Source: Blastocystis sp. Blastoise
Lineage: Eukaryota; Protista; Bigyra: Opalinata
NCBI GenBank assembly: GCA_039096225.1
Contig: JBBPEB010000024.1
Location: 248,001 to 312,000, forward strand
Direction of reading: 5' to 3'
DNA length: 64,000 nt
In this document: positions 1-64,000 of the stretch, in pieces
How the letters are laid out: each line of letters starts with the position of its first letter
Numbering within the stretch: position 1 is the first letter of the stretch
Program-made: the position numbers and the translations under genes
The notes under the pieces: generated by a model
Told to the model about the DNA's origin: nothing
Databases searched by the model: none
What the model saw: only the letters and a program-made list of their open reading frames with translations

Positions 1-39
1 AGGGGATAAACTGGCAGAAAGACTATCAGGAATTTCCAT
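1..39 (-). CDS. 5' end of PLV hypothetical protein (MEIPDSLSASLSP...), counterpart of 45799-46326; truncated by window edge
   Basis: Reverse complement of 45799-45837. Confidence 0.8.
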   Translation of the reverse strand, partial: MEIPDSLSASLSP

Positions 40-308
40 GATTATTTAAACCTTCAAAAGTATTTTTATACAATATATTAAATATACTATTTTTAGTGTA
101 CAGTTCTTCATTTCAGTTGCTAACAAAAGCCTATTGCTTCCAGCTGGAAAATAAGCCAATAAAATAGCTTATTTCGTATGACAAGTCGTCGTCATCGTCT
201 AATTGTGTTTTACTAATTTTTTTATCCAATCAGATTACAGATGCCGACTATACTCGTCATCGAAACACAAATAAAAAATGCTAAGTCGACAAAATTAGCC
301 AATCAAAT

Positions 309-326
309 GAACCTTCTAGAACATTC
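309..326. promoter_or_regulatory. Heat-shock-element-like array (4 alternating GAA/TTC units) in a divergent promoter with CCAAT boxes
   Basis: GAAccTTCtaGAAcaTTC; CCAAT at about 156, 226 and 299. Confidence 0.6.
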
Positions 327-437
327 CATAGAGATTCTACACTGTCTCCTAGAATATTTAATATTCCATTTAAATGTATTATTTATTTCATTTTGATAAA
401 TACAAATTTTCTCTCTGTAACGATATTCGCGATTATA

Positions 438-1061
438 ATGCAATTTAATCTTTCTGCTGATTCCCGTAAATGTCTTCAAACTGTTCGTATGGAACTTCTA
501 AAGAATTCTAAGAAGGCTGTTGAAGTTCATAAGAATGTTCTTCGTGATATTGATTTACATCAGTCTCAATTGAATAGAGAAAAGAATCTATTGGGTATTG
601 CAAAATCTAAAGAACGTCTTGCTTCTTTCGAAGTCGAAAACTATAGATCAGCTTTAAAACGTATAAACGCGGTTATTAAAGGTCTTGAAGATTATGAAGA
701 ATTCGCTGCTGATATTTATACTCAACAACTTAATGAAGAACAAGATATTCAAGATATTATCAATACTGAAGATCTTTTAGAAAGTGATAGAACTACTATT
801 TTATGTTCTGAAGATTCTAAAGAACATTCGAATTCTCAAGATGATGATTTTGATATTATGAAATTCCATATGGAAGATGGATTCCTCTATGATGAAAAAG
901 GTAAAGTTTATTCTTATGAAGTTGTTCATGCTAAGAGTATTAACAAGATTAAAAGAGATCCTTCAAAACAAATGTATTTCTGGGATGGTATTTTATATGA
1001 TAAGAATGGATGGCCTCATTCATGTACATATATTAATAGTCAAGAACCAATTGAAATTTAA
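438..1061 (+). CDS. PLV hypothetical coiled-coil protein (ATG start MQFNLS)
   Basis: Open in both copies with only 2 aa differences; first ATG at 438; TGTTTTGTT motif downstream. Confidence 0.8.
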   Translation: MQFNLSADSRKCLQTVRMELLKNSKKAVEVHKNVLRDIDLHQSQLNREKNLLGIAKSKERLASFEVENYRSALKRINAVIKGLEDYEEFAADIYTQQLNEEQDIQDIINTEDLLESDRTTILCSEDSKEHSNSQDDDFDIMKFHMEDGFLYDEKGKVYSYEVVHAKSINKIKRDPSKQMYFWDGILYDKNGWPHSCTYINSQEPIEI

Positions 1062-1170
1062 TTATTTTTCTTGTTTATTTTTCTATTTTTACTTATAAAC
1101 TTGTAAAAAATCATTGAAAATTGTTTTGTTTATTGTATATACATTTAAAACACTAAAGTATAAAAAGGAT

Positions 1171-1320
1171 GTTCTAGAAGGTTCTAGAAGGTTCTAGAAT
1201 GTTCTCGAAGGTTCTAGAACATTTAAAAATATAAAGTAATATTTACTATTATAGAATGTTCTAGAAGGTTCTAGAAGGTTCTTGAATGTTCTAGAAGCTT
1301 CCAAAACTGACTTCTAGAAT
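1171..1320. promoter_or_regulatory. Two long HSE-like arrays (10 pentamers each, 1171-1220 and 1254-1301) upstream of the primase-helicase
   Basis: (nTTCnnGAAn)x5 with variation confined to the n positions (TA/TC/TT). Confidence 0.75.
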
Positions 1321-1387
1321 CTTTAATATATTATTTGTTTTAAATGTTGTATTATAATTATTTTCATTATTTATAAGTCAAATAATC

Positions 1388-4300
1388 ATGGAAAATTCAC
1401 AAATTCATTTTGTTTATACTTTTGGTTCCTTTAATCATGATAATTCAAAAGATAATCATAGTGAAATTATTATACCAAATCCATTACCATTTTATAAAAG
1501 TCTATTTACTAATTATCAAAATCCAAAAGAATTATTACATTATATTGATTGTACTCCTTGTAATACATCAACTAATTATAGAAGATTATGGTTTGATTTA
1601 GATTATCACCAAATATCTGATGATTTTTCTTTTCTAACAGATTCTTTTATTCATGAATTTATTGAAGAAATATGTAATCATTGTATTCATTATTATAATC
1701 AAGAATTTATTTCGCTTGTGTATACAAAGAAAGAAGTGAATAAGAAGACAGTTCATAATGAAATACATTATTCATGGGGAATTCATATATATACGAATTG
1801 GTTTGTAAATGGTGATTATTTATTTTTCTTATATAATAGTATGATTCTGAATACCAAATTGGTTGATTTATGTAAAACATATAATTTAGATATAAAAGAA
1901 TTCATTGATTATAATGTTATTGGTAAACCCAGAAAGAATAATGGTTGTATGTTTCTTGGTTGTAGTAAAGATAATTCTCCATCTACTTATAAATTATATG
2001 AAGAATATACCAATAAAACATGGAAGAAAATAGATGATGAAATCGATGAACATTATTATTTCAAAACATTATTGAATTATAAGAATGAAGATGATCTTAT
2101 AAGTGATATTATTAATCCTATTATCTTTTCTAAATTAAAACAATATTCACGTTATAAACGTTATTATGCAAGATTAAATAATTGTTCACGTACTATATTA
2201 TGTTCTATACAAGATATTAAAGATATTCCTATGTTGATTTCTACAGATACTATATTGGATACTACAGCATCTAAAGAAGCTTTATTAGAACGATATTTAT
2301 TATTGATTGGTTCTATTGAAGATATGAATTATTTTGAATCTCATAATACTTGGTATAAATTATGTTGTGCAGCAAAACAGATTTGTAATACAACAAGAGG
2401 ATTAGAATTATTTAAAAATTATTCATTACGTTATGGTCATGATCGAAGTGATGATGTAATTGAATCTACATGGAATCATATACAAGTTGATCCTACTCAT
2501 TTATCGAATAATTATATTTTAAAGATATTAATGGAGAATAAATTATTTAATAAAGATGATGATAATGATTTCATATTTATGTCTATTTTAGAATGTATTC
2601 AATCCTTTAATCTTGTAGATTCACAAACATTAGTTATGTTATTTCAATTATTAGAATTTAATGAAATTGTATCTATTATATTAGATAAAGATAATTTTAT
2701 CTTATATACATTTGATGAATATAATATCTTAAGACGTTGTAAGAATAATTATGATATTAATTTCTTTGAAACCAAAATAACTACATTTATGAAATCGATT
2801 GTAGAGAAATTCAAACTATCAAGATTATATTCCAAAGAGAATGAACAACATCAAAAAATAGTTGATAAAATAATGTCTGCTTCTGTTACTAATGAATATC
2901 ATTATAAAGAATGGTTGAATCGTTATTTGAAGACTTATGGTAAATCTTATAAAGAATATTTAGATACGTATATGGTTCATAAAGAACGTGTTATCTATAC
3001 ACAACTTGGTTATTTATATCCAAAAGAATCTACAGAAGAAGATCCTAGACAATATTATATCCAACCATATCATAAAGAAGATATGGTGTTTGAAGATTTA
3101 TTAATTGATACTGAATTTAATGTAAGTTGGAATATTAATAATGAACAGAAAGATATTATCCAATTATTTGAACAACATATTGCAAGATATTGTGAATTCG
3201 ATAAGAAATATGAAAGTATTATGTTACGTATTCTAACCACTGCTTTCTATGTCAATACTCAGAAAACAGTTTCTTATATATTATATGGTAGTACAGGTAG
3301 TAATGGTAAAACAATAACAACTGATTTAATTTCTCGTATTGTAGGTAGTAATCAATGTATTATAGTAAATCCAGATAATTTAGAAGAAACATCTATAGCT
3401 CCTAAGATTGTAGATATGTCTAATAAAACAATGTATTATATGAATGAATTAATAGAAGAAGATGTTACTGGTAGAAAGAAAACATTTAATCCATTCTCTT
3501 CTAAAGTCTTTAAAGAAATAGCAGAAAAGAAAGAAGGTGCTAGTGCTCGTAAATTATTCAGTAATATATTTACAAAAGTTCATTTCACGGGTACTTTATT
3601 TATGACAAGTAATATCCAACCTACTGCTGTGAATGCTGGTCCTATTGAAAGAAGAGTCTGTTTCTTACCATCATGTTGTCGTTATTTCCCTCCTGGTAAT
3701 GCTAATTTATATGAAGATTATGTAGATCATAATTTACCGAAACGTAAACAGACAGTAGAAAAGAGATTGAAACCCAATCATTATGAAATGGATTATACTC
3801 TATCTGATAAATTCTATCAGAATCGTTCTATTATCTTTAGTTATCTAGTAAGTAATTATTTCTATTCTAGTATGCAATTAGATATGCATGAATTAGATAA
3901 TGAATATCATATAAGTGAATGTAAGAAACGATTCTTTGATCGTAGTACAGAAGGATATGATTTGAAATCTTTTGTTGATAACCATATTACTATAGATCCT
4001 TATTATTTGAATGTAGTTACTATTGAAGATATTTTTAATAGTTATAAGAAAGTGAATAATAATAATCAATTTACGATTAAGAAAGATTTAGATAAATTTA
4101 CAAATGCTTTATTTGGTTGTTTAAGTAGTAAAGATACATTTAATTCTATAGATATTGTGAATATTCATAGAAAACATACTTCAAATTTCTATAAGGGAGG
4201 GAATGCTATTGGTATTTGTGGTTTAATGATTGATAATACTTATAATGAATGTGTGGATACAGATTTATTCTGTTTATCCAATTGTTTATCTAAGAAAGAA

Positions 4301-4390
4301 GAAATTGTTTATAGTGAAGATCAATATCATAATACGTCATCAACAAAACGAATTTTAATAGATAATACTTTATATGCTATACCAAATTAA
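1388..4390 (+). CDS. D5-like primase-helicase (AEP-like + PriCT-2-like + SF3 helicase)
   Basis: RRLWFDLD and GIHIY (AEP motifs); TWYKLCCAAK...GLELFKNYS (PriCT-2-like); Walker A YGSTGSNGKT, Walker B YYMNE, motif C LFMTSN, arginine finger ERR. Confidence 0.85.
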   Translation: MENSQIHFVYTFGSFNHDNSKDNHSEIIIPNPLPFYKSLFTNYQNPKELLHYIDCTPCNTSTNYRRLWFDLDYHQISDDFSFLTDSFIHEFIEEICNHCIHYYNQEFISLVYTKKEVNKKTVHNEIHYSWGIHIYTNWFVNGDYLFFLYNSMILNTKLVDLCKTYNLDIKEFIDYNVIGKPRKNNGCMFLGCSKDNSPSTYKLYEEYTNKTWKKIDDEIDEHYYFKTLLNYKNEDDLISDIINPIIFSKLKQYSRYKRYYARLNNCSRTILCSIQDIKDIPMLISTDTILDTTASKEALLERYLLLIGSIEDMNYFESHNTWYKLCCAAKQICNTTRGLELFKNYSLRYGHDRSDDVIESTWNHIQVDPTHLSNNYILKILMENKLFNKDDDNDFIFMSILECIQSFNLVDSQTLVMLFQLLEFNEIVSIILDKDNFILYTFDEYNILRRCKNNYDINFFETKITTFMKSIVEKFKLSRLYSKENEQHQKIVDKIMSASVTNEYHYKEWLNRYLKTYGKSYKEYLDTYMVHKERVIYTQLGYLYPKESTEEDPRQYYIQPYHKEDMVFEDLLIDTEFNVSWNINNEQKDIIQLFEQHIARYCEFDKKYESIMLRILTTAFYVNTQKTVSYILYGSTGSNGKTITTDLISRIVGSNQCIIVNPDNLEETSIAPKIVDMSNKTMYYMNELIEEDVTGRKKTFNPFSSKVFKEIAEKKEGASARKLFSNIFTKVHFTGTLFMTSNIQPTAVNAGPIERRVCFLPSCCRYFPPGNANLYEDYVDHNLPKRKQTVEKRLKPNHYEMDYTLSDKFYQNRSIIFSYLVSNYFYSSMQLDMHELDNEYHISECKKRFFDRSTEGYDLKSFVDNHITIDPYYLNVVTIEDIFNSYKKVNNNNQFTIKKDLDKFTNALFGCLSSKDTFNSIDIVNIHRKHTSNFYKGGNAIGICGLMIDNTYNECVDTDLFCLSNCLSKKEEIVYSEDQYHNTSSTKRILIDNTLYAIPN

Positions 4391-4434
4391 ATTTATATTT
4401 ATTTTTTACTATAAAGAGTTGTTTTGTTTTAAAA

Positions 4435-6231
4435 TTAATAAAATTTAAATTGTATTCCATGAAAATGTTTTTTAGGGACTTTGACTTTAAAGAATGCATT
4501 ACTTTTATGTTTTTTCAATAAACCATGACCACGATGAATAGGTTCTAAAGGAGGCATAGTAGAAAGACTACGTAATGCATAAGTATCTGAATTATTCATA
4601 ACTATAGGTGTAGAATTTTCATCTTGAGTATTCTGTTGCATAAGAGATGCTTGTGTATTCGTTAATTCTGAATCCGTTGTATTATTATGTAAATGATCAG
4701 GTAATAATTGTTTATTACGTATAAAACGATTATAACGATCTCTAGAATTCTCTGGAACTTCTTCAGATTCTAATGAACATCCTACAGGTAATTCAGTTTC
4801 TAAATCGTTTTTATCTGGATAATGATGCTTTAATAGATCTTTATAATATCTTAATGTAATCATTATAGTATCATTATCTGATGAATATTGTTCTAATGTA
4901 GATAATATCGATTCTGATTTCATATTGAAATTCTCTTTACCAAATACATCTTCATAGTCTTCATCATATTGTTCTATACGATCATTAAATCGTTTACATA
5001 AAAATAATAATTTATTCAATTGATTAATTTCTCTTGTATAAGTAATATTATTCATATCAATATGAAATATTCTTGTTTTATTATCTAAATCTTGTAATTT
5101 AGTTGAATGAGAAGATAAATAAGGAGATATATAATTTTCCATATGTGTTGATTGACTATGTAACATCTTCATAATCGAATTTTCAAAGAGTTCTACACCT
5201 TTAGATTCATGTTCTGAATCATTATGTTGGAATTGTGCTTCTCTTGATAATCTATAATAATATTGAGCAAATAAATGTCTTATAATATCACAACCATTAA
5301 TTAAAGAATTATTCTGTTGTGTTTTATAAATCCATCCTAAATGAGGTTTTATATATTCATCACCAAATTTCAAATCACGTACTTTACCACCATTCTCAGT
5401 AACAAATAAATAATGTCTTGGAAATAAACGTAAGGATCTAGCTAAGACATTTAAATATTCTTCTGATAAATACTGATAAGTAGGATATTCATTCTTACCA
5501 ATTTCAAATCGATTCTTTGTATCATTCACATGAATAGTCAAAGTATTTAAATCAATATAATTGGTTGTTCTTCTTAACGATAAAGGAATTTGTTGACCAC
5601 GAGTATAGATTACACAATCATTATAATCATTACGAGCACATAATGTATCATAAGTTAAAACTAATAAATAACTATTCACATAATATAAATCATTAGGATT
5701 CTCTAAATAATTCTTTTTGGTGATATTAATGATTTCTCCCCAATCAGCTTCACAATTAATAATTTTCTGAGTGATTTCATAATGTCTTGAATAAGTAGCA
5801 TCAATTTGTAAAGAACCCCATAAATGTTCCCATTTCTTTATATTTTGTGGAGTAAATGCTTTATAATTAATGATATCTTCATCATCTGTACAAATAGATA
5901 TATTCTTCATTATATAAGTAATCATTTGCATATAATTAGCTACAGTAGTATTGGATAATCCACCTTGTTGTCCAGGAGCTTCTGTTTGTGTATGTTGCAT
6001 AACATTTTGAAATTGAAATGGATCTGTTAACACTTCTACACAAAAGAATGGTTCTTCCATATCATCTATTTGAATTCGTTCTTCATTACGAAATTTCTTA
6101 CATATTGTCTTTATCCATTTCTTCCAATTTATACTTGTTGATAATTGTATTTTCTTCCAATGTAATAATTGATCTATACAATTTGTAAAGAATTCTTCAC
6201 AATCTTTATCTGAATAACCTGTTGATTGCAT
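4435..6231 (-). CDS. Tyrosine recombinase-family protein 1 (598 aa)
   Basis: ARND(R)...NDTKN(K)...YLF...IIRH(R)...MLHSQSTHMENY(H,Y); motif order matches 50079-51014. Confidence 0.75.
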   Translation of the reverse strand: MQSTGYSDKDCEEFFTNCIDQLLHWKKIQLSTSINWKKWIKTICKKFRNEERIQIDDMEEPFFCVEVLTDPFQFQNVMQHTQTEAPGQQGGLSNTTVANYMQMITYIMKNISICTDDEDIINYKAFTPQNIKKWEHLWGSLQIDATYSRHYEITQKIINCEADWGEIINITKKNYLENPNDLYYVNSYLLVLTYDTLCARNDYNDCVIYTRGQQIPLSLRRTTNYIDLNTLTIHVNDTKNRFEIGKNEYPTYQYLSEEYLNVLARSLRLFPRHYLFVTENGGKVRDLKFGDEYIKPHLGWIYKTQQNNSLINGCDIIRHLFAQYYYRLSREAQFQHNDSEHESKGVELFENSIMKMLHSQSTHMENYISPYLSSHSTKLQDLDNKTRIFHIDMNNITYTREINQLNKLLFLCKRFNDRIEQYDEDYEDVFGKENFNMKSESILSTLEQYSSDNDTIMITLRYYKDLLKHHYPDKNDLETELPVGCSLESEEVPENSRDRYNRFIRNKQLLPDHLHNNTTDSELTNTQASLMQQNTQDENSTPIVMNNSDTYALRSLSTMPPLEPIHRGHGLLKKHKSNAFFKVKVPKKHFHGIQFKFY

Positions 6232-6298
6232 TATTAAAAATTAAATTATTTATAAACAAAACAAATTTATTATTAATATTTTATAACATTTCATAGAA

Positions 6299-6721
6299 TT
6301 ATAAATGAAGAGATTGAACAATAGAATCAACACTTATATTTAATTTCATTAATTGAACAGCTAATTCTTGTATTGATTCATTTTGATTCGAATCAATTTC
6401 TTCTAATTCATTCAAGACTTCTGATATATGTTTGACTTCTTCTTCAATAATAGTTTGTTGTATTTTCATTGTCTTATAATAGACTTTCTTTGTTTGTGGA
6501 TTACAACAATTACAATGAATATCTATATTTTTAACAATTAATTGAAAGAATTCAGTTGATTTTTCAAATAAACATTTTATAGCTTTTATAATAAATTCTA
6601 ATAAAGTATTTTTCTTTTCTATTTCTTCTTCGGATAATGTGGTTGTTGTTGAACTATCTGAACTTGTTGAACTTGTACTTGATAAAGAATGTAAGGATTC
6701 AGATACAGATTTAGGCTCCAT
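6299..6721 (-). CDS. PLV hypothetical protein (Ser/Thr-rich N-terminus, HCNCC, coiled C-terminus)
   Basis: ATG ORF bounded by AT-rich spacers; downstream TGTTTTGTT motif on its strand. Confidence 0.7.
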   Translation of the reverse strand: MEPKSVSESLHSLSSTSSTSSDSSTTTTLSEEEIEKKNTLLEFIIKAIKCLFEKSTEFFQLIVKNIDIHCNCCNPQTKKVYYKTMKIQQTIIEEEVKHISEVLNELEEIDSNQNESIQELAVQLMKLNISVDSIVQSLHL

Positions 6722-6790
6722 TTTTTAATAATTTTTAAATGAATAATATAACAAAACATTTTTTAATTTAAATGAAATGAATTAAAATAT

Positions 6791-9277
6791 TTATATATAA
6801 GAGATAGTTAATAAAACAACACAAGGATAATCACATGTTATAAAGAACATATTATCATGAGGTAATAACTTTAATAATTTACGATTACAATAATAGACAT
6901 TCTTATTGATCTTATTTGATATACCTTCATATTTAATACCATTAGAATAGTAATAAGGTAGATTTGTAGTATCTATAACATGAATATTATTCTCATATTC
7001 ATTAGTAAAGCATCTTAATGAAATAGGATATAAGTAATCAGTGGATTGACCATACACTGATATAATTTGTATATTCGTTAAGTATTGATATCCATAGACA
7101 TTGGTTTTCTTCAATTCATAAATTAAATTCTTACTCGTACTAAAATCACAATATACTTCATCATAAGCTTTGAAACGTATATCACTACCATTCGGTTCAC
7201 ATATATTACAAATTATATTTCCTTTGAATAATTCATCAAATCTTAAATCTATATGATGATCAATTGTAATTGGAGAATTTATATTACTATAAGTAACATA
7301 TTTATCAGATAAAGGAAAACTAAATGTAGGATAATAAGATCCATTTATATATCCAGTACATAATTTAGATGCATTTGCTTGGATTGTATCTGTATCATTT
7401 TGAATAATAATATCTTTCAAGATCTTATTTTGAATATTCAATGTAGGATATTCAGCATAGAACTGTGTGTCTGATGTTTGACAATTCAAACATAATTTCT
7501 TAATGGTTTCACTTGGTTGAATCGTATCGACTGTATCTGAGAATTCTAAGAATCCTCTTAAAATACAATTATTATTGAAATTCACATATTGTTTATTTTT
7601 ATCAGTATATCGTATAATAATATCTTGAATAGTATTTAAATAAGGAGACACATTAATATTCATAATATCATGAAATTCATTATTGCCTTTATAATTATTC
7701 ACATTAAATGAATATAAAGAATTCTGACTATTATCTACTATATTCGATTGAGCTATTAACATTCCTTTTGGACGACTACTATCAATATTATGAACACCAT
7801 AATTAATAATTTCATCATAACCTAATTTATTATAACCTAAGATTTCACCTAATTCTTGAGCTTGAGAAAAATCTATATGATAACTATCAGTATAACACTT
7901 ATAATTACCATCTAAATCTAATGTATTCAAATCAACAGGTATACCTGATAATAATTGTTTACCATAAGATACATGCCAAGCAAAACATCCTTGTTCATCA
8001 TAAACCAGATCAGGTCGTATATTATGTAGAGCACCACGATACTTAAATAATGAATGTTCTATATCTGTGGCTGTAAATGTCCATGAACTTGAATTATAAT
8101 CGTTGTACGTTATTAAATACAAAATATAACCCTCTTTATCACCGTGAGTTTCTACATCTTTTGATATAGTTAAATTACATACCTCAATAGATCCATTGAT
8201 CGTATTTTCTAATAAATCATAGAATTCTTGTTCAGTATATTCTCCTGGAGGCATTGTGTATGTAGTTTCCATTCGACCACCCATTCCACTTATTTGTCGA
8301 ATAATCATTGTATTATATCCATCTTCAACTCTAATGTATGTTTTGATATTAAATATATTATCATCTTTAACTGGATTCTTAATTCTTTGTAAAACAATTT
8401 CTGGTTTATTTTCAGTGTATATTAGTGTTTCATTACCGTCAAATAAACCAGTAAATAAACTATTTTCCATTTTCAGAATCATATTTATATTTGGAGAAGT
8501 TACATCTGGAAAATAAAAATCATGTTCTGCATTAGTTACACATTCAATTGTTCCATCACTACTTTGTGTAGGAATATCATGAATGAACTTACTAAATACA
8601 CCGCTATTTGCATATTCTTTTAATGAATAAGTCCCTGTTGTTGTAACAGGAATATTAAAAGAAGTTGTTTTGGGTTTATATATGGTTATAGTATCATCAT
8701 CATATTTCATCATCAGTCGATTACAGTTATCTAACCATACAGAAGATACCAAACAAACAGCGATCCACCAAAATTCTATATCTGTATACGTTCCTTTTGG
8801 GAAATTAAAACCACGTCTTGTTTTAGCAATATGAAATTCACAATAGAAATCATCTGTATTTATTGTGACTGTTGGAATCTTAATATATTGAATAGTAGGA
8901 TCAATATCAGGAGATTCTTTTATTACTGGTCTATCACATATATCAAAATGACATAGTTCTAATAATTGTGGAATGGAATAATTTTTCTGATCTAAAGTGA
9001 TTGTATATACGGAACTATTACCATTGACACGAGTATTTATATATTTGAATATTTGTGTTTTTGTGAAAGTATCAAATAGAGGCACACTTTCACTACCAAT
9101 TAAATTAAGATCAATATAAGAAATGATATTTTTAGTGATATCAATAGAATTCGATAAATGTATATTGAATTGATTATCAATACAACGAACATCAATAGGG
9201 ACTACATGTGTTTTAATACGAGTATCCTTCTCTTCTAATGAAGTCTGTTCTTCTTGATTATCTTCATCAAGTTCCAT
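6791..9277 (-). CDS. Large minor-capsid/penton-like protein with repeated insertion domains
   Basis: Repeated PxGxY motifs (FPKGTY, MPPGEY), LGEILGY, and IQDIIIRYTDKNKQYVNF, paralleling 12330-12995. Confidence 0.6.
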   Translation of the reverse strand: MELDEDNQEEQTSLEEKDTRIKTHVVPIDVRCIDNQFNIHLSNSIDITKNIISYIDLNLIGSESVPLFDTFTKTQIFKYINTRVNGNSSVYTITLDQKNYSIPQLLELCHFDICDRPVIKESPDIDPTIQYIKIPTVTINTDDFYCEFHIAKTRRGFNFPKGTYTDIEFWWIAVCLVSSVWLDNCNRLMMKYDDDTITIYKPKTTSFNIPVTTTGTYSLKEYANSGVFSKFIHDIPTQSSDGTIECVTNAEHDFYFPDVTSPNINMILKMENSLFTGLFDGNETLIYTENKPEIVLQRIKNPVKDDNIFNIKTYIRVEDGYNTMIIRQISGMGGRMETTYTMPPGEYTEQEFYDLLENTINGSIEVCNLTISKDVETHGDKEGYILYLITYNDYNSSSWTFTATDIEHSLFKYRGALHNIRPDLVYDEQGCFAWHVSYGKQLLSGIPVDLNTLDLDGNYKCYTDSYHIDFSQAQELGEILGYNKLGYDEIINYGVHNIDSSRPKGMLIAQSNIVDNSQNSLYSFNVNNYKGNNEFHDIMNINVSPYLNTIQDIIIRYTDKNKQYVNFNNNCILRGFLEFSDTVDTIQPSETIKKLCLNCQTSDTQFYAEYPTLNIQNKILKDIIIQNDTDTIQANASKLCTGYINGSYYPTFSFPLSDKYVTYSNINSPITIDHHIDLRFDELFKGNIICNICEPNGSDIRFKAYDEVYCDFSTSKNLIYELKKTNVYGYQYLTNIQIISVYGQSTDYLYPISLRCFTNEYENNIHVIDTTNLPYYYSNGIKYEGISNKINKNVYYCNRKLLKLLPHDNMFFITCDYPCVVLLTISYI

Positions 9278-9372
9278 ATTTTTCTAATTTATTAAATAAT
9301 AATTTATATTAATTTATAAAAATTATTTAATTTTATTTATTTATTAATATTTTATTTAAAATAAAAAGAAAT

Positions 9373-10845
9373 ATGAGAATCTTAAGAATTAAAGATAATA
9401 TTCCTATTCAAAGTGATACTGATATTCTATCAAGTCCTTATATCTTTCAATATCATTGGACTAATGTGGATAATACTTATATCAATTTCAATCAATCCTA
9501 TTTGGATCTTACTGTCAAGGCAACTGTCACAGATAAAGCTGGACCAGTTTCTGTTTATTTAGATGAAACAGGTACTTCTGTTAGTTTCACTTATGATCAA
9601 TTATGTCAATATTTCTTGGATCAATTAGTTCAAAAAGCAAATATTTATTCTATTATTGATTCCACTGATGTTGAAATGGTTTATACATTACCTGATGGAT
9701 CTGATCGTGCTTTGAAATATGAAGAAAACTGTACACATGCTTCACGTGGTCGTAAAATGATTTTATTAAAAGATATCAGTAAGAATGATTTAGAAAAATC
9801 TATGTATGGTGAAGATTTATCTGCAGATACTTATGAATTGAATTCTATTCGTTATATACGTGCACATCCAAAACAATCTATTCATATTGCTATTCCTTTA
9901 TATCTTATTAGTGGTTTAGGTGTTGATGGAGATTCTTTAATATTAACTAAACATTTCAATATGTTATTTAGAACTAGTACTATTGAATCCTTAATTGATA
10001 ATAATATGAGTATTTATTTCAAGAATGGTGGTAAAGATCTATCAACACAATGGTTACATCTAACTGATGAAAAATGGTTTAAGACATTTGAATTGGAATC
10101 AGCTACTATGAATTTAATGACTTATAAAGATATTCAATTCCAAACGAATGAATTATATAAAACTATACCTACATGTATTCAAGTCGATTATCAAAATACA
10201 AGAATAACTAGTGATCATTTCAATATCAATAGAGCTTTACCATTTATACCTGAATATATATTATACTGGTTTACAAATGGGTATAGTTCAACAACTATTA
10301 GTAATGTAGCTAGTCCATCTGTATGGCCTAAATATCAAAGTTGTTTGATTGGTGATGTTCAAATGTTCCCTCAAACTGAATTCCCTACTCAAATGTATTA
10401 TCATAATCTTACTACTAAAGGTCATGTCTTCAATAATGAAGAAACTGCTAGTTTATCTTGTCCTAATAAAAATCTATATTGTTTATGGGCTGATAATTCA
10501 AATCCTGAAACTATTCTTAAATATGATGAATGGATTAAACATCCTATTTATATTATTCCAACTAAAGCATTAATGAATATCCAATCAGATAGTGGTATAG
10601 AAATGAATTTTGATTGTAATCTAGATGTTCATGATATTGAATATGGTCATGCTAATTCATCCACTGTTCCTGATGGATATACATGTACATATAATGAAAC
10701 TACTAAAATATGGACACCTGACACTGGTGCTTCTTATGCCGTTGCTTCTCATGCTGGTATTTATAAACATATTAATACTGAACTAAATGAGAAGCATCCT
10801 TATACATTACATATGATTGCTGTACGTAGTGTACGTGATATTTAA
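9373..10845 (+). CDS. Putative double-jelly-roll major capsid protein 1
   Basis: YINFNQSYLDL, NIYSIID, IPLYLISGLG; collinear paralogue of the next ORF; size and position next to penton and ATPase. Confidence 0.65.
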   Translation: MRILRIKDNIPIQSDTDILSSPYIFQYHWTNVDNTYINFNQSYLDLTVKATVTDKAGPVSVYLDETGTSVSFTYDQLCQYFLDQLVQKANIYSIIDSTDVEMVYTLPDGSDRALKYEENCTHASRGRKMILLKDISKNDLEKSMYGEDLSADTYELNSIRYIRAHPKQSIHIAIPLYLISGLGVDGDSLILTKHFNMLFRTSTIESLIDNNMSIYFKNGGKDLSTQWLHLTDEKWFKTFELESATMNLMTYKDIQFQTNELYKTIPTCIQVDYQNTRITSDHFNINRALPFIPEYILYWFTNGYSSTTISNVASPSVWPKYQSCLIGDVQMFPQTEFPTQMYYHNLTTKGHVFNNEETASLSCPNKNLYCLWADNSNPETILKYDEWIKHPIYIIPTKALMNIQSDSGIEMNFDCNLDVHDIEYGHANSSTVPDGYTCTYNETTKIWTPDTGASYAVASHAGIYKHINTELNEKHPYTLHMIAVRSVRDI

Positions 10846-11015
10846 ATTTAATATTTCTTACTTACTATTCTTAACGTTAACTTGTTTAATTAATTCTATT
10901 CTATTCTATATTCCAATCATTTGTTTTGTTATGAATTTCAAATAATTTTATAATTATAAAATATCATTATTATTTTATTTTTTATTTAAAAAATACATAA
11001 ACAATAATTATTAAC

Positions 11016-12239
11016 ATGGAAGGATTCCCAAGACAATTCTTACCTTCAAAGGCAAATCAAACTATTAAACCTGTACAAATTCCTATTCTGGTTTCTACTA
11101 GTCAGGATTTATTAAATCAACCTTATCCATTTGAATTCTTATATAATTCAGTTGATAGTCCTTTTATTGATTTCAGCAATTCATTCTTAGAACTGAATTT
11201 CAATATTACAACAAATGCAGCAACATCTAGTTCTGTTGTACAACATTCTAATATCTATAGTATTATTGATAAGATTACTACAGATCTTACGTTTGTATCT
11301 CCTACGGGTCAAGATATTCTTATTAATTATTCTGAATCTTCTATTGAATCCAGTAAAGCAAGAAAATTTGTTACTATTAAAGAATTAAGTAAAGATGAAA
11401 TTGATAAATCTATGTATAGTATGACAGAATGCTTATATAATACAACCTTAAGTAGTATTTCTGGAATGCAAAGTTCTACTAAAGCTCAAGTTATTATTCC
11501 TTTATCTCTTATTACTGGTCTTGGTACATTTGATTGTGCTATTAAAGTAAAATCTTTGAAGATGCAATTCGTTACAAATTATTTAAAGAATCTATTTACA
11601 GGTACGACTAAAATCACTGCATTAACTTTTGATCGTGTTTATATTCATCTTCAACAAATCTATGATATTAATTTTGGTAATGATCCACGTGCTTTGATTA
11701 AATGTATTCCTAATAATTGTCAAATATCTGCATTTACTACACCTGTTTATTCAGAAACATTCACAACAGCAGGTAAACCAACTCCACAACAATTCTTATC
11801 CAATAGAAGTGTTGTTTTCGTACCTGATTACTGTATGTTATATTTTACAACTCAAGAGAAGAGTATGATTCCTATTAAGACTGAATTATTGAAGATGTGT
11901 CAATTCCAAATTGGTGGTCAAAATATCTTACCAAAGACGGATTTCCCTACTACGTATAAAACAACGAATCCATCACAAATTATTCCTAATGCTATGCTTT
12001 ATAATACTTGGAGATGTAATAGTCATCCTCAATCTCCTTTAAACGGTGAGAAATGGTATGAACAACCTATTTATATATTCCCTATTTCAAGTGTTGTTGA
12101 TGTCAATACTCGTAGTGGTTGTGAAGTTAATATCTCCTTATTAACTGAATATAATGGTGCAAATATTACTAGTGGTACTTATACTTTATATGCTCATTTT
12201 ATATTTGTTAAATTTGTTAGAGATGGTGCAACCAATTAA
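11016..12239 (+). CDS. Putative double-jelly-roll major capsid protein 2
   Basis: FIDFSNSFLEL, NIYSIID, KSMY, IPLSLITGLG, PKTDFPT, WYEQPIYIFP shared with MCP1. Confidence 0.65.
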   Translation: MEGFPRQFLPSKANQTIKPVQIPILVSTSQDLLNQPYPFEFLYNSVDSPFIDFSNSFLELNFNITTNAATSSSVVQHSNIYSIIDKITTDLTFVSPTGQDILINYSESSIESSKARKFVTIKELSKDEIDKSMYSMTECLYNTTLSSISGMQSSTKAQVIIPLSLITGLGTFDCAIKVKSLKMQFVTNYLKNLFTGTTKITALTFDRVYIHLQQIYDINFGNDPRALIKCIPNNCQISAFTTPVYSETFTTAGKPTPQQFLSNRSVVFVPDYCMLYFTTQEKSMIPIKTELLKMCQFQIGGQNILPKTDFPTTYKTTNPSQIIPNAMLYNTWRCNSHPQSPLNGEKWYEQPIYIFPISSVVDVNTRSGCEVNISLLTEYNGANITSGTYTLYAHFIFVKFVRDGATN

Positions 12240-12329
12240 TTTAATTATCTAATATTTTCTTTTATCAATTTATACAATTTAATAAATATTGTTTTGTTTA
12301 TCAATACATAATTAATTTATTTAATAAAA

Positions 12330-12995
12330 ATGACATCAATATCTCATCTAAGTAAAATTACAAGTCAAATCTGTCATGAACAATTCAATTATACTTTGGA
12401 TTTAGTAGGTAAAAATATAACTCATATCAATACATTAGTGAATACAAGTGATATCATTAATATTCCATCTTTCAGAATAACTGAAAATAATGCAACAGCA
12501 CATACATTTCCAGCTGGTAACTATTCATTGGAAGAATTCTTTGAGAAATTAATTGAACTTGGTAAAGATATGACAATATCTGTATCTGGACAAACGAGTG
12601 CATTCTATTATGATAAAGAAACAAAAACATTTGGTACGTATAGTGGATTCAGAAAAAGTCTTAGTAATAAAGAATTCTTTTATTATTTAGGATTAGATGA
12701 TGAATACTTTAATACACCAATTACTTACAGTGATGAATATATATCTAATAATATTTCATGGTATAAGATCTATATGTTACGTGTGTATTGTGATATTATT
12801 AATAAAGATAATGATTTGATTTCTATTCCTTTATATGCTAAACAAGGATTTGATAATACATTTGCTTTAAGTGATTTATCTATTCCATGTATTGATGGTA
12901 AATATACAGATATCCAATGGGAAGTATATGATCAATTAAATAATCCAATTGATTTATCAAATACAAATCTTTATATATACTTTACTGCATCTTAA
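12330..12995 (+). CDS. Minor capsid protein (penton, single jelly-roll)
   Basis: FPAGNYS...YLGLD...LRVYCDII...IQWEVYDQLNNPIDL, a pattern typical of Polinton/PLV pentons. Confidence 0.75.
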   Translation: MTSISHLSKITSQICHEQFNYTLDLVGKNITHINTLVNTSDIINIPSFRITENNATAHTFPAGNYSLEEFFEKLIELGKDMTISVSGQTSAFYYDKETKTFGTYSGFRKSLSNKEFFYYLGLDDEYFNTPITYSDEYISNNISWYKIYMLRVYCDIINKDNDLISIPLYAKQGFDNTFALSDLSIPCIDGKYTDIQWEVYDQLNNPIDLSNTNLYIYFTAS

Positions 12996-13063
12996 TAAAA
13001 TCATATATTTATCATTAACTTATCATTAATTATTTTTTGTTTTGTTGATTAAAATCATATAAA

Positions 13064-14101
13064 ATGGTGAATAAAATAAATCCATTAAAAGAAACACGTA
13101 AAGGATGCGGAGTCTTAGAATTTAAATATGGAAAATCACATCATAAAACATATGAATCAAAATTCATATTGATTATTGCAAGAACATTCTCAGGAAAATC
13201 TTTCTTAACTGTGAATCTCTTATGTTCTATGGATCTTAAAAATAAATATAAACAAGTCACAGTAATTTGTCCTGATGCATCCAATAAGAATGAATGTTAT
13301 ACATCCTTTCAAGATATTTGTGAACATGCTGGAATTGATTATAAATGGTATGATTCTGTAGATGATAAATTTAAAAAGATTAAAACTGTTGATGAATTAG
13401 TCAATACATATAAATTACCAGAACATAATTTTATTGTATTGGATGATATCTATCCATTATCTAGACAAACCAAACAACTGATTGTATCTATATTATCTAA
13501 AGGTCGTCATTATAAACAGAATGCTATTATATGTCTTCAAAGTCATACAGATGTTACCAATCAATCTATATTAAGTCAAGTATCTCATTTCTTTATTAAT
13601 AGTCAAATCTTAAAACGTGATCCTGGATTCTTACCAGATAAATTAAAGATTATGCCATCAAATCTAAATGAAATTCTTACAGATGAAGAATTAATGAATG
13701 ATCCACATCAATTCTTTATGTTAAAACAAGGTAGTGATGATTTAACAATATGGACTAATCCTGATTGTGGTAGTAAACAGAATGTATATAAGATGGTAAA
13801 GAAAAGGAAATGGACAGAAGAAGATAGTGAAAAAGAGAAACGAGAAGAACAAGGTGAAGTATCAGGTAGTGGTATTAAACGTCCTAATGAACATATATCT
13901 ACATATGAAAAGAAAATGAAGAAGTTTTTACCTGTTGAAGAAGAAGTCTCATTGAAAGGTATTGAACGAGATGAAAAAGATAAACCTAAAGAATCCATCT
14001 TACAAATCATACAAGATCAAATCATACAAGATAGTCAACGACGCATTTTCAATCCTTATTTAAATAAAAAACATTATTCTGGTTATCCTTCTTTTCATTA
14101 A
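13064..14101 (+). CDS. A32/FtsK-HerA-type genome packaging ATPase
   Basis: Walker A ARTFSGKS, Walker B FIVLDD, KGRHY...ICLQ motif. Confidence 0.9.
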   Translation: MVNKINPLKETRKGCGVLEFKYGKSHHKTYESKFILIIARTFSGKSFLTVNLLCSMDLKNKYKQVTVICPDASNKNECYTSFQDICEHAGIDYKWYDSVDDKFKKIKTVDELVNTYKLPEHNFIVLDDIYPLSRQTKQLIVSILSKGRHYKQNAIICLQSHTDVTNQSILSQVSHFFINSQILKRDPGFLPDKLKIMPSNLNEILTDEELMNDPHQFFMLKQGSDDLTIWTNPDCGSKQNVYKMVKKRKWTEEDSEKEKREEQGEVSGSGIKRPNEHISTYEKKMKKFLPVEEEVSLKGIERDEKDKPKESILQIIQDQIIQDSQRRIFNPYLNKKHYSGYPSFH

Positions 14102-14154
14102 TTTTTTTATATTTTAATTTGTCATATAAACCATAATTATTTTATTGTTTTGTT

Positions 14155-15192
14155 ATGAGTTCAATTACAAAAAGATATTTAAAACAAAATTGTGATCCAC
14201 GATTATTTGGAGGATCACCACCAAAATCAAATAGACGTGATCTTTATCATAAACGTTATGTAAGATATGGAGGAACTGGTTTTGAAGAAATTGTTAGACA
14301 ACAAGCTAAAGATGCTGATTGGGCTGATTTTAAAAATGGTGTCTATACTGCATTACCTATTTTAGGTACATTAGGAGCATTTGCTGGATATAATTATTAT
14401 CAGAAACGTAAAGAACAAAAACGTCAAGAAAAAGCAAAAGAAGAAAAGAAAAGACAATTTGAAGAACATATTGAAGATGCTAATAGAGATGATGAATTAT
14501 ATAATGATGATGCTACTTATCAACCAAAGAGAATAACAAGAAAAATGATGGCTGATGATGATAAAGATTATAATAATGCAAATCTTGAAGATGAAAATTA
14601 TGATGATATATTTGGTCAAGGTATACATAGAAGGCATCAAAAACATCGTAAAGAACATGGGAGTCACCGAGAAAAAGAAAAGAAAACAAGTAAATTCGTA
14701 ACTCCTCAAATAAAAATTATTGCTAAGAAGGCTATTCGTTCTAGTAATGTAAAGTCTAATAAGAAGAAATTACAAGATATTAAAGAACGATTACCTAAAA
14801 ATGATGAGCATGTGTCTGTACGTGATATTGTTAATGTCGTTATCGATAAAGAATATCCTATGGATCCAAAACAAAAGCATTCTATTATTGCGAATACTGC
14901 TATTAAAACTATTAAAACGATTGTTCCTATTGTAGTGAATGCATTAAAATACTATTATCCTTCTCTTGGTATCCCTATTGATTTCGCTTATAATATGATT
15001 ACTACTGATGATGATAAGAAACGTAAAGAAACTGCTGATAACTACTTTAAAAATCCTAGTGGAAGTGGTGTTACAAAAGAGAATGCTGAACGTTGTGGTG
15101 GTGCTCTTGTCAACTCTACATCCTTTGATACTACTACTAATTTAATTATTAATCTTGTTCAATTCTTCTTAAAAAAATTTCATTTAAATTAA
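14155..15192 (+). CDS. PLV hypothetical basic protein with a short hydrophobic segment; candidate core/virion protein
   Basis: LPILGTLGAFAG segment; GG and GxG motifs; Lys/Arg-rich. Confidence 0.7.
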   Translation: MSSITKRYLKQNCDPRLFGGSPPKSNRRDLYHKRYVRYGGTGFEEIVRQQAKDADWADFKNGVYTALPILGTLGAFAGYNYYQKRKEQKRQEKAKEEKKRQFEEHIEDANRDDELYNDDATYQPKRITRKMMADDDKDYNNANLEDENYDDIFGQGIHRRHQKHRKEHGSHREKEKKTSKFVTPQIKIIAKKAIRSSNVKSNKKKLQDIKERLPKNDEHVSVRDIVNVVIDKEYPMDPKQKHSIIANTAIKTIKTIVPIVVNALKYYYPSLGIPIDFAYNMITTDDDKKRKETADNYFKNPSGSGVTKENAERCGGALVNSTSFDTTTNLIINLVQFFLKKFHLN

Positions 15193-15268
15193 TTATTTTA
15201 ACTTTTATTATTTCATAATTAATTATTTGTTTTGTTATATAATTATTTTTAAATTAATACAATAAATA

Positions 15269-16066
15269 ATGCAAAGTAATTTAGGAGATAGTGTAACTCT
15301 CTATGATATTTTATCAAGAAATCAGAAAAAACAATCTTGGGATCCATGGTTACCCAATTCATATATTTGTCAAGATGAACAACCTGTACAACCATTAGCA
15401 CATGATCCTAATGCACAAGGATCTATGTATAGTTCAATGGCAGTTCAAGCATTAAGAAATCATGGTCAATCACCTGAAGATATGTTTATAGCTACTATGA
15501 ATTCAGCTAAAGCTAATGGTGATACAAATAGATATACATCCATGTTATCTCAATGGCAAACGAATTATGGTATTCCTACTACAAGTAAGATATGGTATGA
15601 TGCTAGTAATCCTAATAACTATCAATATGAAAAACTTATTCACACTGTAAGAAATCCTAATGAAGACTATACAGTGAAACCACAACCAGAATCCATGAAT
15701 TCTAATTTCACTGAAGAACAACCCAAACCAGAACCTGAAAAGAAACCTGAACACGAAAAGAAACCAGCTAAAGAACCTGAAACTAAACCTGAAACTGAAA
15801 AGAAACCATCTAAAGAAGATGATAATACTCCAAAGAAATTTGAATTCGATATGAATTTACAACAAGATACCGACGAAAAAACATATTATAACGCCACTTA
15901 TGGAAAGTATAAATTCAAATGGTATACTGATGGATCTATTGAATGCACCAATAGTGAAGATTTCGGAAATAATAATATATTCTACAAAAATAAAACATTA
16001 TTTGTTGAAACTGATGATAAATCAATGGATATTGACGATTATTTAAAAAATACTCATAATAATTAA
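15269..16066 (+). CDS. PLV hypothetical protein with KPE repeats
   Basis: 265-aa ATG ORF in the co-oriented cluster. Confidence 0.75.
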   Translation: MQSNLGDSVTLYDILSRNQKKQSWDPWLPNSYICQDEQPVQPLAHDPNAQGSMYSSMAVQALRNHGQSPEDMFIATMNSAKANGDTNRYTSMLSQWQTNYGIPTTSKIWYDASNPNNYQYEKLIHTVRNPNEDYTVKPQPESMNSNFTEEQPKPEPEKKPEHEKKPAKEPETKPETEKKPSKEDDNTPKKFEFDMNLQQDTDEKTYYNATYGKYKFKWYTDGSIECTNSEDFGNNNIFYKNKTLFVETDDKSMDIDDYLKNTHNN

Positions 16067-16154
16067 TGATACTATTAATATACTAACTATATAATATAAA
16101 TAATTTCTTTTTTTTGTTTTGTTTTAAAATTCATAATTATTTTATTAAACTAAA

Positions 16155-17639
16155 ATGATACAAAGTGCTCGTTTAAATGTTTCAAATAAAGGATTAGTAG
16201 GCGTAAATCATCGTGCTACTGGTCATGAATATCGAAATTATATTGTTCCAGGATCTATTCCTGATGGAGAAGAACGTTATCCAATTAATTATTCTATTGC
16301 TCCAAATTCATTATATGCTGTTAAGAAAATTGAAAGTAATATGGTCAATAGAGCAACATCCAATCCATTTTTCTCCTATTTATCAGAAACCAGACAAGAT
16401 ATTATACAAAGTTCCTTAGAAGAATCAGAAGAAAGTGAACCAATAGATGAAGGATCTGGGTTATTACCTGATGGTAGAATTCCAAGGAATTTCACAAGAA
16501 AACTCATTTATGCTCATGATTATGTCTTACCTTATATGAAACAAAATCATATGTCTGATTATGCTAAATATTCTAGATTATTAAATCCTCGTACAATTGA
16601 TAGTGCAATTGATTTTACTAGAAGAGATCGTGATGGTTATTTATATTCTAGAGGTGGTAATTTATTTTCTAATATTTATCACACTGTAAGTGATGTATAC
16701 AATGTGTCTGATAAATTAACTGGAGGTATTAATAATATCACTCATGGAATAAGTAATGCTGTTGATTATGGTGCAAATAAATTTAAAGATCTCAAGAATT
16801 GGTGGAGAGATATTAATGTTGATCCAAAAGAAGGATTCAATGATATTAAAGGAAAACTTGTAAGTGATAGAAATAATTTATATGATAATTGGAAATTAAC
16901 TGATGATAATGAAGCTAAGAAAAAGAATAAATTATTAGCTGATAACTATTTTAGATTTGCTCATATGTCAGGTAATGATACTAAAGAACAAAGACTTAAC
17001 AAAACTAAATCTTTAGAAGATCAAGCAAAAACATTTCATAAAAATTATATTCCCTATGCAGAAAACCCTACATTTGTTAATAAAGTTGTTAATACTGTAA
17101 CAAATGTAGGAACACCAATTGTTAATGGTGTTAAAAAAGTTGCAAACTCTATTGTTAGTGGTACAAAGAACGTATTTAATAGTTTTTCTGATTGGTGGTA
17201 TGGTAAAAATCCAGATGAAGAAATACCACAAACAGAAAATCCAATAGAAACAAATAATAATGTTATACCAACTTCTTCATCTACTCCTGATACTCTAACA
17301 CAAGAAAATATTCATAATATTACTATAGAAGATTCAAATCCTCCAAATTTAATTCCTCTTATGAATGATCCTACTGTTCCTTTACCTGACACTGTTCCAA
17401 TGTCTCAAGCAATAACGAATAAATTCACTCCAAATATTACACCTGTAGCCCCTATTTCTAATCCAGTAGAAAATGTCACTCTTGAAAATAAAAGAAATAA
17501 AAAAGAAGATGATGAATTTCAATCATTTGATGAAGATGATGGTGAGGTATTTTATGATCTAGAAGAAGGTAATGGATTACGTAGAAAAAGACGTATTTCA
17601 AAAAATAAAAAATTAAGAAATAAACGTAGAAAACATTAG
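16155..17639 (+). CDS. PLV hypothetical protein; amphipathic repeats and very basic C-terminal tail
   Basis: 494-aa ORF; EGSGLL, SRGGNLF, EGNGLRRKRR... Confidence 0.8.
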   Translation: MIQSARLNVSNKGLVGVNHRATGHEYRNYIVPGSIPDGEERYPINYSIAPNSLYAVKKIESNMVNRATSNPFFSYLSETRQDIIQSSLEESEESEPIDEGSGLLPDGRIPRNFTRKLIYAHDYVLPYMKQNHMSDYAKYSRLLNPRTIDSAIDFTRRDRDGYLYSRGGNLFSNIYHTVSDVYNVSDKLTGGINNITHGISNAVDYGANKFKDLKNWWRDINVDPKEGFNDIKGKLVSDRNNLYDNWKLTDDNEAKKKNKLLADNYFRFAHMSGNDTKEQRLNKTKSLEDQAKTFHKNYIPYAENPTFVNKVVNTVTNVGTPIVNGVKKVANSIVSGTKNVFNSFSDWWYGKNPDEEIPQTENPIETNNNVIPTSSSTPDTLTQENIHNITIEDSNPPNLIPLMNDPTVPLPDTVPMSQAITNKFTPNITPVAPISNPVENVTLENKRNKKEDDEFQSFDEDDGEVFYDLEEGNGLRRKRRISKNKKLRNKRRKH

Positions 17640-17711
17640 TTAATTTTAATTTGTTTTATTTATTATTATTTTTAAACTAAACAATTTGTTTTGTTATTTA
17701 TAAAAATTAAT

Positions 17712-17882
17712 TTAAAAATCAATAAAATTCTTGATATAATCTTCATATTCATCATCTTCACTTACAGTATGAAAACTGTCCATATCAGAATCACTATCAC
17801 TTAATTCATCAACTTCAAAATTTCCATAAGGTTTCCAAGTACCTTCTTTATAATCTGGAGCAAATTGCTTTGGAGAATCCAT
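17712..17882 (-). CDS. Small acidic PLV protein (56 aa, MDSPKQF...)
   Basis: ATG at 17882, directly downstream of the HSE array at the TIR inner edge. Confidence 0.5.
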   Translation of the reverse strand: MDSPKQFAPDYKEGTWKPYGNFEVDELSDSDSDMDSFHTVSEDDEYEDYIKNFIDF

Positions 17883-17928
17883 AATAAATAGTATAAAAAT
17901 AGAAAAAAACGCATAATACAATTTGTTA

Positions 17929-18828
17929 TTCTAGAAGTTTCGAGAATGTTCTAGAATGTTCTAGAAAATTGATATACATCCCGCCACCTAAAATCACTGG
18001 AACACAATTAGTTTCCCCAGTTTCCCCAATATAATTGTGTTTTTGTGTTCCAAAATCCCTCATTTTTACATTTTTAAGCAATTTGATTGGACAATTCACG
18101 ATGACGCATCCTATTTCCATAACGGTTACCCTTGTTTCCAAAAGTCTCTCGTTATAATCGTGGTGGTGGGTACATCTTTTTACAAGACCACACCACCACC
18201 AGCTTTTCTTTCACCCACTATAAATACATACCTTGATCACTTTACTCTTTTTTATAAATTTTTTTATGATTATCATGACTTTTTATATTATTTATTGATC
18301 ACTATACATACATTTTTATTTTTATATATTCCCGTGATTATTCTTATTATTTCTTTTTAGATAGAACCATCCATTTCATCTTTTCTCTATATAAAGGGAG
18401 GGTCGGGGTGTGTGTTTATTTAGCACATTCTGTGCTTCTTTTCGTATTTCTTTCTGTATTCCCGTGATTATTTTACTCACTTTACCAACGATGGAGTCAT
18501 TTTCCATGAATATTCCCTGTAAAGGGGAGGGTGTGAGTGTGTATTTTATTTCTTTTATGATTACTATGAGTTTCTCCTTGATCACTTTACGTTTCACGTT
18601 GGAATCGGAACACAAATAAATTAAAAATAAATAAACATGGGAAAAAATAAATACACACACACACTACCCTACACTCCCATGGTTATTTTACTTCAGAAAT
18701 GTTATTAATTCTTCCGTCGAGAACAAAAAGGGGGGATGTCTTCCCCGCTTATGGCTGCGCGCGTCGCGCAGACTCTATGCGGGGTTTGCATACCCCCTTC
18801 TGCAGTTCGAAGAACGGAAGAATTAATA
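17929..18828. repeat. PLV terminal repeat (~900 bp): HSE array at the inner end (17929-17966), GC-rich hairpin at the outer end (18703-18828)
   Basis: Near-identical to 51113-52012. Copy 2 is inverted, so the match implies inverted termini in the full element. Confidence 0.85.
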
Positions 18829-19338
18829 TGCCTTAATTATTTACGAGTTGACATTTGTGCCTTAATTATTTACAAGTTGACATTTGTGTCCTATTTTTTT
18901 ACGAGTTGACATTTGTGCCTTAATTATTTACGAGTTGACAATTATAATTTAATTTTTTACGAGTTGACAACTATGATTTAATTATTTATAAGTTAAAAAT
19001 AGTAATTTAATTATTTCAGATTTTTTAAAGAAAAATATTTTTTTTTCAGGTTTCTTTGTTAAAAATAGTCATGAAAATATTAAAAATAAAAATACAAATA
19101 AATTATTCATAATTGTCAACTCGTAGATAATTAAATCATAGTTGTCAACTCGTAAATAATTAAGACACAAATGTCAACTCGTAAAAAATTAAGGCACAAA
19201 TGTCAACTCGTAAATAATTAAGGCACAAATGTCAACTCGTAAAAAATTAGGACACAAATGTCAACTCGTAAATAATTAAGGCACAAATGTCAACTGGTAA
19301 AATGAATGTCTGAAAACTTGACTATCGGGATTTAACCC
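18829..19338. mobile_element. MITE/foldback element with ~28-bp subterminal repeats; left end missing at the PLV junction
   Basis: (TTACGAGTTGACA...) arrays in inverted arrangement; ends ...ATCGGGATTTAACCC|TAA. Confidence 0.85.
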
Positions 19339-20778
19339 TAATATTAATGTTATCTTGGAATAGATCTATTAATCATTCTAATTTAACAAGATTAGATGCA
19401 TTCACTTTATTCTTTCCTAATATAGAAAAGAACGCTATAGATTCATTATTACGTAAGATAAGGAGTAATTATAGACAAATAAATAGAGATACTAATATTC
19501 CTACTTTAGGTAATAGAAATAATAATCGTATTCCAAATAATCAAAGATTAAGAAATAATCAAATACAAAATGGTTATATTAATATTAATAATAATAATAA
19601 TAATAATAATATTGATATTAATATAAATAACTCTGATATTAATTCTAATAATAATAATAATAATAATTCCAATAATAATGAATCAAATGAAATGGAAATA
19701 GATAATGAAATAAATAATTCTAATAATACTAATATTATTAATAATATTTCTAATTCTAATAATATTAATTCTACTTCTTCTAATTCTAATAATAATAATT
19801 CTAATAATAATAATAATAATAATAATAATCATAATAATATATCTTCTCAATCTTCACTAGATTCTGATATTGATATAGATATGAATTTAAATAATTCTAA
19901 TTCTAATAATTCTAATTCTAATAATTCTAATTATAATAATAATAGAAGAAATAATAATAATAGAAATAATACAAGACCTTCTAATATTCCTACTTTACAA
20001 ACTAGAATAAATCATAATCCTAGAACAGTTCAAGGTAGAAGAACAAGAGAATTAGAATTAAATAATAATAATAATAATATGAATAATGATAATGAAATGG
20101 AAATAGAAAATGAAGAAGAAAGAAATAATAATATTAGAAATACTAATGATAATAATAATAATCCTAATAATAATAATACAGAAATAGATTTAATATCAAC
20201 TTATTCAGAAAATAATATTAATAATATTATTAATAGATCAAATAATCTTCATTATACTTCAAATGTGAAAAGAAGATTATCTAGATTAGCTTTAAAGCGT
20301 TGGTCTAATAATAAAACAATAAATCGATTTAATAGATTTGTAGAAGAGAGATTATATGATCATATTCGATGTTATCCTATAGAAGATTCAAATCATAATC
20401 CTACTATGACTCCTGAATTAATAGAATCATTTAATAAGAGTTGTGAATATGTATTTAATGAAATATATAGATGGATATCACAATGTGATAGAGGAAGAAT
20501 AAATCATAATGATAGATATAATAATAATAATAGAGATGTAGGTAGTTCTGCTAATGAAGATCGTAATTATCATAATGAAACTAGAAATAGAAATCATCAT
20601 TTTCATGATAATAATAGATTTAATAATAATAATAATAATAGAAGATATATTAGTAGATATAATAATAATAGAAACACTAGATATAATAATAATAATAATC
20701 ATAGAAATCAAAGAAGATATAATAATAATAATAGAAATACTAGAAGATATAATAATAATAATAATAATAATAGAAATC

Positions 20779-20820
<42 letters not shown>

Positions 20821-23800
20821 GAAATACTAGAAATTTAAATACAAATAGAAATGAAAGAAGAATGAATAATGAAATGGAAATTGAAATTGAATCTGAGAAT
20901 ACTAATAATACTAATACTAATTCTAATCAAATTAATTCTTCTAATTCTAATACTTCTAATAATGATACTCAATCAGAAAGAGAATCTAATATTAATAATT
21001 CTAATAATAATCGTTCTAATACTCATTCTAATACTCATTCTAATAATAATACTCATAATAATAATAGATATAATAGAAATAGAAATAATAATACTACAAG
21101 AAATAATAATAATAATAGATTTAATTATAATATAAATGATGAGAATGAATTGAATGAAGAATTAATAAATTCAGAAATTCAATATTATAAGAAAGTATCT
21201 AAACTTCTTAATGAATGTATTCAATCTATTAATACATTTACTTCTCAAATATCTATGAATAATAATAATTCTATTTCTATTCAATCTTCTATAAATATAT
21301 TTATAGGTAAATTAGTAGAAATATATGAAATGAATACAGAAGAACCTATATTAGGTACAATATTAGAAAATCTAAATATATCAAATATTAATGAATCTAT
21401 TAATATAATGAATATAGATTTATGGAATGATAGTAAGAATTCATTAAATCATTTTAATGATAATTCAAAAAGAATGATTGAAGATTTATTAAAGAATAAA
21501 GAAAATATAAAGAATCATAGAGAAGCATCTAAAATAAGAAAAGACTTTGAAAATAATTCTAAATCTACTCTTCGTTCTCAAATATGGAATAATAATACTG
21601 GAGAACATTGTACTATTCCTCCTGATACTCTTACTCAATTATATTCTGAGTTATATTCCTCTCATGAATCTAATACTAATTCTAATTCTACTTCTCCTCC
21701 TCTATGGTTATCTACTAATATTTCTACTATACCTGAAAATTCGTCTTCTTTCAATATTATTAAATTTAAAGATGTTACTAGAATTCTAAGGAAACTTCCT
21801 AATAATAGTACTCCTGGTGCTAATGGAATTCCTTATGAAATCTATAAAAGAAGTACTTCTGCTAGATTATTATTAACTTATATCTTAGAAGTATGTAGAT
21901 ATAATGAAATTACTTTAAATAGTTGGAATGAATCTATTACTTGGTTATTAGATAAAGGAAAAGATGATAAATCTTCTTTAAATAATTGGAGACCATTATG
22001 TCTTCAAAATGTAGAATCAAAAATATTTTCTTCTCTTATAGTAGATTATATTAATAACATTAATAATTCTTATCATATTATATCTTCTTATCAAAAAGGA
22101 TTTACTCCTAGTGTAGCTGGTTGTGAAGATCTTAATTATATTCTTAGTAATATCATAGCTGATTTTAAATTAAAAAGACTAAGAAATTCTAATTTATTAA
22201 TTAATTTCTTAGATTTAGAAAAAACTTATGATACTGTTCCTCATAAGATATTATTAAATATTCTTCATATGATGAATTTTCCTAATAATATTATTAATAT
22301 AATAAAGAGTTGGTATGATAATGCTTCTACTAAAATTAGATATGATAATCATCAATATACTTCTTCTATTCATCTTCATAGAGGTATTCGTCAAGGTGAT
22401 CCTCTTTCTCCTCTATTATTTAATATTATTATAGATCCTCTTCTTAAATATATTAATAATAATAATAATATGAAAGTACAAATAAAAGATAATGATACTA
22501 TAATATTAGAATCAAATGCATATGCTTATGCTGATGATATAGTATTATTATCAAATTGTACTAATGATAATAATATTTTATTAGAAAGAGTAGGTGAAGT
22601 ATTAGATTATTATTCTATGAAATTGAGTGTTTCAAAATGTAAATGTATGGGAATGAAGATGAGTGATGATAGAAATAGAAAATTAGAATATACTATTACT
22701 CCTCCTATTTATAAGAATGAATCAATTCCTATAATGAATGAAGAAGAAACTGTAAGATATCTTGGTTGTCCTATTTCTTATATATATACAAAAAGAAGAG
22801 AATTTTGGGTAGATAATATAAAGAAAGTAAGTGAACGATTATCTTGTTTAAATAATAGTTTATTAACTCCTTGTCAAAAAATTAATGTAGTAAAACAATA
22901 TATCTTACCTTGTTTAGAATTCTTATTTAGAAATGGTGATATGAATAAGAATGATATTACTCTTATTGATACTACTATAAAACAATATATAATGAATTGG
23001 TTAGGAACTGGTACTAATCTACCTTCTCACTTCTTTAGTACTCCTATTAATAATGGTGGTTTAGGTATTATGCAATTAATTGATAGATATTATATAGGAA
23101 AGATATCTTTAATTGCTAGAATGGCTGTTTCTGATGATCCTCAAATTAGAAATATTCTTCAATATACTATTAATAAATCTTCATTAACTAATGATTTATT
23201 CATGATACCTAATCCTATTGATTACTTAGATAATAATAATGATAATAATAATAATATTCCTGAAAATCATAAGAATGATTTATTATTCTTTCAATGGTTA
23301 ATTAATGATAATCATAAAATAGTAAAAGGAAGAATAGAAAATGGTAATATAATAATACATGATACTCCTTATGAATCATTAACAAATTTCTTTCCTTATC
23401 TTCGTAAAGCTGTAGATGCTGCTTATAAACTTGGTGTTAATATAGCTTATATAGATCCTAATGATATATCTCTAGGTATTAAAATAAAATTAATAGATAA
23501 AGATATTCCTGAATTAAATACTACTATTCCTTATGAGAAAGTAAGAAGAACGATATGTAAAGAAATTAATAATTTATTGAAGAAGAAACATTCAAAACAA
23601 TTATTAAATAATTATGAGAATACTTATTATTATAAATATTTAGATAATAATATAGAAAGTAATAGATGGTTATTTAATGGTAAGAGATGTCATCCTATGA
23701 AATATTCTGCTTTAATTAATATAAGAATGAGAACAGCATTTACTGGTTCTCAATCTTTCTTATATAATAAGAAGAGATCTCCTAAGATTAATGATACTGA

Positions 23801-24468
23801 AGCTCTTTGTCCTTATTGTTTAGAACATAATAAGAGAGCTATTCATAATTTGAATCATATTCTTACTACATGTGATAGAATTACAGATAATAATGGAATA
23901 GGTGGATTAATTACAAATAGACATAATCAAATATTAAATAATTTATATAAGAAATTAATAAGAAAATATAAATTAGGAGAATATAGAATAAGTATAGATA
24001 AATCATTATCAACTTCCTTTGGTAATGATATATTCAATAGAAATATGAATAATCTTCGTCCTGATATAGTAATTATTCCTACAAATCCAAATAACAAAGA
24101 TATAATAATAGCAGATGTAGGTATAGCATATGAAGGATCTTCTAATCAAATAGATCCTCTTCAAACAATGAAACAGAAGAAAGATCATGATTATGATAAT
24201 GTAATAGAAATATTGAATAATAATGGTTATAGAGTGAGTAATTATTCTTTAATCTTTGGTTCTTCTGGAGTTATTCCTAAAGATACTTTAAATAATCTTA
24301 GAAAGATATTAGATATTTCTAAGAAGAATGTATCTTATTATGCTTCTATATTAAATAATATTATCTTAGATTGGTCATATAAATTCTGGTTAAAATCTCT
24401 TCCTGATAGTCATACTATTTCTACTCATTTAAGAGATTCTAATAATAATAATAATAATAATAATATTA

Positions 24469-24528
<60 letters not shown>

Positions 24529-24965
24529 TATCTCAATAATTTAAATTAATATGTCATATTAATTTATCTTTTATTGATATTTTATTCATTTACTTTCTTT
24601 TATTTTTAATTCTTTTCTACTATTCATTCTATATTATTTTAATACTTCATATTTCTATATATACTCAAAATCAATCATTTTCTTCTTATTTCTTCATTAT
24701 ATTCTTCTATTATCAATTCTATTCAAATATCTACGATTTATATGTAATTATCTTTATGTTAAATGAAGTCTTCAATTTTACTAGATTTTATATATATACC
24801 TTACATATAGTATTAATTATTAATTTTATTCAAAATTTTATGATTGTGTCCCAAAACACAATTAATAGTTGATATTATATTTATATATATATAATCAATT
24901 GAAATTTTTAAATTTCGAACTCTAATGGAATCAGGAAATCAATTTATGTTTTGGAATATATATAT
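19339..24965 (+). mobile_element. RLE-clade (R2/R4/NeSL-like) non-LTR retrotransposon, probably 5'-truncated; 3' boundary approximate
   Basis: Domain order of the ORF; ORF begins 9 bp after the MITE end, leaving no 5' UTR. Confidence 0.75.
19347..24539 (+). CDS. Single-ORF non-LTR retrotransposon protein (RT + zinc knuckle + restriction-like endonuclease), Asn-rich N-terminus
   Basis: NWRPLCL, FLDLEKTYD, GIRQGDPLSPLLF, YADD, YLG, GGLG; CPYC...H...C; RHN; RPD...D...K. Confidence 0.95.
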
Positions 24966-24972
24966 ACTTTTA

Positions 24973-25566
24973 GGGTTAAATCCCGATAGTCAAGTTTTCA
25001 GACAATCATTTTACCCGTTGACATTTGTGCCTTAATTATTTACGAGTTGACATTTGTGCCTTAATTTTTTACGAGTTGACAATTATAATTTAATTTTTTA
25101 CGAGTTGACAATTATAATTTAATTTTTTACGAGTTGACAATTGTGCCTTAATTTTTTACGAGTTGACAACTATGATTTAATTTTTTACGAGTTGACAATT
25201 ATGATTTAATTATCTACGAGTTGACAATTATGAATAATTTATTTGTATTTTTATTTTTAATATTTTCATGACTATTTTTAACAAAGAAACCTGAAAAAAA
25301 AATATTTTTCTTTAAAAAATCTGAAATAATTAAATTACTATTTTTAACTTATAAATAATTAAATCATAGTTGTCAACTCGTAAAAAATTAAATTATAATT
25401 GTCAACTCGTAAAAAATTAAGACACAATTGTCAACTCGTAAAAAATTAAGACACAATTGTCAACTCGTAAATAATTAAGGCACAAATGTCAACTCGTAAA
25501 TAATTAAGGCACAAATGTCAACTGGTAAAATGAATGTCTAAAAACTTGACTATCGGGATTTAACCC
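24973..25566. mobile_element. Complete 594-bp MITE/foldback element, inverted relative to 18829-19338
   Basis: TIR GGGTTAAATCCCGATAGTCAAGTTTT at both ends; ~28-bp subrepeats; central spacer is the reverse complement of that in copy 1. Confidence 0.9.
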
Positions 25567-26807
25567 ATAAACAATAAAGAAAAGATGGAAAAAAACATAC
25601 CTTTGAAATCAAGTTATTTCTGGTCAGCTGATCGTTATAGAAGAAGCTATATCTATAGAGTATAGTTTAAAGAGAAGAATGAAACATACTTAGAATCACG
25701 AAGAGAATCTGTGCTTATTTTTGAATAATTTGAGTTATATATACAAGCTATAGAATAATAGATATATAGGGAATGAAAAAAATACCATTTTAAAGAAAAC
25801 AACCAACTTTATAAATATTAATAAATATAAAGATTTTTGTAAGTGTTTTCTTGAAAAAAAGAATAAGCATGGCCCTGAATATGAATTTGTATGAATTTTT
25901 TTATATATAAGAAAAGTACTAAAATCCAGGGGTTATTTCGACTCTGTAATATTTTTAGTAAAACTTCACTTTGAAGTTAAGAAAAATGTATATATTGATG
26001 CTTATGTAATATGGTTGTTTATAAATATATAAATTGTACTCTGACAATGGTTTTAAGGTTACTGGTGTAAAAAACTTCCATTCTTGAAGGCAATTACTTT
26101 CATATTTGTTTTACTTATGAGCTTTATTGACATTGTAGTGTCGATTGATTGTCAGTGAGTCGTTTTGAGTCAAAATATATACAAATAATGAACTTTTATC
26201 AAACTGATTAACAAATACTGAGATAAAATATTTTATTATATTTATGTTTTCTTTTAATAGCAATACACTTGTAGAGATGAATAAGTGCAAAATTAGCTTT
26301 TAAAAAGCTTAATTGAATGGTTTTAAGGTTATTTTCAATAAATAAAAATATTTTCTAAAAATATTATAAATATATATATACAAGCTTTATTTTCAATTAT
26401 TTTCATTTAAAATCATATTAAAAACTAAAAGATTATTAATTATTATATATTATACAAAGAGAATAAATAAAATAATTTATTAATATTATAATAATAAAAA
26501 GATATATATATATATATATAATAAAAAGTAAATATAAAAACAACAATATAATATAATTACTTATAATAAGAATGAGTTAATAAATACTAGTTGATTATTT
26601 TAATTTAGGATAGATTTATATATATATAAAACATTTATTATATAACCTATATATATATATAATCCATGTATATAACCTATATGTACATATACGTATATAT
26701 TGTTCATTCTCCATTGTATATATTATCTTTTTAAAACAGGCTACTGATTAAGAGAAAGAGTAATTGTAGTAGAGAAAAGAATTACAATAATTATATATCT
26801 ATTTAAT

Positions 26808-26962
26808 CTATATAAATATATTTAAATAGATATAAATAAATATAAATAGATATAAATAAATATAAATAGATATAAATAGATATAAATAAATATAAATAGA
26901 TATATATAGATATAAATAAGTATAAATATATTTAAATAGATATAAATAAATATAAATAAATG
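26808..26962. repeat. ATAAAT/ATAGAT microsatellite
   Basis: Direct inspection. Confidence 0.8.
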
Positions 26963-27471
26963 AATATATATATACTGAAACATTCAACACATTCCTCGAT
27001 ATAAATAAAACTCTCTCATTTCATTAGTCTTCATTTCTATCTATTATTTTTATTATATATGTATATATTAATTAGTTGAAGAATTCAATAATTAAGAGTA
27101 ATTAATCTCATTTTAAGGCATTTATTTTCTACTTAAGTATATTAATTCTAAAGGTAAAAGTATAAGAAGAATCACGGAGAAATGATCTATTTATAAATAG
27201 ATATAATAGATATAGTATTCTAAATTGTTTGTTAAACGTATATAATAACATATATGTATATATATATATAATTTTATGTATAATAATATATACATATAAA
27301 TATAAAAAATGATATAATAATAATAACATTATATACTATAGGAGAGATAGTAGTACCAGAAACAAACAACATAAATTTCATTGAGTACTCAAGAAAGAAT
27401 AATGTATTCCTACACTATATATGTTTATATAAAAATAAATATAGACAAATACATATAGAATAGTAGCTAAA

Positions 27472-27509
<38 letters not shown>

Positions 27510-28408
27510 TATTGTATATACATAATATATACTTTATGTAAACTGTGTTTCTCTACAAAAGAAGAATCATAAATATATTTAACTATATATATATTATAAT
27601 ATAAATTAATAAATATATAGTAATTTTAATATATATACTTATATGAATAATTTCGAATTCTTATTTTATATTTTATTCATATCATAACAAGCACAATATT
27701 CAAAACATATATATAATATCTCCTTGTTGATTTAATACATATATAACTATAGATAGAGAAAGCTAAAATGAATTTATAATATATAGTAATATATAATGAT
27801 ATATATAAAGAATAATAATAGTAATATATATTTTATAATATACATAATAGTATGTTAAACCATATAAAACAGATTAACTAAAAGAAAAGACATTTTTGAG
27901 GGTTCATAGTAACTTCTCTACCACTTTCTTTTCATGATACTAAACTATATATAATAGATACATATAATAATATATTTATTTGGAAATATTATAATTAAAT
28001 ATATACTTTTATAATAATATGTTTAACTTGATATAATTCCAAATAAACTGAACTCGCAATAAATAGTGAGACTCTCTAGACACTAACCCATTCTTATTAC
28101 AATCGAGAGAAGTCTATCTATATCTATATTCATATATATCTATGAAATAAAAATAGTAATAATAAAGATAATAATAATATAATTATATATAATAATATAA
28201 TAATATATATATAACTATTTTTTTACAATAATAACATTAAAATGCATATAAATAAAGATATATATATAAATATATAATCGAGATTAATCCATATAAACAA
28301 AATTATTAATATACTAATTTTCCAAATCCTTTTATTAAAAGGAATAAACTTTTCTATATTTTTCCCTATGAGAATTTATTCAATTGTCTAGTTTCTATTA
28401 TACTGAAA

Positions 28409-28454
<46 letters not shown>

Positions 28455-28728
28455 AACAATATAATAATAATATATGTATACTAGGGTAACGCCGCTGGCG
28501 CACCGCCTAACGGCGACGCGCCGCGGCTGCGTTGTTCAGTTGGGTTTTAAAATTTTTTATTAAACTTTATAGAACAAAACCATTTTTTTTATTATAAACA
28601 TTTTAAAAACAAATAAAAAGTGAAAAAGTAAAAAATTAAAAAGAACAAATATTTAACAAACATAAAACAAATAAAACAAAAGAAACAAAAGAAATAAAAG
28701 AAGAGAGGAGAAAAAAAAAATAAAGCAT

Positions 28729-31700
28729 TTAATTATTTAGAGTAGACCTGAAGACCACGTTCTTAGTAAATATTTCATTACTACTACTAATCATCTTACC
28801 TTGAGAAACACTATCAACTACCTTAATAAAAAGAGAGTTGAAAGATCGGGCACGACTAAAAGCAACATAGAGTTGACCATGAGAGAAGACAGGACGATCT
28901 AAATAAACACCAACTCTTTCAAATGTTTGTCCTTGAGATTTGTTGATAGTCATTGCGAACGCTAAACGAATAGGAAATTGTCTTCTGGATATAATAATAG
29001 GAAGATCTTCAGGATTTGAATTACAGATAATTCTTGGAATAATAACAGTACGTTCATCAATAGTAAGAGAAGGAGGAGGATTTAAAATAGTAGCAGTAAT
29101 ATTATTTGATCCTAATCGAGTAACTATAAGTCTAGTACCATTACATAATCCTTTAGAAGGATTAAGATTTCTTAAAAGCATAATGATACAACCTATTTTT
29201 AAATTTAATATATGAGGAGGCATTCCAGAAGGTGTTTGAGAATTAATAAACTCGATAGGATAATTTGATTCTGGATCATCTGTTTCAGAATCAAGAATAG
29301 AATCAGAAGAGATATAAGGAGTAGTAGTTCCAGAAAGAAGATTATCTACAATGAAATCATTTAAAGTACCAACACAATCATTAGTAGAAGCTAATATAAC
29401 AGAAGAAGCTAATCGTTTAATATCAGAATCAAGAGAAGTATTGATTCTATGTCCAAATACAGTAACACATAAATCATCATTTACAATACATTGAGGAGGA
29501 ATAGGAATATAATCTATATCTAAATGATGACTAATAGTATAATTATTAGAAAGAACACCATCTCCTACTTGTAATAACCATTGTCTAAAATCATCTGCTC
29601 CTTCTAAAGCTCTCATATTTCTTGATAAATGAATGACATTATTCTTTATCGAATTCCATAAGGAACAAAACTTTATAGAAGAACTAACAATCTGAGCTTG
29701 AGTTCCTTTTCTTATAACTGGTAAACATTGTCTGAAATCTCCTCCTAATACTACTGTTTTACCACCAAAAGGAATATCTAATTCTGTATTCATTATATCA
29801 CATAATAATCTATGTACTACCATAAAGCAATCACCTTTCATCATAGGAGCTTCATCCCATATTATTAAATCAGCTATTCTTATTTCTTCTACTTTTCTTC
29901 TATCTCTAGCTAAATCTATATTTGAAGTAGAATCAGGATCAACATTCAAAGGAATACCAAATTGTTTATGAGCTGTTCTACCACCTGGTAATAAAGTAGA
30001 AGCAATTCCTGTTGAAGCTACAGGTAATACATTCTTATTATGTCCACGTAAATAACTTAATAAACTATTATATAAGAAAGTCTTTCCACTTCCACCTGGA
30101 CCATCTATAAAGAAACATAACTTATCTTCTATTCTACTACTTTCTATTGAATGAATTACTCTATCAAATGCATTTCTTTGTTCTTCATTTAATAATTCTA
30201 TTACTCTATTAGCTTCTTGTAATTCTAAAGTAGGATTATAATTATAATCATTATAATGATGTTGTTCTTCTACTTGAGGTAATCCTAAATCATTATAATT
30301 CACTCCTATACTTATCATCATCTCTTTTATATCTTGTAAAGTACGTATTTCATAATCTTGAAGAACACTATTAGTATCATCTTCTATAACACTTGATGAA
30401 TCTAAATCTTGAGCTAAAGGAGTATTTATATAATCTATTTCATTATTATGCATTGAATGTTTATAATCTTCACTAAGAAATGATTTAAATCGAATCCAAA
30501 ACTCTTTTACATTTGTTAATAATGATTCTGAAATATAAGTAATAAATAATTGTCTCAATTGACATGGAGTAGCAAAAACAATAGCTTCTGAAAATGAATC
30601 AAATACTTCTCTCTCATTATTCAATAATCCTCTTGCTATAGCTGCTTCACTAAAGGTTCTATAAGGTTCATTACGATTCAATCCTTTTACTATCTTCAAA
30701 GAATCAAAGCTATCAGCTCCTTTCGTATTCAATAATAATAATCTCAAAGCATATCGTTCTTTATCTTTTGGATTCACATAATACATTCTTCCTAAAGCTT
30801 TTATATCTCTCTGACGTCTATTCCAAGTATTTGTATTCGATTTCCATACATAATATTTTGGTATTTCATGATAAGCATAAATAGGATATTTCTCATCTAA
30901 TATTTTCAATAATTCTTCTGATATATTATCATCATCTACTTCATAACTATTTATTCTATTTATCTCTTCTAAACGAACTTGAATCAATTCTCTTTCTTCT
31001 TCTACATTATTCATATTACGAATACCATGCTTCTTCTCTATATAATAATAAGTATATATCTTTCTTTGATTCTGAACTTCTTTCTCTAAATCAAAGTATT
31101 TTGTTAATTTAGTACCTTTCTCTAAACTATTTCTTAATGCTTCTTCTTCGTGTCCTTCTCGAAATAATATATATGGATCATCAGGTAAATGAATAGGTAA
31201 TCTATTAATAGAAACAGAATTATAAGTAATTTCAAAACAATTCAAACGATAAGAAGCTTCAGGAGGAGAAACATATCGACAATCTAAATAAGCTTGAGTT
31301 TCATCTACTATTCCATTATCATTCACTCTTCTTAATTGAGCTATCACAGAATCATTTCCTTTTAATGCATATTTATATATATATTTAGTACTTTGAATAT
31401 TACAACAGACTTCTACATTAATATGAGCTTGATATTTCAATAATAAATAAGGATTATAAGGAACTACCCAACGATTATCAATAGTATAAGTATTATGACT
31501 ACGAATAAGAGTAATAGTTCTATCAGGAATATTTCTTCTTTGATATAAAGGATAAGAATTTAAATGACAATTAGTTTGCTCTATATATTCTTTTGGAAAT
31601 CTCTTACTACATTTACCTGTTGATCTATCAATACAAACACAATTCGTATCATAATCAGGACCACATGGACCATGAATCATATGTTTCTTAACTAATTCAT

Positions 31701-33735
31701 AAAGAAGAGGAGTTGATTCTTTATCGGGAATCTCTGCACTTATTATACTATCTACTTCATCTTCTGTTCTATATTTAGAATTCGTATCTAAAATAATTAA
31801 TATATGAGAATGTGGTAAACCTCTCTTTTGGAATTCTACTGAATATAATAAAGCTTCTACAGTACCAAATATATTCTTATCCTTTATATCAGAAAGCAAT
31901 TGTTTCAACTTTAAATGAAACACTCTTGAAACTAAATCTGGAAATTCATTAACAGTATAACCTTCTGGAATATTATTCTTTATTTCTAACCAATCTGGAT
32001 TGCAAGTAAATGTAATAAATAAATCAGGTTTACCATATTCTCGAACTACACTCATAGCATCCATATATTTCTGTTGTAAATTTCTTGGACTACCAACAAA
32101 AGAAGAAGGTAATATAATAGCTTTACCTATTCTATCTATATTTCTATCATTCTCATTTATTTGATCTCCTCTCTCTTCTAACATATTATTTATATTCTGA
32201 TAAGTTGAAGCTCTTAACTTATTTTGATTATTTCGTATATAATTAATTCTATTTTGTTCAACTCGGATATAATTATCAGTAATATATTGTAAAGTTAATT
32301 TCTTATATTTTAATAAATAATTATCATAAGGTGGATTTTTCATTTGAAGCATATAATTATAATATTCTAACATAGTAATAGTAATTTGATTAGAACGATT
32401 CAATGATAATAAATCTGGATACCAACCTTGTCTTCCAGTTGGAAACATAACTGGATAAACCATACAATCTATATATGAATTAGTATTCTTCATTACTATA
32501 TATTGACCTGAAGTATAACGATTCTGTTCATTATTACTATTAGTAGCTACTATTTCCATACCACTTCTAGGAAAACAACAATAACTTCTTTCTGGCATTA
32601 CTCCTCCTTCTCTATATTGATATATTACTGCTACTTCATCTACTTGAGGAGTATTATATCTTCTTATATCAGGTACTTCTCTTCTTTGTTTCTTAAATTC
32701 TATTAATAAATTAATATTACTTCTATTCATTTGACTATTCTCTTCTATTACTTCATCTACTCTTTCTCGAAGTGAATTATATATTTGAGCTAATGGATGA
32801 TATTCTCTTATTGTACTATCTAATATCTCTAAAATATTTGGTTTTAAATCACAAAAATATCGATTCATACTTCTCATATGAGTAGCTTCATCTCCATCTA
32901 TCATATAATATTGATTGAATACAGGATGTCTTGTAGGATCATTCACATCAAAATCTAAAGCACTCTTAAAAGTATGATATATATTACCTCCACATTTAAA
33001 TAATAAAGGTCCAGAAGAATTTCTTAAATCATCATCAGAAGTATTATTTCCAGCTAAAGAAGCTAAAGCAACAGAATTATTATATCGAATTATATTATTA
33101 ATAAATTCTCTTGAATCTGGATTATCTCTTCTTAATAAAGAACGAATAGTATTAGGAAGATCAGGAAGTTCAGGAAGAACTACTTTACCACTACCACAGC
33201 AAGTATAAAACTTATCATTCATTCCTTTCTCTAATTCAAAATGTTTAGCATGACAATATTCACAATGAACATTAAAATCACCTAAATAATTAGCTTTATA
33301 AGTATTCAATGCTTCATTTAATACAAAATCACCATGAGAATCTATATAAAATAATATAAAATAAATATTTATATATATAAATACTTCTTTGAATAGAAGC
33401 AATACAATTATGTAATCCAGGATATAATAATCTTTGTTGATTATCTATAAAAATAATTTATTATTTAATTATTTATAAAGAATTATAAAAAATAAATAGC
33501 ATACAAATATCTAAAGCTCTTCTTCTTCCTCTATTAATAATAGGATGAATAATTATATCTTCTTCAACTATAAATAAAATTTAATAAATATATTTAAATA
33601 ATAAAAAAACATACTATTATCTGTTATAGGTCTTCTAATAGTTCTTACAACTGGTATTTCATCATTATTTTGAGTATTACTATTAATATTAGGAAAAGGA
33701 TCAATATAATCAGAATCAGAATCATTATCAGAAAA

Positions 33736-33766
<31 letters not shown>

Positions 33767-34463
33767 TCACTTGAACTACTACTACTACTATTAGGTATTG
33801 TTGTTATAATTTCTGATTCATTATCATTATTTAAATTAATATGAGGAATATTTGTTAGAATACTTAAAGGAGGAAGAATAGGACTTAAATCAGGAATAGT
33901 TAAATAACTATTCATAATGGAATTAATAGATCTATTATTTCTATGTATTATTGTTTCATTATTATTAGTATTAGTGTTATTTCTTGAATGATTCGTATTA
34001 TCATTAATGATTGTAGAATTATTATTGTTAGATATACTTACATCAGTTGGAATAGTAGTAACAACAGATAAAGAGTGTGAAGAAGTATTAATAGAATCAT
34101 TATTATTATTAGAAACAGAAGTATTATTTTCTGTAGGTTGTATAATAGTAGTTGATATAGGAATAGATGAATTATTATTATTAATTTGACTTTGAACAAT
34201 AGATATGTTATTAATTGATTGATTAACTGGATTCATTTGATTGAATAGGTTTGAACCATTATTTAATATAGAATTATTATTATTTATTTGTGAATAACTA
34301 TTATCTATATCAATATCAATATTGTTATTTGAATTATTGTTTTGAATGTTTTGTAAAGGAATATTATTTTGAAAATTAAAAGTCGAAAACAAAGCTAAAG
34401 GTTTAGTGTTAAAACCAAATGATTTAGATAAATCATTATTATTTATTTTATCCTTATTGGAAC
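28729..34463 (-). CDS. Helitron RepHel (Zn finger + HUH Rep + PIF1 helicase), spliced: exons 34463-33615, 33567-33505, 33444-33385, 33341-28729; start exon lies further upstream
   Basis: EFQKRGLPHSH, YIYKY, GPGGSGKT, DEAPM, GGDFRQ, AMTINKSQGQT, HGQLYVAFSR. Three GT-AG phase-1 introns keep the frame open. Confidence 0.92.
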
Positions 34464-34549
34464 CTATATATACTAGGGTCACGCCGCAGGTCCGGGGCCT
34501 AACGGCACCGGACCGCGGCTGCATAAAATAATAACAGTTTGGCTTTTAT

Positions 34550-34715
34550 TTTCTTTTTTTCATTATTATATATTATCTATTATATATTATTATTTATTAT
34601 CTATTATATATTATATATTATATATTATATAATATATAATATATTATATATTATATATTATATATTATATATTATATATTATATATTATATATTATATAT
34701 TATATATTATATATT
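34550..34715. repeat. (TATATTA)n microsatellite
   Basis: Direct inspection. Confidence 0.85.
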
Positions 34716-35199
34716 ACTTTAATAACACTTCTTATACTCTATATGGAGAGTTACAATCATTTATTGATTGTAATCAGGTTCAATTCCTGATATAAGAATT
34801 AAATAAATTCTTTAAATGATATCAAAAAAACTAAAAACAATACTTGAAAGAAAATTAAAAAACTATTTTGAATCATTATACATATTATTTATTATTTTTA
34901 AAATATATTTTGTATTTATTAATAATTAAACAACTGTTTTAAACATTTTGTGAGTTTTTAAAGTCAATAACTTTAGAAATGAGTCACAATGTGAAGAACT
35001 CTGAAGTATTTTTAATTCATAAAAGTTATTTAAATAAACGTAATATAATGATTTAAACTCATTTTCATACTTTTTAAAAGAATTAGAAAGCTTTAATCAT
35101 AACAAAGTCAGCATTCATTCTAACTTTGACTAATAAAACATGGTTTAAAAAGTTAATATTTCTTCAGTTGTCTCAAATACTTATTTTAATCATAAATGA

Positions 35200-36640
35200 C
35201 TCGAAAAAGTGACTTTTAAATAGACTTTACCCATTCAAGATCCACTGTATCAAAACAGTTTCCGTCAGTCTTTTGATATAGTATAGAGTTTATCATACTA
35301 TTTATTAAATAAAAGTAAATGTTTTGAATCTCTTTCTTAAAGACCCTTTTTGACACATTATGAAAAGTTGACACACTTAAATTCATTTTTATAAGCTAAT
35401 ATTTACACACTATACTTAATAATACCATAGCTACACATTGGTCATCACTTTAAGACATTTCGTAAACCTTTTGCATTTGCTCATTTACTTTGACCAAAAT
35501 ATTTTCGTCCCTCCTTTTGATATAATATAGACTGTGTGGTCTAGTTATATGAAAGTGAGATGGAATTTTGAATCTCGTCCTCTAAGTCAAACATTTTCAC
35601 ATTTTTAAAAATTAAGACCCTTAGAGTTGATTTTTGAAGTTAATTTTTCTACAGTGTTCCAAAAACACGATTTTGCACAAACTGAAGTAAAAATATTTTT
35701 TCAATAACTCTCACAACCCTTTACACATGCAGTCTCTAAAAATAGATTTTGCTATATTTTTGATATGTTGTAGAGTGTCTCTTAGTGTATACTGAACAAT
35801 ATCTCGTTTCTTAAAACTCTCATTTTATGACTCTCTTTAAACATATTTTTACTAATTGAAAGACTTAAACACATTTTTAAAAGCTAATATTCACATAGTA
35901 GACTTTATATGACTCTATAATCACATTAGTCAACACTTTAGACTTATTAAGAAGACTTTACCATTTGGTCATACACTTCGACCAAAATATTTTTGTCCCT
36001 CCTTTTAACATAATATAGATCATACACTCTAGTTTAATGAATAAAAGCTCTTATTTTGAATCTCGTCCTCTAAGTCACTCATTTTTACATTTTTTTAAAT
36101 TTAAGACCCTTAGAGTTGACTTTTTGACTCAATTTTTCTACAGTGCACGAAATTCACGATTTTATATAAACTGAAGTAAAAATAAATTTTAAATAATAGT
36201 CACAACCCTTCACACATCCACTCTCTAAAAATTATTTTCTTTGTACTTTTGATATGTTGTAGAGCTACTACAGCTGTACACTAATTAATATCTCTAAATT
36301 TTTTATTCAAAGTCTAAGACTATGTTTTACACATTCTTTGAAATTTGACAACCTTAAACTATTTATTTAAAGCTCTTATTCATAGAATATACTTAATATA
36401 TGATTCGAAACACATATATAAACCCTTTTACTTTTTAAGACACATTTTGTCATTTGGTCATACACTTTGACCTTCATAATTTTGACTCTTCTTTTGACAT
36501 AGAATAGAGTATTATCTTTAGTTTACTAAATAAAAGTCATTATATTGAATCTCTCACTCTAAGACCACTTAATTCACATTTTTCAAAATTGTGACACTCA
36601 AACTCATTATTTTAAAACTTTGTTTTAACTATAGTAGTTT
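35200..36640. repeat. Degenerate tandem repeat, ~245-bp monomer / ~490-bp dimer, inside the Helitron
   Basis: Anchor (G)AATCTC/ATCTC recurs at about 35327, 35570, 35800, 36058, 36289 and 36547; alternate units are more alike. Confidence 0.7.
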
Positions 36641-37329
36641 GAGGACCTATTGATTACTATGATACAATATTAGTCCATTATAAGAAGATCGAAGAAAATA
36701 TCGATCACTCAAAAATCGTCCTCAGGAGCTCAAAATTGGCACACCTAGGTTTTTTGACCTCCTGAATCAGAATATCATGTCAAAATAAGAATCTAAATTT
36801 GACCGTTAAGGCCTCACGTGTTCAATATGAAAAAGTATTAAAAAATAGATAAATATAAAGAATAAACACGGATAACGTATATTGTGGGATTGAGAAAAAA
36901 TCAAGTTTACCCCATGTTTATTTTTCAATTGTCTGGTCAACAATTTTTATCGGGATGATCCCAAAGAGCCAATCAAAAACGACTCAAAAATCATGTTTTC
37001 TGTTCTTTTATTAATAACTTTTTAAATATAAATAATATCGCTTAACCAAATATATGGTGCACAACTACATGTTATATCCTATTGAACTGTGTTTCAACGA
37101 AAAGTTAACTCCCCGTAAGTTTAGAGGAGTTGTGGGTACAAACTTGAGTATATAGTAGCCAATCAAATGAATTTTCCAAAAACTGACCAATGGGAATTTT
37201 TTTGCCTATTCTCATATATATAGTAATGATTAATAGTTAGATATTAATTATATTATGTTTAAGTTTAGAATAAAGTTTAGTTGTGTATTATATAAATTAA
37301 CTTTCATTGTTATAGTTACTGAAGTAATT

Positions 37330-37990
37330 ATTAATTAATATAAAGTATAACCTTTATTAATATAATATAATACATAGATATAGTATGATAATATATATAT
37401 TAATTTAAAGTATAACCTTTATCAATATAATATAAGTCATAGATATACTATGATATATATTAATTAATATAAAGTATAACCTTCATCAATATAATATGAT
37501 ACATAAGTATAGTATGATATATTAATTAATATAAAGTATAACCTTTATTAATATAATATAAGTCATAAGTATAGTATGATATATATTAATTAATATAAAG
37601 TATAACCTTTATTAATATAATAATACATAGAATATAATATGATATATATTAATTAATATAAAGTATAACCTTCATCAATATAATATAATACATAAGTATA
37701 GTATGATATATATTAATTAATATAAAGTATATAACCTTTATTAATATAATAATACATAGATATACTATGATATATTTATTAATATAAAGTATATAACTCT
37801 TATTAATATAATAATACATAGTTATACTATGATATATTTATTAATATAAAGTATATAACCTTTATTAATATAATAATAAATAGATATACTATGATATATT
37901 TATTAATATAAAGTATATAACCTTTATTAATATAATAATACATACATATAGTATGATATATTAAATAATATAAAGTAAAAACTTTATTAA
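37330..37990. repeat. ~57-60-bp AT-rich minisatellite, ~11 units
   Basis: Unit TTAATATAAAGTATAACCTTTATTAATATAAT...ATAGTATGATATA. Confidence 0.85.
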
Positions 37991-38653
37991 TTAATTATTA
38001 TCTTCAATACTATAATGTAATGAAAGATAATATTATAATTAATGAAAACTAATATTAAATAAGTATAGGTAATTAGTATTGTATAATTTATTAAACAATC
38101 TATATGATTCAACCTCATAGAGGACATCTATAGCTATTGTGCTTTGTTACAACATTCTATAAACATATAGCTAACTACCAGTTAATATCATATACAATGT
38201 GAGTAAGTGAAGAATCTTAACACTTAGATATCTCAATCATTGATAGTATTACATCGGTTAGACTATATAGAGTTAGAAGCGAACAATAGTCAGCAATAGT
38301 ATGAGTCATATAGGTAATCAATAGTTGTATTAATTAAATTAAATACAAATATTAAAATACTCAACACTATTTAATATTAAGTAATTCAAAAATTATCTTA
38401 ATATCCGACACCTTCCCGTATATATCGACACGATTAAAGTAAAATTAAAATAAAAAAAAAATAACAAAACAAAAAGGAAAAAAGAAAGGATTCTATTAAA
38501 TATTTAAATACTAAGTAGCTAAAGCTAAGCTTAGTAAATAAATATATAAATAGATAATAAAAAGAAAGCAGATAACAGAAAGCTATTATCTGTGAAAGAA
38601 AAAAAAATAATAAAACAAAAGAAAAAGAAACTAAAATAATAAATAATACTTAC

Positions 38654-39881
38654 CCACAACTTTATTTGAACCTATATAAGTATAGAATATAATATAAGTA
38701 TAAATATACCTTGAATAATTGAAGAACCATTGACACCATCAACGACTGAAGAATTATTAACACCATCACCTATATATATATATACAATAGTATAAGTATA
38801 AATAAATAAATAATATTATATATATATATATATATATACCTTTATATATATTAGTAGTAACCATATCAAGACCAACATCAGAGTCACACGATCCCAAATT
38901 AAAAGACACACCTATATAGAATCATAAAATAGAATAAACATAGATACATATATATATGTATATACCTTCTGAAGAAGGAATAGAGGAATGACCATGTACT
39001 AACTGAGTTGAAGGACCTATATAAAAACAAATAAGAAAGAATTAAAAGAAAAATAATAAATATATATATATGATATATCTATATACCTTTAGCATTAGAA
39101 GGATGATCACCATCAGATACAGTACCATGAACAGAAGACACTATCAGAACAGAAGGACCTATATATATTTATAAAATAAAAGTATAAATCAAAAAGAAGA
39201 AAAAGAAAATATATTATATATACCTTCTTTATGAATAACATCAGCACTAACATTCACAGCAACAGAAGAACCTATAATAAAATATAAATAGGAAATAAAA
39301 GAAATAATTAAAAATAAATAAATAAATGAATGATTATATACCTTGAAGACCATGAGTAGAGTTAACACCACCATCAATAGCATCAGCAACAACATCATCA
39401 TGAGTATAAGAACCTATAGATAAATAAAAATTAAAAAAAATAAAATAAATGATTGACAACATACCTTCAAGACCGTGAGTAGAGTTAGCATCACCATCAA
39501 TAGCTCCAGCAACAGAGTCCACAACAATAGAAGAACCTATAGAAAATAAAATATAAAAATAAAAACAAATGAATGCCAACATACCTTCAAGACCACACGA
39601 TAACCTTACACCATCATCAGAATAGGACACCATGGACATAGAAGAGCCTAAGATGATATAAAATAATAAAACAAAAAGAAATGTATAAATATATACCTTC
39701 AAGACCATATTGATAAGCACCATCACCATCAATGACATCCATGCTTGCATCCATCTGAGTAGAAGAACCTATATATGAATAATAATAAAGAATGGTAAAA
39801 CATACTTGACCGTCTTTGAGAAATATAGCTTTTCCTATTTTCAGACCTCCGCCTGGACGACATCCGAGTCTTCTTAGGCAT
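38654..39881 (-). CDS. Micro-exon array (11 short exons, phase-1 introns) starting MPKKTRMSSRRRS; Gly/Ser/Asp-rich repeats
   Basis: Repeated AG|GT...AG|gtat junctions; exons such as GSSIVVDSVAGAIDGDANSTHGLE and GSYTHDDVVADAIDGGVNSTHGLQ read in frame. Confidence 0.65.
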
Positions 39882-40779
39882 CTTATTTAATAACTAATTA
39901 TAAAATAAGTATTTTTATGAAGAAAACAAAATCTTATTTTGATTTCAATTTTTGTAAAATAGGGTCAACATTTAAAATATGTATCTTTAAAAATATAATG
40001 AATCATAATTAACCTCGAATTTTTATTAATTTTATTGCTAAACTGATAATTGGGTCATTTTTTGTTAAAAACATTTTGGGTACCCAAAAACTGTAGTTTT
40101 TTACATTTTTTAATTATTTGATTATATTGATTGTCTGTATATGTTTTATTAATTAATTTGATATTGTTTAGTTATTATTTTTATATTTATATATATAGAT
40201 TTATTTATTTATTGAAAATAATACACTTTTCTATAGGATTCTTTTGTATTTGTCTTGGTTGTGGTGATAGAAGCTTCTTGAAGTGGTCCTGGTTGTGCTA
40301 CATGGCTTATTTATTGTCAGGTATATAAATATATATATTTTTTATAATATTTTCTTTTTCATTTGTCCATTCATCTGTTTTACTTATTATTTTATTTGTG
40401 TATTTTATTTATTTTTTCTTTATATATAATTTATTCTATATATTGTTAATTATTTTTATTCTATAGGAAGAAAATGTTGTTGATGTGTTGTGGTTTTCGT
40501 TTTTTTATGTCTTTCTTTTTTAATCTGTGGTTCCAGATTAATTTATAGGTATATATTTATATTTTATTTATTATTTTTATTATTTATATGTTTATTTATT
40601 TATTTATTTATTTATTATATTTATTTATTATATTTATTCATTTATTTTATTTTATTTATTAATTTTATATTATTTATTTATTTATTTATTATATTTATTT
40701 ATTATATTTATATTATTTATTTATCATATTTATATTATTTATTTATTTATATGTTTTTATTGTATATAGGTTTAATAGT

Positions 40780-41065
40780 CTTCTTATTCTTTCTTTCTTC
40801 TTCCTTCTTCATTTTACTTCTTCCTTCTTCCTTATTCTTCTTTCTTCTTCCTACTTCTTCCTGCTTCATCATTCATCATTCTTCCTTCTTTCTTCTTTCC
40901 CATCCTTGATTCTTCCTTCTTCCTTCTTCTTTATCCCTGATTCTTCCTTCTTCCTTATCCTTGATTCTTCCTACTTCCTTCTTCTTCATCCTTAATTCTT
41001 CCTTCTTCTTCTTCATACTTCCTTATTCCTCATCCTTCCTACTTCTTCCTCTTCATTTCCTTCTT
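40780..41065. repeat. CTT/CCTT-rich low-complexity tract
   Basis: Direct inspection. Confidence 0.7.
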
Positions 41066-42995
41066 ATTATATATATATATATATATTTAATTATTATTAT
41101 TACTCTTTAAACTCCCTTTATGCTCTAGAAGGAGAGAAGCAATCATTATAGATTGTTTTCAGGTTCAATTCCTGACATGAAGTCTTATTTTTCTTTTTTT
41201 AAATATTTTATTTACATATTATTATATATATATATATTCTCTTTTTTTAATTTATTTTAATCCAGTTTAATTTATACTTTTCAATTTTGACCTTATATAT
41301 ATATATCTAACTTTTTATAGTTTTTTTAGACTTACTCTTCTCAACAACAGTCACAATGAGAACAAATCCATTTTAACTGAAACAACTAAGTCATCTCAAA
41401 ACTGTTTGAATCAATCAGTATAGACGTGTATGACATAATTTATGTATTTAAACTCAATTTTAATAATTAAAAGTAAACAAACCAAACACACATGTTGACT
41501 TTAAAACTTTAAACTCAGTGTTAAATGGTTAGTTATAAAGAGTAGACACAAAACATTGATTTATACTAAAAGGAATGAAAACAATCAACTCTTGATACAA
41601 CTTTACCATTTGACAAAACACTCATCCACAATATTTTTCAAAGTTCTTTTAGTGAAGTGTTTATATAGACATATAATGTATAAAATGAAAGTCAACTCTT
41701 TGAATCTCTTATTTTAGGACAGTCTTTAAAACATTTTGACAAATAGAGAACATTTAACTTGTTATTTAAAGCTAATATTTTAAGAGTAGACTTGACTTGA
41801 ATGAATAAAAACAACAGCTAACACTTTAAACATTTTAAGACATACTTTACATTTTGCCGATATACACTTTGACCTTCATAATTTTGACTCTCCTTTTAAT
41901 ATAGTATGGAGTATTATCTCTAGTTTATTAAATAAAAGTCATTATATTGAATCTCTCACTCTAAGACCACTTAATTCACATTTTTCAAAATTGTCACTTT
42001 TAAACTCGTTATTTTAAGACTTTGTTTCTACTATAGTAGTTTGAGGACCTATTGATTACTATGATACAATATTAGTCAATTATAAGAAGATCGAAGAAAA
42101 TATCGATCACTCAAAAATCGTCCTCAGGAGCTCAAAATCGCTACACCTAGGTTTTTTGACCTCCTGAATCAGAATATCATGTCAAATTGACAATCTAAAT
42201 TTGACCGTTAAGGCCTCACGTGTTCAATATGAAAAAGTCTTTAAAAATAGATAAATATAAAGAATAAACACGGATAACGTATATTGTGGGATTGAGAAAA
42301 AATCAAGTTTACCCCATGTTTATTTTCCAATTGTCTGGTCAACAATTTTTATCGGGGTCATCCCAAAGAGCCAATCAAAAACGACTCAAAAATCATATTT
42401 TCTGTTCTTTTATTAATAACTGTTTAATTATAAATAATATCGCTTAACCAAATATATGTTGCAAAACTACACGTTATATCCTATTGAACTGTGTTTTAAC
42501 CAAATCTTAACTCCCCGTAAGTTTAGAGGAGTTGAGGCTACAAACTCTAGTATATAGTAGCCAATCAAATGCATTTTCCAAAAACTGACCAATGGGAATT
42601 TTTTTGCCTATTCTCATATATATAGTAATGATAGAAAACATTATATATAATAATATATATAATAATATATATAATAATATATATATACATAATTATATAT
42701 ATAAATCATTTAAGATTTGTCATAATCAACATGATAATAACTGTTTACTTTAATTCTAAATATTTTATTCTGCTATTGACATAGATATATAATAAATACT
42801 ACAATATATAATATATATATACCATATTATAATGCAAGCAAGTAGTAATAACCTATGTTCTATCTTTATGCTGATTAATTCTCAGTATTCAAATAGTATT
42901 AGATGCCTATATATATAATACAAAATCATTTTAATAATTTAAAAATATATTGAAAAAATTGAGAAATATTCTTAATAATATATATATATATATAT

Positions 42996-43057
<62 letters not shown>

Positions 43058-44289
43058 ATTTTCTATAATGAACTTTGATATAATTGTTCAATTAATCAAA
43101 TGATACTATATAAATAATAAATAGAATGAATATATAAAAAATATATATATAATAATAATGATAATAAATAATTTATAAATATATAGAGTAATAAATAATA
43201 TAAACTTTTATACATTCAAATCTATATAAAAAAGTGAATAAATAAATCTAAAATAAAATAAATATATAAAACAATATTCTCCAATATATTATAATTCAAT
43301 TTACATCTAAAATAAGAAAATAGAATATTATAAAAATACAAAACTAATAATAAAAATATTTATATATACCTAAAAATTAAAAAGAAAGAATTTATTTTCA
43401 ATTAAGCAACTCTTTCAAGACTCAATAATAACCCTAGAGTAATATAGATAGTGAATAAAGTAAAAATAAATAAAAAAATAAATAATAATAAATATATACG
43501 GAAATGAATGCCTCCCATTCTCTCACTTTTGATTTGTTTTGAATTTATTTTGATTTGAAACAATCCATTACTACCATTCAACCAAATTGAATGATCTCAT
43601 TCAATTACAACCTAAATAAATAAAATAGAAATTAGACAAAATTATTATATTTTATATTTATATACTTTTGAAGAGACCTGTGTGACTAAAGTGAAGGCTT
43701 GAAACTGTTGGTGACACCTATAAGTTCTAAAAATAAATAAACGATAACATAATTACTGATTAAGTATTTGTATATAAAATAATTATAAAATATTTACTAG
43801 TATAAAGGTTCACAGACTTCCTGAGATAGTTGATGCTCGAAAATAAATGAAAAGCAATCAACAAAGCTGGATAAGCTTAAAAATAAATTTTTGATTTTTT
43901 AAAGAAATAAATTTTTTTTATACATTTTTTCTTTTGTTAGTTAAAGACTTTTTTTCGACCGATTTTTTTCTTTTTTTGTTTTAAACTGAACTCAAACACT
44001 AACCCTAACCCTAGACAAGAAAAATGGTCCACCAGTGACAATTTTCTGACATTCATAAGAATGGCAACTTTATCATAATTCACATTCAATTCTATGTTCT
44101 TTCGAGTCTGTGAATTCGTTAGTATACGTGAATAATTCAATTAAGTAAATTGCCGAACAAAATTAAAAATGATTGTCCTAGATATTGTGGATAATTTCTT
44201 GAATATGTTATAGAAAGTCTTAAATTATCAGTTAATATACAAATAAAACATCTTACTATCAATTTCTTAGATATAAATATATAAATATA

Positions 44290-44460
44290 AAACAACGAAT
44301 TTATATGAGTGTCTACACAACATTATACCAAGTTTATTTTTATTTTTGTGGTATAAATTACTTTCGTCGGTATAAAAAAAATTAAAGACCGATTTTTTCG
44401 TATTTTTGGTATAAATTTATGGGGAACCTGGTATAAAAGGGAAAAAGCTGCCCACCAGTG
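44290..44460. mobile_element. Solo CACTA/CACTG-type transposon end abutting the truncated PLV copy
   Basis: Repeated GGTATAAA subterminal motifs ending ...GCCCACCAGTG; a similar CCACCAGTG end lies at ~44029-44037. Confidence 0.55.
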
Positions 44461-44518
44461 CTTATAAATAATGAAAATAAATATGGTATAAAATTCAAAA
44501 CAAATAATATATTAAAGA

Positions 44519-44667
44519 TTCTAGAAGTCAGTTTTAGAAGCTTCTAGAACCTTCTAGAACCTTCTAGAACATTCAGGAACATTCTATAATAGTAAATATT
44601 ACTTTATATTTTTAAATGTTCTAGAACCTTCGAGAACCTTCGAGAACCTTCTAGAACCTTCTAGAAC
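44519..44667. promoter_or_regulatory. HSE-like arrays (copy of 1171-1320)
   Basis: TTCnnGAA arrays; visible differences from copy 1 within the arrays fall in n positions. Confidence 0.75.
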
Positions 44668-44776
44668 ATCCTTTTTATACTTTAGTGTTTTAAATGTATA
44701 TACAATAAACAAAACAATTTTCAATGATTTTTTACAAGTTTATAAGTAAAAATAGAAAAATAAACAAGAAAAATAA

Positions 44777-45400
44777 TTAAATTTCAATTGGTTCTTGACT
44801 ATTAATATATGTACATGAATGAGGCCATCCATTTTTATCATATAAAATACCATCCCAGAAATACATTTGTTTTGAAGGATCTCTTTTAATCTTGTTAATA
44901 CTCTTAGCATGAACAACTTCATAAGTATAAACTTTACCTTTTTCATCATAAAGAAATCCATCTTCCATATGGAATTTCATAATATCAAAATCATCATCTT
45001 TAGAATTCGAATGTTCTTTAGAATCTTCAGAACATAAAATAGTAGTTCTATCACTTTCTAAAAGATCTTCAGTATTGATAATATCTTGAATATCTTGTTC
45101 TTCATTAAGTTGTTGAGTATAAATATCAGCAGCGAATTCTTCATAATCTTCAAGACCTTTAATAACCGCGTTTATACGTTTTAAAGCTGATCTATAGTTT
45201 TCGACTTCGAAAGAAGCAAGACGTTCTTTAGATTTTGCAATACCCAATAGATTCTTTTCTCTATTCAATTGAGACTGATGTAAATCAATATCACGAAGAA
45301 CATTCTTATGAACTTCAACAGCCTTCTTAGAATTCTTAAGAAGTTCCATACGAACAGTTTGAAGACATTTACGGGAATCAGCAGAAAGATTAAATTGCAT
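44777..45400 (-). CDS. PLV hypothetical coiled-coil protein (copy of 438-1061)
   Basis: Near-identical translation. Confidence 0.8.
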   Translation of the reverse strand: MQFNLSADSRKCLQTVRMELLKNSKKAVEVHKNVLRDIDLHQSQLNREKNLLGIAKSKERLASFEVENYRSALKRINAVIKGLEDYEEFAADIYTQQLNEEQDIQDIINTEDLLESDRTTILCSEDSKEHSNSKDDDFDIMKFHMEDGFLYDEKGKVYTYEVVHAKSINKIKRDPSKQMYFWDGILYDKNGWPHSCTYINSQEPIEI

Positions 45401-45798
45401 TATAATCGCGAATATCGTTACAGAGAGAAAATTTGTATTTATCAAAATGAAATAAATAATACATTTAAATGGAATATTAAATATTCTAGGAGACAGTGTA
45501 GAATCTCTATGGAATGTTCTAGAAGGTTCATTTGATTGGCTAATTTTATCGACTTAGCATTTTTTATTTGTGTTTCAATGACGAGTATAGTTGGCATCTG
45601 TAATTTGATTGGATAAAAAAATTAGTAAAACACAATTAGACGATGACGACGATGTGTCATACGAAATAAGTTATTTTATTGGCTTATTTTCCAGCTGGAA
45701 GCAATAGGCTTTTGTTAGCAACTGAAATGAAGAACTGTACACTAAAAATAGTATATTTAATATATTGTATAAAAATACTTTTGAAGGTTTAAATAATC

Positions 45799-46326
45799 AT
45801 GGAAATTCCTGATAGTCTTTCTGCCAGTTTATCCCCTTTCGGTCAAGCCATGATATCCCCCTTGTTGAATCCATTTGAAAATAGTGTTTCTGCAAATCCT
45901 ATGGCTTTACCCAATGATAATGATTTCTGTTTTAATTCGCGTGACGAAATCATGTTTGAAGATCCACCTCAAGAAATTCATCCAATCAATGATGTTTACG
46001 TATCTAAAAATCCAGATAGATATCATTCGGTTAACAATCAACCAATACAATTTCAAGATCAAGTAAATACAAATCCTGATAAGAAAGCATTATTATTTAC
46101 AAATGAGGAGTTAACAAATATATCCAGTCAATTCGAATCTTTATTTCAAACTATTGAAACAGCTGATAATATATTAAATGGTATTTATTGTACTGTTGAT
46201 CATTTAAAAACAAAGATTGAAAGTCAGAAACAAGATTTGAAACAGATTCATGATGATTCTAAAGAAATTGTTTCATTATTATCCGAATATTCTATTCCTT
46301 CTATGTCTGAAATATTTGATCATTAA
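45799..46326 (+). CDS. PLV hypothetical protein, C-terminal coiled coil
   Basis: 175-aa ATG ORF; start conserved in copy 1. Confidence 0.8.
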   Translation: MEIPDSLSASLSPFGQAMISPLLNPFENSVSANPMALPNDNDFCFNSRDEIMFEDPPQEIHPINDVYVSKNPDRYHSVNNQPIQFQDQVNTNPDKKALLFTNEELTNISSQFESLFQTIETADNILNGIYCTVDHLKTKIESQKQDLKQIHDDSKEIVSLLSEYSIPSMSEIFDH

Positions 46327-46413
46327 TTATTTTTATTTAATTAATTATTTTGTTTTGTTTATTTTTTAAATTAATTACACAAAGTTTAAATGGAGAATAG
46401 AATAGTTTCAAAT

Positions 46414-46521
46414 AGAATTCTTGAATGGTCTAATGGATCTATTAAAGAAATATGTAACCACAGTATCATGGTTCGATTCCGTTAAAATGTTTCCATTAGA
46501 TTATTCAAGTGTTCTTTTTTT
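46414..46521 (+). ncRNA. Candidate RNA polymerase III small RNA (~105 nt; VA/vault-RNA-like architecture)
   Basis: A-box TGGTCTAATGG (46426-46436), B-box GGTTCGATTCC (46470-46480), T7 terminator (46515-46521); the 5' and 3' 24 nt pair at 23/24 positions. Confidence 0.7.
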
Positions 46522-46567
46522 CTAGAACCTTCTAGAACCTTCTAGAACCTTCTCGAACATTCTGGAA
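46520..46567. promoter_or_regulatory. HSE-like array (10 units) upstream of the SSB-like gene
   Basis: TTCtaGAAccTTCtaGAAccTTCtaGAAccTTCtcGAAcaTTCtgGAA. Confidence 0.75.
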
Positions 46568-46644
46568 AATTGATTCATTTGAAAAGAATATCGTAATATA
46601 TTAGTATTAAAATACTTATATTTTTACTAAATACTTAACTAAAA

Positions 46645-47238
46645 ATGTCTACAACTGAATTTAAAAAACCTACTATTCTTGATACTTCTAACTTTAATTT
46701 ACAATGGGATGACACCAAAGAAAATGCTGTTCTTTTAAATAATAATCATCGTGTATGTATTTCTACTGATGCTACACCATGTTTATTTGGTTATATTGTT
46801 ACACGTGATAAATGGACTTTATTAACAATTGAAGATGATAATCAAGTATTCTTAACTGCTTATAAAGAACTTTATCGTAAATTATGTGAATTATGTCCTG
46901 ATGGTGATATTGTTAATTTTGTACGTATGGATAATGGTAAGTATAAGATTACAATTAAAGTACCTATTAATGCATCGAAGAATGTTACTATTGATATTAC
47001 TGATAAAAGAGATAAGAAGATTAATATCGGTAAAGATCCTAAGTTAACTTACGAAGAAATACGTGAAAAGTATATTCCACCAAATACGTTATGTAAAGTA
47101 TTATTTACAATACATGGTATTCATCGTTATAATAACAAGTATTATATTGGTTTATATGCTCGTTCTATTAAAGTCATCGATAAATCTACGAAGAATACTA
47201 ATAGTAATGATACTATTATTGATTTAACTAATTTATAA
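46645..47238 (+). CDS. Putative OB-fold single-stranded DNA-binding protein
   Basis: C-terminal IPPNTLCKVLFTIHGIHRYNNKYYIGLYARSIKV resembles the viral (T7 gp2.5/NCLDV-like) SSB pattern; function inferred. Confidence 0.55.
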   Translation: MSTTEFKKPTILDTSNFNLQWDDTKENAVLLNNNHRVCISTDATPCLFGYIVTRDKWTLLTIEDDNQVFLTAYKELYRKLCELCPDGDIVNFVRMDNGKYKITIKVPINASKNVTIDITDKRDKKINIGKDPKLTYEEIREKYIPPNTLCKVLFTIHGIHRYNNKYYIGLYARSIKVIDKSTKNTNSNDTIIDLTNL

Positions 47239-47313
47239 ATTTTTAATGTTAAATTTATTTTTTATTAATATATTTGTTTTGTTTATAAATAATTTTATAA
47301 TTGAAATAAAAAA

Positions 47314-48942
47314 ATGCAAAGTTGTATATTAGGAATGCCAAGTCCTGGTACTTTTGGTATGAATTTAATTTCAACTGGAAAAGAATATAGGCGATATAAT
47401 ACACAACCATTACATAAAATGGATCAATATAATCCAATATTTCATGAAATAGGTCCAAATTCATCTATGCCTGTGTCTACTTTAGAAAGTAAAGAAATAC
47501 ATGATGGTAAAGAAGATGATTATGTAGATCGCTCTAAAACATTTGGTAAAGATGCTGTTCCACAAGGAAATGGTGCTTTAATTCGTGCTAGAGCAGCAGG
47601 TAAAGGTGTAATGAAAGCAGCTGGTCCAGAAGAAGATAAAATAGATGGTGAAGATCGTCAATATAAAGTATTAAATCCATGTAAACCAAGACGTAAATCT
47701 GGTAGAGGAATTATTCCAAATAAATCAGAAATCAATAAATTAGAGAATAATCAAGGTTCTGGTATTGGTGATGCAATTAAAAATAAAGTAAAAAATATGT
47801 ATCAACGAAATGTATTAGATATAAGAGATGCTATTGTAGATAAAAAAGCTAATAGAAAAGCTCGTGATGCATTAGCTATTTTAGCTCAATATGTTGGTGA
47901 CGGTCATCATGATCTTGATGATGAATTCAAAAGATTCTATGAACATAAAATAAAACGTGGTGGAAAAATTCCTATATCTGTTGCTTCAGCAATTATGAAT
48001 GCAATTAAAAATAAGAAAATGATTAAGAATCCAAAATTAAGAAGAATGTTAAGACCTTCAATTATACCAAAATATATAGATTTAGATTCAGCTCAAAGTG
48101 GTGATGGTATATTAAGAGTAAAAAGAGGTGGTGGATTCTGGAGCGGATTAATGGATTATGCACCAGCTCTATTAGGTGTAGTTGATAAAGGTATGGATTC
48201 TTTTGCTAAAGGTAGAAAAGCTTATTATGATACACATTTGGCACAACAATCAAGTGAATTAAATGATATGGAATTTGAAATGGAAAAATTAAAACGTCAA
48301 CAAGCATTAAATGAAATGAAAAAGCAAATAGGTTCAGGAAATACAATAAATAAAATGTTTGAAGGATATTATGATGTAGCTGATGAAATGCAAGATGCTC
48401 TTGATGAAGATGATAGACTACATCCACAACCCGTTGTTCAACCTCCACCACCTCCACAACAACAAGTTGATCGACCTCCTCAATCTCAACCTCCTCAACC
48501 TTATAAACCCATGTCTCGTGATGAACAAAGTTATTATTATAAGATTTATGGTTTCCCTCAAAATGATAAAGAAAAAGTCGATAGAAAATGGAAAGAAGAT
48601 GAAAGGGATAAACGAATAGCTGCAAGAAGAGCTAAACGTAGAGGTTATGGTGGTCGAGTTAAATTAAGTAAAGAAGAATTCTTAGAACGAATGAGAAGAG
48701 GAAAAGAAGCTAAAAAGAAAAGAGGTGGTGATTTGAATCCATTAGTATCATTTTATACAGATTTTATAATACCTGCAGGAGTGGCACGAAAAAAACGTAA
48801 AATACAAGAGGCTGATTTAAAACAATTACAAATTATAAAACAGAAAAGAGATAATAATGAAACATTAAATGCAGGTGACGAATTGTTTTGGAAAAAAAAG
48901 AAATATATGTTATCAAAAAACTCAGGGGAGGGGATCTGGTAA
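47314..48942 (+). CDS. Basic, GG/GxG-motif-rich protein; candidate core protein precursor
   Basis: QGNGAL, SGRGII, QGSGIG, KRGGK, SGDGIL, KRGGGFW, KRGGDL, SGEGIW; adjacent to the protease. Confidence 0.75.
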   Translation: MQSCILGMPSPGTFGMNLISTGKEYRRYNTQPLHKMDQYNPIFHEIGPNSSMPVSTLESKEIHDGKEDDYVDRSKTFGKDAVPQGNGALIRARAAGKGVMKAAGPEEDKIDGEDRQYKVLNPCKPRRKSGRGIIPNKSEINKLENNQGSGIGDAIKNKVKNMYQRNVLDIRDAIVDKKANRKARDALAILAQYVGDGHHDLDDEFKRFYEHKIKRGGKIPISVASAIMNAIKNKKMIKNPKLRRMLRPSIIPKYIDLDSAQSGDGILRVKRGGGFWSGLMDYAPALLGVVDKGMDSFAKGRKAYYDTHLAQQSSELNDMEFEMEKLKRQQALNEMKKQIGSGNTINKMFEGYYDVADEMQDALDEDDRLHPQPVVQPPPPPQQQVDRPPQSQPPQPYKPMSRDEQSYYYKIYGFPQNDKEKVDRKWKEDERDKRIAARRAKRRGYGGRVKLSKEEFLERMRRGKEAKKKRGGDLNPLVSFYTDFIIPAGVARKKRKIQEADLKQLQIIKQKRDNNETLNAGDELFWKKKKYMLSKNSGEGIW

Positions 48943-49508
48943 AGAGTAAAGATGAGAAATTAATTCAAAATTCAATGAATTGCGATAATCCTATTATATC
49001 TGATAAAACTCGTCATGTTACTCCTAGATCCCCTGATAATTTCAAACAAACTCTATCTCAATATTGTAATATACCCAATTCTTTAATATCTCAATTATAT
49101 AATTATGCTTATTTAAATAAACCTACCTCTTCTGTTGCTTGTGATCGTGCTGAAAATGTTATGAAACAATTAAATAAAACGAATTCTCAATCTTATAATT
49201 ATTATAATAGTTATGATGATTTTGAACAAAATATAGATCAAGATCAAACTAAATTTAATATGATCTTTCATGAAAGTCCTAGTGATCCTTATAATGGTCA
49301 TTTTGAAGCTGTTATTTATAATGGTAATAAAAACATAGAACACTATTCATCATTAGGAAATGAACCTACTTTTTCAAAATCATTTATTCAAAATCATAAT
49401 ATTCAATATAATCCTATTCAACACCAAAAAACTACAAGTAATGCAAATGGTTGCTTTTATTATTCTTTACTTTATTTACTTTCTAATGGAAATCTTATGC
49501 CTTGTTAA
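48888..49508 (+). CDS. Adenain-like cysteine maturation protease (divergent); start uncertain (ATG 48975 or frameshift fusion)
   Basis: NGHFEAV...EHYSSLG...QHQKTTSNANGCFYYSLLYL matches the H...(D/E)SxG...Q...C layout, but the acidic residue is atypical. Confidence 0.65.
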   Translation: MEKKEIYVIKKLRGGDLVKSKDEKLIQNSMNCDNPIISDKTRHVTPRSPDNFKQTLSQYCNIPNSLISQLYNYAYLNKPTSSVACDRAENVMKQLNKTNSQSYNYYNSYDDFEQNIDQDQTKFNMIFHESPSDPYNGHFEAVIYNGNKNIEHYSSLGNEPTFSKSFIQNHNIQYNPIQHQKTTSNANGCFYYSLLYLLSNGNLMPC

Positions 49509-49512
49509 AACC

Positions 49513-49535
49513 TTCTAGAATATTCTAGAACATTC
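49513..49535. promoter_or_regulatory. HSE-like array (5 units) upstream of the 124-aa ORF
   Basis: TTCtaGAAtaTTCtaGAAcaTTC. Confidence 0.65.
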
Positions 49536-49630
49536 ATTTTGAACTGGCTCTATTTGTAGAATCTTTAATTTATTATATTAGTGTTTTATATAATTAATTT
49601 GTTTTGTTTAATCATTGGTTAATTTAAATA

Positions 49631-50005
49631 ATGAACAAGAAATATCTTAGTTATTCTTATTTTTGTCGTGTGATGAAGAATCTAAAAGAAGAAGGAATTA
49701 AATCCAAAAAGAATGAAATAGCGAATCTATTAGAACAATTTTTAAATAATAATAACAACAAGAATCTTAGTGATTTGCAATTGAGTTACTGTAGAAACAT
49801 GTTACTTTATATAGATGATCCTGTGATTCATCAACGTCTTGAAATGCTATTGGATAAACAATATATGAAGAATGAGAATCAATATCAAGAGGATAAGAAT
49901 CTTATTCAACCAAATAATATGTTTATGCCAACTATGAAAAGTAATCAACAACAAAATCAATATCAAAATAATAATAATAATCTATCTTTCTTACCTTTTA
50001 ATTAA
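49631..50005 (+). CDS. PLV hypothetical protein (124 aa)
   Basis: ATG ORF behind an HSE array. Confidence 0.65.
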   Translation: MNKKYLSYSYFCRVMKNLKEEGIKSKKNEIANLLEQFLNNNNNKNLSDLQLSYCRNMLLYIDDPVIHQRLEMLLDKQYMKNENQYQEDKNLIQPNNMFMPTMKSNQQQNQYQNNNNNLSFLPFN

Positions 50006-50078
50006 TTTTTATATCCTTTTATTACTAGTTGTTTAGTTATATTCAAAATTAAAACAAAACAAACATAAAAACATAAAA

Positions 50079-51014
50079 TTATTCAATTAATTTTTTAAAT
50101 AAATTATTATTTTCTAAAGATACATAAGAATTAATATGTGTATAATCATTATGACATAAAGCAGAAGCAGAATTTTCTATATCTTGAAATGTATTGGTTG
50201 TAGTTGTAGCATATAATTTTCTTAATGCATTAATGGTCAATTTTGGATGGATTTGTTTTAAATGCTTATTCACAAACCAATCAAATGCTTTAGTAGTAAA
50301 TCCAGTTCGTACAGAAGATTCAAATATAAATTTACGATTTGGATTTCTTTTTAAGAGTAATTCTAGATCTTCAATCAATTCTTTTGGTGCATCTAATTGA
50401 ATTGTAGAGTATTTACCAGCAGTTTTATAATCATTTAATAGAATAGAACCAGTATGTTTCTCTTTATCATAAACAATATAATTCTTATGAATAGCTGGAT
50501 CAATAGTATCTTCTGGTGATAGAATGAATAATTGAGCATAATCAGCACGAGCAGGAGGAAGATAGGAGTAAAAATCTAATATTAATCGTAATGGATTATA
50601 ATTTTCTAATTTATCGTGATATTCATGTAAATATGGAGTCGTAATACCATCTTTAATAAGATCTTGAATTAAAGTACGTTTCTTATTATCCAGATATTTT
50701 TCATACATTGAATTGATAATCACATAAAATTCACACCATTTATTCAAAATACCTTCTTTATTTAATGAAGAAACATTACGTATAATAAATAAAATCAATT
50801 CACATAACGATTTCATTGGACTAATTTTGATTTTACGTTCATTTACCATATAATCCATGAATGAATAAGGATTCTTTAAGAATTCTGAGAACTTTTTAAA
50901 TGGTAATGGGAAAATATATAAATTGAAATAATTAGTTAAACGTTTTTTCCAAATATCAGAATAATTTGAATTCTGTATAACCAAAAGATACTTGTCATAA
51001 TTTGTATTTTTCAT
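50079..51014 (-). CDS. Tyrosine recombinase-family protein 2
   Basis: LPPARADY(R)...NDYKT(K)...FIF...NALRKLYAT(R)...LCHNDYTHINSY(H,Y); first ATG at 51014. Confidence 0.8.
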   Translation of the reverse strand: MKNTNYDKYLLVIQNSNYSDIWKKRLTNYFNLYIFPLPFKKFSEFLKNPYSFMDYMVNERKIKISPMKSLCELILFIIRNVSSLNKEGILNKWCEFYVIINSMYEKYLDNKKRTLIQDLIKDGITTPYLHEYHDKLENYNPLRLILDFYSYLPPARADYAQLFILSPEDTIDPAIHKNYIVYDKEKHTGSILLNDYKTAGKYSTIQLDAPKELIEDLELLLKRNPNRKFIFESSVRTGFTTKAFDWFVNKHLKQIHPKLTINALRKLYATTTTNTFQDIENSASALCHNDYTHINSYVSLENNNLFKKLIE

Positions 51015-51102
51015 TGATTTTCTCAAGTAGAATCTCTAAAACTTCTATTTTCAAAAGAATAATACATAAGAAAATCAAAATAAAATATCTAAGATTCTCA
51101 TG

Positions 51103-52012
51103 TTCTAGAATGTTCTAGAAGTTTCGAGAATGTTCTAGAATATTCTAGAAAATTGATATACATCCCGCCACCTAAAACCACTGGAACACAATTAGTTTCC
51201 CCAGTTTCCCTATTATAATTGTGTTTTTGTGTTCCAAAATCCCTCATTTTTACATTTTTAAGCAATTTGATTGGACAATTCACGATGACGCATCCTATTT
51301 CCATAACGGTCACCCTTGTTTCCAAAAGTCTCTCGTTATAATCGTGGTGGTGGGTACATCTTTTTACAAGACCACACCACCACCAGCTTTTCTTTCACCC
51401 ACTATAAATACATACCTTGATCACTTTACTCTTTTTTATATAAATTTTTTATGATTATCATGACTTTTTATATTATTTATTGATCACTATACATACATTT
51501 TTATTTTTATATATTCCCGTGATTATTTTTATTATTTCTTTTTAGATAGAACCATCCATTTCATCTTTTCTCTATATAAAGGGAGGGTCGGGGTGTGTGT
51601 TTATTTAGCACATTCTGTGCTTCTTTTCGTATTTCTTTCTGTATTCCCGTGATTATTTTACTCACTTTACCAACGATGGAGTCATTTCCTATGAATATTC
51701 CCTGTAAAGGGGAGGGTGTGAGTGTGTATTTTATTTCTTTTATGATTACTATGAGTTTCTCCTTGATCACTTTACGTTTCACGTTGGAATCGGAACACAA
51801 ATAAATTAAAAATAAATAAACATGGGAAAAAATAAATACACACACACACTACCCTACACTCCCATGGTTATTTTACTTCAGAAATGTTATTAATTCTTCC
51901 GTCGAGAACAAAAAGGGGGATGACTTCCCCGCTTATGGCTGCGCGCGTTGCGCAGACTCTATGCGGGGTTTGCATACCCCCTTCTGCAGTTCGAAGAACG
52001 GAAGAATTATTA
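51103..52012. repeat. PLV terminal repeat, copy 2, with a 10-unit HSE array (51103-51150) and terminal hairpin (51888-52012)
   Basis: Near-identical to 17929-18828. Confidence 0.85.
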
Positions 52013-52014
52013 AA

Positions 52015-52131
52015 TCTTTTAAAAAGTATGTTTACTTATTTATATGATAGTATATATTTTAAAAAATATTTGTATAAATTATAAAACTCTAAAGGATACG
52101 AAGCATCGGCGAAGCCTATGCCACCCGCTAG
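52015..52131 (+). mobile_element. Helitron-like 3' end or mini-Helitron
   Basis: Hairpin GCATCGGC-GAA-GCCTATGC followed by CTAG|T at 52128-52131; possible A|TC start at 52015. Confidence 0.45.
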
Positions 52132-52583
52132 TTATTAGATAAACGAAATAATGAAGCTCAAAATATATATAACAAAAAATACTCACATTTTGGAAGGAAA
52201 CGTAAATGTCCTGAAGAAGAGTTAAATTATGGATATGTTGATGTATTTGTTTGTTTTCCTAGCAATTAGTATATATATTAATTATTATTGGTTTTAGTCT
52301 TATTATCATTATTATTTTTTTTTTCTTTCTTTATTTATTTATTTCTTTATTATATTCATTCATTTATTAATTTATTAATTAATTAGTTTATTTACAGTCC
52401 TAATAAAATTTCTATGGTCTGAATAAAACTCTTGTTTCCCAGGATAATTTTAGTGATTTCGAATAAAATTATTTTCGAAATAATTTTATTTACGATTTGT
52501 ACGAATAAAATTAGACTTAACTTATTATTATTCTTATTGTTTGTTATTTGCTTAATTGATTTTTTTTTTTAAAACTTCTTTCT

Positions 52584-53873
52584 ATGAGTCAAACTGATGA
52601 TTTACAGCAGGGCGAAAATGGTGTTATAAGTCAAAACTTAAATGAATATCATGATTCACTTAGTCATGTCCTGGAAACACCTCATAGATCAAGAGGCAGA
52701 CCAAGAAAGGATCAAGAATGGCAAAATCAACCAAGAAGAAAGTATTCAAAAAATACTATTCCAGATAGTGTGAAATTAGATTTCGAAAGATTGTTTGCAT
52801 TACATGGGTTTAAAAGAACTGCCAAAGACTATGCTTTGATGTTTCCAATCACCGAAGATTGTGCGAAACGGTTTATTAGATCCATTGTTAATGGCAAAAA
52901 GCTTGTTACTGAGAAGAAAAAAACTGGTCCTAAGGTTTTAATAACAAAAAATATGTCAACAAGAATAAAAAACATGTTTTTTATCAACCCAAAGTTCCGC
53001 ATCAAAGATGTTGTTCTTGTATTGTCAAATCCCAACTTTTCAGAAGCTGATATACTAAGTGACGACTCGTATGATGTATCAGAGGATAAAAGAAAAGCAA
53101 TGATTGAAGAAGTAGACAGACTTCGACAAGATCCGACAATTACTCCTATATGTAGCCGTTCAACAATTTTAGAAACATATGCATAGTCAGTTAATGTCCG
53201 AGCATATTGGAAAAACATTCTCCGTTACAAAGCTGTATCCCAGAGGAAAAGCATCAAATAGTGATCAAAACAAAAATCTTAGAATCACTGTGTTTCAAGA
53301 AGTATTTAGAACAAAACAACATTGAACGTGTATGGTTTATTTAGACGAAGTTCATTGGGGTTTTAATAACTATTCTCAAAAAGAATGGGGTTTCAAAAAT
53401 CAAAAGATTTATTATTACATGACTTCTAAACGTCTTCCTGTGACTGCTATTGCTACTATATCTTCAAATGGTAACGGCTACGCTGAAATCTTTGGGTGTT
53501 CAGTTAATGGAAATCTATTTTTAGAGTTTTTCGAGAAATGCATAAAAGAATACAAAAAAATGAAAGTGATTTGTGTTTCTACATGGACAATGCACCAATT
53601 CATACCGATGTAATTCTTGAAATTGCCAATAGATATAATGTCAAAGTTATTTTTGGTCCACCCTACACACCTGAAATGAATCCTATAGAACATATCTTTT
53701 ATTTTTGGAAACGTCGAGTTGAAGAAAGTATAGTCTCATGGATAGATCTTGATAATTTCTGTGAAAAACTTGAACAAGTCTGGAAAAATCTATCTAAGAA
53801 CGAAATTAGAAGTTGCATTGAGCACACAAATACTGTAACATTTTCAAGAGTTATGAGAAAAGAAGATTTATAA
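52584..53873 (+). pseudogene. IS630/Tc1-type DDE transposase pseudogene
   Basis: VYLDE, MDNAPIH, PPYTPEMNPIE (D-33-E) split over three ORFs by a stop and frameshifts; AT-hook RGRPRK. Confidence 0.9.
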
Positions 53874-54176
53874 ATAAATGCAATAAATGTATATAGTTTA
53901 CTTAAAGTAACGATCATATCCTTTATTATATATATACATATATCACTAGTAGGCACGTTTTTCGCGTTAGATATATTTTTGGGTCACGTTAGATAACGAA
54001 AACGCACCAAAGCGTTCTCGCCTTTTTTTTAGACATACTTTTAAAATTTAGACAGACTTCTGGTTTTTTAAGAAAGGATAAAATTTGAAAAATTAGAAAT
54101 GAATTATGAATTCATATATATATTTTTAAATTTGTTGTTTATATGAACAAATTAGAACTGATTACAGTTATTATAG

Positions 54177-55700
54177 ATGTTTCTAAGCAGTGTTCATGAT
54201 GTGTTAGTATTTATTTATAAAATTTATCATAGTGTTTTACATCATTCTTATAGGTTTTCCATTCTGGATATCCTCTTCCTTTCAGACATTCTCCTTGACC
54301 AGTTTTAGAAAGGTACATAACATGGACTCGTTGGTTTATTTATTATAAGGTATTTTATTACATTTCTTTTTTTATTCTCTTAGATTTCTTGGTTATTCTC
54401 GTCAGTACTTCTTCTAAATAACAAGTCAAGACAATATAGAGCGTATATAAATATATCTATTTAATTTTATATTGCATTGGCACATTTCTCTTTTTTCTCT
54501 TTTCCTATCAAAAATATTCATTTGATTTTTATTTACCCTATTCATATTTTATATATATTTACAATTTATATATTATATAGAAAAGTTATTTCTTACTCCA
54601 TTCTTGAATCTTGTGGTTTCTCTGATATTTTCAAATACCAAATACGATATCAGTTGTAAAATAGTTTGTATATATATATGTTTATTTATATGTATTTAAT
54701 TATTTATTTTTATCTATTTAATTATATTATTAATATAAGAATTTATTTATTTGTTTAATTATATATAACATTTATGTATTATATATATATAGATGAGAAA
54801 GGATTTGCTATTCGTGATTGTATTATTCATTATACAGATAATTTTATTACGAAACAACCTTCAAATTATCCAAAGTATATATTTTATATTTATTATTATT
54901 ATATTTTTTTATATAGATATATATATTCAAATTTATATTCAAAAGAAGATAGAGTAGAAACAGTATGTGATAAAGTGAACGATTATGCTGATAATAATAT
55001 TCGGGCTTTTGTTGCTATTTCTCGTATATTTATATATATATATATTTATATATATATATATATTCTATAATTTTTTATATCTTCTAGTCCTACATATTTT
55101 CCTTTAACAGATGTAAAAGGAGGATATGCATTAAGTTCAATAGAAGAATATATTGGTAAGAAATATTAATTTACTATGAAAATAAATCTATTCTTCTTGT
55201 ATATTATTATTTTATATTTATATAATATTATTATTATATATATAGATATGAGAATAGAACAGATCAATTTATAGATTTTGAAACGAATAATGGATTATGG
55301 GTTTTTATTAATAAACATTTATTCTTAGATTATGGAGGGTATATATTATATTTTATATATTATTATTATATATATAGTTATAATACTCCAGTTGGTTCTC
55401 ATATTAATATAACGAATTATGCAGATAAATTAGGTCTTATTCCTGGAATCACCTATTCTATATCTATATTCTTTGCTTCTAGAACATGTGGAACTCAATC
55501 AAGTATATATATGTTTATATATTATTATATATTATAATCTTTATTATTATACGTTTAATTATAATTATATTTTAGTTTATTAGTATATATACAAAAACTA
55601 TAAGAATATTAGTTTCTATATCTATATCTATTCATTGATATATATATATATATATATATATATGTTTAGAATATGAGATACAACTTGTTTTATGATTAGA
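54177..55700 (+). CDS. Intron-rich gene or fragment with a PA14/fibro-slime-like domain; boundaries approximate
   Basis: Exons translate as PTYFPLT..., NNGLWVFINKHLFLDYGG and LGLIPGITYSISIFFASRTCGTQS. Confidence 0.55.
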
Positions 55701-55844
55701 ATTATATGTAAGAATAGCTATTGAACTTATTTCAATTGATATAAATATGTGAAGATTTATAGATAATAGAATATTCAAGTAAATATATTTATTATTATTA
55801 TAATTATCTTTTAGTTTATTATTCTATTAATTATCAATCTATAG

Positions 55845-56463
55845 ATTCAAGCTATTTTGTTACCTGATGTATCATTTCTTTTCGTCATTTATTCTTACAA
55901 TATACATTCGAAATAACAACTTACTTATTACTATAAGAATAAAAAGTATATTATTTATATTATATATATATATATGGTATTTATATGATAACATATTTTT
56001 TAATCCTTTGTTTCTAATTAATATTATGCACTTATATATAATAATGATAATAGGTTTTATATAAATACTTATTTATAGTTTCGATGTACATCCAGATATA
56101 TAGAAGATTCTAGATATTTCATCATGTGATCATCTCGTGACTCCCTCAATCTCCACTTTAACGGACACTATTCTCTGTATGTACCTCAAGTTATATGTTG
56201 AGGTATATAGAGATAAACTACATTATTATTAATATTATTACTCTTTATATAAATCTATAGAGGCTTCTTTATATGAATATATGAATCTATTACAATCATT
56301 ATGGGCAGATGTTAACCTTGGAAAAGATGTATATATATATATATATATATTATGTTATTACTGTTATTACATATATAGTTTGAATACTTATTTTCTATGT
56401 ATAAATTAAGCATATATATATAGTTACTTCTCTTCCTTCACTTGAAACTATTTGTAATGAAAG

Positions 56464-56516
<53 letters not shown>

Positions 56517-56714
56517 GGTGTATTTATTATTATTATATATATAGTTATTAAAATTTTTTACCAAGTGATTTTCCCCGCCAAATTGATGTTGATGAATATA
56601 TTAATACACTGAAATTTGCTGAAAAACGAAAAATGTAATTATTATTAGTTTTTATTATGATTTATTTATATATATATAGTTATCAAGATCCTTATGATTA
56701 TCAAAAATTATATA

Positions 56715-56759
<45 letters not shown>

Positions 56760-57316
56760 ATGAGATCAAATATTTAAAATAGAATTGATGTATATAATAA
56801 TTTTATATATATATATATATATATGGAATTACTAATTTAACTACATTATTTCATGATCTTCAAACGATAAAGAAATCTGCTATTTATAAATCACTTGTTC
56901 AATACATACGAGACAGAGTATATATAACTATATATATATATTACTTATTATATATAGGATATATTAGATGTATTATTCCAACAGTGTTTAAATACACAAA
57001 CGTTACGATTGTCTCTCTCTCTCTTCTTCAACATATATGTACTGTTATCCTTGTATTTACTTATTATTATTATATTCTTTATTATTATTATATATATACA
57101 TATTCTTATTCTTATATATATAGTTAACAAATAAGGATATTGATATATTTTATGAGGCTGTTCATAATAACCGTATATATGAATCCATTCAAGCAACTAC
57201 CATTATATGTCAACTACTCCCTCTCTTCCCTAATCAACAACGTGAATATTTACAAAGTTTATTATTGAATACATGTGATAATATATGTACAGTACAAGTA
57301 TATATATATATATACT

Positions 57317-57349
<33 letters not shown>

Positions 57350-57593
57350 ATACTTATACATATATATAAATACTTATATTCATATTATATATAGAGTATT
57401 AAGGTATAAGTAAATTGCTAGTATTATATTTAAATGACATCCCTGAATCACAACCTATTCCTGATTCGATTCGAAATTCTATTAAAACAGTTGGTGAGTA
57501 TATTATCCGTTAAGGATGTTTTGTACTCCCGAATCAAATGAAGAAAAGCACGTGATATTCCATTGATTCCACTTTATAAATCAGATAGCTTTG

Positions 57594-57624
<31 letters not shown>

Positions 57625-59110
57625 ATTATTATTATATATTATCATAGACTTCTTAACAACATGGTTTAAGAATGCAATATATTTAAATGATGGTTATAAA
57701 TCATTCTTCAATTTATTATATACTTTTGAACCTTCTTCTAGAATCCATTTCAGTTATATACCTTACTATCTCGTTTCTTACTTACAATATTATATCATAT
57801 TATTATATATAATACAAAGAAGAGAAATAATATTAGTAAGTCTATATATATATAAATATGAATCGAATTATATTCCTCAAGATATTATGTATACATTATT
57901 AGCAAGAACAGAAGAAATTATGCAAATAACTCATTGTCCTTCTTCTTATATACCTCCTCAACTACATACATTAAAGAAGATAAATAGTCATTCTATTTCC
58001 TTTAATATGAGCCATAATAGTTTAGAAGTCTATAGTCCTCCTTTTCCTCCTCCTCCTCTTACTAATTATTTCACAGGTGCATATAAAGATATAGAAAATG
58101 ATTTAATGGATGATAATGATATGGAAGTACCTGAAGAAGAAGAAATAGGATTAATGAATACTTATGAAGAGAAAGAAAGAGGAGAAGGGGAAGAAAAACC
58201 TACTGGAGAACTGATTTATGGATTAAGTCATATACTGAATACTGTTGAAATTGAAGGTGAAGAAGAAACAGGAAAGAAGAAAGAAAAAGAAATGATAGAT
58301 ATATTTACTTATATAGGAAAGCGAGAAGAAGAAAATGATCATTGTATGTTTTATATTTTTTATATTTATTATATTTATTATGGTTTTATTATGTATAATA
58401 TATAGCTATTGATGTTCAATATGTATATTCTCTTCTTCGTAATCAAATGAAAACCGCGAATAAAGAAGAAAATATGATGTGAATATGATTTTATATGTGA
58501 ATCTTTCTTCATCTACTTATATGGTCTTCTTATAAAATATTTTATTAGATATACTTAATTATTCCCGTGGTTATATACTACTTTCCTATTATCTTCTCCT
58601 TCATCTTCCCTCCTTACAGTGGCTTGTTGTCTTTATAAATCAATAATCGCGGGAAATACTTACTCTCAAGAATATTTTAATTATGTATATATATATTCAC
58701 TTTATATAACTTTTGATGTAGCATATTATATATTATTTACTCTTTTATATTTGTTATTAATTATATAATATATATATATATATATAGATAGATATTAGAC
58801 ATACTACAAACAAGGCTTATTATATACTTATGAACTACAGATACATCAATATATATACTGCTACATACCTCCTATAATACCAGCGTTTTATATCCCTCAT
58901 TGAAAACCATAATTATCAAAACATTATTATATGTCTTGTATATATATATACTATTATACTTATTATATTTAATATTTTTATTTTATTATTATATATGTTA
59001 TATAGACTGATAGATAATGCGCTTTGTATATTGTAGATGATGAAAAATGTCATATATATATATATACTAAATTATAGATATTTTTATAATTAATTTATAT
59101 AGGATAAAGA
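55845..59110 (+). other. Intron-rich host-like coding exons of unknown product, possibly decayed
   Basis: Repeated tatag|exon|gtat structure; acidic exon at about 57648-58343. Confidence 0.45.
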
Positions 59111-61581
59111 AAGAAGTCATATACATATATATATTTTTATTGTCTATTAACTTTTATATATGTCTTCTATTATGTTATATTTAATTATATATTATTCATT
59201 TTGTTTTGTAAATATTATAGAATGAGATTATTGTAAAGAATTCTTTTCGAATAAAGTAAAATGGAATACGTATTAATCCTGTTTATATTTTTATTAGATT
59301 TTATTATTTTATGTTGATAACAACTTGCAAACCTTCTCAATTCATTCACTTACTTATAATATCAACAATCCATTAAAATAAAATATATTATAATAAAAAT
59401 GTTCGTAAAATGTGAATTATGACTTTCTAAACAACTATGTCAAATATATATTTTTATTCTCTATGGCATTTATATTATGAATCAAATACTATTATATATA
59501 TATTGCTCACAAATGTTTTAAATTGAAATTACATTCTGTTAAAAATAACAATTTTTTGTTCTTTTAAGTCTAGAAACATGTTGTAATGAAGTAATCTAGC
59601 TTAATACATATAAAATACATTTATAACTCAATTTAGCATTCAAATAGACGTTTTAGTAGAAAAAAGGAGAATTTTAGAGAATTGATAACCCCTGGAAATA
59701 AAGAAATTTATAGAGACTTTTATTATAGAAAAAAAAAGATTTTCTGTATTTTTAGGGCCATGTATGTATTTTTAAAATAAATTCTAAAAAGTTTCATATT
59801 TATTTTTATTTTTAATTGATTCGCAACTATTTTATATAGTTTTTAAAATGTATACTATATAATTTATTTATTTTATATCATATAGGCTTACGGGTCCGTC
59901 GAAATAGCTTCAAATAGGTCCTGATTATTCTTCATATTTTAAAGTTAACTCATGAGTTGTGTGGTTTAGGTGATCCGAAATCCGGTGCTATAAAAGGTAT
60001 ATTTTTTTCCATTGTTGTAGTTTTTTTATTAATATTATCTTCTATAGGTTCAGATGTTGTAGGAGGTCTCCCTAGTCGACAACTCCATGGTTCTAAAGGT
60101 ATTTAATTATATTAATATTTTTTGAAATTAACTATTTTTTATTTTTATATAGGTTCTAGGTTTTCTCAGTGGTTCCGATTGGTCAACAATTTCTTGATGG
60201 TTGAAGGTATATTATTATATTATATATATTTGTTTACATCTATTTTTATAGTTGTGGTTTTTCTTCATGGAGTCGCTTTAGAAGTTTTATTACAAGGTAT
60301 ATATTTATTTATTATCTATATTATTATTATTTCTATTATTTTTATATGTATAGTCATCAAAATGGTTCCCAACTTAGTTAAAACAAACAAAATAATTATT
60401 ATTTTTCTTATTTTTTTTATTTTTCTTATTGTTTTAATTATTATATTATTATTTATTGTCTTTTGTTAATATAATTTTAATTATCATTCACACAACGATT
60501 AATTAAATAAATAAGACAGGTTTTATCCAACAAATAGCACCCAAATTTTATCTTAAAAATACATGATAATGTGTTTAAAATGTGTATTAGAGAAAAATAT
60601 AGATACCTTTAGAGCAGATAAAATACAAATAGACATATATTTGCCTTGTGTTAGAAAAGAAAAACACCAAAAACTGCTCTTAAAAAAAAAGATGCCAGCT
60701 GGGTCAGACGTGTTAGATAACTTCCTGGCATATGGTTAGAGAAGAAAATGGCTCATTTTTTAGATAAGGTTTTGTTACCCAATAGATAGATTTTTTTACT
60801 AAAAACAAAATGCCTACTAGTGAATAGACAGATATTTGCCTTGTGTTAGAAAAGAAAAACACTAAAAACTGCTCTTAAAAAAAAAGATGCCAGCTGGGTC
60901 AAACGTGTTAGATAACTTCCTGGCATATGGTTAGAGAAGATTTTTTGTCGTTAGATAAGAAAATAGCCCATTTTTTAGATAAGGTTTTGGTTACCCAATA
61001 GATAGATTTTTTTACTAAAAAACAAAATGCCTACTAGTGTATATCATAAAATACTTCTTAATGAATTATTGAAAAGAATTACTCTTGAATCATTTTATAT
61101 ATATGTATTTTATAATTATTTATTTGTGAATTTATGCTGTACTACAGTATAGAAACAATTCTATTTGTTAAGAGTTTTGTTTATCATATTTACAATTCGA
61201 ATTAGTTAACTTTTTGTTAATAATAGAAATAATACTCTAATATATAGAATGATAACGATTGAAATATGTTTATAATCATATCTTTATTAATAAATTTGAT
61301 TGATTTCAAGAAACGATTACATTAAAATCTATTTTTCTAAAAACTTTATGGCTTGCCCAATTTTACATGTCAAATATGATAAAACAAAACTTGTTAAAAG
61401 TCTCAAATAGAGCTATTGAAAAATAGCAAAAAATAAGAATAATAATAAGTTAAGTCTAATTTTATTCGTACAAATCGTAAATAAAATCATTTCGAAAATA
61501 ATTTTATTCGAAATCACTAAAATTATCCTGGGAAACAAGAATTTTATTCAGACCCAAAGAAATTTTATTAGGACTGTAGAT

Positions 61582-61696
61582 GTCTGTCTAAATTTTAAAA
61601 GTATGTTTAAAAAAAAGGCGAGAACGCTTTGGTGTGTTTTCGTTATCTAACGTGACCCAAAAACATGTCTAACGCCAAAAAACGTGCCTACCAGTG
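61582..61696 (-). mobile_element. Solo CACTA left-end fragment (inverted copy of 53944-54057)
   Basis: Reverse-complement match ending ...TGCCTACCAGTG; abuts the Tc1 right TA. Confidence 0.8.
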
Positions 61697-61850
61697 AATA
61701 AAAGCAAAAAGTGATTTTAATGATGCTATTTATTAAATTAAAAAAAAGTAGTTTCTATTACTTTTTAAATACATTAATAATAATAGAAGAAAAGTAGATT
61801 TTTTTTTTAATGAATAAAAACTTATTAACAAATATGCATATATATATAAA

Positions 61851-61974
61851 TTAAATAGGTAATTGAGAAGGTTCAATAAGAATTTCATTAACACCACAAT
61901 AGGATGGTTGAGTCACAGCGTAATATTAATTAAAGAATATATATATGTATTGTATATTATATTTATATATATTG

Positions 61975-62008
<34 letters not shown>

Positions 62009-62809
62009 AAGGATATAAAATAAACAGCATTAAAAATATCTTTTGTTTTTAATATATCAACATCATTTCCATTTCCATAATATCTATATATATATATATA
62101 AAGTATTATATACACATATATAAAATAAATAGATATACTAATGGATAGAAATATGAATATATATATAAATATAATAGATAAATACATATTGGTAGATATA
62201 TATGAACATATATTTGATATTATTTAATAAATAATAAAAAAAGAAATATTAATATGTATAAAAAATAAGAATTATATATATATATATATATATATATACT
62301 GATCAATAGCATTTGTATCAGTCGATCCCCAACCAATATCAGTACTTACATCTCCGGGTTGAATAACAGTAACACGAATATTATATTTTTTCAATTCTCT
62401 TCTTAAACCTATTGATAATCCCTCAACAAAATATTTTGATGCACAATAAACAGTTAAACAATCAAAATGCTATATATATAAACATATTTTTTTAAATTTT
62501 TAGGTACAATAAAACAATAAATACATATAAATAAATATCTAAAATAAAAAATGTATATAATAATAATAGCAATAATCATTGACAAGGGATACATTAATAT
62601 AAATAATATATATTAAAGCTAATATATAACAGAAGATATATTTTAATAATATAAAAAAATATACATAAAAAAATATATACGCAAAAAAAAATATACATAT
62701 ATATATACTCTTTTACCTGCATCGCTAGAAATATTAACAATATGACCAAAATTTTGTTTTTTCATAATTTCTACGCATGCACCAACTCCATTTAATACTC
62801 CCTATAATC

Positions 62810-62842
<33 letters not shown>

Positions 62843-63292
62843 AATAGACATATCATCATAAAAATAATGTAAAAAACAAAAAGCAAAAAGAATAATAATA
62901 ATACTAACAAAATTAGAATAGAAATAGCAAATGTATTCATCATATACTTTACAGTTAACATCGACGATCGTGTTCCACTCATCTTCATGAACATTTTCCA
63001 TCAATGTAATTGGCATAACACCAGCATTATTAATCCAAATATCTATTCGGCCGAATTTCTCAAATACTTTATTAGCAAATTCTTTAAGTTGTTCACGTTT
63101 TGTTACATCAGCTACTTGATAGTATACCTCACATCCTAAAGCTTCTATTTTATGACCAAGATCAACAATATCACCTTCTTTTCTTGAACAAATACCAATC
63201 TTATAATTCTTCTTAGCAAATCCTAAAGCTAATCCAGCACCAATACCACGAGAGGCACCTGTTATACATACAACTTTCTCAGTTTCACTCAT
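61851..63292 (-). CDS. Host short-chain dehydrogenase/reductase; exons 63292-62948, 62801-62709, 62469-62300, 62082-62017, 61919-61851
   Basis: ITGASRGIG, NNAG, NISS, YCASK, QPG; three GT-AG introns and one AT-AC intron give a continuous SDR. Confidence 0.92.
61920..62016 (-). other. U12-type (minor spliceosome) AT-AC intron, 97 nt
   Basis: 5' ATATCCTT, branch-like TTCTTTAAT close to a 3' AC; removal restores NAVYF|AVTQP. Confidence 0.85.
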
Positions 63293-64000
63293 ATTTGAAA
63301 AGATTAACAACTCTATAAAAATGTAAATTTTCATAAATATTTTGATACTTTCCCTTAATAAATAAAAAAAATCATATTTTACTGAAATCATTATTTTTTT
63401 AAAAATATAAACGAATTAAACTATTTATTAACTGTATGTTAACAAGTGTCAAAGGTTGTGATTATTCAAAATAAAAATATAAAAGTATCACTGAATATAT
63501 TATTTAGTAAAAGAATAATCATGATGTTTTTTTTTGTAAATTCACATGAAAGACATATTAAATAGTAAATCCAAATTATTTTGTGTAATATTGTTTAGTG
63601 AAAAATAAAAACAACATGAATAACGTTCAAAAACTTAATTAATTTACTTTTTTTTCAGAAATACTTTTCATTTGAATAATATAATTGAAAGCATCCATTG
63701 GAGTCGTCTTATAAATATCAATGGAATCCAATATAGATAAAATCTATAAAATATTTCTAAACATAAAAGAAAAAATATATACTTTATTTTCTTTTTGTGA
63801 ATCGTATTCAATTATATTTGGTATAGTACATGAAGAAACAGAATTAGTTGTTTGTTCAGTTTTATGTATACTACAGTTTTTGCTAATTATATTAGGATCT
63901 ATTTTTGATAAATAACTGTTATAATTATAATTTTCATTTGAGGATTTCTCTAGTTTTTCAAGAATATAATTATATATTGAGTTATAATTATTTTTTTGTG

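Follow-up and report, generated by a model that had tools for sequence, protein, structure and literature searches.

Sputnik uses a tyrosine recombinase (YR) and a helicase instead of protein-primed PolB (pPolB). Sputnik-type virophages (Maveriviricetes) resemble the element described here in having an MCP, an ATPase and a protease, as well as a penton, which is putative in our element (PMC9952930). Among Polinton-like viruses (PLVs), AHEV_PLV2 and CBEV_PLV1 (PMC11296320) and the oomycete Gossevirus-group elements (PMC7805220) are described in the accessible text of the two reports as lacking pPolB and encoding an AEP-D5 primase-helicase, a YR and adenain. Mriyaviricetes have no DNA polymerase and an AEP-SF3 helicase, as is apparent for our element too, and their replication in the nucleus by the host polymerase has been inferred (PMC11253617). 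Terminal palindromes accompany non-pPolB replicons in Halocafeteria elements: endogenous virophages of Halocafeteria seosinensis and PLV subtype 4 have palindromic TIR tips and replicate with genes other than pPolB, features that our element is predicted to share (10.64898/2026.07.28.741278).

No eukaryote of the gut is more common than Blastocystis (PMC10690189), and Table S1 of a protist-wide MCP survey leaves the count blank for ten Blastocystis assemblies (PMC10120064). The only comparable DNA virus that we found in print for this genus, the Blastocystis hominis MELD virus, shares the host genus of our element and has divergent virion proteins, and it uses an adintovirus-like PolB and an integrase, neither of which our element has (PMC8502044). 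Searches combining Blastocystis with Polinton or jelly-roll DNA virus, outside subscription journals, retrieved no publication that describes the element; within the same limits, no paper paired two tyrosine recombinases with polinton, and of the 141 papers on Pol III terms none of the 15 listed mentioned polinton.

Organization of the Blastocystis element

The window, i.e. the whole stretch of DNA analysed, is 64 kb of a Blastocystis sp. Blastoise contig and includes one flank of each of two provirus copies:

1..18825, plus strand: provirus copy 1 (right three quarters), its left part beyond the window edge
44461..52009, minus strand: provirus copy 2 (left quarter, inverted), ending at 44461 just ahead of the primase-helicase start

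Self-BLAST of the window aligned 1-1377 with 45837-44461 in inverted orientation (1,377 nt, 98.0% identity) and 17929-18825 with 51113-52009 in direct orientation (898 nt, 98.6%), as expected from the near-identical overlap of ~1.4 kb and the common ~900-bp terminus in the preliminary description of this DNA. The inverted overlap and the directly repeated terminus together indicate that the two copies lie in opposite orientation and that each displays a different end of an element bounded by a single kind of ~900-bp TIR. Arithmetically, the joined pieces give a unit of 24,997 nt, the ~25-kb TIR-bounded element that had been proposed. The notion of two partial copies stands for copy 2 and most likely falls for copy 1. 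Copy 2 does break off at 44461, where its CCACCAGTG end has no partner anywhere in the window. Copy 1 is most likely the whole element, cut by the window edge only, since the first 13 codons of ORF175 are already encoded by bases 39-1 (minus strand) at that edge and the accession order in other genome copies is collinear.

This order was read from near-identical Blastocystis sp. Blastoise proteins. ORF175 accessions were collinear with those of the helicase, YR1, MCP2 and ATPase in 18 of the 19 listed, which again supports a single joined element. The span from YR2 to ORF494 was exactly 13 accessions for seven of the 14 listed YR2 accessions, corresponding to the 14 large ORFs seen in the window; it was 14 and 16-17 accessions in two further cases, and the partner was unlisted for five of the 14. 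An annotated polymerase or integrase would not fit into the gene order that 18 of the 19 copies examined have in common. Of the features that define Polintons/Mavericks, TIRs are present, and pPolB and an RVE integrase are absent. Of those of PLVs in the broad sense, the following are present: a double-jelly-roll MCP, a packaging ATPase, a TIR-bounded length within 15-40 kb, and a primase-helicase plus YR.

Every ORF listed in the preliminary description was present and open, including the shortest in the following list, which gives the ORFs with no assigned function together with a putative core protein:

438..1061, plus strand: ORF207, no assigned function, also at 44777-45400 (minus strand) in copy 2
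6299..6721, minus strand: ORF140, no assigned function
14155..17639, plus strand: three ORFs of 345, 265 and 494 aa, no assigned function
17712..17882, minus strand: acidic 56-aa ORF behind the heat-shock-element-type (HSE) array of the right TIR
45799..46326, plus strand: ORF175, no assigned function, starting inside the overlap with copy 1
47314..48942, plus strand: basic 542-aa protein, putatively a core protein
49631..50005, plus strand: ORF124, no assigned function

Pfam and PHROG matches of unassigned ORFs to tape-measure, holin and DUF families were discarded as coiled-coil or composition noise. HUH endonuclease, VLTF2/3 and RuvC had no Pfam or PHROG match among the element ORFs, several small ones of which are unassigned.

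Capsid, packaging and protease genes

6791..9277, minus strand: putative large penton/spike, 828 aa, by motif only; differs among copies
9373..10845, plus strand: MCP1, 490 aa, paralogue of MCP2
11016..12239, plus strand: MCP2, 407 aa, double jelly roll (model)
12330..12995, plus strand: putative penton, 221 aa, by motif only
13064..14101, plus strand: packaging ATPase, 345 aa (phrog_2666, E 1.2e-10)
48975..49508, plus strand: protease of adenain-like fold, 177 aa

The AF2 model of MCP2 (pLDDT 83) is a double jelly roll, as had been anticipated for the capsid candidates. The best PDB match in Foldseek was the Sputnik MCP (E 3e-13) and the best BFVD match was the 'MELD virus sp.' protein A0A8S5L5M3 (TM 0.67, 14% identity), whose host is not given. 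VIA matched MCP2 at Z 18.8, with the MCPs of PBCV-1, faustovirus, Sputnik, mavirus and ASFV lying within 2 Z units. MCP1 is 28% identical to MCP2 (E 8e-40) and by this homology is a double-jelly-roll MCP too; Pfam gave no match for either. The ATPase retains its Walker A/B and GRH motifs. A P-x-G-x-Y motif common to the 221-aa and 828-aa ORFs is the sole basis of their penton labels, which, like the SSB and core labels, we assume from motifs only. The 90% cluster of the 828-aa protein has only 3 members, against 15-21 in the clusters of neighbouring genes.

The protease was called adenain-like by Atlas (0.96, 209 shared features), with PF00770 on 13% of that cluster; a PDB sequence search with it gave nothing useful. 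H109 and Q151 are present and a Cys lies at 160; Ser125 and Asn158 occupy what we take to be the positions of the adenain acid and catalytic Cys.

Tyrosine recombinases

4435..6231, minus strand: YR1, tyrosine recombinase, 598 aa (R200, K239, R318, H358, Y367)
50079..51014, minus strand: YR2, tyrosine recombinase, 311 aa, adjoining the TIR (R156, K197, R265, H288, Y297)

The claim of two tyrosine recombinases is borne out by the R-K-R-H-Y residues that both proteins retain, invariant in the alignments (all nine sequences for YR1, both for YR2) and intact in 14 of 15 YR1 and 10 of 10 YR2 genome copies. The His of HxxR is replaced by Asp/Asn in both proteins (Asp in YR1). In a model of moderate quality (pLDDT 64) YR1 folds like Cre/Xer, with Cre (Z 10.8) and XerH (9.1) as best matches and protelomerases at only 4.6-5.4; Foldseek matches of this model all had E ≥ 0.07. 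YR2 matched PF00589 at E 0.084 only, and a PDB sequence search with it gave nothing useful; histone matches in that search (E 0.7-0.9) were dismissed. Only one cluster of YR2 relatives exists outside the Blastocystis sp. Blastoise genome, so two YRs per element may not be general for the wider family.

Predicted terminal hairpins and expression signals

17929..18825, plus strand: right TIR of copy 1, ~900 bp
51113..52009, plus strand: left TIR of copy 2 (self-BLAST)
18703..18829: terminal imperfect rod-like hairpin of copy 1, ~127 nt, GC-rich (predicted fold)
51888..52013: hairpin at the tip of copy 2, oriented as in copy 1 (predicted fold)

The strongest folding windows of the whole element are these terminal hairpins. 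That of copy 1 has a predicted energy of -40.7 kcal/mol (z -7.8), matched by 0/200 shuffles, and that of copy 2 has -35.2 kcal/mol (z -8.0). Both hairpins (2/2) are in the same orientation, hence no flip/flop was seen.

A TGTTTTGTT element occurs on the sense strand 18-92 nt past the stop codon of 15 of the 19 ORFs. Shuffled sequences gave a mean of 0.05 (maximum 1 in 2000), upstream controls 0/6, and the 37.6 kb of flanks 2 matches. The Blastocystis poly(A) element is published as TGTTTGTT (PMC4159000), a consensus that our match exceeds by one T; it has been reported as not enriched in genes of tortoise-clade Blastocystis (PMC10690189). Neither the hairpins nor this poly(A) signal had been noticed in the preliminary description. 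Two further kinds of signal were located:

1171..1302: HSE-type arrays ahead of the primase-helicase, with further arrays at 17928-17967, 46519-46568, 49512-49536 and 51102-51151
46420..46521, plus strand: predicted Pol III-type small RNA with an 18-bp closing stem including two G-U pairs, an A-box, a B-box and a T7 run

HSE arrays of at least 4 units are present inside the element only and not in flanking DNA. The small RNA, which had been predicted before, folds with z -5.5; Rfam and ARAGORN returned nothing at gathering level, and weak sub-gathering matches were dismissed. One public sequencing run, not on record as RNA, includes element sequence as short contigs on copy-2 ORFs; none of its contigs lay on the TIR or flank, and it gave no junction or flip/flop read. 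Taken together, these poly(A), HSE and Pol III signals, all of host type, speak for expression in the host nucleus rather than for reliance on a helper virus.

Copies and relatives

The Blastocystis sp. Blastoise genome likely harbours about 20 copies of the provirus that hardly differ from one another, and this spread agrees with the suggestion of recent activity. Public assemblies hold 83 relatives of the capsid lineage. The many relatives in public metagenomes suggest an overlooked virus family, and those of YR2, MCP1 and MCP2 lie on contigs of matching sizes. No locus DNA of relatives came from IMG/VR, JGI metagenomes, GTDB genomes or phage records. With a profile of 86 MCPs, no more than 13 among 1.84 billion representatives passed E ≤ 0.001, in keeping with the very divergent lineage postulated earlier. 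Our MCP tree was built quickly from family members alone and has long branches; it does not place the family.

Replication genes and proposed life cycle

1388..4390, plus strand: putative AEP primase plus SF3 (D5-like) helicase, 1000 aa
46645..47238, plus strand: putative SSB, 197 aa, by motif

The sole profile match of the 1000-aa protein, phrog_1156 (E 2.2e-9), covers the helicase part (residues 574-749), and a PDB sequence search gave no match. Its N-terminus, which we presume from motifs to be of AEP type, has intact DxD (70/72), H133 and D174. The putative SSB found no support in Pfam, PHROG or phage records. In agreement with the reported absence of pPolB and DDE motifs, six-frame searches of both parts with patterns that we took to be diagnostic yielded no pPolB, PolA or RVE motif, Pfam and PHROG gave no pPolB or RVE family, and no ORF is left that could hold pPolB. 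With no recognisable ordinary DNA polymerase, copying likely takes place in the host nucleus.

As the best explanation of the gene set, gene order, folds, intact catalytic motifs and cis-signals shown here, we consider the element to be probably an endogenous dsDNA virus of the Polinton-like type, intact and multi-copy, whose transcription and copying are likely nuclear and helper-free and which likely enters and leaves the chromosome through YR action at its AT-rich tips, its terminal hairpins predicted to act as replication origin or self-priming ends. Host Pol II would transcribe mostly single-gene mRNAs with cleavage at the TGTTTTGTT element, the small RNA would come from host Pol III, and the host heat-shock factor would turn on the primase-helicase, the putative SSB and YR2. 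YR2, which adjoins the TIR behind an HSE array, would be the excision/integration enzyme; YR1, the more conserved of the two and located beside the primase-helicase, may resolve replicated end-to-end junctions. Primase-helicase and SSB would open and prime the DNA, for whose processive synthesis a host polymerase seems a little better than an even bet, the viral AEP primase-polymerase a lesser candidate and a helper virus an improbable one. The ATPase would then package the DNA into a capsid built from both MCPs and both penton-like proteins.

The preliminary description had the element rely on a host or helper polymerase. This dependence is not established, as the intact AEP-type N-terminus could be a primase-polymerase and the cis-signals oppose a cytoplasmic helper. 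The primase may itself polymerise, and it is possible, if clearly the less probable course, that the element is a self-sufficient replicon whose AEP domain copies the genome, i.e. not polymerase-less in function. DxD and H133 are kept in 15/15 copies. D5-type enzymes in poxviruses, however, are primases alongside a separate polymerase, and the AEP call is one of motifs, outside the reach of the helicase match. The same hypothesis of a primase-polymerase has been put forward for entomopoxvirus-associated PLVs (PMC11296320), and Bellas 2023 cautioned that the replication enzyme may go undetected (PMC10120064).

It is unlikely that the element is a virophage-like parasite, latent until a helper NCLDV provides polymerase and late transcription, with the second YR integrating it into the helper genome. 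Its set of MCP, penton, ATPase, adenain, primase-helicase and YR is, we presume, akin to that of Sputnik, whose MCP is also the best Foldseek match, and the presence of two integrases has been connected with two target genomes (10.64898/2026.07.28.741278). Nevertheless, VIA barely separates Sputnik from the other MCPs compared, our MCP is ~100 aa shorter than the virophage MCPs compared, the poly(A), HSE and Pol III signals are of host type, and a study on gut egoviruses reports the absence of gene flux between them and Blastocystis (10.1101/2024.03.23.586382).

We equally doubt that the element is a capsid-bearing YR transposon confined to the cell, which no longer makes particles and whose hairpins are by-products of recombination or folding. 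The Asn at the protease Cys position, the truncation of copy 2 and a few genome copies with broken YR1 or ATPase would suit such a transposon, as would accidental annealing, an alternative origin proposed for such palindromes (10.64898/2026.07.28.741278). Against it, no structural ORF of copy 1 is interrupted and many copies carry these ORFs almost unchanged, both MCPs are kept in metagenomic relatives at 45-63%, and the 828-aa spike-like protein varies among copies, as expected of a receptor-binding protein. It is very improbable that the two pieces belong to distinct elements with nothing but their ends in common, be they a satellite and its helper or two segments: both halves never occur in one stretch within the window, yet in 18 of the 19 cases accession order joins genes seen only in copy 2 to genes seen only in copy 1, and the metagenomic YR2, MCP1 and MCP2 relatives lie on same-size contigs.

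The reading as an endogenous, helper-free nuclear virus can be extended, though this is clearly less likely than not, to a widespread undescribed family of latent Blastocystis viruses that are PolB-free, with a two-MCP capsid and a VA-like Pol III RNA. Stress would wake them via the host heat-shock factor, one YR would excise and integrate them, and the other would resolve hairpin telomeres that are poxvirus-like and bulged.

Comparison with known systems

With ~20 intact copies in a cultured strain, pPolB-less PLV replication, the role of hairpins as origins and the need for a helper become testable. The element would also give markers with which such viruses could be counted in gut metagenomes, and it might serve as an integrating vector for Blastocystis, a genetically poor protist.

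The pPolB-less PLVs share with the Blastocystis element TIRs, the lack of pPolB and RVE, a primase-helicase plus YR, a protease, a double-jelly-roll MCP, an ATPase and a similar size; as far as the accessible text of the reports goes, the element differs from them in its two YRs, two MCP paralogues, an MCP unmatched by named proteins in our searches, long imperfect hairpins, a Pol III-type RNA, a poly(A)-like element and no known helper (PMC11296320, PMC7805220). The Halocafeteria elements have 52-nt palindromes (subtype 5), RVE integrases and TSDs, whereas ours has ~127-nt bulged hairpins, two YRs and no RVE (10.64898/2026.07.28.741278). Compared with Sputnik-type virophages, its MCP is shorter and duplicated, its form is TIR-bounded and host-integrated, and its cis-signals are host-nuclear (PMC9952930). 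In contrast to Mriyaviricetes, it is integrated, has YRs and TIRs, and measures 25 kb against 35-45 kb (PMC11253617). The combination of a primase-helicase and a tyrosine recombinase without pPolB is already known in Polinton-like viruses; new are the isolated capsid lineage, the two recombinases, the two MCPs, the ~127-nt imperfect terminal hairpins, the Pol III-type small RNA and the Blastocystis-type poly(A) element.

Two copies delimit one provirus

Copy 1 of the provirus lies at 1-18825 (plus strand), its left part beyond the window edge, and copy 2 is the inverted left quarter of the same unit (44461-52009, minus strand). Self-BLAST of the window aligned 1-1377 with 45837-44461 in inverted orientation (98.0%, 27 differences) and 17929-18825 with 51113-52009 directly (898 nt, 98.6%). 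Because copy 2 is inverted, the second match represents one TIR of ~900 bp, which forms the right end of copy 1 and, in copy 2, the left end. The implied unit measures 24,997 nt, 83% of it coding, and every open reading frame in the preliminary description was found in the window and is open. We conclude that the element is a real, intact and recently spread endogenous virus.

A single GC-rich hairpin with bulges is predicted for the final ~127 nt of each TIR (-40.7 kcal/mol, z -7.8, and -35.2 kcal/mol, z -8.0; 0/200 shuffles), and these stretches are the strongest folding windows in the provirus. The hairpins of the two copies have the same orientation, and the sequence common to both stops at the hairpin 3' arm. 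A second, weaker stem within the TIR (18526-18671) carries a sub-threshold miRNA-like match.

Copy 2 breaks at 44461, eleven bases short of the helicase start position, and self-BLAST placed none of its missing genes elsewhere in the window. A CCACCAGTG end abuts the break (44452-44460), and a second in the same direction lies at 44029-44037, with a short telomere-like CCCTAA pair immediately ahead of it. The two are possibly transposon ends and the cause of the truncation.

The flanking DNA is AT-rich and eukaryotic, and it carries a non-LTR reverse transcriptase (RT), a Helitron and a transposase of the Tc1 type.

Neighbouring elements in the window
19347-24539: RT ORF, 1730 aa (Pfam RVT_1); C-terminal restriction-like endonuclease motif by eye
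28729-33222, minus strand: intact Helitron Rep-helicase ORF, 1497 aa (Pfam PIF1, Helitron_like_N)
35363-37995 and 41700-42632: repeats (489-bp and 62-bp tandem arrays, 900-bp 91% duplicate)
52390-54061: Tc1/IS630-type transposase in pieces (Pfam DDE_3); ~160-bp ends recur at 61421-61700
62792-63391, minus strand: host short-chain dehydrogenase exon

The RT ORF is bracketed by ~500-600-bp arms built of 29-bp units (18829-25571), each palindromic and mutually inverted (94%). Copy 1 seems to have integrated within the left arm, ~60 bp in from its outer end.

The two pieces belong to one collinear element

The join was assessed from accession-number order at NCBI, with ORF175 (named by its size in amino acids), which is whole solely in copy 2, as the anchor; this order covers up to 15 members per cluster and 4 accessions each, and not every copy shows each gene. 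Among the ORF175 accessions listed, 18 of 19 are collinear with the helicase, the tyrosine recombinase YR1, the capsid protein MCP2 or the ATPase at the expected steps, in agreement with the single collinear element proposed earlier. Ahead of the nineteenth come the second recombinase, YR2, and a core protein of 548 aa, which differs from the 542-aa copy 2 version and whose contig equals in size that of the window proteins. Given this context, and since bases 39-1 of the window already encode the start of ORF175, these three genes most likely represent the left arm of copy 1 itself. In 7 of the 14 YR2 accessions listed, YR2 to ORF494 spans exactly 13 accessions, equal to the 14 large ORFs here, which leaves room for no annotated polymerase or integrase between them.

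Metagenomic relatives of YR2 (P0223 cluster), MCP1 (P0345) and MCP2 (P0014) lie on equal-sized contigs of 23,710, 23,715, 23,719 and 23,956, and one YR1 and one MCP2 relative both lie on 23,048-sized contigs. Such equal sizes suggest, as less than proof, that these genes share contigs.

The provirus is multicopy in its host

The best MCP2 match is a Blastocystis sp. Blastoise protein (92%). By exact look-up, 10 of 11 clusters of the other ORFs have named proteins solely from this organism; clusters for window ORFs hold 3-21 members, and three small ORFs are absent from the protein cluster collection. MCP2 occurs at 19 contig places, and the helicase and YR1 clusters have 19 and 21 members, so the genome-wide count sought in the preliminary description is about 20 copies. 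Between copies, nine families have a median protein identity of 95-99%, and the large penton one of 91%. Remoter MCP2-like (48-51%) and MCP1-like proteins in the same organism indicate that sister families exist.

Capsid and morphogenesis proteins

The MCP2 AF2 model (86 alignment rows, pLDDT 83) is a double jelly roll, the fold expected of a capsid candidate: Sputnik is the top Foldseek match (E 3e-13), VIA comparison gave PBCV-1 (Z 18.8, rmsd 5.8 over 322), faustovirus (18.5) and Sputnik (17.4), and a MELD-virus protein is best in BFVD (TM 0.67). MCP1 is paralogous to MCP2 (28%, E 8e-40) and has separate orthologues (45-53%), so the duplication is old. The MCP profile matches 13 of 1.84 billion representatives; the capsid lineage is thus isolated, as the suggestion of a very divergent lineage had it. 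The MCP2 search lists 87 clusters, 4 from Blastocystis sp. Blastoise and 83 without a name (55-63%), and 71 aligned rows form one group at 80% or more.

The packaging ATPase matches a PHROG (E 1.2e-10). A 177-aa ORF (48975-49508) is adenain-like by Atlas features (0.96). It has Asn at what we take to be the catalytic Cys position and Cys two residues later, and may be a pseudo-protease or have a shifted active site. The penton, SSB and core labels are putative, at motif level. In the 828-aa penton-like protein (6791-9277, minus strand) the penton motif is repeated three times, and this protein is much more variable among copies than adjoining genes.

Recombinases and replication proteins

The search with YR1 (4435-6231, minus strand) gave 163 matches, the 119 without a name being listed at 57-60%; R200, K239, R318, H358 and Y367 are invariant. 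Its model (pLDDT 64) best fits Cre (Z 10.8, rmsd 4.2 over 182) and also matches XerH, SroF, XerA and core-binding domains; protelomerases score far lower. Foldseek put the same families on top, but with E of at least 0.07. YR2 (50079-51014, minus strand) has the same catalytic residues, is collinear with YR1 across 281 columns (E 3e-4, probability 38%) and has one relative cluster only outside Blastocystis sp. Blastoise. The 1000-aa helicase protein (1388-4390, plus strand) carries SF3 motifs, a PHROG primase match covering the helicase part, and N-terminal motifs that we take to be AEP-like. The gene set is complete for morphogenesis and replication without PolB or RVE, and includes two intact YRs.

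Putative transcription signals

Arrays of 4-10 alternating nGAAn units stand ahead of ORF207/ORF175, the helicase, SSB, ORF124, YR2 and a 56-aa ORF, and are absent from the flanks and from 50 shuffles; we take this alternation to be the heat-shock element pattern. At 46420-46521 (plus strand) a closing stem of 18 bp that includes two G-U pairs is predicted (z -5.5), and the region holds the sole A-box/B-box pair matching the search pattern in the window, ends in seven T and matched no Rfam family. Its layout resembles that of Pol III transcripts, adenovirus VA RNA among them.

On the sense strand, TGTTTTGTT lies 18-92 nt past the stop of 15 of the 19 ORFs (shuffles 0.05, maximum 1 of 2000; upstream controls 0/6; flanks 2 in 37.6 kb), and three antisense matches are those of convergent partner genes. 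This motif is similar to the poly(A) element of Blastocystis, given as TGTTTGTT (PMC4159000). The latter is reportedly not enriched in isolates of the tortoise clade (PMC10690189), which may include Blastoise. The cis-signal set of this provirus is unusually readable.

Proposed replication cycle

Host Pol II and Pol III would transcribe the provirus in the nucleus, and stress would induce the replication arm and YR2. YR2, which adjoins the TIR, could be the integrase/excisionase (by the end-module argument of PMC11296320), and YR1, the conserved recombinase beside the helicase, would then be a resolvase of replicated ends. The hairpins might be an origin or self-priming ends, after the model outlined in 10.64898/2026.07.28.741278. 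DNA synthesis would most likely fall to a host polymerase; the AEP domain may itself perform it, and a helper is the least likely source.

Comparison with known systems

The absence of pPolB and RVE means that this is not a Polinton, and membership among the virophages (PMC9952930) or mriyaviruses (PMC11253617) is unlikely. The provirus is predicted to work like the pPolB-less Polinton-like viruses with primase-helicase, YR and adenain (PMC11296320, PMC7805220 and PMC10120064). The apparent lack of a polymerase combined with a YR, which headed the preliminary description, is therefore already known. The literature searched contained no description of this provirus or of any two-YR Polinton-like virus. 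In the tables of Bellas 2023 (PMC10120064), with the count column taken, after Table S4, as the MCP count, ten Blastocystis assemblies are blank and Proteromonas has 285. The published Blastocystis MELD virus (PMC8502044) has PolB and an integrase, whereas the provirus has no PolB or RVE. Such viruses had been missed in this host and lineage.

Follow-up and report, generated by a model that had tools for sequence, protein, structure and literature searches.

Background

Heat-shock elements (HSEs) of cellular genes are contiguous inverted nGAAn repeats with a TTCTAGAA core, about 100 bp before the ATG and with CCAAT nearby (PMC12366260, PMC9148306, 10.1101/306704; this and every other source is cited for the sections covered here). 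Heat-shock factor (HSF) binds them as trimers, as an earlier note on the DNA analyzed here had stated, and HSF1 favours long contiguous ones (PMC12366260). The closest mobile element to exploit this factor is ONSEN (ATCOPIA78), an LTR retrotransposon with one promoter whose HSE is bound by host HSF and makes it heat-inducible (PMC5056178), in agreement with the same note. Among animal viruses, the Qp HSE of EBV, HIV-1 reactivation, and the lytic genes of KSHV and EBV tie host HSF to transcription and exit from latency, through single sites or indirect effects (PMC12366260). The sections of that source covered here make no mention of a protist DNA virus.

Three groups of described protist viruses are relevant. 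Protist Polinton-like viruses share a double jelly-roll capsid, an ATPase, a primase-helicase, a tyrosine recombinase (YR), a length of 15–30 kb, and terminal repeats (PMC10120064, whose covered sections do not mention Blastocystis). Mavirus and the EMALEs are integrated and multi-copy, and their promoter motifs predict their trigger, the late transcription machinery of a giant virus; the known triggers of endogenous virophages in the sources covered here are giant viruses, acting via matching promoter motifs (PMC10945749). The Blastocystis MELD virus of Starrett et al. 2021 is a mid-size dsDNA virus recovered from Blastocystis data, with a PolB and a retroviral-type integrase (PMC8502044).

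Here, we describe an integrated Polinton-like virus of Blastocystis sp. Blastoise, found in a 64-kb stretch of DNA ("the window"), with arrays of the HSE type before several of its replication genes. The arrays have the form, core, distance from the ATG, and neighbouring CCAAT boxes of cellular HSEs, yet they reach 10 perfect units, twice in tandem, while worm chaperone probes mostly have 3–5 (PMC9148306). They also front replication genes and are known from their sequence, whereas cellular HSEs are bound by HSF trimers. Unlike ONSEN, the carrier is a capsid-encoding dsDNA virus with separate arrays before several genes, and unlike the EBV, HIV-1, and KSHV cases, a protist virus carries whole arrays. 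Two capsid paralogs, two probable YRs, a terminal hairpin, and the HSE-type arrays set it apart from other protist Polinton-like viruses. It resembles mavirus and the EMALEs in being integrated, multi-copy, and equipped with motifs that predict a trigger, but here the motif suggests a stress factor of the host, and the capsid genes lack it. HSEs have been described for ONSEN and for some animal viruses, and we found no report for Polinton-like viruses in a search that reached subscription journals only to a small extent. Nor did a heat-shock element appear in the top-ranked literature on endogenous virophages and giant viruses, or a passage on integrated viruses in the main text of the Blastocystis genome paper, as far as covered (PMC10690189).

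The element and its genes

The element is a Polinton-like virus, with a double jelly-roll capsid, a packaging ATPase, a protease, a primase-helicase, a single-stranded DNA-binding protein (SSB), and two probable tyrosine recombinases among its set of 19 ORFs. Two partial copies lie in the window (Table 1). Comparison of the window with itself showed that positions 1–1341 are an inverted 98% copy of 44497–45837 and that the right end of copy A recurs at the end of copy B; similarity between the copies stops ~46 bp before the primase-helicase ATG. From these two partial copies we infer that the terminal repeat is inverted in the whole element, with a unit of ~25 kb. Copy A is integrated, since its right end breaks a palindromic 29-bp-repeat element of which an intact copy lies near 24970–25580. 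From A to B (167–1302 vs 44536–45671), 10 of the 14 non-spacer differences change G to A or C to T, consistent with decay of the truncated copy B.

Table 1. Element copies, arrays, and principal genes in the window (array distances are to the ATG of the gene named)
Feature	Position	Strand	Remarks
Element copy A, Polinton-like virus	1–18828		Left part beyond window edge; right end adjoins left-truncated palindromic 29-bp-repeat element
4-unit nGAAn array	309–326		111 bp before orf207; adjoins CCAAT box; divergent promoter common to orf207 and orf175; copy at 45512–45529
orf207	438–1061	+	Array-preceded; no family above cut-off; copy at 44777–45400 (−)
Distal 10-unit nGAAn array	1172–1219		Before primase-helicase; copy at 44619–44666
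Proximal 10-unit nGAAn array	1254–1301		86 bp before primase-helicase; copy at 44537–44584
Primase-helicase, 1000 aa	1388–4390	+	Array-preceded; PHROG 1156 DNA primase, E 2e-9
YR1, probable tyrosine recombinase, 598 aa	4435–6231	−	No array
Second major-capsid paralog, 490 aa	9373–10845	+	No array; HHalign to MCP alignment, probability 100, E 2e-39
Double jelly-roll major capsid protein, 407 aa	11016–12239	+	No array; model pLDDT 74
orf221	12330–12995		Penton (minor capsid) candidate by position only
Packaging ATPase, 345 aa	13064–14101	+	No array; PHROG 2666, E 1e-10; Walker A
Acidic ORF, 56 aa	17712–17882	−	Array 46 bp upstream
8-unit nGAAn array	17929–17966		Inner edge of copy A terminal repeat; 46 bp before 56-aa ORF
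900-bp terminal repeat	17929–18828		98.4% to 51113–52012; closes with 126-nt hairpin
3-unit array	40270–40282		Intron-rich host DNA; chance level
Element copy B	44497–52012		Inverted, truncated; holds arm missing from A in window
orf175	45799–46326	+	C-terminal coiled coil; 269 bp from shared 4-unit array
10-unit nGAAn array	46520–46567		77 bp before SSB
SSB, 197 aa	46645–47238	+	Array-preceded; model pLDDT 79
Adenain-like maturation protease, 177 aa	48975–49508	+	No array
5-unit nGAAn array	49513–49535		95 bp before orf124; between protease stop and 3' motif of protease gene
orf124	49631–50005	+	Array-preceded; Q/N-rich tail; no usable database match
YR2, probable tyrosine recombinase, 311 aa	50079–51014	−	Array-preceded
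10-unit nGAAn array	51103–51150		Inner edge of terminal repeat; 88 bp before YR2

Clusters of the element's proteins point to ~20 copies in Blastocystis sp. Blastoise. Exact look-ups gave 9 Blastoise cluster members for the capsid, 19, all near-identical, for the primase-helicase, and 10 for YR2, on many contigs, and relatives occur on contigs up to 25.9–27.5 kb. Searches for DNA of relatives found none in viral contigs, for which the queries were the ATPase, P0110, and alignments of the MCP and the SSB, and none in genome contigs or a phage collection. The G+C content is 24% for the window and roughly 26% for the element; the former agrees with the 21–23% reported for tortoise Blastocystis isolates.

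Fold comparison upheld the SSB and capsid identities given in the earlier note. The Foldseek matches of the 407-aa capsid model were Sputnik, PBCV-1, iridovirus, and mavirus capsids (lowest E 3e-11), of which Sputnik ranked first, but at a TM-score of 0.45 and 12% identity. The SSB model matched ASFV CP312R (E 4e-6), the Enc34 SSB, and T7 gp2.5. Four of the 87 capsid homologs come from Blastocystis sp. Blastoise (one at 92% identity, the others at 48–51%), further ones are 55–63% identical, and none of the 87 is a named relative from outside this organism. The two capsid paralogs lie side by side and are ~30% identical.

The PHROG match of the primase-helicase spans residues 574–749, the helicase part, with a Walker A-like motif near residue 634; family searches did not confirm a primase domain in its 1000 aa. 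The protease has Atlas feature matches of 0.94–0.96 to clusters in which Peptidase_C5 is found on 13–62% of members. YR1 had no match in family searches, and by eye it shows recombinase-like R, K, RH, H, and Y motifs. In YR2 the motifs are kept in a 42% homolog, and its sole PDB match is XerA at E 0.19. Family searches gave no match for orf221, and orf175 has no homolog outside its host cluster. Neither PolB nor a retroviral-type integrase was detected among the element ORFs, a difference from the Blastocystis MELD virus.

The terminal hairpin (18703–18828 and ~51887–52012) folds at −40.3 kcal/mol as DNA (z = −8.85). Such a hairpin is unusual for an integrated copy and may act as an origin, a primer, or a recombinase site. 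The terminal repeat also has a pair of outward-facing TATA-like boxes (18217–18395). They lie downstream of its array, a CCAAT box, and a TGACG box and could form a promoter that reads out into host DNA or across joined ends. In one sequencing assembly, presumed to be RNA, 8 short contigs fall over 1100–9270 and the longest (1.4 kb) covers the 3' part of the primase-helicase gene; two other runs gave none, and such contigs cannot rank genes.

Inventory of the arrays

We scanned the 64-kb window for perfect runs of alternating GAA/TTC triplets with 2-nt spacers, at a threshold of at least 3 units. Eleven arrays were found, 10 of them with 4–10 units, and all 10 arrays of at least 4 units fall inside copies of the Polinton-like virus. 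The 37.7 kb of repeat-rich window DNA outside the element has no array of at least 4 units. In simulated sequences (Markov orders 1, 2, 3, and 5, with 30 simulations per order), 4-unit arrays numbered no more than 0.13 per 64 kb, and arrays of 5 or more units were absent. Four array pairs are duplicates, so only 6 arrays are independent. The scan recovered, far above Markov chance, the arrays of up to 10 pentamers that the earlier note had listed. What that note took for one array at 44519–44667 does hold arrays, but is really two (44537–44584 and 44619–44666) plus a lone TTCTAGAA, and the 4-unit array at 45512–45529 was absent from its list.

Match to the heat-shock element

With 4–10 perfect units, the 10 arrays have the form of an HSE, defined as at least 3 contiguous inverted nGAAn pentamers. 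To score them we used a matrix of human HSF1 (PMC9148306), not of a Blastocystis factor, with a hit threshold of at least 9. There were 53 such hits in the 26.3 kb of element and 2 in the 37.7 kb outside, and the best 15-mer of the distal array before the primase-helicase reached 13.65 of a maximum possible 14.55. The consensus from yeast HSF ChIP is TTCTAGAAnnTTCTAGAA (10.1101/306704).

The array definition leaves the spacer bases free, which makes them an informative test. The spacer in TTC-nn-GAA is TA in 17 of 22 cases and is modal in 6/6 arrays, and TA is the top of the 10 classes by the matrix. GAA-nn-TTC spacers score a mean of +0.43 on the same human matrix vs −0.52 +/- 0.15 for element dinucleotides, with 4/6 window arrays positive and two slightly negative. 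Counting each spacer type once, the p-values are 0.04 (TTC-nn-GAA) and 0.009 (GAA-nn-TTC). The base 3' of GAA is C in 20 cases, G in 13, T in 12, and A in 4; the HSF1 matrix has the same extremes, with C at the top and A at the bottom. Arrays of the same form at 18 unrelated, partly redundant IMG/VR loci were negative on GAA-nn-TTC in 18/18 cases. Among metagenome arrays, whose labels are partly from Pfam and partly by eye, 1/5 bacterial-looking and 3/5 transposon-adjacent ones were positive.

From these features, the arrays are probably promoter elements for host HSF and likely bind it with high affinity, and HSF binding of some kind to them is predicted with the same, fairly high confidence.

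Placement relative to genes

Measured to the ATG, an array lies 77–111 bp before five genes (orf207, primase-helicase, SSB, orf124, and YR2; Table 1), a promoter-proximal position much like that of the worm hsp HSE probes, which begin 104–124 bp before the ATG (PMC9148306). The 56-aa ORF has a shorter gap and the divergent orf175 a longer one. The remaining 12 of the 19 ORFs, including both capsids, the ATPase, the protease, and YR1, have no upstream array closer than 746 bp. No array overlaps any ORF, and none occurs in the three convergent gaps or in the gap from which orf828 and the second capsid gene diverge. These measurements agree with the earlier claim that arrays stand 5' of the primase-helicase, SSB, YR2, and small ORFs and are missing before the capsid, ATPase, and YR1 genes.

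By function, 3/4 replication or recombination genes are array-preceded vs 0/4 assigned morphogenesis genes (p = 0.14); the latter count becomes 0/6 (p = 0.03) if two unassigned genes are included. The tie between arrays and the replication/recombination class is suggestive only, as it involves few genes and YR1 has no array. From their functions we infer that the array-preceded genes are early. An upstream search for a late promoter found no motif common to the non-array genes except the 3' motif described below and AT-rich words.

Array variation between copies

Between copies A and B, 7/42 spacer bases differ vs 14/1227 other bases (p = 2e-6), so that spacers change ~15x faster than the flanks. 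The triplets show 0/72 changes, which is not below background (p = 0.62). The earlier note had seen that variation is confined to the spacers and took this for selection rather than slippage. The first part is true, though partly built into the array definition; the second does not hold, because shuffling of 10-bp units yields the same pattern and a contrast of selection against slippage fails. The spacer excess itself indicates that repeat shuffling shapes the arrays and that their units are not independent. Probably both processes act: slippage or conversion in 10-bp steps would lengthen and reshuffle the arrays, while selection would hold them in register.

Host factors and transcription signals

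The earlier note had named a host lacking HSF as a refutation of its reading. The host does encode HSF-domain genes, and this refutation falls: the supplement of PMC10690189 counts 2 genes with the HSF DNA-binding domain (IPR000232) in Rus-B (Blastoise) and 2–3 across 8/8 Blastocystis strains. The same source lists 14 small HSPs and NF-Y-type genes in Rus-B; all 8 strains lack HSBP1 and have 7–15 small HSPs, with the reverse in Cafeteria and Proteromonas. We found no HSF entry in the part of the PMC5608401 supplements searched. None of the 19 element ORFs matched HSF or another DNA-binding family in family searches, which gives no support to a virus-encoded HSF domain. A role for orf175 as an HSBP1 mimic was also considered and is unsupported: a search with its coiled coil listed 17 families, none of them HSBP1, and the protein lacks homologs beyond the host cluster.

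Signals at both ends of the genes fit transcription by the host. CCAAT and TGACG boxes flank two arrays, the one at 309 and the terminal-repeat array; TATA boxes are inconsistent. Downstream, all 15 element sites of TGTTTTGTT (between 1122 and 50061) are on the sense strand, 18–92 nt 3' of a stop, and follow 15/19 ORFs, with 2 sites in the 37.7 kb outside the element. This motif resembles TGTTTGTT, the downstream gene element found in human subtypes of Blastocystis. That element is reported as not enriched in tortoise Blastocystis strains (PMC10690189), and the virus may retain a 3' signal that is absent from its present host or placed further downstream there.

Proposed mechanism and alternatives

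In the mechanism we propose, activated host HSF trimers would load cooperatively on the arrays, perhaps three trimers or so per 10-unit array. Bound HSF would then drive the primase-helicase, SSB, YR2, and small regulators via host RNA polymerase II under heat or protein-folding stress. The products of the array-preceded genes would excise and copy the element, and the capsid genes might follow through a second, late signal. Judged from sequence features, HSF-driven activation of the replication/recombination module, tied to stress, is likely, at a level below that of HSF binding itself. That the arrays form a true stress-induction switch of a provirus is a tentative proposal, about which we are slightly on the doubtful side. 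The fullest version is a shade more tentative: an autonomous, helper-free lineage with its whole replication module wired to host HSF, whose ~20 copies may sense proteotoxic stress through the 10-unit arrays, excise, replicate, and yield the 26–27 kb free genomes of metagenomes.

Such a system would matter in several ways. For integrated Polinton-like viruses that have no giant helper virus, the sequence points to a candidate trigger and to exact predicted sites, in a culturable host with ~20 near-identical element copies and only two HSF genes. If true, it would be a eukaryotic counterpart of SOS prophage induction, and, with a tortoise gut host, basking temperature is perhaps the stress sensed. 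The virus would represent an undescribed DNA virus family of Blastocystis, with relatives common in public metagenomes.

HSF need not act through stress. It could serve as a constitutive or developmental activator (basal, at encystation, or by growth phase) or enhance replication from the terminal repeat. HSF would then be the general activator of early viral genes once a cell is infected, not a stress switch for the provirus. This fits all the sequence evidence equally well. HSF1 favours long contiguous HSEs (PMC12366260). Non-stress HSF binding and gene activation are described in yeast and worm (10.1101/306704, PMC9148306), and in worm, with 4120 HSEs and 8 canonical genes, most HSE-bearing promoters are not heat-induced (PMC9148306). 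An array also forms the inner border of the terminal repeat, in the manner of host-factor sites in adenovirus inverted terminal repeats. We nevertheless consider this unlikely: only 2 host genes have an HSF domain (PMC10690189), which leaves little room for a specialised developmental paralog, and in yeast, perfect promoter HSEs are mainly occupied upon heat shock (7/8; 10.1101/306704).

Less probable again is that a viral protein, such as the primase-helicase, YR2, or a small ORF product, binds the TTCTAGAA palindromes in their 10-bp register as origin iterons or autoregulatory operators, with the likeness to HSEs convergent. Arrays before replication genes, one of them in the terminal repeat near a strong hairpin, would suit iterons, as would similar 10-bp arrays in phage-collection loci, and orf124, orf175, orf207, and the 56-aa ORF are candidate binders without a family. 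But both spacer types follow the HSF1 preference, unlike the IMG/VR arrays, the array-to-ATG distance is constant at five genes, and no element ORF has a DNA-binding family match.

A neutral 10-bp palindromic minisatellite, grown by slippage in any intergenic room, would explain the rapid spacer turnover between copies and the similar arrays in bacterial intergenic DNA. It is quite improbable, given six separate arrays with different unit mixes, the array-free convergent and orf828/second-capsid gaps and 37.7 kb of host DNA (for at least 4 units), and G+C-rich spacers that follow the HSF matrix in an element of ~26% G+C.

Finally, a giant helper virus might read the arrays as promoter motifs, in the way described for mavirus-type virophages; Sputnik is the top match to the capsid fold, and the array unit contains TCTA, the core of the CroV late motif. 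This is highly implausible: virophage promoters do mirror giant-virus late motifs (PMC10945749), but such a motif would be expected before the capsid genes, where arrays are absent, the TA of TCTA varies, and the CCAAT boxes and 3' motifs are host-type.

Arrays in other DNA and further features of the window

A metagenome scan for the array pattern gave 72 loci, none of which encodes a relative of the element. Chaperone genes were found near these arrays in 0/99 ORFs (107 were picked, and 8 from four duplicate loci were left out). At two loci (L073 and L087) arrays of the same form adjoin bacterial genes, where HSF is not expected. Perfect 9–14-unit arrays also lie beside copia gag/RT genes and ISXO2-type transposases on metagenome contigs (L026, L039, L066, L068, and L088), and eukaryotic mobile elements may commonly make use of long HSE arrays. 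DIRS-1 is a heat-induced element as well, a point not confirmed in the review searched, in which neither heat nor stress occurs.

The remainder of the window is rich in other mobile DNA. The palindromic 29-bp-repeat element, which is of a foldback or MITE-like type, occurs in two copies (18829–19336 and ~24970–25580) that flank a retroelement ORF. This ORF (19347–24539, plus strand) encodes a non-LTR reverse transcriptase of 1730 aa, whose N-terminus is very long and rich in Asn and whose C-terminus holds an apparent restriction-like endonuclease. An intact-looking Helitron Rep/Pif1 helicase ORF of 1497 aa was identified with Pfam at 28729–33222 on the minus strand. Broken pieces of a DDE_3 (IS630/Tc1-type) transposase lie at 52390–53873 and 61421–61581, with a 160-bp inverted repeat pair ~9 kb apart.

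Follow-up and report, generated by a model that had tools for sequence, protein, structure and literature searches.

Organisation of the element

The window, meaning the whole 64,000-nucleotide stretch from Blastocystis sp. Blastoise analysed here, contains two partial and oppositely oriented copies of one element, as identified by self-comparison. Copy A occupies positions 1-18825 and copy B, which is inverted and cut short, occupies positions 44461-52009. Features of both are given in Table 1. Copy A carries a 207-aa ORF, a primase-helicase, a tyrosine recombinase (YR1), a 140-aa ORF, an 828-aa ORF, two capsid-like paralogs, a packaging ATPase, another three ORFs, and a terminal inverted repeat (TIR) of 898 bp. 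Copy B carries that repeat at 98.6% identity, a second tyrosine recombinase (YR2), ORFs of 124, 177, 542, 197, and 175 aa, and a 1377-bp overlap with copy A. Reading through the overlap gives an inferred element of approximately 25 kb in which YR2 adjoins one TIR and YR1 lies approximately 11 kb inward. Within the window YR1 is found in copy A and YR2 in copy B; the 1377-bp overlap, together with other copies, establishes that the two genes belong together in one element. The element is present in many near-identical copies in the genome of Blastocystis, a gut protist, and NCBI proteins from Blastocystis sp. Blastoise match both YR1 and YR2 at 99% identity. A single 52-kb element with TIRs at 1-1377 and 44461-45837 was considered and rejected, since the sequence repeated there lies inside the element, where the two copies overlap; the TIRs proper are at 17929-18825 and 51113-52009.

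The element is likely a Polinton-like virus (PLV) integrated in Blastocystis, judging from its TIRs, a size within 15-40 kb, and its packaging ATPase. The pairing of protein-primed PolB with a retroviral integrase that defines Maverick/Polinton sensu stricto is absent, with neither gene found among the element ORFs of the two blocks using Pfam and PHROGs. No RuvC-type gene was detected among the element ORFs with the same two collections. The packaging ATPase is matched at the level of the family (E 1e-10), short of the A32 subfamily. The N-terminal primase domain of the primase-helicase was assigned by eye. One look-alike cluster of the 407-aa protein is 10% PF21738 (DJR-like), which serves as a lead only. 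The 177-aa ORF, which we predict to be an adenain-like cysteine protease from the order of its residues, has no match in Pfam, PDB sequences, or PHROGs.

Table 1. Features of the two element copies, in order along the window.
Feature	Position	Strand	Basis or remark
Overlap linking copy A to inverted copy B; contains 207-aa ORF	1-1377	+	Self-comparison; 98% to 44461-45837
Short HSE, 4 units	309-328		Upstream of 207-aa ORF; copy at 45512-45531
Two HSE arrays, 10+10 units	1172-1303		Upstream of primase-helicase; inverted copies at 44537-44668
Primase-helicase, 1000 aa	1388-4390	+	phrog_1156 DNA primase, E 2e-9, aa 574-749; no Pfam match
YR1, tyrosine recombinase, 598 aa	4435-6231	-	Core ~aa 1-372 plus 225-aa extension with basic tail; residues, profiles
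GHGL (aa 568-571), GxG[ILV] motif in YR1 tail	4519-4530	-	Predicted viral-protease site or core-protein motif; putative role
Predicted minor capsid or fibre protein, 828 aa	6791-9277	-	Weak match to 221-aa ORF, E 0.007; putative role
Major-capsid-like protein 1, 490 aa	9373-10845	+	Paralog of 407-aa ORF, E 1e-34
Major-capsid-like protein 2, 407 aa	11016-12239	+	Nearest clusters viral, score 0.97
Predicted penton, 221 aa	12330-12995	+	Position and size
Packaging ATPase	13064-14101	+	phrog_2666, E 1e-10; weak P-loop matches in Pfam
345-, 265-, and 494-aa ORFs, predicted core proteins	14155-17639	+	Two GxG[ILV] each in 345- and 494-aa proteins
56-aa acidic ORF behind right-TIR HSE array	17712-17882	-	ORF call and array position
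TIR, right end of copy A, 898 bp	17929-18825		98.6% identity to 51113-52009
HSE array, 8 units	17929-17968		Inner edge of right TIR, upstream of 56-aa ORF
Terminal imperfect palindrome, copy A; predicted unfolded hairpin end	18703-18828		z -8.95, 0/200 shuffles
HSE array, 10 units	46520-46569		Upstream of 197-aa ORF
HSE-led ORF, 197 aa	46645-47238	+	No family match (Pfam, PHROGs)
Basic protein, 542 aa, six GxG[ILVA]	47314-48942	+	Paralog of 494-aa ORF; motif count, sequence comparison
Predicted adenain-like cysteine protease, 177 aa	48975-49508	+	H, E, Q, C order by eye
Short HSE, 5 units	49513-49537		Upstream of 124-aa ORF
YR2, stand-alone tyrosine recombinase, 311 aa	50079-51014	-	Adjoins TIR; residues, predicted fold
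HSE array, 10 alternating TTC/GAA units	51103-51152		89 nt upstream of YR2, TIR inner edge
TIR at YR2 end of inverted copy B	51113-52009		Self-comparison
Terminal imperfect palindrome, copy B	51891-52009		z -7.21, 0/200 shuffles

Two tyrosine recombinases of one family

A preliminary description of this DNA reported two divergent tyrosine recombinases (YRs) that keep R, K, R, H, and Y and lack the histidine of HxxR, and our analysis bears this out. Both ORFs are as described, including the long YR1 extension that terminates in RGHGLLKKHK...FKFY, and the residues can be located in YR1 (R200, K239, D315, R318, H358, Y367) and in YR2 (R156, K197, N262, R265, H288, Y297). Pairwise BLAST between the two proteins is not significant (E 0.055). 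Profile-profile comparison joins them with a probability of 98.9% across 292 columns at 19% identity, and when ORFs from the window and from 58 loci are searched with a YR2-family profile, YR1 is recovered at E 3.9e-11. These loci, which carry relatives of the family, lie on contigs of giant viruses and small eukaryotic viruses, and many are labelled GVMAG. By profile and predicted fold, YR1 and YR2 are real tyrosine recombinases of one viral family.

The YR2 structure model is of high quality (pLDDT 96) and most resembles XerH (Z 13.0, rmsd 4.4, 265 aligned), bacterial topoisomerase IB (12.9), XerA (12.6), and Cre (12.2). Its best viral match in BFVD is an uncharacterized protein of Aureococcus anophagefferens virus (AaV; E 6e-11, TM 0.76); the matches listed also include a protein from a Qinghai Lake virophage. 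The family is likely that of the OLV11-like YRs of PLVs and giant viruses, in line with PMC4642659, which names AaV as carrying an OLV11-like YREC. For YR1 the structure model is of low quality (pLDDT 54): it has no Foldseek match at E<=0.001, though all of the first 16 rows are YRs. In VIA this low-confidence model matches Cre at a Z of 8.7 with an rmsd of 17.4, XerD at a Z of 8.4 with an rmsd of 4.5 over 146 aligned residues, and topoisomerase IB domains at Z 6-7; the recombinase N-terminal core-binding domain is matched both in the structure rows and by profile-profile comparison. The earlier idea of a division of labour would have fallen had one protein lacked the recombinase fold; both are of that fold, though the YR1 model itself is weak. 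YR1 has no match in Pfam or PHROGs, and its extension has no usable look-alike in the Atlas.

Conservation is uneven along YR1. R, K, R, H, and Y are retained in 119-120 of 120 relatives, which come mostly from one lineage. Against five other lineages YR1 has 58-62% identity in its core and 25-31% in its extension, and in all six lineages the last 35 residues contain 9-15 K/R and no D/E. YR2 shares 40-42% identity with its four closest clusters. A quick tree of 63 rows places the YR1 and YR2 families together with an SH-aLRT of 81 on long branches, so that a duplication within the lineage is possible. The H+9 spacing to the tyrosine was dropped as a derived trait joining YR1 and YR2, since Cre and XerD share it (PMC2943603, Table 1).

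A second way in which the earlier idea could have failed, namely that the two genes never co-occur, is likewise countered by the data. We compared all 10 YR2 cluster members (14 accessions) with 15 of the 21 YR1 members (14 accessions). Of the 14 YR2 accessions listed, eleven are separated by 5-8 numbers from one for YR1, and the same count holds in the other direction; eight of the 11 pairs show an equal longest-contig size, and one paired YR1 is a 125-aa fragment. Metagenomic contig sizes, matched by eye, are shared in two of five lineages. The YR2-like P0004 and YR1-like P0085 clusters, with 15 listed members each, have eight exact contig sizes in common (<=23,956 bp), and the P0199/P0382 and P0006 clusters have four among the members listed. 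The 621-, 628-, and 663-aa YR1 lineages gave no size match to a YR2 partner among the cluster members listed, and contigs of the 628-aa lineage reach 23.9 kb. A word-limited profile search gave seven YR2-like clusters at E<=1e-20 among the matches listed. Further YR2-like families (P0200, P0201/P0384) occur in the same assembly, and one of the 58 related viral loci (L057) carries two different members of the family. Public metagenome contigs contain many relatives at 40-60% identity; no close relatives of YR1 or YR2 were found in the viral and metagenome contigs searched.

The missing HxxR histidine

The preliminary description noted the missing histidine (DIIR in YR1, NALR in YR2) and that its loss occurs in protelomerases and in some viral recombinases. 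The protelomerase lead taken from this is not supported by comparison with the wider family. Among 150 YR2 relatives (149 plus P0004, the 99% copy P0003 being excluded), the His-II position holds T in 75, N in 43, S in 22, D, L, and V in two each, and G, Q, C, and H in one each. The remainder of the active site is kept: Arg I in 149/150, Lys and Arg II in 150/150, His III in 146/150, and in all 150 a tyrosine 7-10 residues past His III. None of 45 distinct sequences from viral contigs has histidine at the HxxR position. With one of the 150 relatives and none of the 45 keeping the residue, these alignments identify its absence as a trait of the subfamily rather than a defining loss, and one that matters little. 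A protelomerase identity was rejected for the same reason and on structure, since YR2 scores far lower against TelA (Z 7.0, rank 28) and TelK (Z 5.4, rank 43) than the 12-13 obtained for Xer, Cre, and topoisomerase IB. Protelomerases are also absent among the best 50 rows for YR1, which excludes nothing given its weak model.

Residues S, T, N, and D are typical helix caps. One of these four occupies the His-II position in 142 of the 150 YR2 relatives, and the YR2 model begins a helix there; the residue that replaces histidine is likely a helix cap within an active site resembling that of topoisomerase IB. The His II of HxxR is 87% conserved and not strictly required in Cre, where it is dispensable and Asn is active, and topoisomerase IB has no equivalent (PMC2943603). 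Asp is one of five substitutions that inactivate Cre (same source), so the Asp of YR1 is the one residue that possibly signals altered chemistry. Asp is found in 119/120 YR1 relatives (mostly one lineage) and in two of the 150 other family members. By analogy with Cre, the chemistry of YR1 may differ.

Two promoter classes

Heat-shock elements (HSEs) consist of at least three alternating nGAAn/nTTCn units upstream of a gene, and the arrays here conform to this consensus. The two blocks contain ten HSE-like arrays of at least four units, where shuffled sequence gives 0.007 on average; the flanking host DNA tested has none. Six of the 19 element genes have an array within 250 nt upstream (actual distances 47-112 nt): those for the 207-aa ORF, the primase-helicase, the 197-aa and 124-aa ORFs, YR2, and the 56-aa ORF. 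The other 13, including YR1 and the structural genes, have none within that distance. The earlier claim that only YR2 has an HSE array is thus correct between the two recombinases and incorrect for the element as a whole. In 28 repeat units, taken by periodicity only, conservation is 86-96% for TTC/GAA and 82% for positions 4-5, and the spacer positions 9-10 vary, with a majority letter in 39-46%. Retention of TTC/GAA beside variable positions 9-10 partly favours protein-binding sites over a plain repeat. The conservation of positions 4-5 is also as expected of a plain tandem repeat.

Most genes end in TGTTTTGTT, which occurs 16 times in the two blocks, mostly directly after stop codons, and twice in 31 kb of flank. 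This is near the Blastocystis polyadenylation motif TGTTTGTT (PMC4159000) and argues for transcription by host RNA polymerase II. The Mimivirus early promoter AAAATTGA abuts three arrays; it was rejected as a driver, being in sense orientation in only one of 19 genes.

A protein motif is also enriched in the genes without an HSE. GxG[ILVA] occurs 14 times in them where 2.45 would be expected (P 3e-7), and most occurrences fall in the ATPase and in basic proteins predicted to belong to the core. The motif resembles the GX/G sites of adenain. The single GxG[ILV] of YR1 is weak on its own (P 0.12), and GxG[IL] is present in the YR1 tails of four of six lineages, at non-aligned places, and absent from two. 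Its absence from the HSE-led genes is uninformative, with 0.27 expected. A 21-nt upstream sequence is common to YR1 and the 542-aa gene and is found nowhere else in the window.

Palindromic ends

Each TIR closes with an imperfect palindrome of ~120 nt; the 12 bp at its base are perfectly paired and stop exactly at the flank junction. Folded as DNA, the palindromes give -40.7 kcal/mol in copy A and -35.2 kcal/mol in copy B, and two control stretches of the TIR have z values of -1.4 and -3.0. The 12-mer of the stem base occurs exactly at four places only, which are the palindrome bases. The two arms differ from each other, and both flanks have an AT-rich start. The pattern of the terminal stem has no match in the viral contigs searched. 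From its sequence, each end looks like an unfolded, incompletely paired hairpin, and such palindromes make processing of the ends by a YR plausible. Hairpin priming from terminal palindromes has been proposed in virophages and PLVs without pPolB (10.64898/2026.07.28.741278). By the same analogy the palindromes may serve replication without either YR.

A proposed division of labour

We tentatively propose, as a reading that is possible but short of probable, that YR2 acts early, in excision or end resolution, and that YR1 acts late, as a packaged integrase. The fold, the family, the co-occurrence of the two genes, the division of promoters, the basic tail of YR1, and the palindromes at the ends are observed; each functional step of the model is inferred. 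The element would be transcribed by host RNA polymerase II, and host heat-shock factor would turn on YR2, the primase-helicase, and four small genes. YR2 would then cleave the AT-rich stem at the junction of element and host, and the terminal palindromes would fold back into hairpin ends that prime or close replication; a hairpin end would be needed because the element is without protein-primed PolB. Late genes, including YR1, would produce particles, to which YR1 would be recruited by its basic tail, possibly with trimming at GxG[ILV]. In an unstressed new cell the early genes would be silent, and packaged YR1 would join the stems of the hairpins to host DNA that is AT-rich, so that an unfolded palindrome remains at each of the two junctions. 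The earlier proposal of divided labour is accordingly kept in its early/late split, which now draws on promoter anatomy and the basic, GxG[ILV]-bearing YR1 tail, and loses the protelomerase lead that it took from the histidine.

We count in favour of this model the better conservation of the YR1 core than of YR2 across lineages (58-62% and 40-42%), the two YR-family proteins contained in bracovirus virions (PMC3649998), and the integrase plus telomere resolvase of phaeoviruses (PMC13236599). Against it, the usual integrase position beside a TIR (PMC11296320) is held by YR2 and not YR1, and the YR of Gezel-14T is not among the six particle proteins named in the available text of 10.1101/2022.07.28.501842. 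The Asp of YR1, its poor structure model, its GxG motif, weak alone, and the YR1 lineages for which no YR2 partner was found also count against it.

The nearest alternative, which we consider rather unlikely, swaps the jobs. YR2 would be an ordinary PLV integrase/excisionase, as suggested by its place beside the TIR and its co-regulation with the primase-helicase, a layout that corresponds to the 'end module' of PMC11296320. YR1 would be a late VLF-1-like resolvase of hairpin junctions or concatemers that acts at packaging and is retained by the particle as a structural protein. Hairpin-like ends need a resolvase, RuvC-type genes were not detected, and baculovirus VLF-1 is a structural virion protein of the YR family (PMC3649998). 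Against this, an integrase led by an HSE would be silent in cells that are not stressed; YR1 is also the more conserved gene and, in three of six lineages, the sole YR found, as would equally suit a core integrase.

It is improbable that YR1 is no longer a recombinase, serving instead as a DNA-binding core protein of the virion or a topoisomerase-IB-like swivel with YR2 as sole integrase. The inactivity of Asp at His-II in Cre (PMC2943603) would agree with this, as would the basic tail and the R-K-R-H-Y set, which is that of topoisomerase IB, an enzyme matched at Z 12-13 by YR2 and 6-7 by YR1. Against it stand the near-complete retention of that set in the 120 YR1 relatives (mostly one lineage), the matched recombinase N-terminal core-binding domain, and the Asp in two of 150 other family members.

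Module turnover, in which YR2 would be part of an end module recently gained or open to exchange and would duplicate the function of YR1, with no fixed split of labour, seems to us more improbable still. PLV end modules do turn over (PMC11296320), more YR2-like families lie in the same assembly, the sisterhood of YR1 and YR2 has an SH-aLRT of only 81 on long branches, and YR2 was not found in three lineages; a transient state is nevertheless hard to square with the intactness of both genes in lineages differing at 40-60% of residues. Equally doubtful is a XerC/XerD-like pair acting on the asymmetric terminal stem, which would suit paralogs of one family kept together in three lineages and the differing palindrome arms but is opposed by the opposite promoter classes, the 19% identity, the unequal conservation, and the three lineages without a partner found.

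The early-YR2, late-YR1 model can be extended to a fuller scheme that we regard as unlikely in its entirety. This would be a lambda-like switch built on host heat-shock factor in a helper-independent PLV: under stress, an excising or resolving YR and the replicase would be made, and in unstressed cells a packaged YR with a topoisomerase-like active site would insert the hairpin-ended genome by stem joining. The HSE-led early genes, if real, would give a protist provirus a host-stress trigger independent of a giant-virus helper. Because the element offers two enzymes that can be studied apart, a defined stem at its ends, many near-identical copies, and a host of a kind that can be cultured, which enzyme integrates, which excises, and whether the donor has hairpin ends are directly testable.

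Comparison with known systems

Integration of PLVs by YRs has so far been inferred from gene content, usually with a circular donor assumed. YRs are already well known in PLVs, and pairs from the YR superfamily are known in bracoviruses and phaeoviruses. The literature searched, which includes the available text of PMC11296320, PMC12220804, PMC10690189, and 10.1101/2025.10.09.676808, yielded no paper describing a PLV with two YR paralogs or with HSE arrays, nor one describing this Blastocystis element; the supplementary catalogues of PMC10120064 and of a 2026 PLV preprint may list such elements.

As with the OLV11-like YREC (PMC4642659), the recombinases here are viral eukaryotic YRs and one lies near a TIR with a primase-helicase. 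The present element differs in its HSE arrays and in having two diverged paralogs, one with a 225-aa extension and basic tail. Loss of the histidine across the family may already stand in the supplementary YR alignment of that paper. By gene content the element resembles Group 2 Maverick-Polinton/Gossevirus-type elements (10.64898/2026.06.19.733378), which as described there share a size of ~25 kb, TIRs, a packaging ATPase, capsid-like genes, a predicted cysteine protease, a YR, and a primase-helicase replacing pPolB; two capsid-like paralogs and two YRs set it apart.

Several paralogs of the YR family also occur in one endogenous eukaryotic DNA virus in the case of bracovirus/nudivirus VLF-1 plus INT-1, each of which is in bracovirus virions and required for proviral excision (PMC3649998). 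That lineage is unrelated, and the source describes direct-repeat junctions and circles, with roles tested there that are inferred here. Phaeoviruses are latent endogenous viruses with two YR-superfamily enzymes, one for integration/excision and the other for hairpin ends (PMC13236599). The latter is described as an N15-like protelomerase whose telRL-like site of action is internal, in contrast to the single YR family and terminal imperfect palindromes here. TelK, TelA, and ResT share with the present proteins a box II without histidine, and with the element its hairpin-like ends; YR2 is a far weaker structural match to TelA and TelK than to Xer/Cre, and the element has no perfect telRL-like palindrome.

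Palindromes at TIR ends and non-pPolB replication genes are shared with Halocafeteria virophages and PLVs (10.64898/2026.07.28.741278). The palindromes described there are of 52 nt and accompany RVE integrases and target-site duplications, whereas those here are imperfect, of ~120 nt, and accompany two YRs. The Blastocystis MELD virus (PMC8502044) is similar in that its sequences are those of a midsize dsDNA virus linked to Blastocystis and its virion proteins are highly divergent, and differs in its reported PolB and retroviral-type integrase, in place of which the present element has a primase-helicase and two YRs.

Recombinase families and the HSE-adjoining motif

Two additional families of YR2-like tyrosine recombinases occur under the same organism name (P0200/P0358/P0359 and P0201/P0384/P0412/P0413), and both share 32-40% identity with YR2. 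One member of each family lies three locus tags from the other, and these neighbours perhaps belong to a second or satellite element. Within the window, AAAATTGA adjoins three of the heat-shock-element (HSE) arrays (17965, 46566 and 51149); the 197-aa gene of copy B is the only one relative to which it lies in the sense orientation.

Related recombinase genes are also found on viral contigs. A 15.8-kb contig (L057, at 4690-5601 and 6436-7410) carries two different recombinases of the family, both lacking the HxxR His and each present in two copies. Its recombinase genes have a mirror-image layout, which may reflect either a fold-back intermediate or an artefact of assembly. Loci L031 and L032 are a single 26.5-kb contig, on which the same family is matched on both strands at mirror positions with identical scores.

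Mobile elements and other features of the window

The partial Polinton-like virus (PLV) copy B is truncated at 44460 by a sequence (44029-44460) whose terminus is CCACCAGTG. This terminus occurs a second time at 44029 and resembles that of a DNA transposon of the CACTG type. Next to copy A, a reverse-transcriptase element begins 3 nt past the PLV terminus. Its ORF is flanked on both sides by 473-bp inverted repeats composed of 29-bp units; such long inverted ends are unusual for a reverse-transcriptase element. End sequences related to those of the Tc1/mariner-like element are present at 61421-61700. The capsid-like ORFs (490 and 407 aa) are tandem paralogs (E 1e-34).

Positions of mobile-element and capsid-like features in the window
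Feature	Position	Remarks
Capsid-like ORF pair	9373-12239	
Non-LTR-type reverse transcriptase ORF, 1730 aa	19347-24539 (within 18829-25571)	RVT_1 domain match
Helitron Rep-helicase ORF, 1497 aa	28729-33222	Looks intact
Tc1/mariner-like element	52393-54061	DDE_3 at 53538-53873

Follow-up and report, generated by a model that had tools for sequence, protein, structure and literature searches.

A candidate Pol III gene for a hairpin RNA in a Polinton-like provirus of Blastocystis

Introduction

Does a short hairpin between two genes of a Polinton-like virus (PLV) integrated in Blastocystis encode an RNA read by host Pol III, and what might such an RNA do? A sequence-only reading of the 64-kb stretch of DNA analysed here (the window) had proposed a Pol III small RNA at this locus, built like adenovirus VA RNA, an antagonist of PKR and Dicer, and possibly serving as an RNA-silencing decoy or small-RNA precursor. 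In the openly accessible literature searched, we found no description of a Pol III RNA encoded by Polintons, PLVs or virophages. The accessible text of PMC8502044 describes a different, polymerase-bearing Blastocystis element and contains neither 'VA RNA' nor 'pol III'.

A candidate Pol III gene with its A box in a terminal stem

The candidate gene lies on the plus strand at 46414..46521, as do all the features of the locus given below, and its predicted transcript is ~103-108 nt long. The start, which may fall anywhere in 46410-46414, was placed from the end of the stem and the distance to the A box. This A box (TGGTCTAATGG, 46426..46436) is found at +13 from the likely start and fits the consensus TRGYNNARNNG as used in PMC12498455; in the part of that study available, the A boxes of one class of bovine leukaemia virus (BLV) genes peak at +11 to +12. 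The B box (GGTTCGATTCC, 46470..46480) follows 33 nt past the A box, a gap within the 30-60 nt range of type-2 Pol III genes. Further 3′, a T7 run (46515..46521) supplies the run of at least four Ts expected of a type-2 gene; as a putative terminator it would leave a 3′ U overhang of 2-4 nt. A TTTAAA at 46385..46390, ~24-29 nt 5′ of the likely start, may be a TATA-like element, although such a motif carries little weight in AT-rich DNA.

The ends of the predicted transcript pair with each other. The 5′ arm of the terminal stem (46414..46437, 24 bp) contains the A box, and with the 3′ arm (46492..46515) it forms 20 Watson-Crick pairs, three G-U pairs and one U-U mismatch. All three wobbles are G-U on the box-bearing strand, two of them arising where U-U of the 3′ arm faces G-G of the A box, and the stem reaches from the likely start to the terminator. 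An apical 5-bp hairpin, AACCA/UGGUU (46456-46460 with 46469-46473) around an 8-nt loop, overlaps the B box at 46456..46473; its pair probabilities in the predicted fold are 0.93-0.99. The boxes, the T7 stop, the pairing at 23 of 24 positions with three G-U pairs and the inner hairpin had all been noticed by eye from the sequence, and each was recovered at an unchanged position.

The strict B box at 46470-46480 is the only one in the window, both strands counted. When 28 kb of element DNA was shuffled 400 times in 1-kb blocks, with dinucleotides preserved, a strict B box arose in 3/400 cases, a loose A..B layout in 12/400 and an A..B..T5 layout in 2/400. The stem score of 19 is the highest across both copies of the element, and none of 40 shuffles got to 19 (top score 18). 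The element's own palindromic repeat arrays score up to 18, and each arm is similar over its outer 12 bp to the palindromic TTCTAGAA repeat unit of the element; a TTCTTGAATG repeat unit is present at 1279-1288.

The folding check proposed by the sequence-only reading gave a predicted single unbranched hairpin with z -7.3 on the plus strand. The minus strand reaches z -6.2, so the z-score alone does not choose between strands. On their own, the inner 54 nt show no excess of structure over shuffles (z +0.47). The RNA folding energy prefers the plus strand (-34.2 vs -29.1 kcal/mol), whereas the DNA folding energy shows no strand preference (-15.1 vs -14.9). The G-U pairs had been taken to favour a stem at the RNA level; this bias is weak, as we estimate p ~1/8 for 3/3 transitions appearing as G-U under neutral decay. 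Judged by its sequence, the locus is a real, non-random and well-formed candidate gene, whose function we infer.

ARAGORN detected no tRNA in the 64-kb window. Aligned as a tRNA on its boxes, the candidate forms no acceptor, D or anticodon stem and only 4/5 pairs of the T stem, which discounts a tRNA or tRNA pseudogene and bears out the earlier remark that there is no cloverleaf. Rfam returned no tRNA match and no match at gathering level for the candidate, and the VA family was absent from the matches (5 and 8) even at E<=10; the best Rfam matches, generic plant miRNA hairpins at <=26 bits, were rejected. Neither a tRNA nor a known RNA family thus emerged from this type of check, for which Infernal and tRNAscan-SE had been suggested. 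A SINE or MITE was also rejected from the ends of the unit: the longest flanking direct repeat is 4 nt, there is no A-rich tail and the 3′ end is the T7 run. No second copy of either arm, and no target site of either arm with a penalty <6, was found elsewhere in the 64-kb window.

The carrier provirus

The carrier is an integrated Polinton-like provirus with a double jelly-roll capsid, and the PLV setting proposed earlier is upheld by the capsid fold, the ATPase and the primase-helicase. Two copies are present. Copy A occupies 1..18828; over its first part (1-1377) it is 98% identical to 44461-45837 read on the opposite strand. Copy B (44461..52012), which carries the candidate RNA, is inverted relative to copy A and comprises the left arm only, the core genes being missing. 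Moreover, 17929-18828 matches 51113-52012 at 98%, and 51113..52012 is likely a terminal inverted repeat, a 900-bp end common to the copies; neither copy has both ends in the window. By extrapolation, copy A's own RNA locus would lie ~580-680 nt before the first base of the window.

The major capsid protein is encoded at 11016..12239 (plus strand); its structure model (pLDDT 68) has the Sputnik virophage capsid as best Foldseek match (E=5.7e-12). A paralog at 9373..10845 is 30% identical to it, and the same pair of tandem paralogous capsid genes is seen in a second PLV family of the same host (P0002/P0006). Also on the plus strand are a P-loop ATPase, likely for packaging (13064..14101, PHROG 2666, E=1.2e-10), and a primase-helicase (1388..4390, PHROG 1156, E=2.2e-09). 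A likely tyrosine recombinase, or integrase, at 50079..51014 (minus strand) is assigned by a weak match to Pfam Phage_integrase only (E=0.084). No DNA polymerase was identified among the ORFs scanned. A 598-aa ORF (4435-6231) has a recombinase-like H...H...Y stretch by eye, with no Pfam or PHROG match, and may be a second tyrosine-recombinase-like gene.

Both immediate neighbours of the candidate are plus-strand ORFs. Upstream is a 175-aa ORF (45799..46326) with 16 near-identical proteins in the protein collection. The downstream 197-aa ORF (46645..47238) is SSB-like, a look-alike of DUF5871/DUF2738 of large DNA viruses, at a score of 0.95 that is below the recognition threshold and makes it a lead only. 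DUF2738 is presumably ssDNA-binding. The single-sequence structure model of the 197-aa protein was of low confidence (pLDDT 37), and searching the PDB by sequence brought no informative match.

Blastocystis sp. Blastoise is the annotated source of near-identical proteins. The provirus exists in ~19 copies, the recombinase and 407-aa capsid clusters each totalling 19 contig placements. The 175-aa gene is the neighbouring accession in 11/11 named 542-aa genes. Copies of the 175-aa protein are 95-99% identical and those of the recombinase (10 proteins) 98-99.7%, which makes this a young family, and one with a fixed order of genes.

Arrays resembling heat-shock elements (alternating nGAAn/nTTCn) are, within the window, confined to the two provirus copies. 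They occur at 1172-1303, 17929-17968, 44537-44668, 46520-46569, 49513-49535 and 51103-51152, with short ones at 309-328 and 45512-45531. The array at 46520..46569, made of 10-bp TTCTAGAAnn units, abuts the terminator of the candidate and lies 5′ of the SSB-like 197-aa gene. These arrays precede the primase-helicase, SSB-like, 124-aa and recombinase genes and not the capsid genes, a distribution that suggests an early gene programme switched by stress.

Searches for related loci

A search pattern that combined the two boxes with the complement of the A box had no match in viral contigs. In genome contigs all four matches were ordinary tRNA-Val genes and were rejected. Metagenomes yielded 13 stretches: seven belong to one retrotransposon family, three are tRNA-Val, one is a perfect DNA palindrome (L007), and two (L008, L012) look tRNA- or SINE-like by eye. 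No homolog of the candidate RNA was found among the motif matches.

The retrotransposon family (L001, L003, L004, L005, L006, L009 and L011) is Gypsy-like, and its hairpin unit is located away from pol. The seven copies lie inside elements with reverse transcriptase, RNase H and integrase domains and are 65-86% identical over aligned pieces. As in the candidate, the A box lies within the 5′ arm, its GG takes part in two G-U pairs, the B box is internal and a T-run directly follows the stem; unlike the candidate, the unit sits in another class of element and its terminal stem is 19 bp. Global identity between the two is 52-55%, mostly from the searched motifs, and the unit is therefore treated as convergent. 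Its boxes are fixed by the search pattern. However, the outer stem and T5, which lie outside the pattern, are 100% identical in 7/7 copies, against 76% for the middle and 63% for the flanks. No compensatory changes were seen in the stem among the seven copies, two copies folded whole gave z -1.1 and -2.2, and there was no Rfam match. The unit represents one independent, analogous family and not a homolog; it suggests that selection can act on the same design in a mobile element, but does not extend that to the candidate.

No related locus turned up when viral contigs, metagenome contigs, genome contigs and GenBank phages were scanned with proteins, yet contigs of up to 27 kb do encode related capsid and recombinase proteins. 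Such proteins, in clusters P0003, P0004 and P0044 (27-31 members), are found on Logan/ENA contigs up to 23-27 kb, and may come from free or integrated relatives of the provirus. Contigs of uncertain type were found for three sequencing runs of one study, none on record as RNA; those of X1 matched 45850-47250 at 46000-46232 and 46634-47209 (~99%), within the flanking genes. None lies over or bridges the candidate, and they have no bearing on a short non-polyadenylated RNA.

Comparison with known Pol III RNAs

In the parts of PMC7589676 available, adenovirus VA RNA has its A box within a terminal stem that is cut by Dicer. The candidate shares with VA RNA I/II the internal A and B boxes, the oligo-T terminator, an A box in a Dicer-length terminal stem, a B box toward the apical part and a carrier virus with a double jelly-roll capsid (PMC7589676). 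It differs in being ~105 nt rather than 160, in forming an unbranched hairpin with a weak apical stem (the inner 54 nt that fold no better than shuffles), in having no central domain, no GGGU or ACCC and no Rfam match, and in being a single gene in a protist host. Membership of the VA family was rejected on length, central domain, GGGU/ACCC and Rfam. The description 'built like VA RNA' therefore holds for the type-2 layout and for an A box held in a terminal stem that runs to the terminator, but not for length, branching, central domain, GGGU/ACCC or Rfam. If expressed, the candidate would resemble VA RNA in its promoter and terminal stem. The proposed silencing role is plausible from the RNase III and Piwi domains of the host clade; PKR is a vertebrate kinase, and its antagonism is unlikely in a protist.

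Two other groups of viral Pol III RNAs come close in the available text of PMC12498455. The BLV pre-miRNAs share the type-2 promoter and an A box in a simple hairpin; they are Drosha-independent Dicer substrates made from an integrated provirus, features that we count as shared with the candidate by prediction (PMC12498455). However, the BLV unit has its B box beyond the terminator, five hairpins and multiple degenerate A boxes (PMC12498455), whereas both boxes of the candidate are inside the transcript. The TMERs of murine gammaherpesvirus 68 are likewise viral Pol III RNAs with a tRNA-type promoter and a source of small RNAs, which the candidate putatively is too, but they consist of a tRNA-like 5′ part followed by separate hairpins (PMC12498455), whereas the candidate lacks a cloverleaf and holds its promoter in the stem. 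A BLV-type unit was rejected on the ground that the candidate's B box precedes the 3′ arm and terminator. Taken together, the candidate is neither a tRNA, nor a BLV-type unit, nor a recognisable SINE. The nc886, snaR and vault RNAs are ~100-nt Pol III RNAs with paired ends, encoded by vertebrate host genes; the candidate is like them in size and paired ends but has no Rfam match to them.

Host machinery and proposed role

The host is probably a tortoise-clade Blastocystis. The accessible part of supplementary file 7 of PMC10690189 lists, for three tortoise strains, 2/1/1 RNase III, 3/1/0 PAZ, 2/1/0 Piwi, 0/0/0 RdRP and 2/3/2 heat-shock factor domains, together with Pol III and some TFIIIC subunits. 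The same part has no entry for these strains for a B-block-binding TFIIIC domain or an Exportin-5 C-terminal domain, and no row named for Dicer (PMC10690189). A term search of the main text of two Blastocystis genome papers returned no mention of Dicer or Argonaute. The gaps in the domain table, including the one strain without Piwi, may reflect divergence or real loss. From the domain counts, a small silencing pathway probably exists in the clade, and a silencing role of the candidate RNA is plausible because RNase III is present in 3/3 and Piwi in 2/3 of its genomes.

The A box, B box and T-run within an integrated PLV point to a gene likely read by host Pol III, and from its sequence we consider the candidate probably genuine, a Pol III RNA gene belonging to the virus. 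By analogy, it may also act through the silencing pathway, feeding or blocking Dicer/Argonaute, a reading in which our confidence is a little under even. TFIIIC would bind the A and B boxes, and Pol III would start at ~46414 and stop in the T7 run, giving a ~105-nt RNA. Its first and last 24 nt would pair, leaving a 5′ triphosphate and an end that is almost blunt apart from a short 3′ U overhang, the shape that Dicer cuts in VA RNA (PMC7589676) and BLV pre-miRNAs (PMC12498455), in the portions of those papers available. An RNase III/PAZ enzyme of the host might then bind the stem end and could release a 21-24-bp duplex, so that the hairpin would be a decoy for Dicer/Argonaute, or the source of one small-RNA duplex. 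We favour a decoy over a guide or self-targeting RNA since, apart from the locus itself, the two element copies contain no near-complementary target of either arm; between them, these copies appear to cover the whole element. With only 1-2 RNase III domains, 0-2 Piwi domains and no RdRP domain in the host clade, plentiful hairpin transcribed from ~19 proviral copies could overload the pathway and so protect viral transcripts when the provirus reactivates. That PLVs of single-celled hosts generally make a Pol III hairpin RNA jamming host silencing, used together with a heat-shock-driven early programme, is a wider idea that we rate as rather unlikely.

If that wider idea is true, VA-type counter-defence in the relatives of adenoviruses would be ancient, or would have been invented more than once, well before PKR and interferon existed, and mobile elements would make recurrent use of a module in which the A box is locked into a terminal stem that stops at the terminator. 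An RNA that blocks Dicer/Argonaute would give VA RNA a protist precedent, suggesting silencing suppression rather than PKR blocking as the older job. The protist is in culture and carries ~19 near-identical proviral copies, and a ~105-nt RNA made there lends itself to direct tests.

The layout evidence (the stem, the A..B..T5 shuffles and the fold z-score) would also fit a real Pol III hairpin RNA that acts outside silencing, for instance by sequestering an eIF2-alpha kinase or a protein of the dsRNA-binding or La type, or by serving as a structural or packaged RNA. VA RNA itself has several targets besides Dicer (PMC7589676, in the part available), and the three tortoise strains have La-type (7/5/4) and dsRNA-binding (1/1/0) domains (PMC10690189 supplementary file 7). 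However, the accessible part of that domain table has no rows for OAS, RIG-I or Gcn2 by name, and the sole well-formed domain of the candidate is the Dicer-length terminal stem, the inner part being unstructured; we regard this alternative as unlikely, though it keeps some weight. A neutral relic in one copy is distinctly unlikely: here a captured host tRNA fragment or SINE head would have undergone a chance inverted duplication by template switch, perhaps seeded by TTCTAGAA repeats, or the locus would be a tiny MITE. The tRNA-like A-to-B spacing, the surviving T-stem pairs and the resemblance of the arms to the TTCTAGAA unit are what such a history would leave. It sits poorly with boxes that are perfect while the D, anticodon and acceptor stems are gone, with the absence of an A-rich tail, of a target-site duplication >4 nt and of a second copy of either arm in 64 kb, and with a stem that ends exactly at the terminator.

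The remaining alternatives act at the level of DNA. tRNA genes have barrier activity, and a TFIIIC-bound, tRNA-gene-like boundary might keep upstream transcription or host heterochromatin away from the heat-shock-type promoter that serves the SSB-like gene, the hairpin merely stabilising a by-product. The perfect B box would be the TFIIIC anchor, and the terminator abuts the array at 46520-46569 just 5′ of the 197-aa gene, but a barrier needs no 24-bp stem matching start and terminator, and we think this quite improbable. That the hairpin serves as an origin or primase signal on displaced single strands is highly improbable: the element has a primase-helicase and the SSB-like gene adjoins the hairpin, but G-T pairs weaken DNA stems, the DNA energies are modest and equal on both strands, and the boxes and T7 are left unexplained. 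The silencing reading has its own counter-evidence in the folding of the minus strand, in arms that resemble a repeat unit whose arrays score 18, in an analogue that belongs to a different family and lacks compensatory changes, and in the B-block TFIIIC, Exportin-5 C-terminal and Dicer-named entries unlisted in the available part of the domain table, with one strain lacking Piwi (PMC10690189).

Neighbouring DNA

Shortly 3′ of the stop codons of both genes flanking the candidate are TGTTTTGTT/TTTGTTTTGTTT tracts (46348-46359 and 47271-47284), which we take to resemble the downstream polyadenylation element of Blastocystis. That element shows no enrichment in tortoise strains in the part of PMC10690189 available. 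Adjoining the end of copy A, 18829-25600 holds a 1730-aa reverse-transcriptase ORF (19347-24539) with 29-bp tandem repeats on either side, in arrays inverted relative to each other; such inverted tandem-repeat ends are unusual for a retroelement. An intact Helitron Rep/PIF1 helicase ORF lies at 28729-33222. Lastly, IS630/Tc1-like remnants span 52390-61581, with DDE_3 at 53538-53873 and 160-bp inverted repeats ~9 kb apart.

Follow-up and report, generated by a model that had tools for sequence, protein, structure and literature searches.

The locus consists of two overlapping reading frames in a putative endogenous virus of Blastocystis sp. (Table 1). The window, meaning the whole 64-kb stretch of DNA that was analyzed, is approximately 24% GC and contains two partial element copies, gene dense and in opposite orientations, as delimited by self-BLAST: positions 1 to 1377 match 44461 to 45837 in inverted orientation (98%), and positions 17929 to 18825 match 51113 to 52009 (98.6%). 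No virus copy has both ends inside the window, and no copy among those analyzed is complete. The upstream frame encodes a basic protein of 62 kDa (pI 9.6, 19% Lys plus Arg) with several GG motifs, and we call the product core-like, a label suggested by its composition and position. It is 82 to 97% identical to hypothetical proteins of Blastocystis sp. in NCBI, such that the host is a gut protist of the Blastocystis type. It aligns with the N-terminal part of two relatives that are fused, P0007 at E 5e-32 and P0060 at E 1e-19, and gave no family in Pfam or PHROGs and no usable Atlas match. The downstream frame encodes a protease and is indeed -1 relative to the core frame, as an earlier note on this DNA had stated, with core codons at 1 mod 3 and the protease frame at 0 mod 3. 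The A8 run at 48892 to 48899, the in-phase heptamer A_AAA_AAG that it contributes to, the shifted reading KKLRGGDL, and the 0-frame ending SGEGIW were likewise as that note described them. The note placed the opening of the -1 frame exactly at the heptamer, however, whereas it lies five codons earlier, after a TGA at 48876.

Table 1. Features of the core-protease locus, in positions of the window
Feature	Position	Strand	Basis or remark
Partial copy of the putative endogenous virus, containing the core-protease locus	44461..52009	.	Self-BLAST
Terminal-type repeat, approximately 900 bp	51113-52009		Self-BLAST
TGTTTTGTT closing the preceding gene	47275..47283	+	
Core-like protein ORF, 542 aa, 0 frame	47314..48942	+	Composition, position, alignment to fused relatives
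Protease frame, -1 relative to the core ORF, first ATG at 48975	48879..49508	+	Open from 48879
Heptamer A_AAA_AAG of the earlier note, at most a minor site	48894..48900	+	KEKK in 9/21 copies
Likely slippery heptamer A_AAA_AAC, 0-frame Lys535 and Asn536	48915..48921	+	Rank 1/30 by downstream structure
LRGG read in the -1 frame, a predicted site of self-cleavage to free a protease of 191 aa	48921..48932	+	
Spacer, 7 nt	48922..48928	+	Between A_AAA_AAC and the stem-loop
Predicted stimulatory stem-loop, 106 nt	48929..49034	+	Computed fold, -33.8 kcal/mol
Core ORF stop codon TAA, 0 frame	48940..48942	+	Same C-terminus in 21/21 copies
TGTTTTGTT after the protease, first such motif 3' of the core ORF	49600..49608	+	

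The neighboring genes point to a Polinton-like virus. A P-loop ATPase (13064 to 14101; phrog_2666, E 1e-10) and a primase-like protein (1388 to 4390; phrog_1156, E 2e-9) were recognized with PHROGs, such that the packaging ATPase and the replication protein looked for in Polinton-like viruses are both represented, with the ATPase assigned at the P-loop level. Two capsid candidates are paralogs of 28% identity. One of them, encoded at 11016 to 12239, matched Atlas clusters at 0.96 to 0.97 that are all viral or 95% viral, and PF21738, of the DJR family, is found in 10% of the members of one such cluster; a structure modeled from its single sequence had a pLDDT of 32. Moreover, the product of 50079 to 51014 gave a weak match to Phage_integrase, a tyrosine recombinase (E 0.084). 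Neither pPolB nor a retroviral-type (RVE) integrase was found among the viral ORFs scanned, which come from the partial copies in the window, whereas the MELD viruses of Blastocystis carry both PolB and an rve-type integrase (PMC8502044, in part). We file the locus as an apparent endogenous Polinton-like virus (Preplasmiviricota), with the caveat that the capsid lead comes from Atlas clusters and the recombinase match is weak.

The downstream ORF is a CE-clan (Ulp1/adenain-like) protease by its predicted fold. An AlphaFold model built from a six-sequence alignment (pLDDT 70) matched 6ups (Z 9.9, rmsd 3.0, 120 aligned) and the adenovirus protease 4wx4 (Z 6.9, rmsd 3.5, 119 aligned). The titles of the first 29 fold matches were almost all of the Ulp1, SENP, adenain, or YopJ type, which we take to be clan CE, and match 30 dropped to Z 4.6. 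The protease gave no Pfam or PHROGs family, and a sequence search of the PDB returned one irrelevant match (E 0.62). A profile search retrieved nine proteins, of which the distant P0063 to P0065 carry Peptidase_C5/C48. His109, Gln151, and Cys160 are invariant in all eight aligned proteases, Ser125 stands at the column of an Asp in P0061, P0063, and P0064, and two residues are inserted before the catalytic Cys. The protease is likely active, although Ser appears to replace the acidic residue of the triad. The cleavage consensus of adenain is (M/L/I)xGG, and the LRGG at the start of the -1 part of the shifted product fits it and may be a self-cleavage site. P0059 and P0068 have an xGG at the corresponding place, but a single GG motif is also present in each of the capsid-like proteins, in the primase, and in the ATPase.

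Core and protease likely lie on one mRNA. The motif TGTTTTGTT was found 17 to 91 nt after the stop codon of 16 of the 19 viral ORFs, a set that includes two copies of one gene, and it was found with one mismatch after two more (24 and 84 nt). Of the 19, the core ORF alone has no motif of this type downstream, and thus the missing signal between core and protease, which the earlier note had contrasted with the neighboring genes, is an exception to an otherwise general pattern. We infer that TGTTTTGTT is a 3'-end signal. In human-associated Blastocystis, a downstream gene element directs 3' cleavage, and the element is not enriched in tortoise isolates (PMC10690189, in part). Because TGTTTTGTT, taken as a 3' signal, is absent between them, core and protease would share a transcript that likely ends near the motif at 49600 to 49608. 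A partial TGTTTTG at 48884 was considered as a poly(A) signal for the core mRNA and was rejected, as it has two mismatches to the 9-mer and lies 58 nt before the stop.

Relatives of the two proteins are fused in frame. Core-protease ORFs without a frame break were found in three clusters of relatives (P0007; P0058 and P0068; P0060, P0070, and P0071). P0007, from ENA, holds both parts in one ORF of 617 aa and represents a cluster of 30, with 617 aa being the length of 6 of the 15 members listed; the fused ORF of P0060, P0070, and P0071 is 533 aa and carries the same host label. When compared to the window by tblastn, P0007 matched as far as 48807 in the 0 frame and from 48945 on in the -1 frame, and the -1-frame matches of six relatives began at 48930 to 48945, upstream of ATG 48975. 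Moreover, the stand-alone calls P0001 and P0002 (60% identical) start 13 residues before the Met of that ATG and are conserved there. Because -1-frame residues in this stretch are conserved in the relatives and in P0001 and P0002, the sequence upstream of ATG 48975 is constrained as -1-frame coding sequence. The overlapping -1 ORF is open for 195 codons from A_AAA_AAC onward and encodes a conserved protein. A tree built from 10 protease domains plus two outgroup rows had open forks and a long P0060 branch, and it did not show whether the ancestral state was fused or split.

The frame break is shared by all 21 database copies of this core family. Four clusters of close core homologs comprised 21 distinct proteins, including the window's own, from contigs of 13 different sizes; all carry one assembly label and are of recent common ancestry, and they do not represent independent organisms. 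The C-terminus YMLSKNSGEGIW and the same stop were found in 21 of 21, such that copies with a single ORF, which the earlier note had named as the finding that would speak against a frameshift, are absent from this core family. WKKKKY is present in 12 of the 21 proteins and WKEKKY in the other 9. Because the stop is the same in all of them, KKKK and KEKK copies included, an isolated indel in the A8 run is excluded. The tails fall into two haplotypes, with differences at 18 of 57 positions followed by 14 residues that do not vary (rough p of 0.005), which start just past the K/E position and cover A_AAA_AAC, the spacer, and the 5' arm of the stem-loop. The heptamer and the stem are presumably conserved across the copies, although the invariant tail could instead reflect recombination between them. 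DNA of the relatives was not found in the viral, metagenome, or genome contigs searched. Contigs from three sequencing runs placed on 46400 to 50100 came from X1 (58 contigs), with none from X2 or X3, and no piece bridges the junction among the 8 listed of 60, with a depth of 0.1 in the bin 48880 to 49003.

Where ribosomes would slip is indicated by the surroundings of the heptamers. In-phase heptamers are common in this virus (30 in 19 viral ORFs), and only A_AAA_AAG (48894) and A_AAA_AAC (48915) are followed by a -1 frame that is open for at least 50 codons, 202 from the former and 195 from the latter. A_AAA_AAC, which the earlier note had overlooked, is the slip site of MMTV and HTLV. It fits the eukaryotic rule X_XXY_YYZ, in which Y is A or U and Z is not G (PMC7618472, in part), and it is among the shiftiest heptamers with mammalian ribosomes (PMC5009743, in part). 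The fold downstream of A_AAA_AAC is the best for any of the 30 in-phase heptamers, the next best being -24.4. Alignments to relatives do not discriminate between the two heptamers.

The earlier note had seen no strong stimulatory hairpin, but one is predicted. A stem-loop of -33.8 kcal/mol (z -3.16) is computed to begin 7 nt downstream of A_AAA_AAC, within the usual eukaryotic spacer of 5 to 9 nt (PMC7618472, in part). In the predicted structure, an 11-bp basal helix (48929 to 48939 with 49024 to 49034) is followed by a 4-nt bulge, two 6-bp helices, and an inner hairpin, and pair probabilities are 0.84 to 1.0 for the three outer helices. The bulge atop the basal helix contains the 0-frame stop, and the inner hairpin contains ATG 48975. 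None of 200 dinucleotide shuffles was as stable. Moreover, synonymous codon resampling under two controls, one of which fixed the dual-coded codons, gave means of -17.5 and -20.7, and 0 of 1,000 sequences in either control reached -33.8. The stem ranks ninth among 2,348 plus-strand 110-nt windows of the viral regions, and the eight of higher rank have their starts within two intergenic stretches. Its arms use codons that are rare in this virus (AGG, 0.02; GGG, 0.03; CTG, 0.02; TCC, 0.07). The predicted stem closes only over about 105 nt, and the first 100 nt alone fold at -14.9. Rfam returned five weak matches, every one far below the gathering score. Stem-loop stimulators often yield 5 to 10% frameshifting (PMC7618472, in part).

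We conclude that programmed -1 ribosomal frameshifting at A_AAA_AAC, by presumed slippage, probably joins the core-like protein to the protease and acts as a gag-pro-like ratio switch. A single mRNA would span both genes, and most ribosomes would end at 48940 and release the 542-aa core-like protein. A minority, paused at the stem-loop 7 nt downstream, would slip back one base at 48915 to 48921 and make a 731-aa core-protease fusion of approximately 84 kDa, with 536 residues from the 0 frame and 195 from the -1 frame. By analogy to Gag-Pro, the core part of the fusion may bring protease into the particle during assembly, in a small and constant amount, and cleavage at LRGG, the first four -1 residues, would free a protease of 191 aa. 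Expression by a frameshift would also explain why annotation lacks the protease of this family, of which none was found among matches of 114 to 366 aa. The joining of core and protease by a gag-pro-like shift, the main proposal of the earlier note, is strengthened because the break is shared by 21 of 21 copies, the relatives are fused in frame, and the predicted stem is well placed. The site that the note had chosen, A_AAA_AAG, is probably wrong.

The protease might be made without joining, or the ribosome might slip elsewhere. Translation of the protease alone from ATG 48975, whether from a separate transcript or by reinitiation after the core stop, would be consistent with a 177-aa ORF that contains the whole catalytic fold in the model, with stand-alone gene calls of 177 aa in clusters 1 and 2, and with the Met being kept in four of the seven relatives examined (P0001, P0002, P0007, and P0068). 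The Met is replaced in P0059 and P0072, however, and is absent from P0060 too; in the alignments, two lineages are without it, even as the residues upstream are conserved. Moreover, the 40 nt upstream of the ATG are 75% AT compared to 85 to 97% in 15 of 18 other ORFs (72 to 75% in three), the 32-nt gap is the shortest among the neighbors, an out-of-frame ATG precedes at 48952, and the start codon would be in the inner hairpin behind the predicted -33.8 stem. An independent start also leaves the heptamer-spacer-stem geometry unexplained, and we consider it unlikely. Frameshifting mainly at A_AAA_AAG, which is in phase with the open -1 frame and is read as KKKK in 12 of 21 copies, is quite unlikely. 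Eukaryotic -1 heptamers avoid a final G (PMC7618472, in part), and A_AAA_AAG is of the E. coli type (PMC5009743, in part). The predicted stem-loop starts 28 nt 3' of that heptamer, and no stable structure is found 5 to 9 nt downstream (fold, -14.1; z, +0.6). KEKK in 9 of 21 copies, seen in protein only, probably breaks the heptamer, although a shifted A-run in those copies is possible. RNA polymerase could also slip on A8 at 48892 to 48899 and add a base in some transcripts, and one extra base would open the protease frame, but the run is probably interrupted in the same nine copies and the stem would go unexplained. Of polymerase slippage we would say that it is extremely improbable.

Core and protease might also be joined in a single frame by other means. 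A small intron, removed from part of the mRNA, could do so: eight GT-AG pairs in 48700 to 49010, none of them spanning more than 150 nt, give an open joined frame (for example, 48875 to 48900, 48875 to 48930, and 48885 to 48925), and in a sister family from the same host, the gene models P0059, P0066, P0069, and P0072 link core and protease through apparent introns. Those introns are presumably predictions that bridge a frame break; they use three different junctions, run into the next gene, and look like prediction error. Moreover, three resolved host introns out of four candidates, a small sample from one gene in the window, have the form GTATAT...TAG, with lengths of 146 to 239 nt and 86 to 90% AT, whereas the candidate pairs have other donors and AAG, GAG, or CAG acceptors. 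Finally, 21 of 21 models of this core family end at the unspliced stop, and splicing is a very doubtful explanation. The true gene might instead be one ORF like P0007, disrupted by a homopolymer error in the assembly or by a dead mutation that was copied as the family multiplied. Relatives have the in-frame fusion, the overlap contains A8, A6, and G4 runs, and one assembly label covers the 21 copies, such that a systematic miscall is possible. The same stop is found with and without the KKKK run, however, and long ORFs elsewhere in the window are intact (1,000, 1,497, and 1,730 aa). In Logan and ENA assemblies, too, gene calls give proteases a short ORF of their own, on contigs of up to 24 kb, the protease frame is intact, and the predicted stem is nonrandom and at canonical spacing. 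Error or decay, like splicing, is very doubtful.

Frameshifting at A_AAA_AAC would have consequences beyond this locus. It seems fairly likely that a Blastocystis Polinton-like virus lineage has reinvented the retroviral gag-pro design, in which the maturation protease forms the tail of a core polyprotein, and that one host genome contains both the fully fused state and a state that is throttled by frameshifting with a 106-nt stimulator. If confirmed, the locus would be a clear case of -1 frameshifting in a eukaryotic double-stranded DNA (dsDNA) virus and would suggest a way in which these viruses set the dose of their protease and package it. Natural pairs of fused and shifted genes would be material on how a frameshift replaces a polyprotein.

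In RNA viruses, in retroelements, and in the tail genes of phages, a -1 frameshift is a hallmark. The open-access literature, as far as its text was available, gave no -1 frameshift that unites a core-like protein with an adenain-type protease in a Polinton-like virus. For Polinton-type viruses, the only related item there was in adintoviruses, for which hypothetical Penton and Hexon-Adenain ("Hexain") -1 frameshifts are KnotInFrame predictions only (PMC11071296, in part). Adintoviruses and the window virus belong to the same broad group, and in both a predicted -1 slip fuses an adenain-type protease to a virion protein, which is the major capsid protein in Hexain and a basic core-like protein here. 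Beyond those predictions, the window virus adds a conserved stop, relatives fused in frame, and the 3'-motif pattern. The adenain-type maturation protease vUlp1 of Polintons and Polinton-like viruses (PMC11161782, in part) also has a CE-clan fold with conserved His, Gln, and Cys, and is likewise carried by integrated elements with primase-helicase, ATPase, capsid-like, and recombinase-like genes. In that source, vUlp1 is drawn as a stand-alone gene, whereas here the protease forms the C-terminus of a core-like polyprotein, in or out of frame, and differs from the usual vUlp1 by a Ser in place of Asp and by the two-residue insertion before Cys. The word "frameshift" does not occur in the available text of PMC11161782 or of 10.1101/2024.03.23.586382.

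Parallels are also found in phage and in retroviruses, from which such a fusion by frameshift is best known. The G-T tail chaperone of phage lambda is likewise a product of a dsDNA virus in which a -1 shift sets the ratio of two assembly proteins, but there the ribosome is prokaryotic and the product is a chaperone, whereas here it is a protease (PMC5009743, in part). In HIV-1 as well as HTLV-1, gag/pro uses a -1 frameshift with a stem-loop stimulator (PMC7618472, in part). As in retroviral gag-pro, the structural precursor is in the 0 frame and the maturation protease in the -1 frame, the fusion is predicted to be the minority product, and an X_XXY_YYZ heptamer is followed by a spacer of 5 to 9 nt and a predicted stem-loop. 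Retroviral gag-pro, however, belongs to an RNA retroelement and an aspartic protease, whereas here the virus is a dsDNA Polinton-like virus and the protease a CE-clan cysteine protease, and the predicted stimulator is a bulged multihelix stem of 106 nt. The class of mechanism is textbook; what would be new is that a Polinton-like virus uses it to link a core-like protein with an adenain-type protease.

At least two additional virus families carry the same host label as the endogenous Polinton-like virus of the window. In one of them, represented by the database proteins P0060, P0070 and P0071, core and protease are fully fused into a single protein of 533 amino acids. In the other (P0059, P0066, P0069 and P0072), the gene models span the core-protease junction at three different points, and the family retains PRSP, the residues encoded in the window by the 3' arm of the predicted stimulatory stem-loop. 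We consider this family a candidate for a second frameshift.

The protease itself is unusual at two sites. By alignment of the protease family, the column that usually holds the catalytic Asp is occupied by Ser throughout, a two-residue insertion precedes the Cys in the whole family, and the residue after that Cys is Phe or Leu rather than Gly. The virus also encodes a second core-like gene, which is followed by the 3' motif discussed below and has no protease downstream, and two adjoining capsid-like paralogs; for the second of these, an Atlas lead points to a double jelly-roll family.

Features of the window (window coordinates)
Feature	Position	Details
Matching segments of element copies	1-1377 / 44461-45837	
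Terminal-type repeat of element	17929-18825 / 51113-52009	~900 bp
Very stable predicted hairpins	1150-1320 and 46400-46530	intergenic DNA of element
Paralogous capsid-like genes	9373-10845 and 11016-12239	28% identity, E 8e-40
Second core-like gene	16155-17639	N-terminal 64 residues common with core-like ORF 47314-48942 (33%, E 1e-5)
Unusual protease sites	49347-49352 and 49446-49454	alignment of protease family
LINE-type reverse transcriptase ORF	19347-24539	
Helitron Rep-helicase ORF	28729-33222	
DDE_3 transposase	52584-53873	split
Host short-chain dehydrogenase-like gene	62084-62947	- strand; label assigned by eye

Two partial copies of the element lie in the window in opposite orientations, and the copy at 44461 ends 10 bases before the expected start of the primase gene. 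We note that the intergenic hairpins are close to short TTCTAGAACC-type repeats. The reverse transcriptase ORF, the Helitron ORF and the split transposase are located between and beside the virus copies. Three introns interrupt the dehydrogenase-like gene; they have the form GTATAT...TAG, with lengths of 146, 239 and 216 nt.

Downstream of 18 of the 19 viral ORFs (438-17639 and 44777-51014) is the motif TGTTTTGTT. The motif is similar to the sequence of the Blastocystis downstream gene element. In AT-rich tortoise isolates of Blastocystis, that element is reported not to be enriched after genes (PMC10690189). The virus may have kept a putative 3'-end signal that the genes of a tortoise-type AT-rich host presumably do not display.
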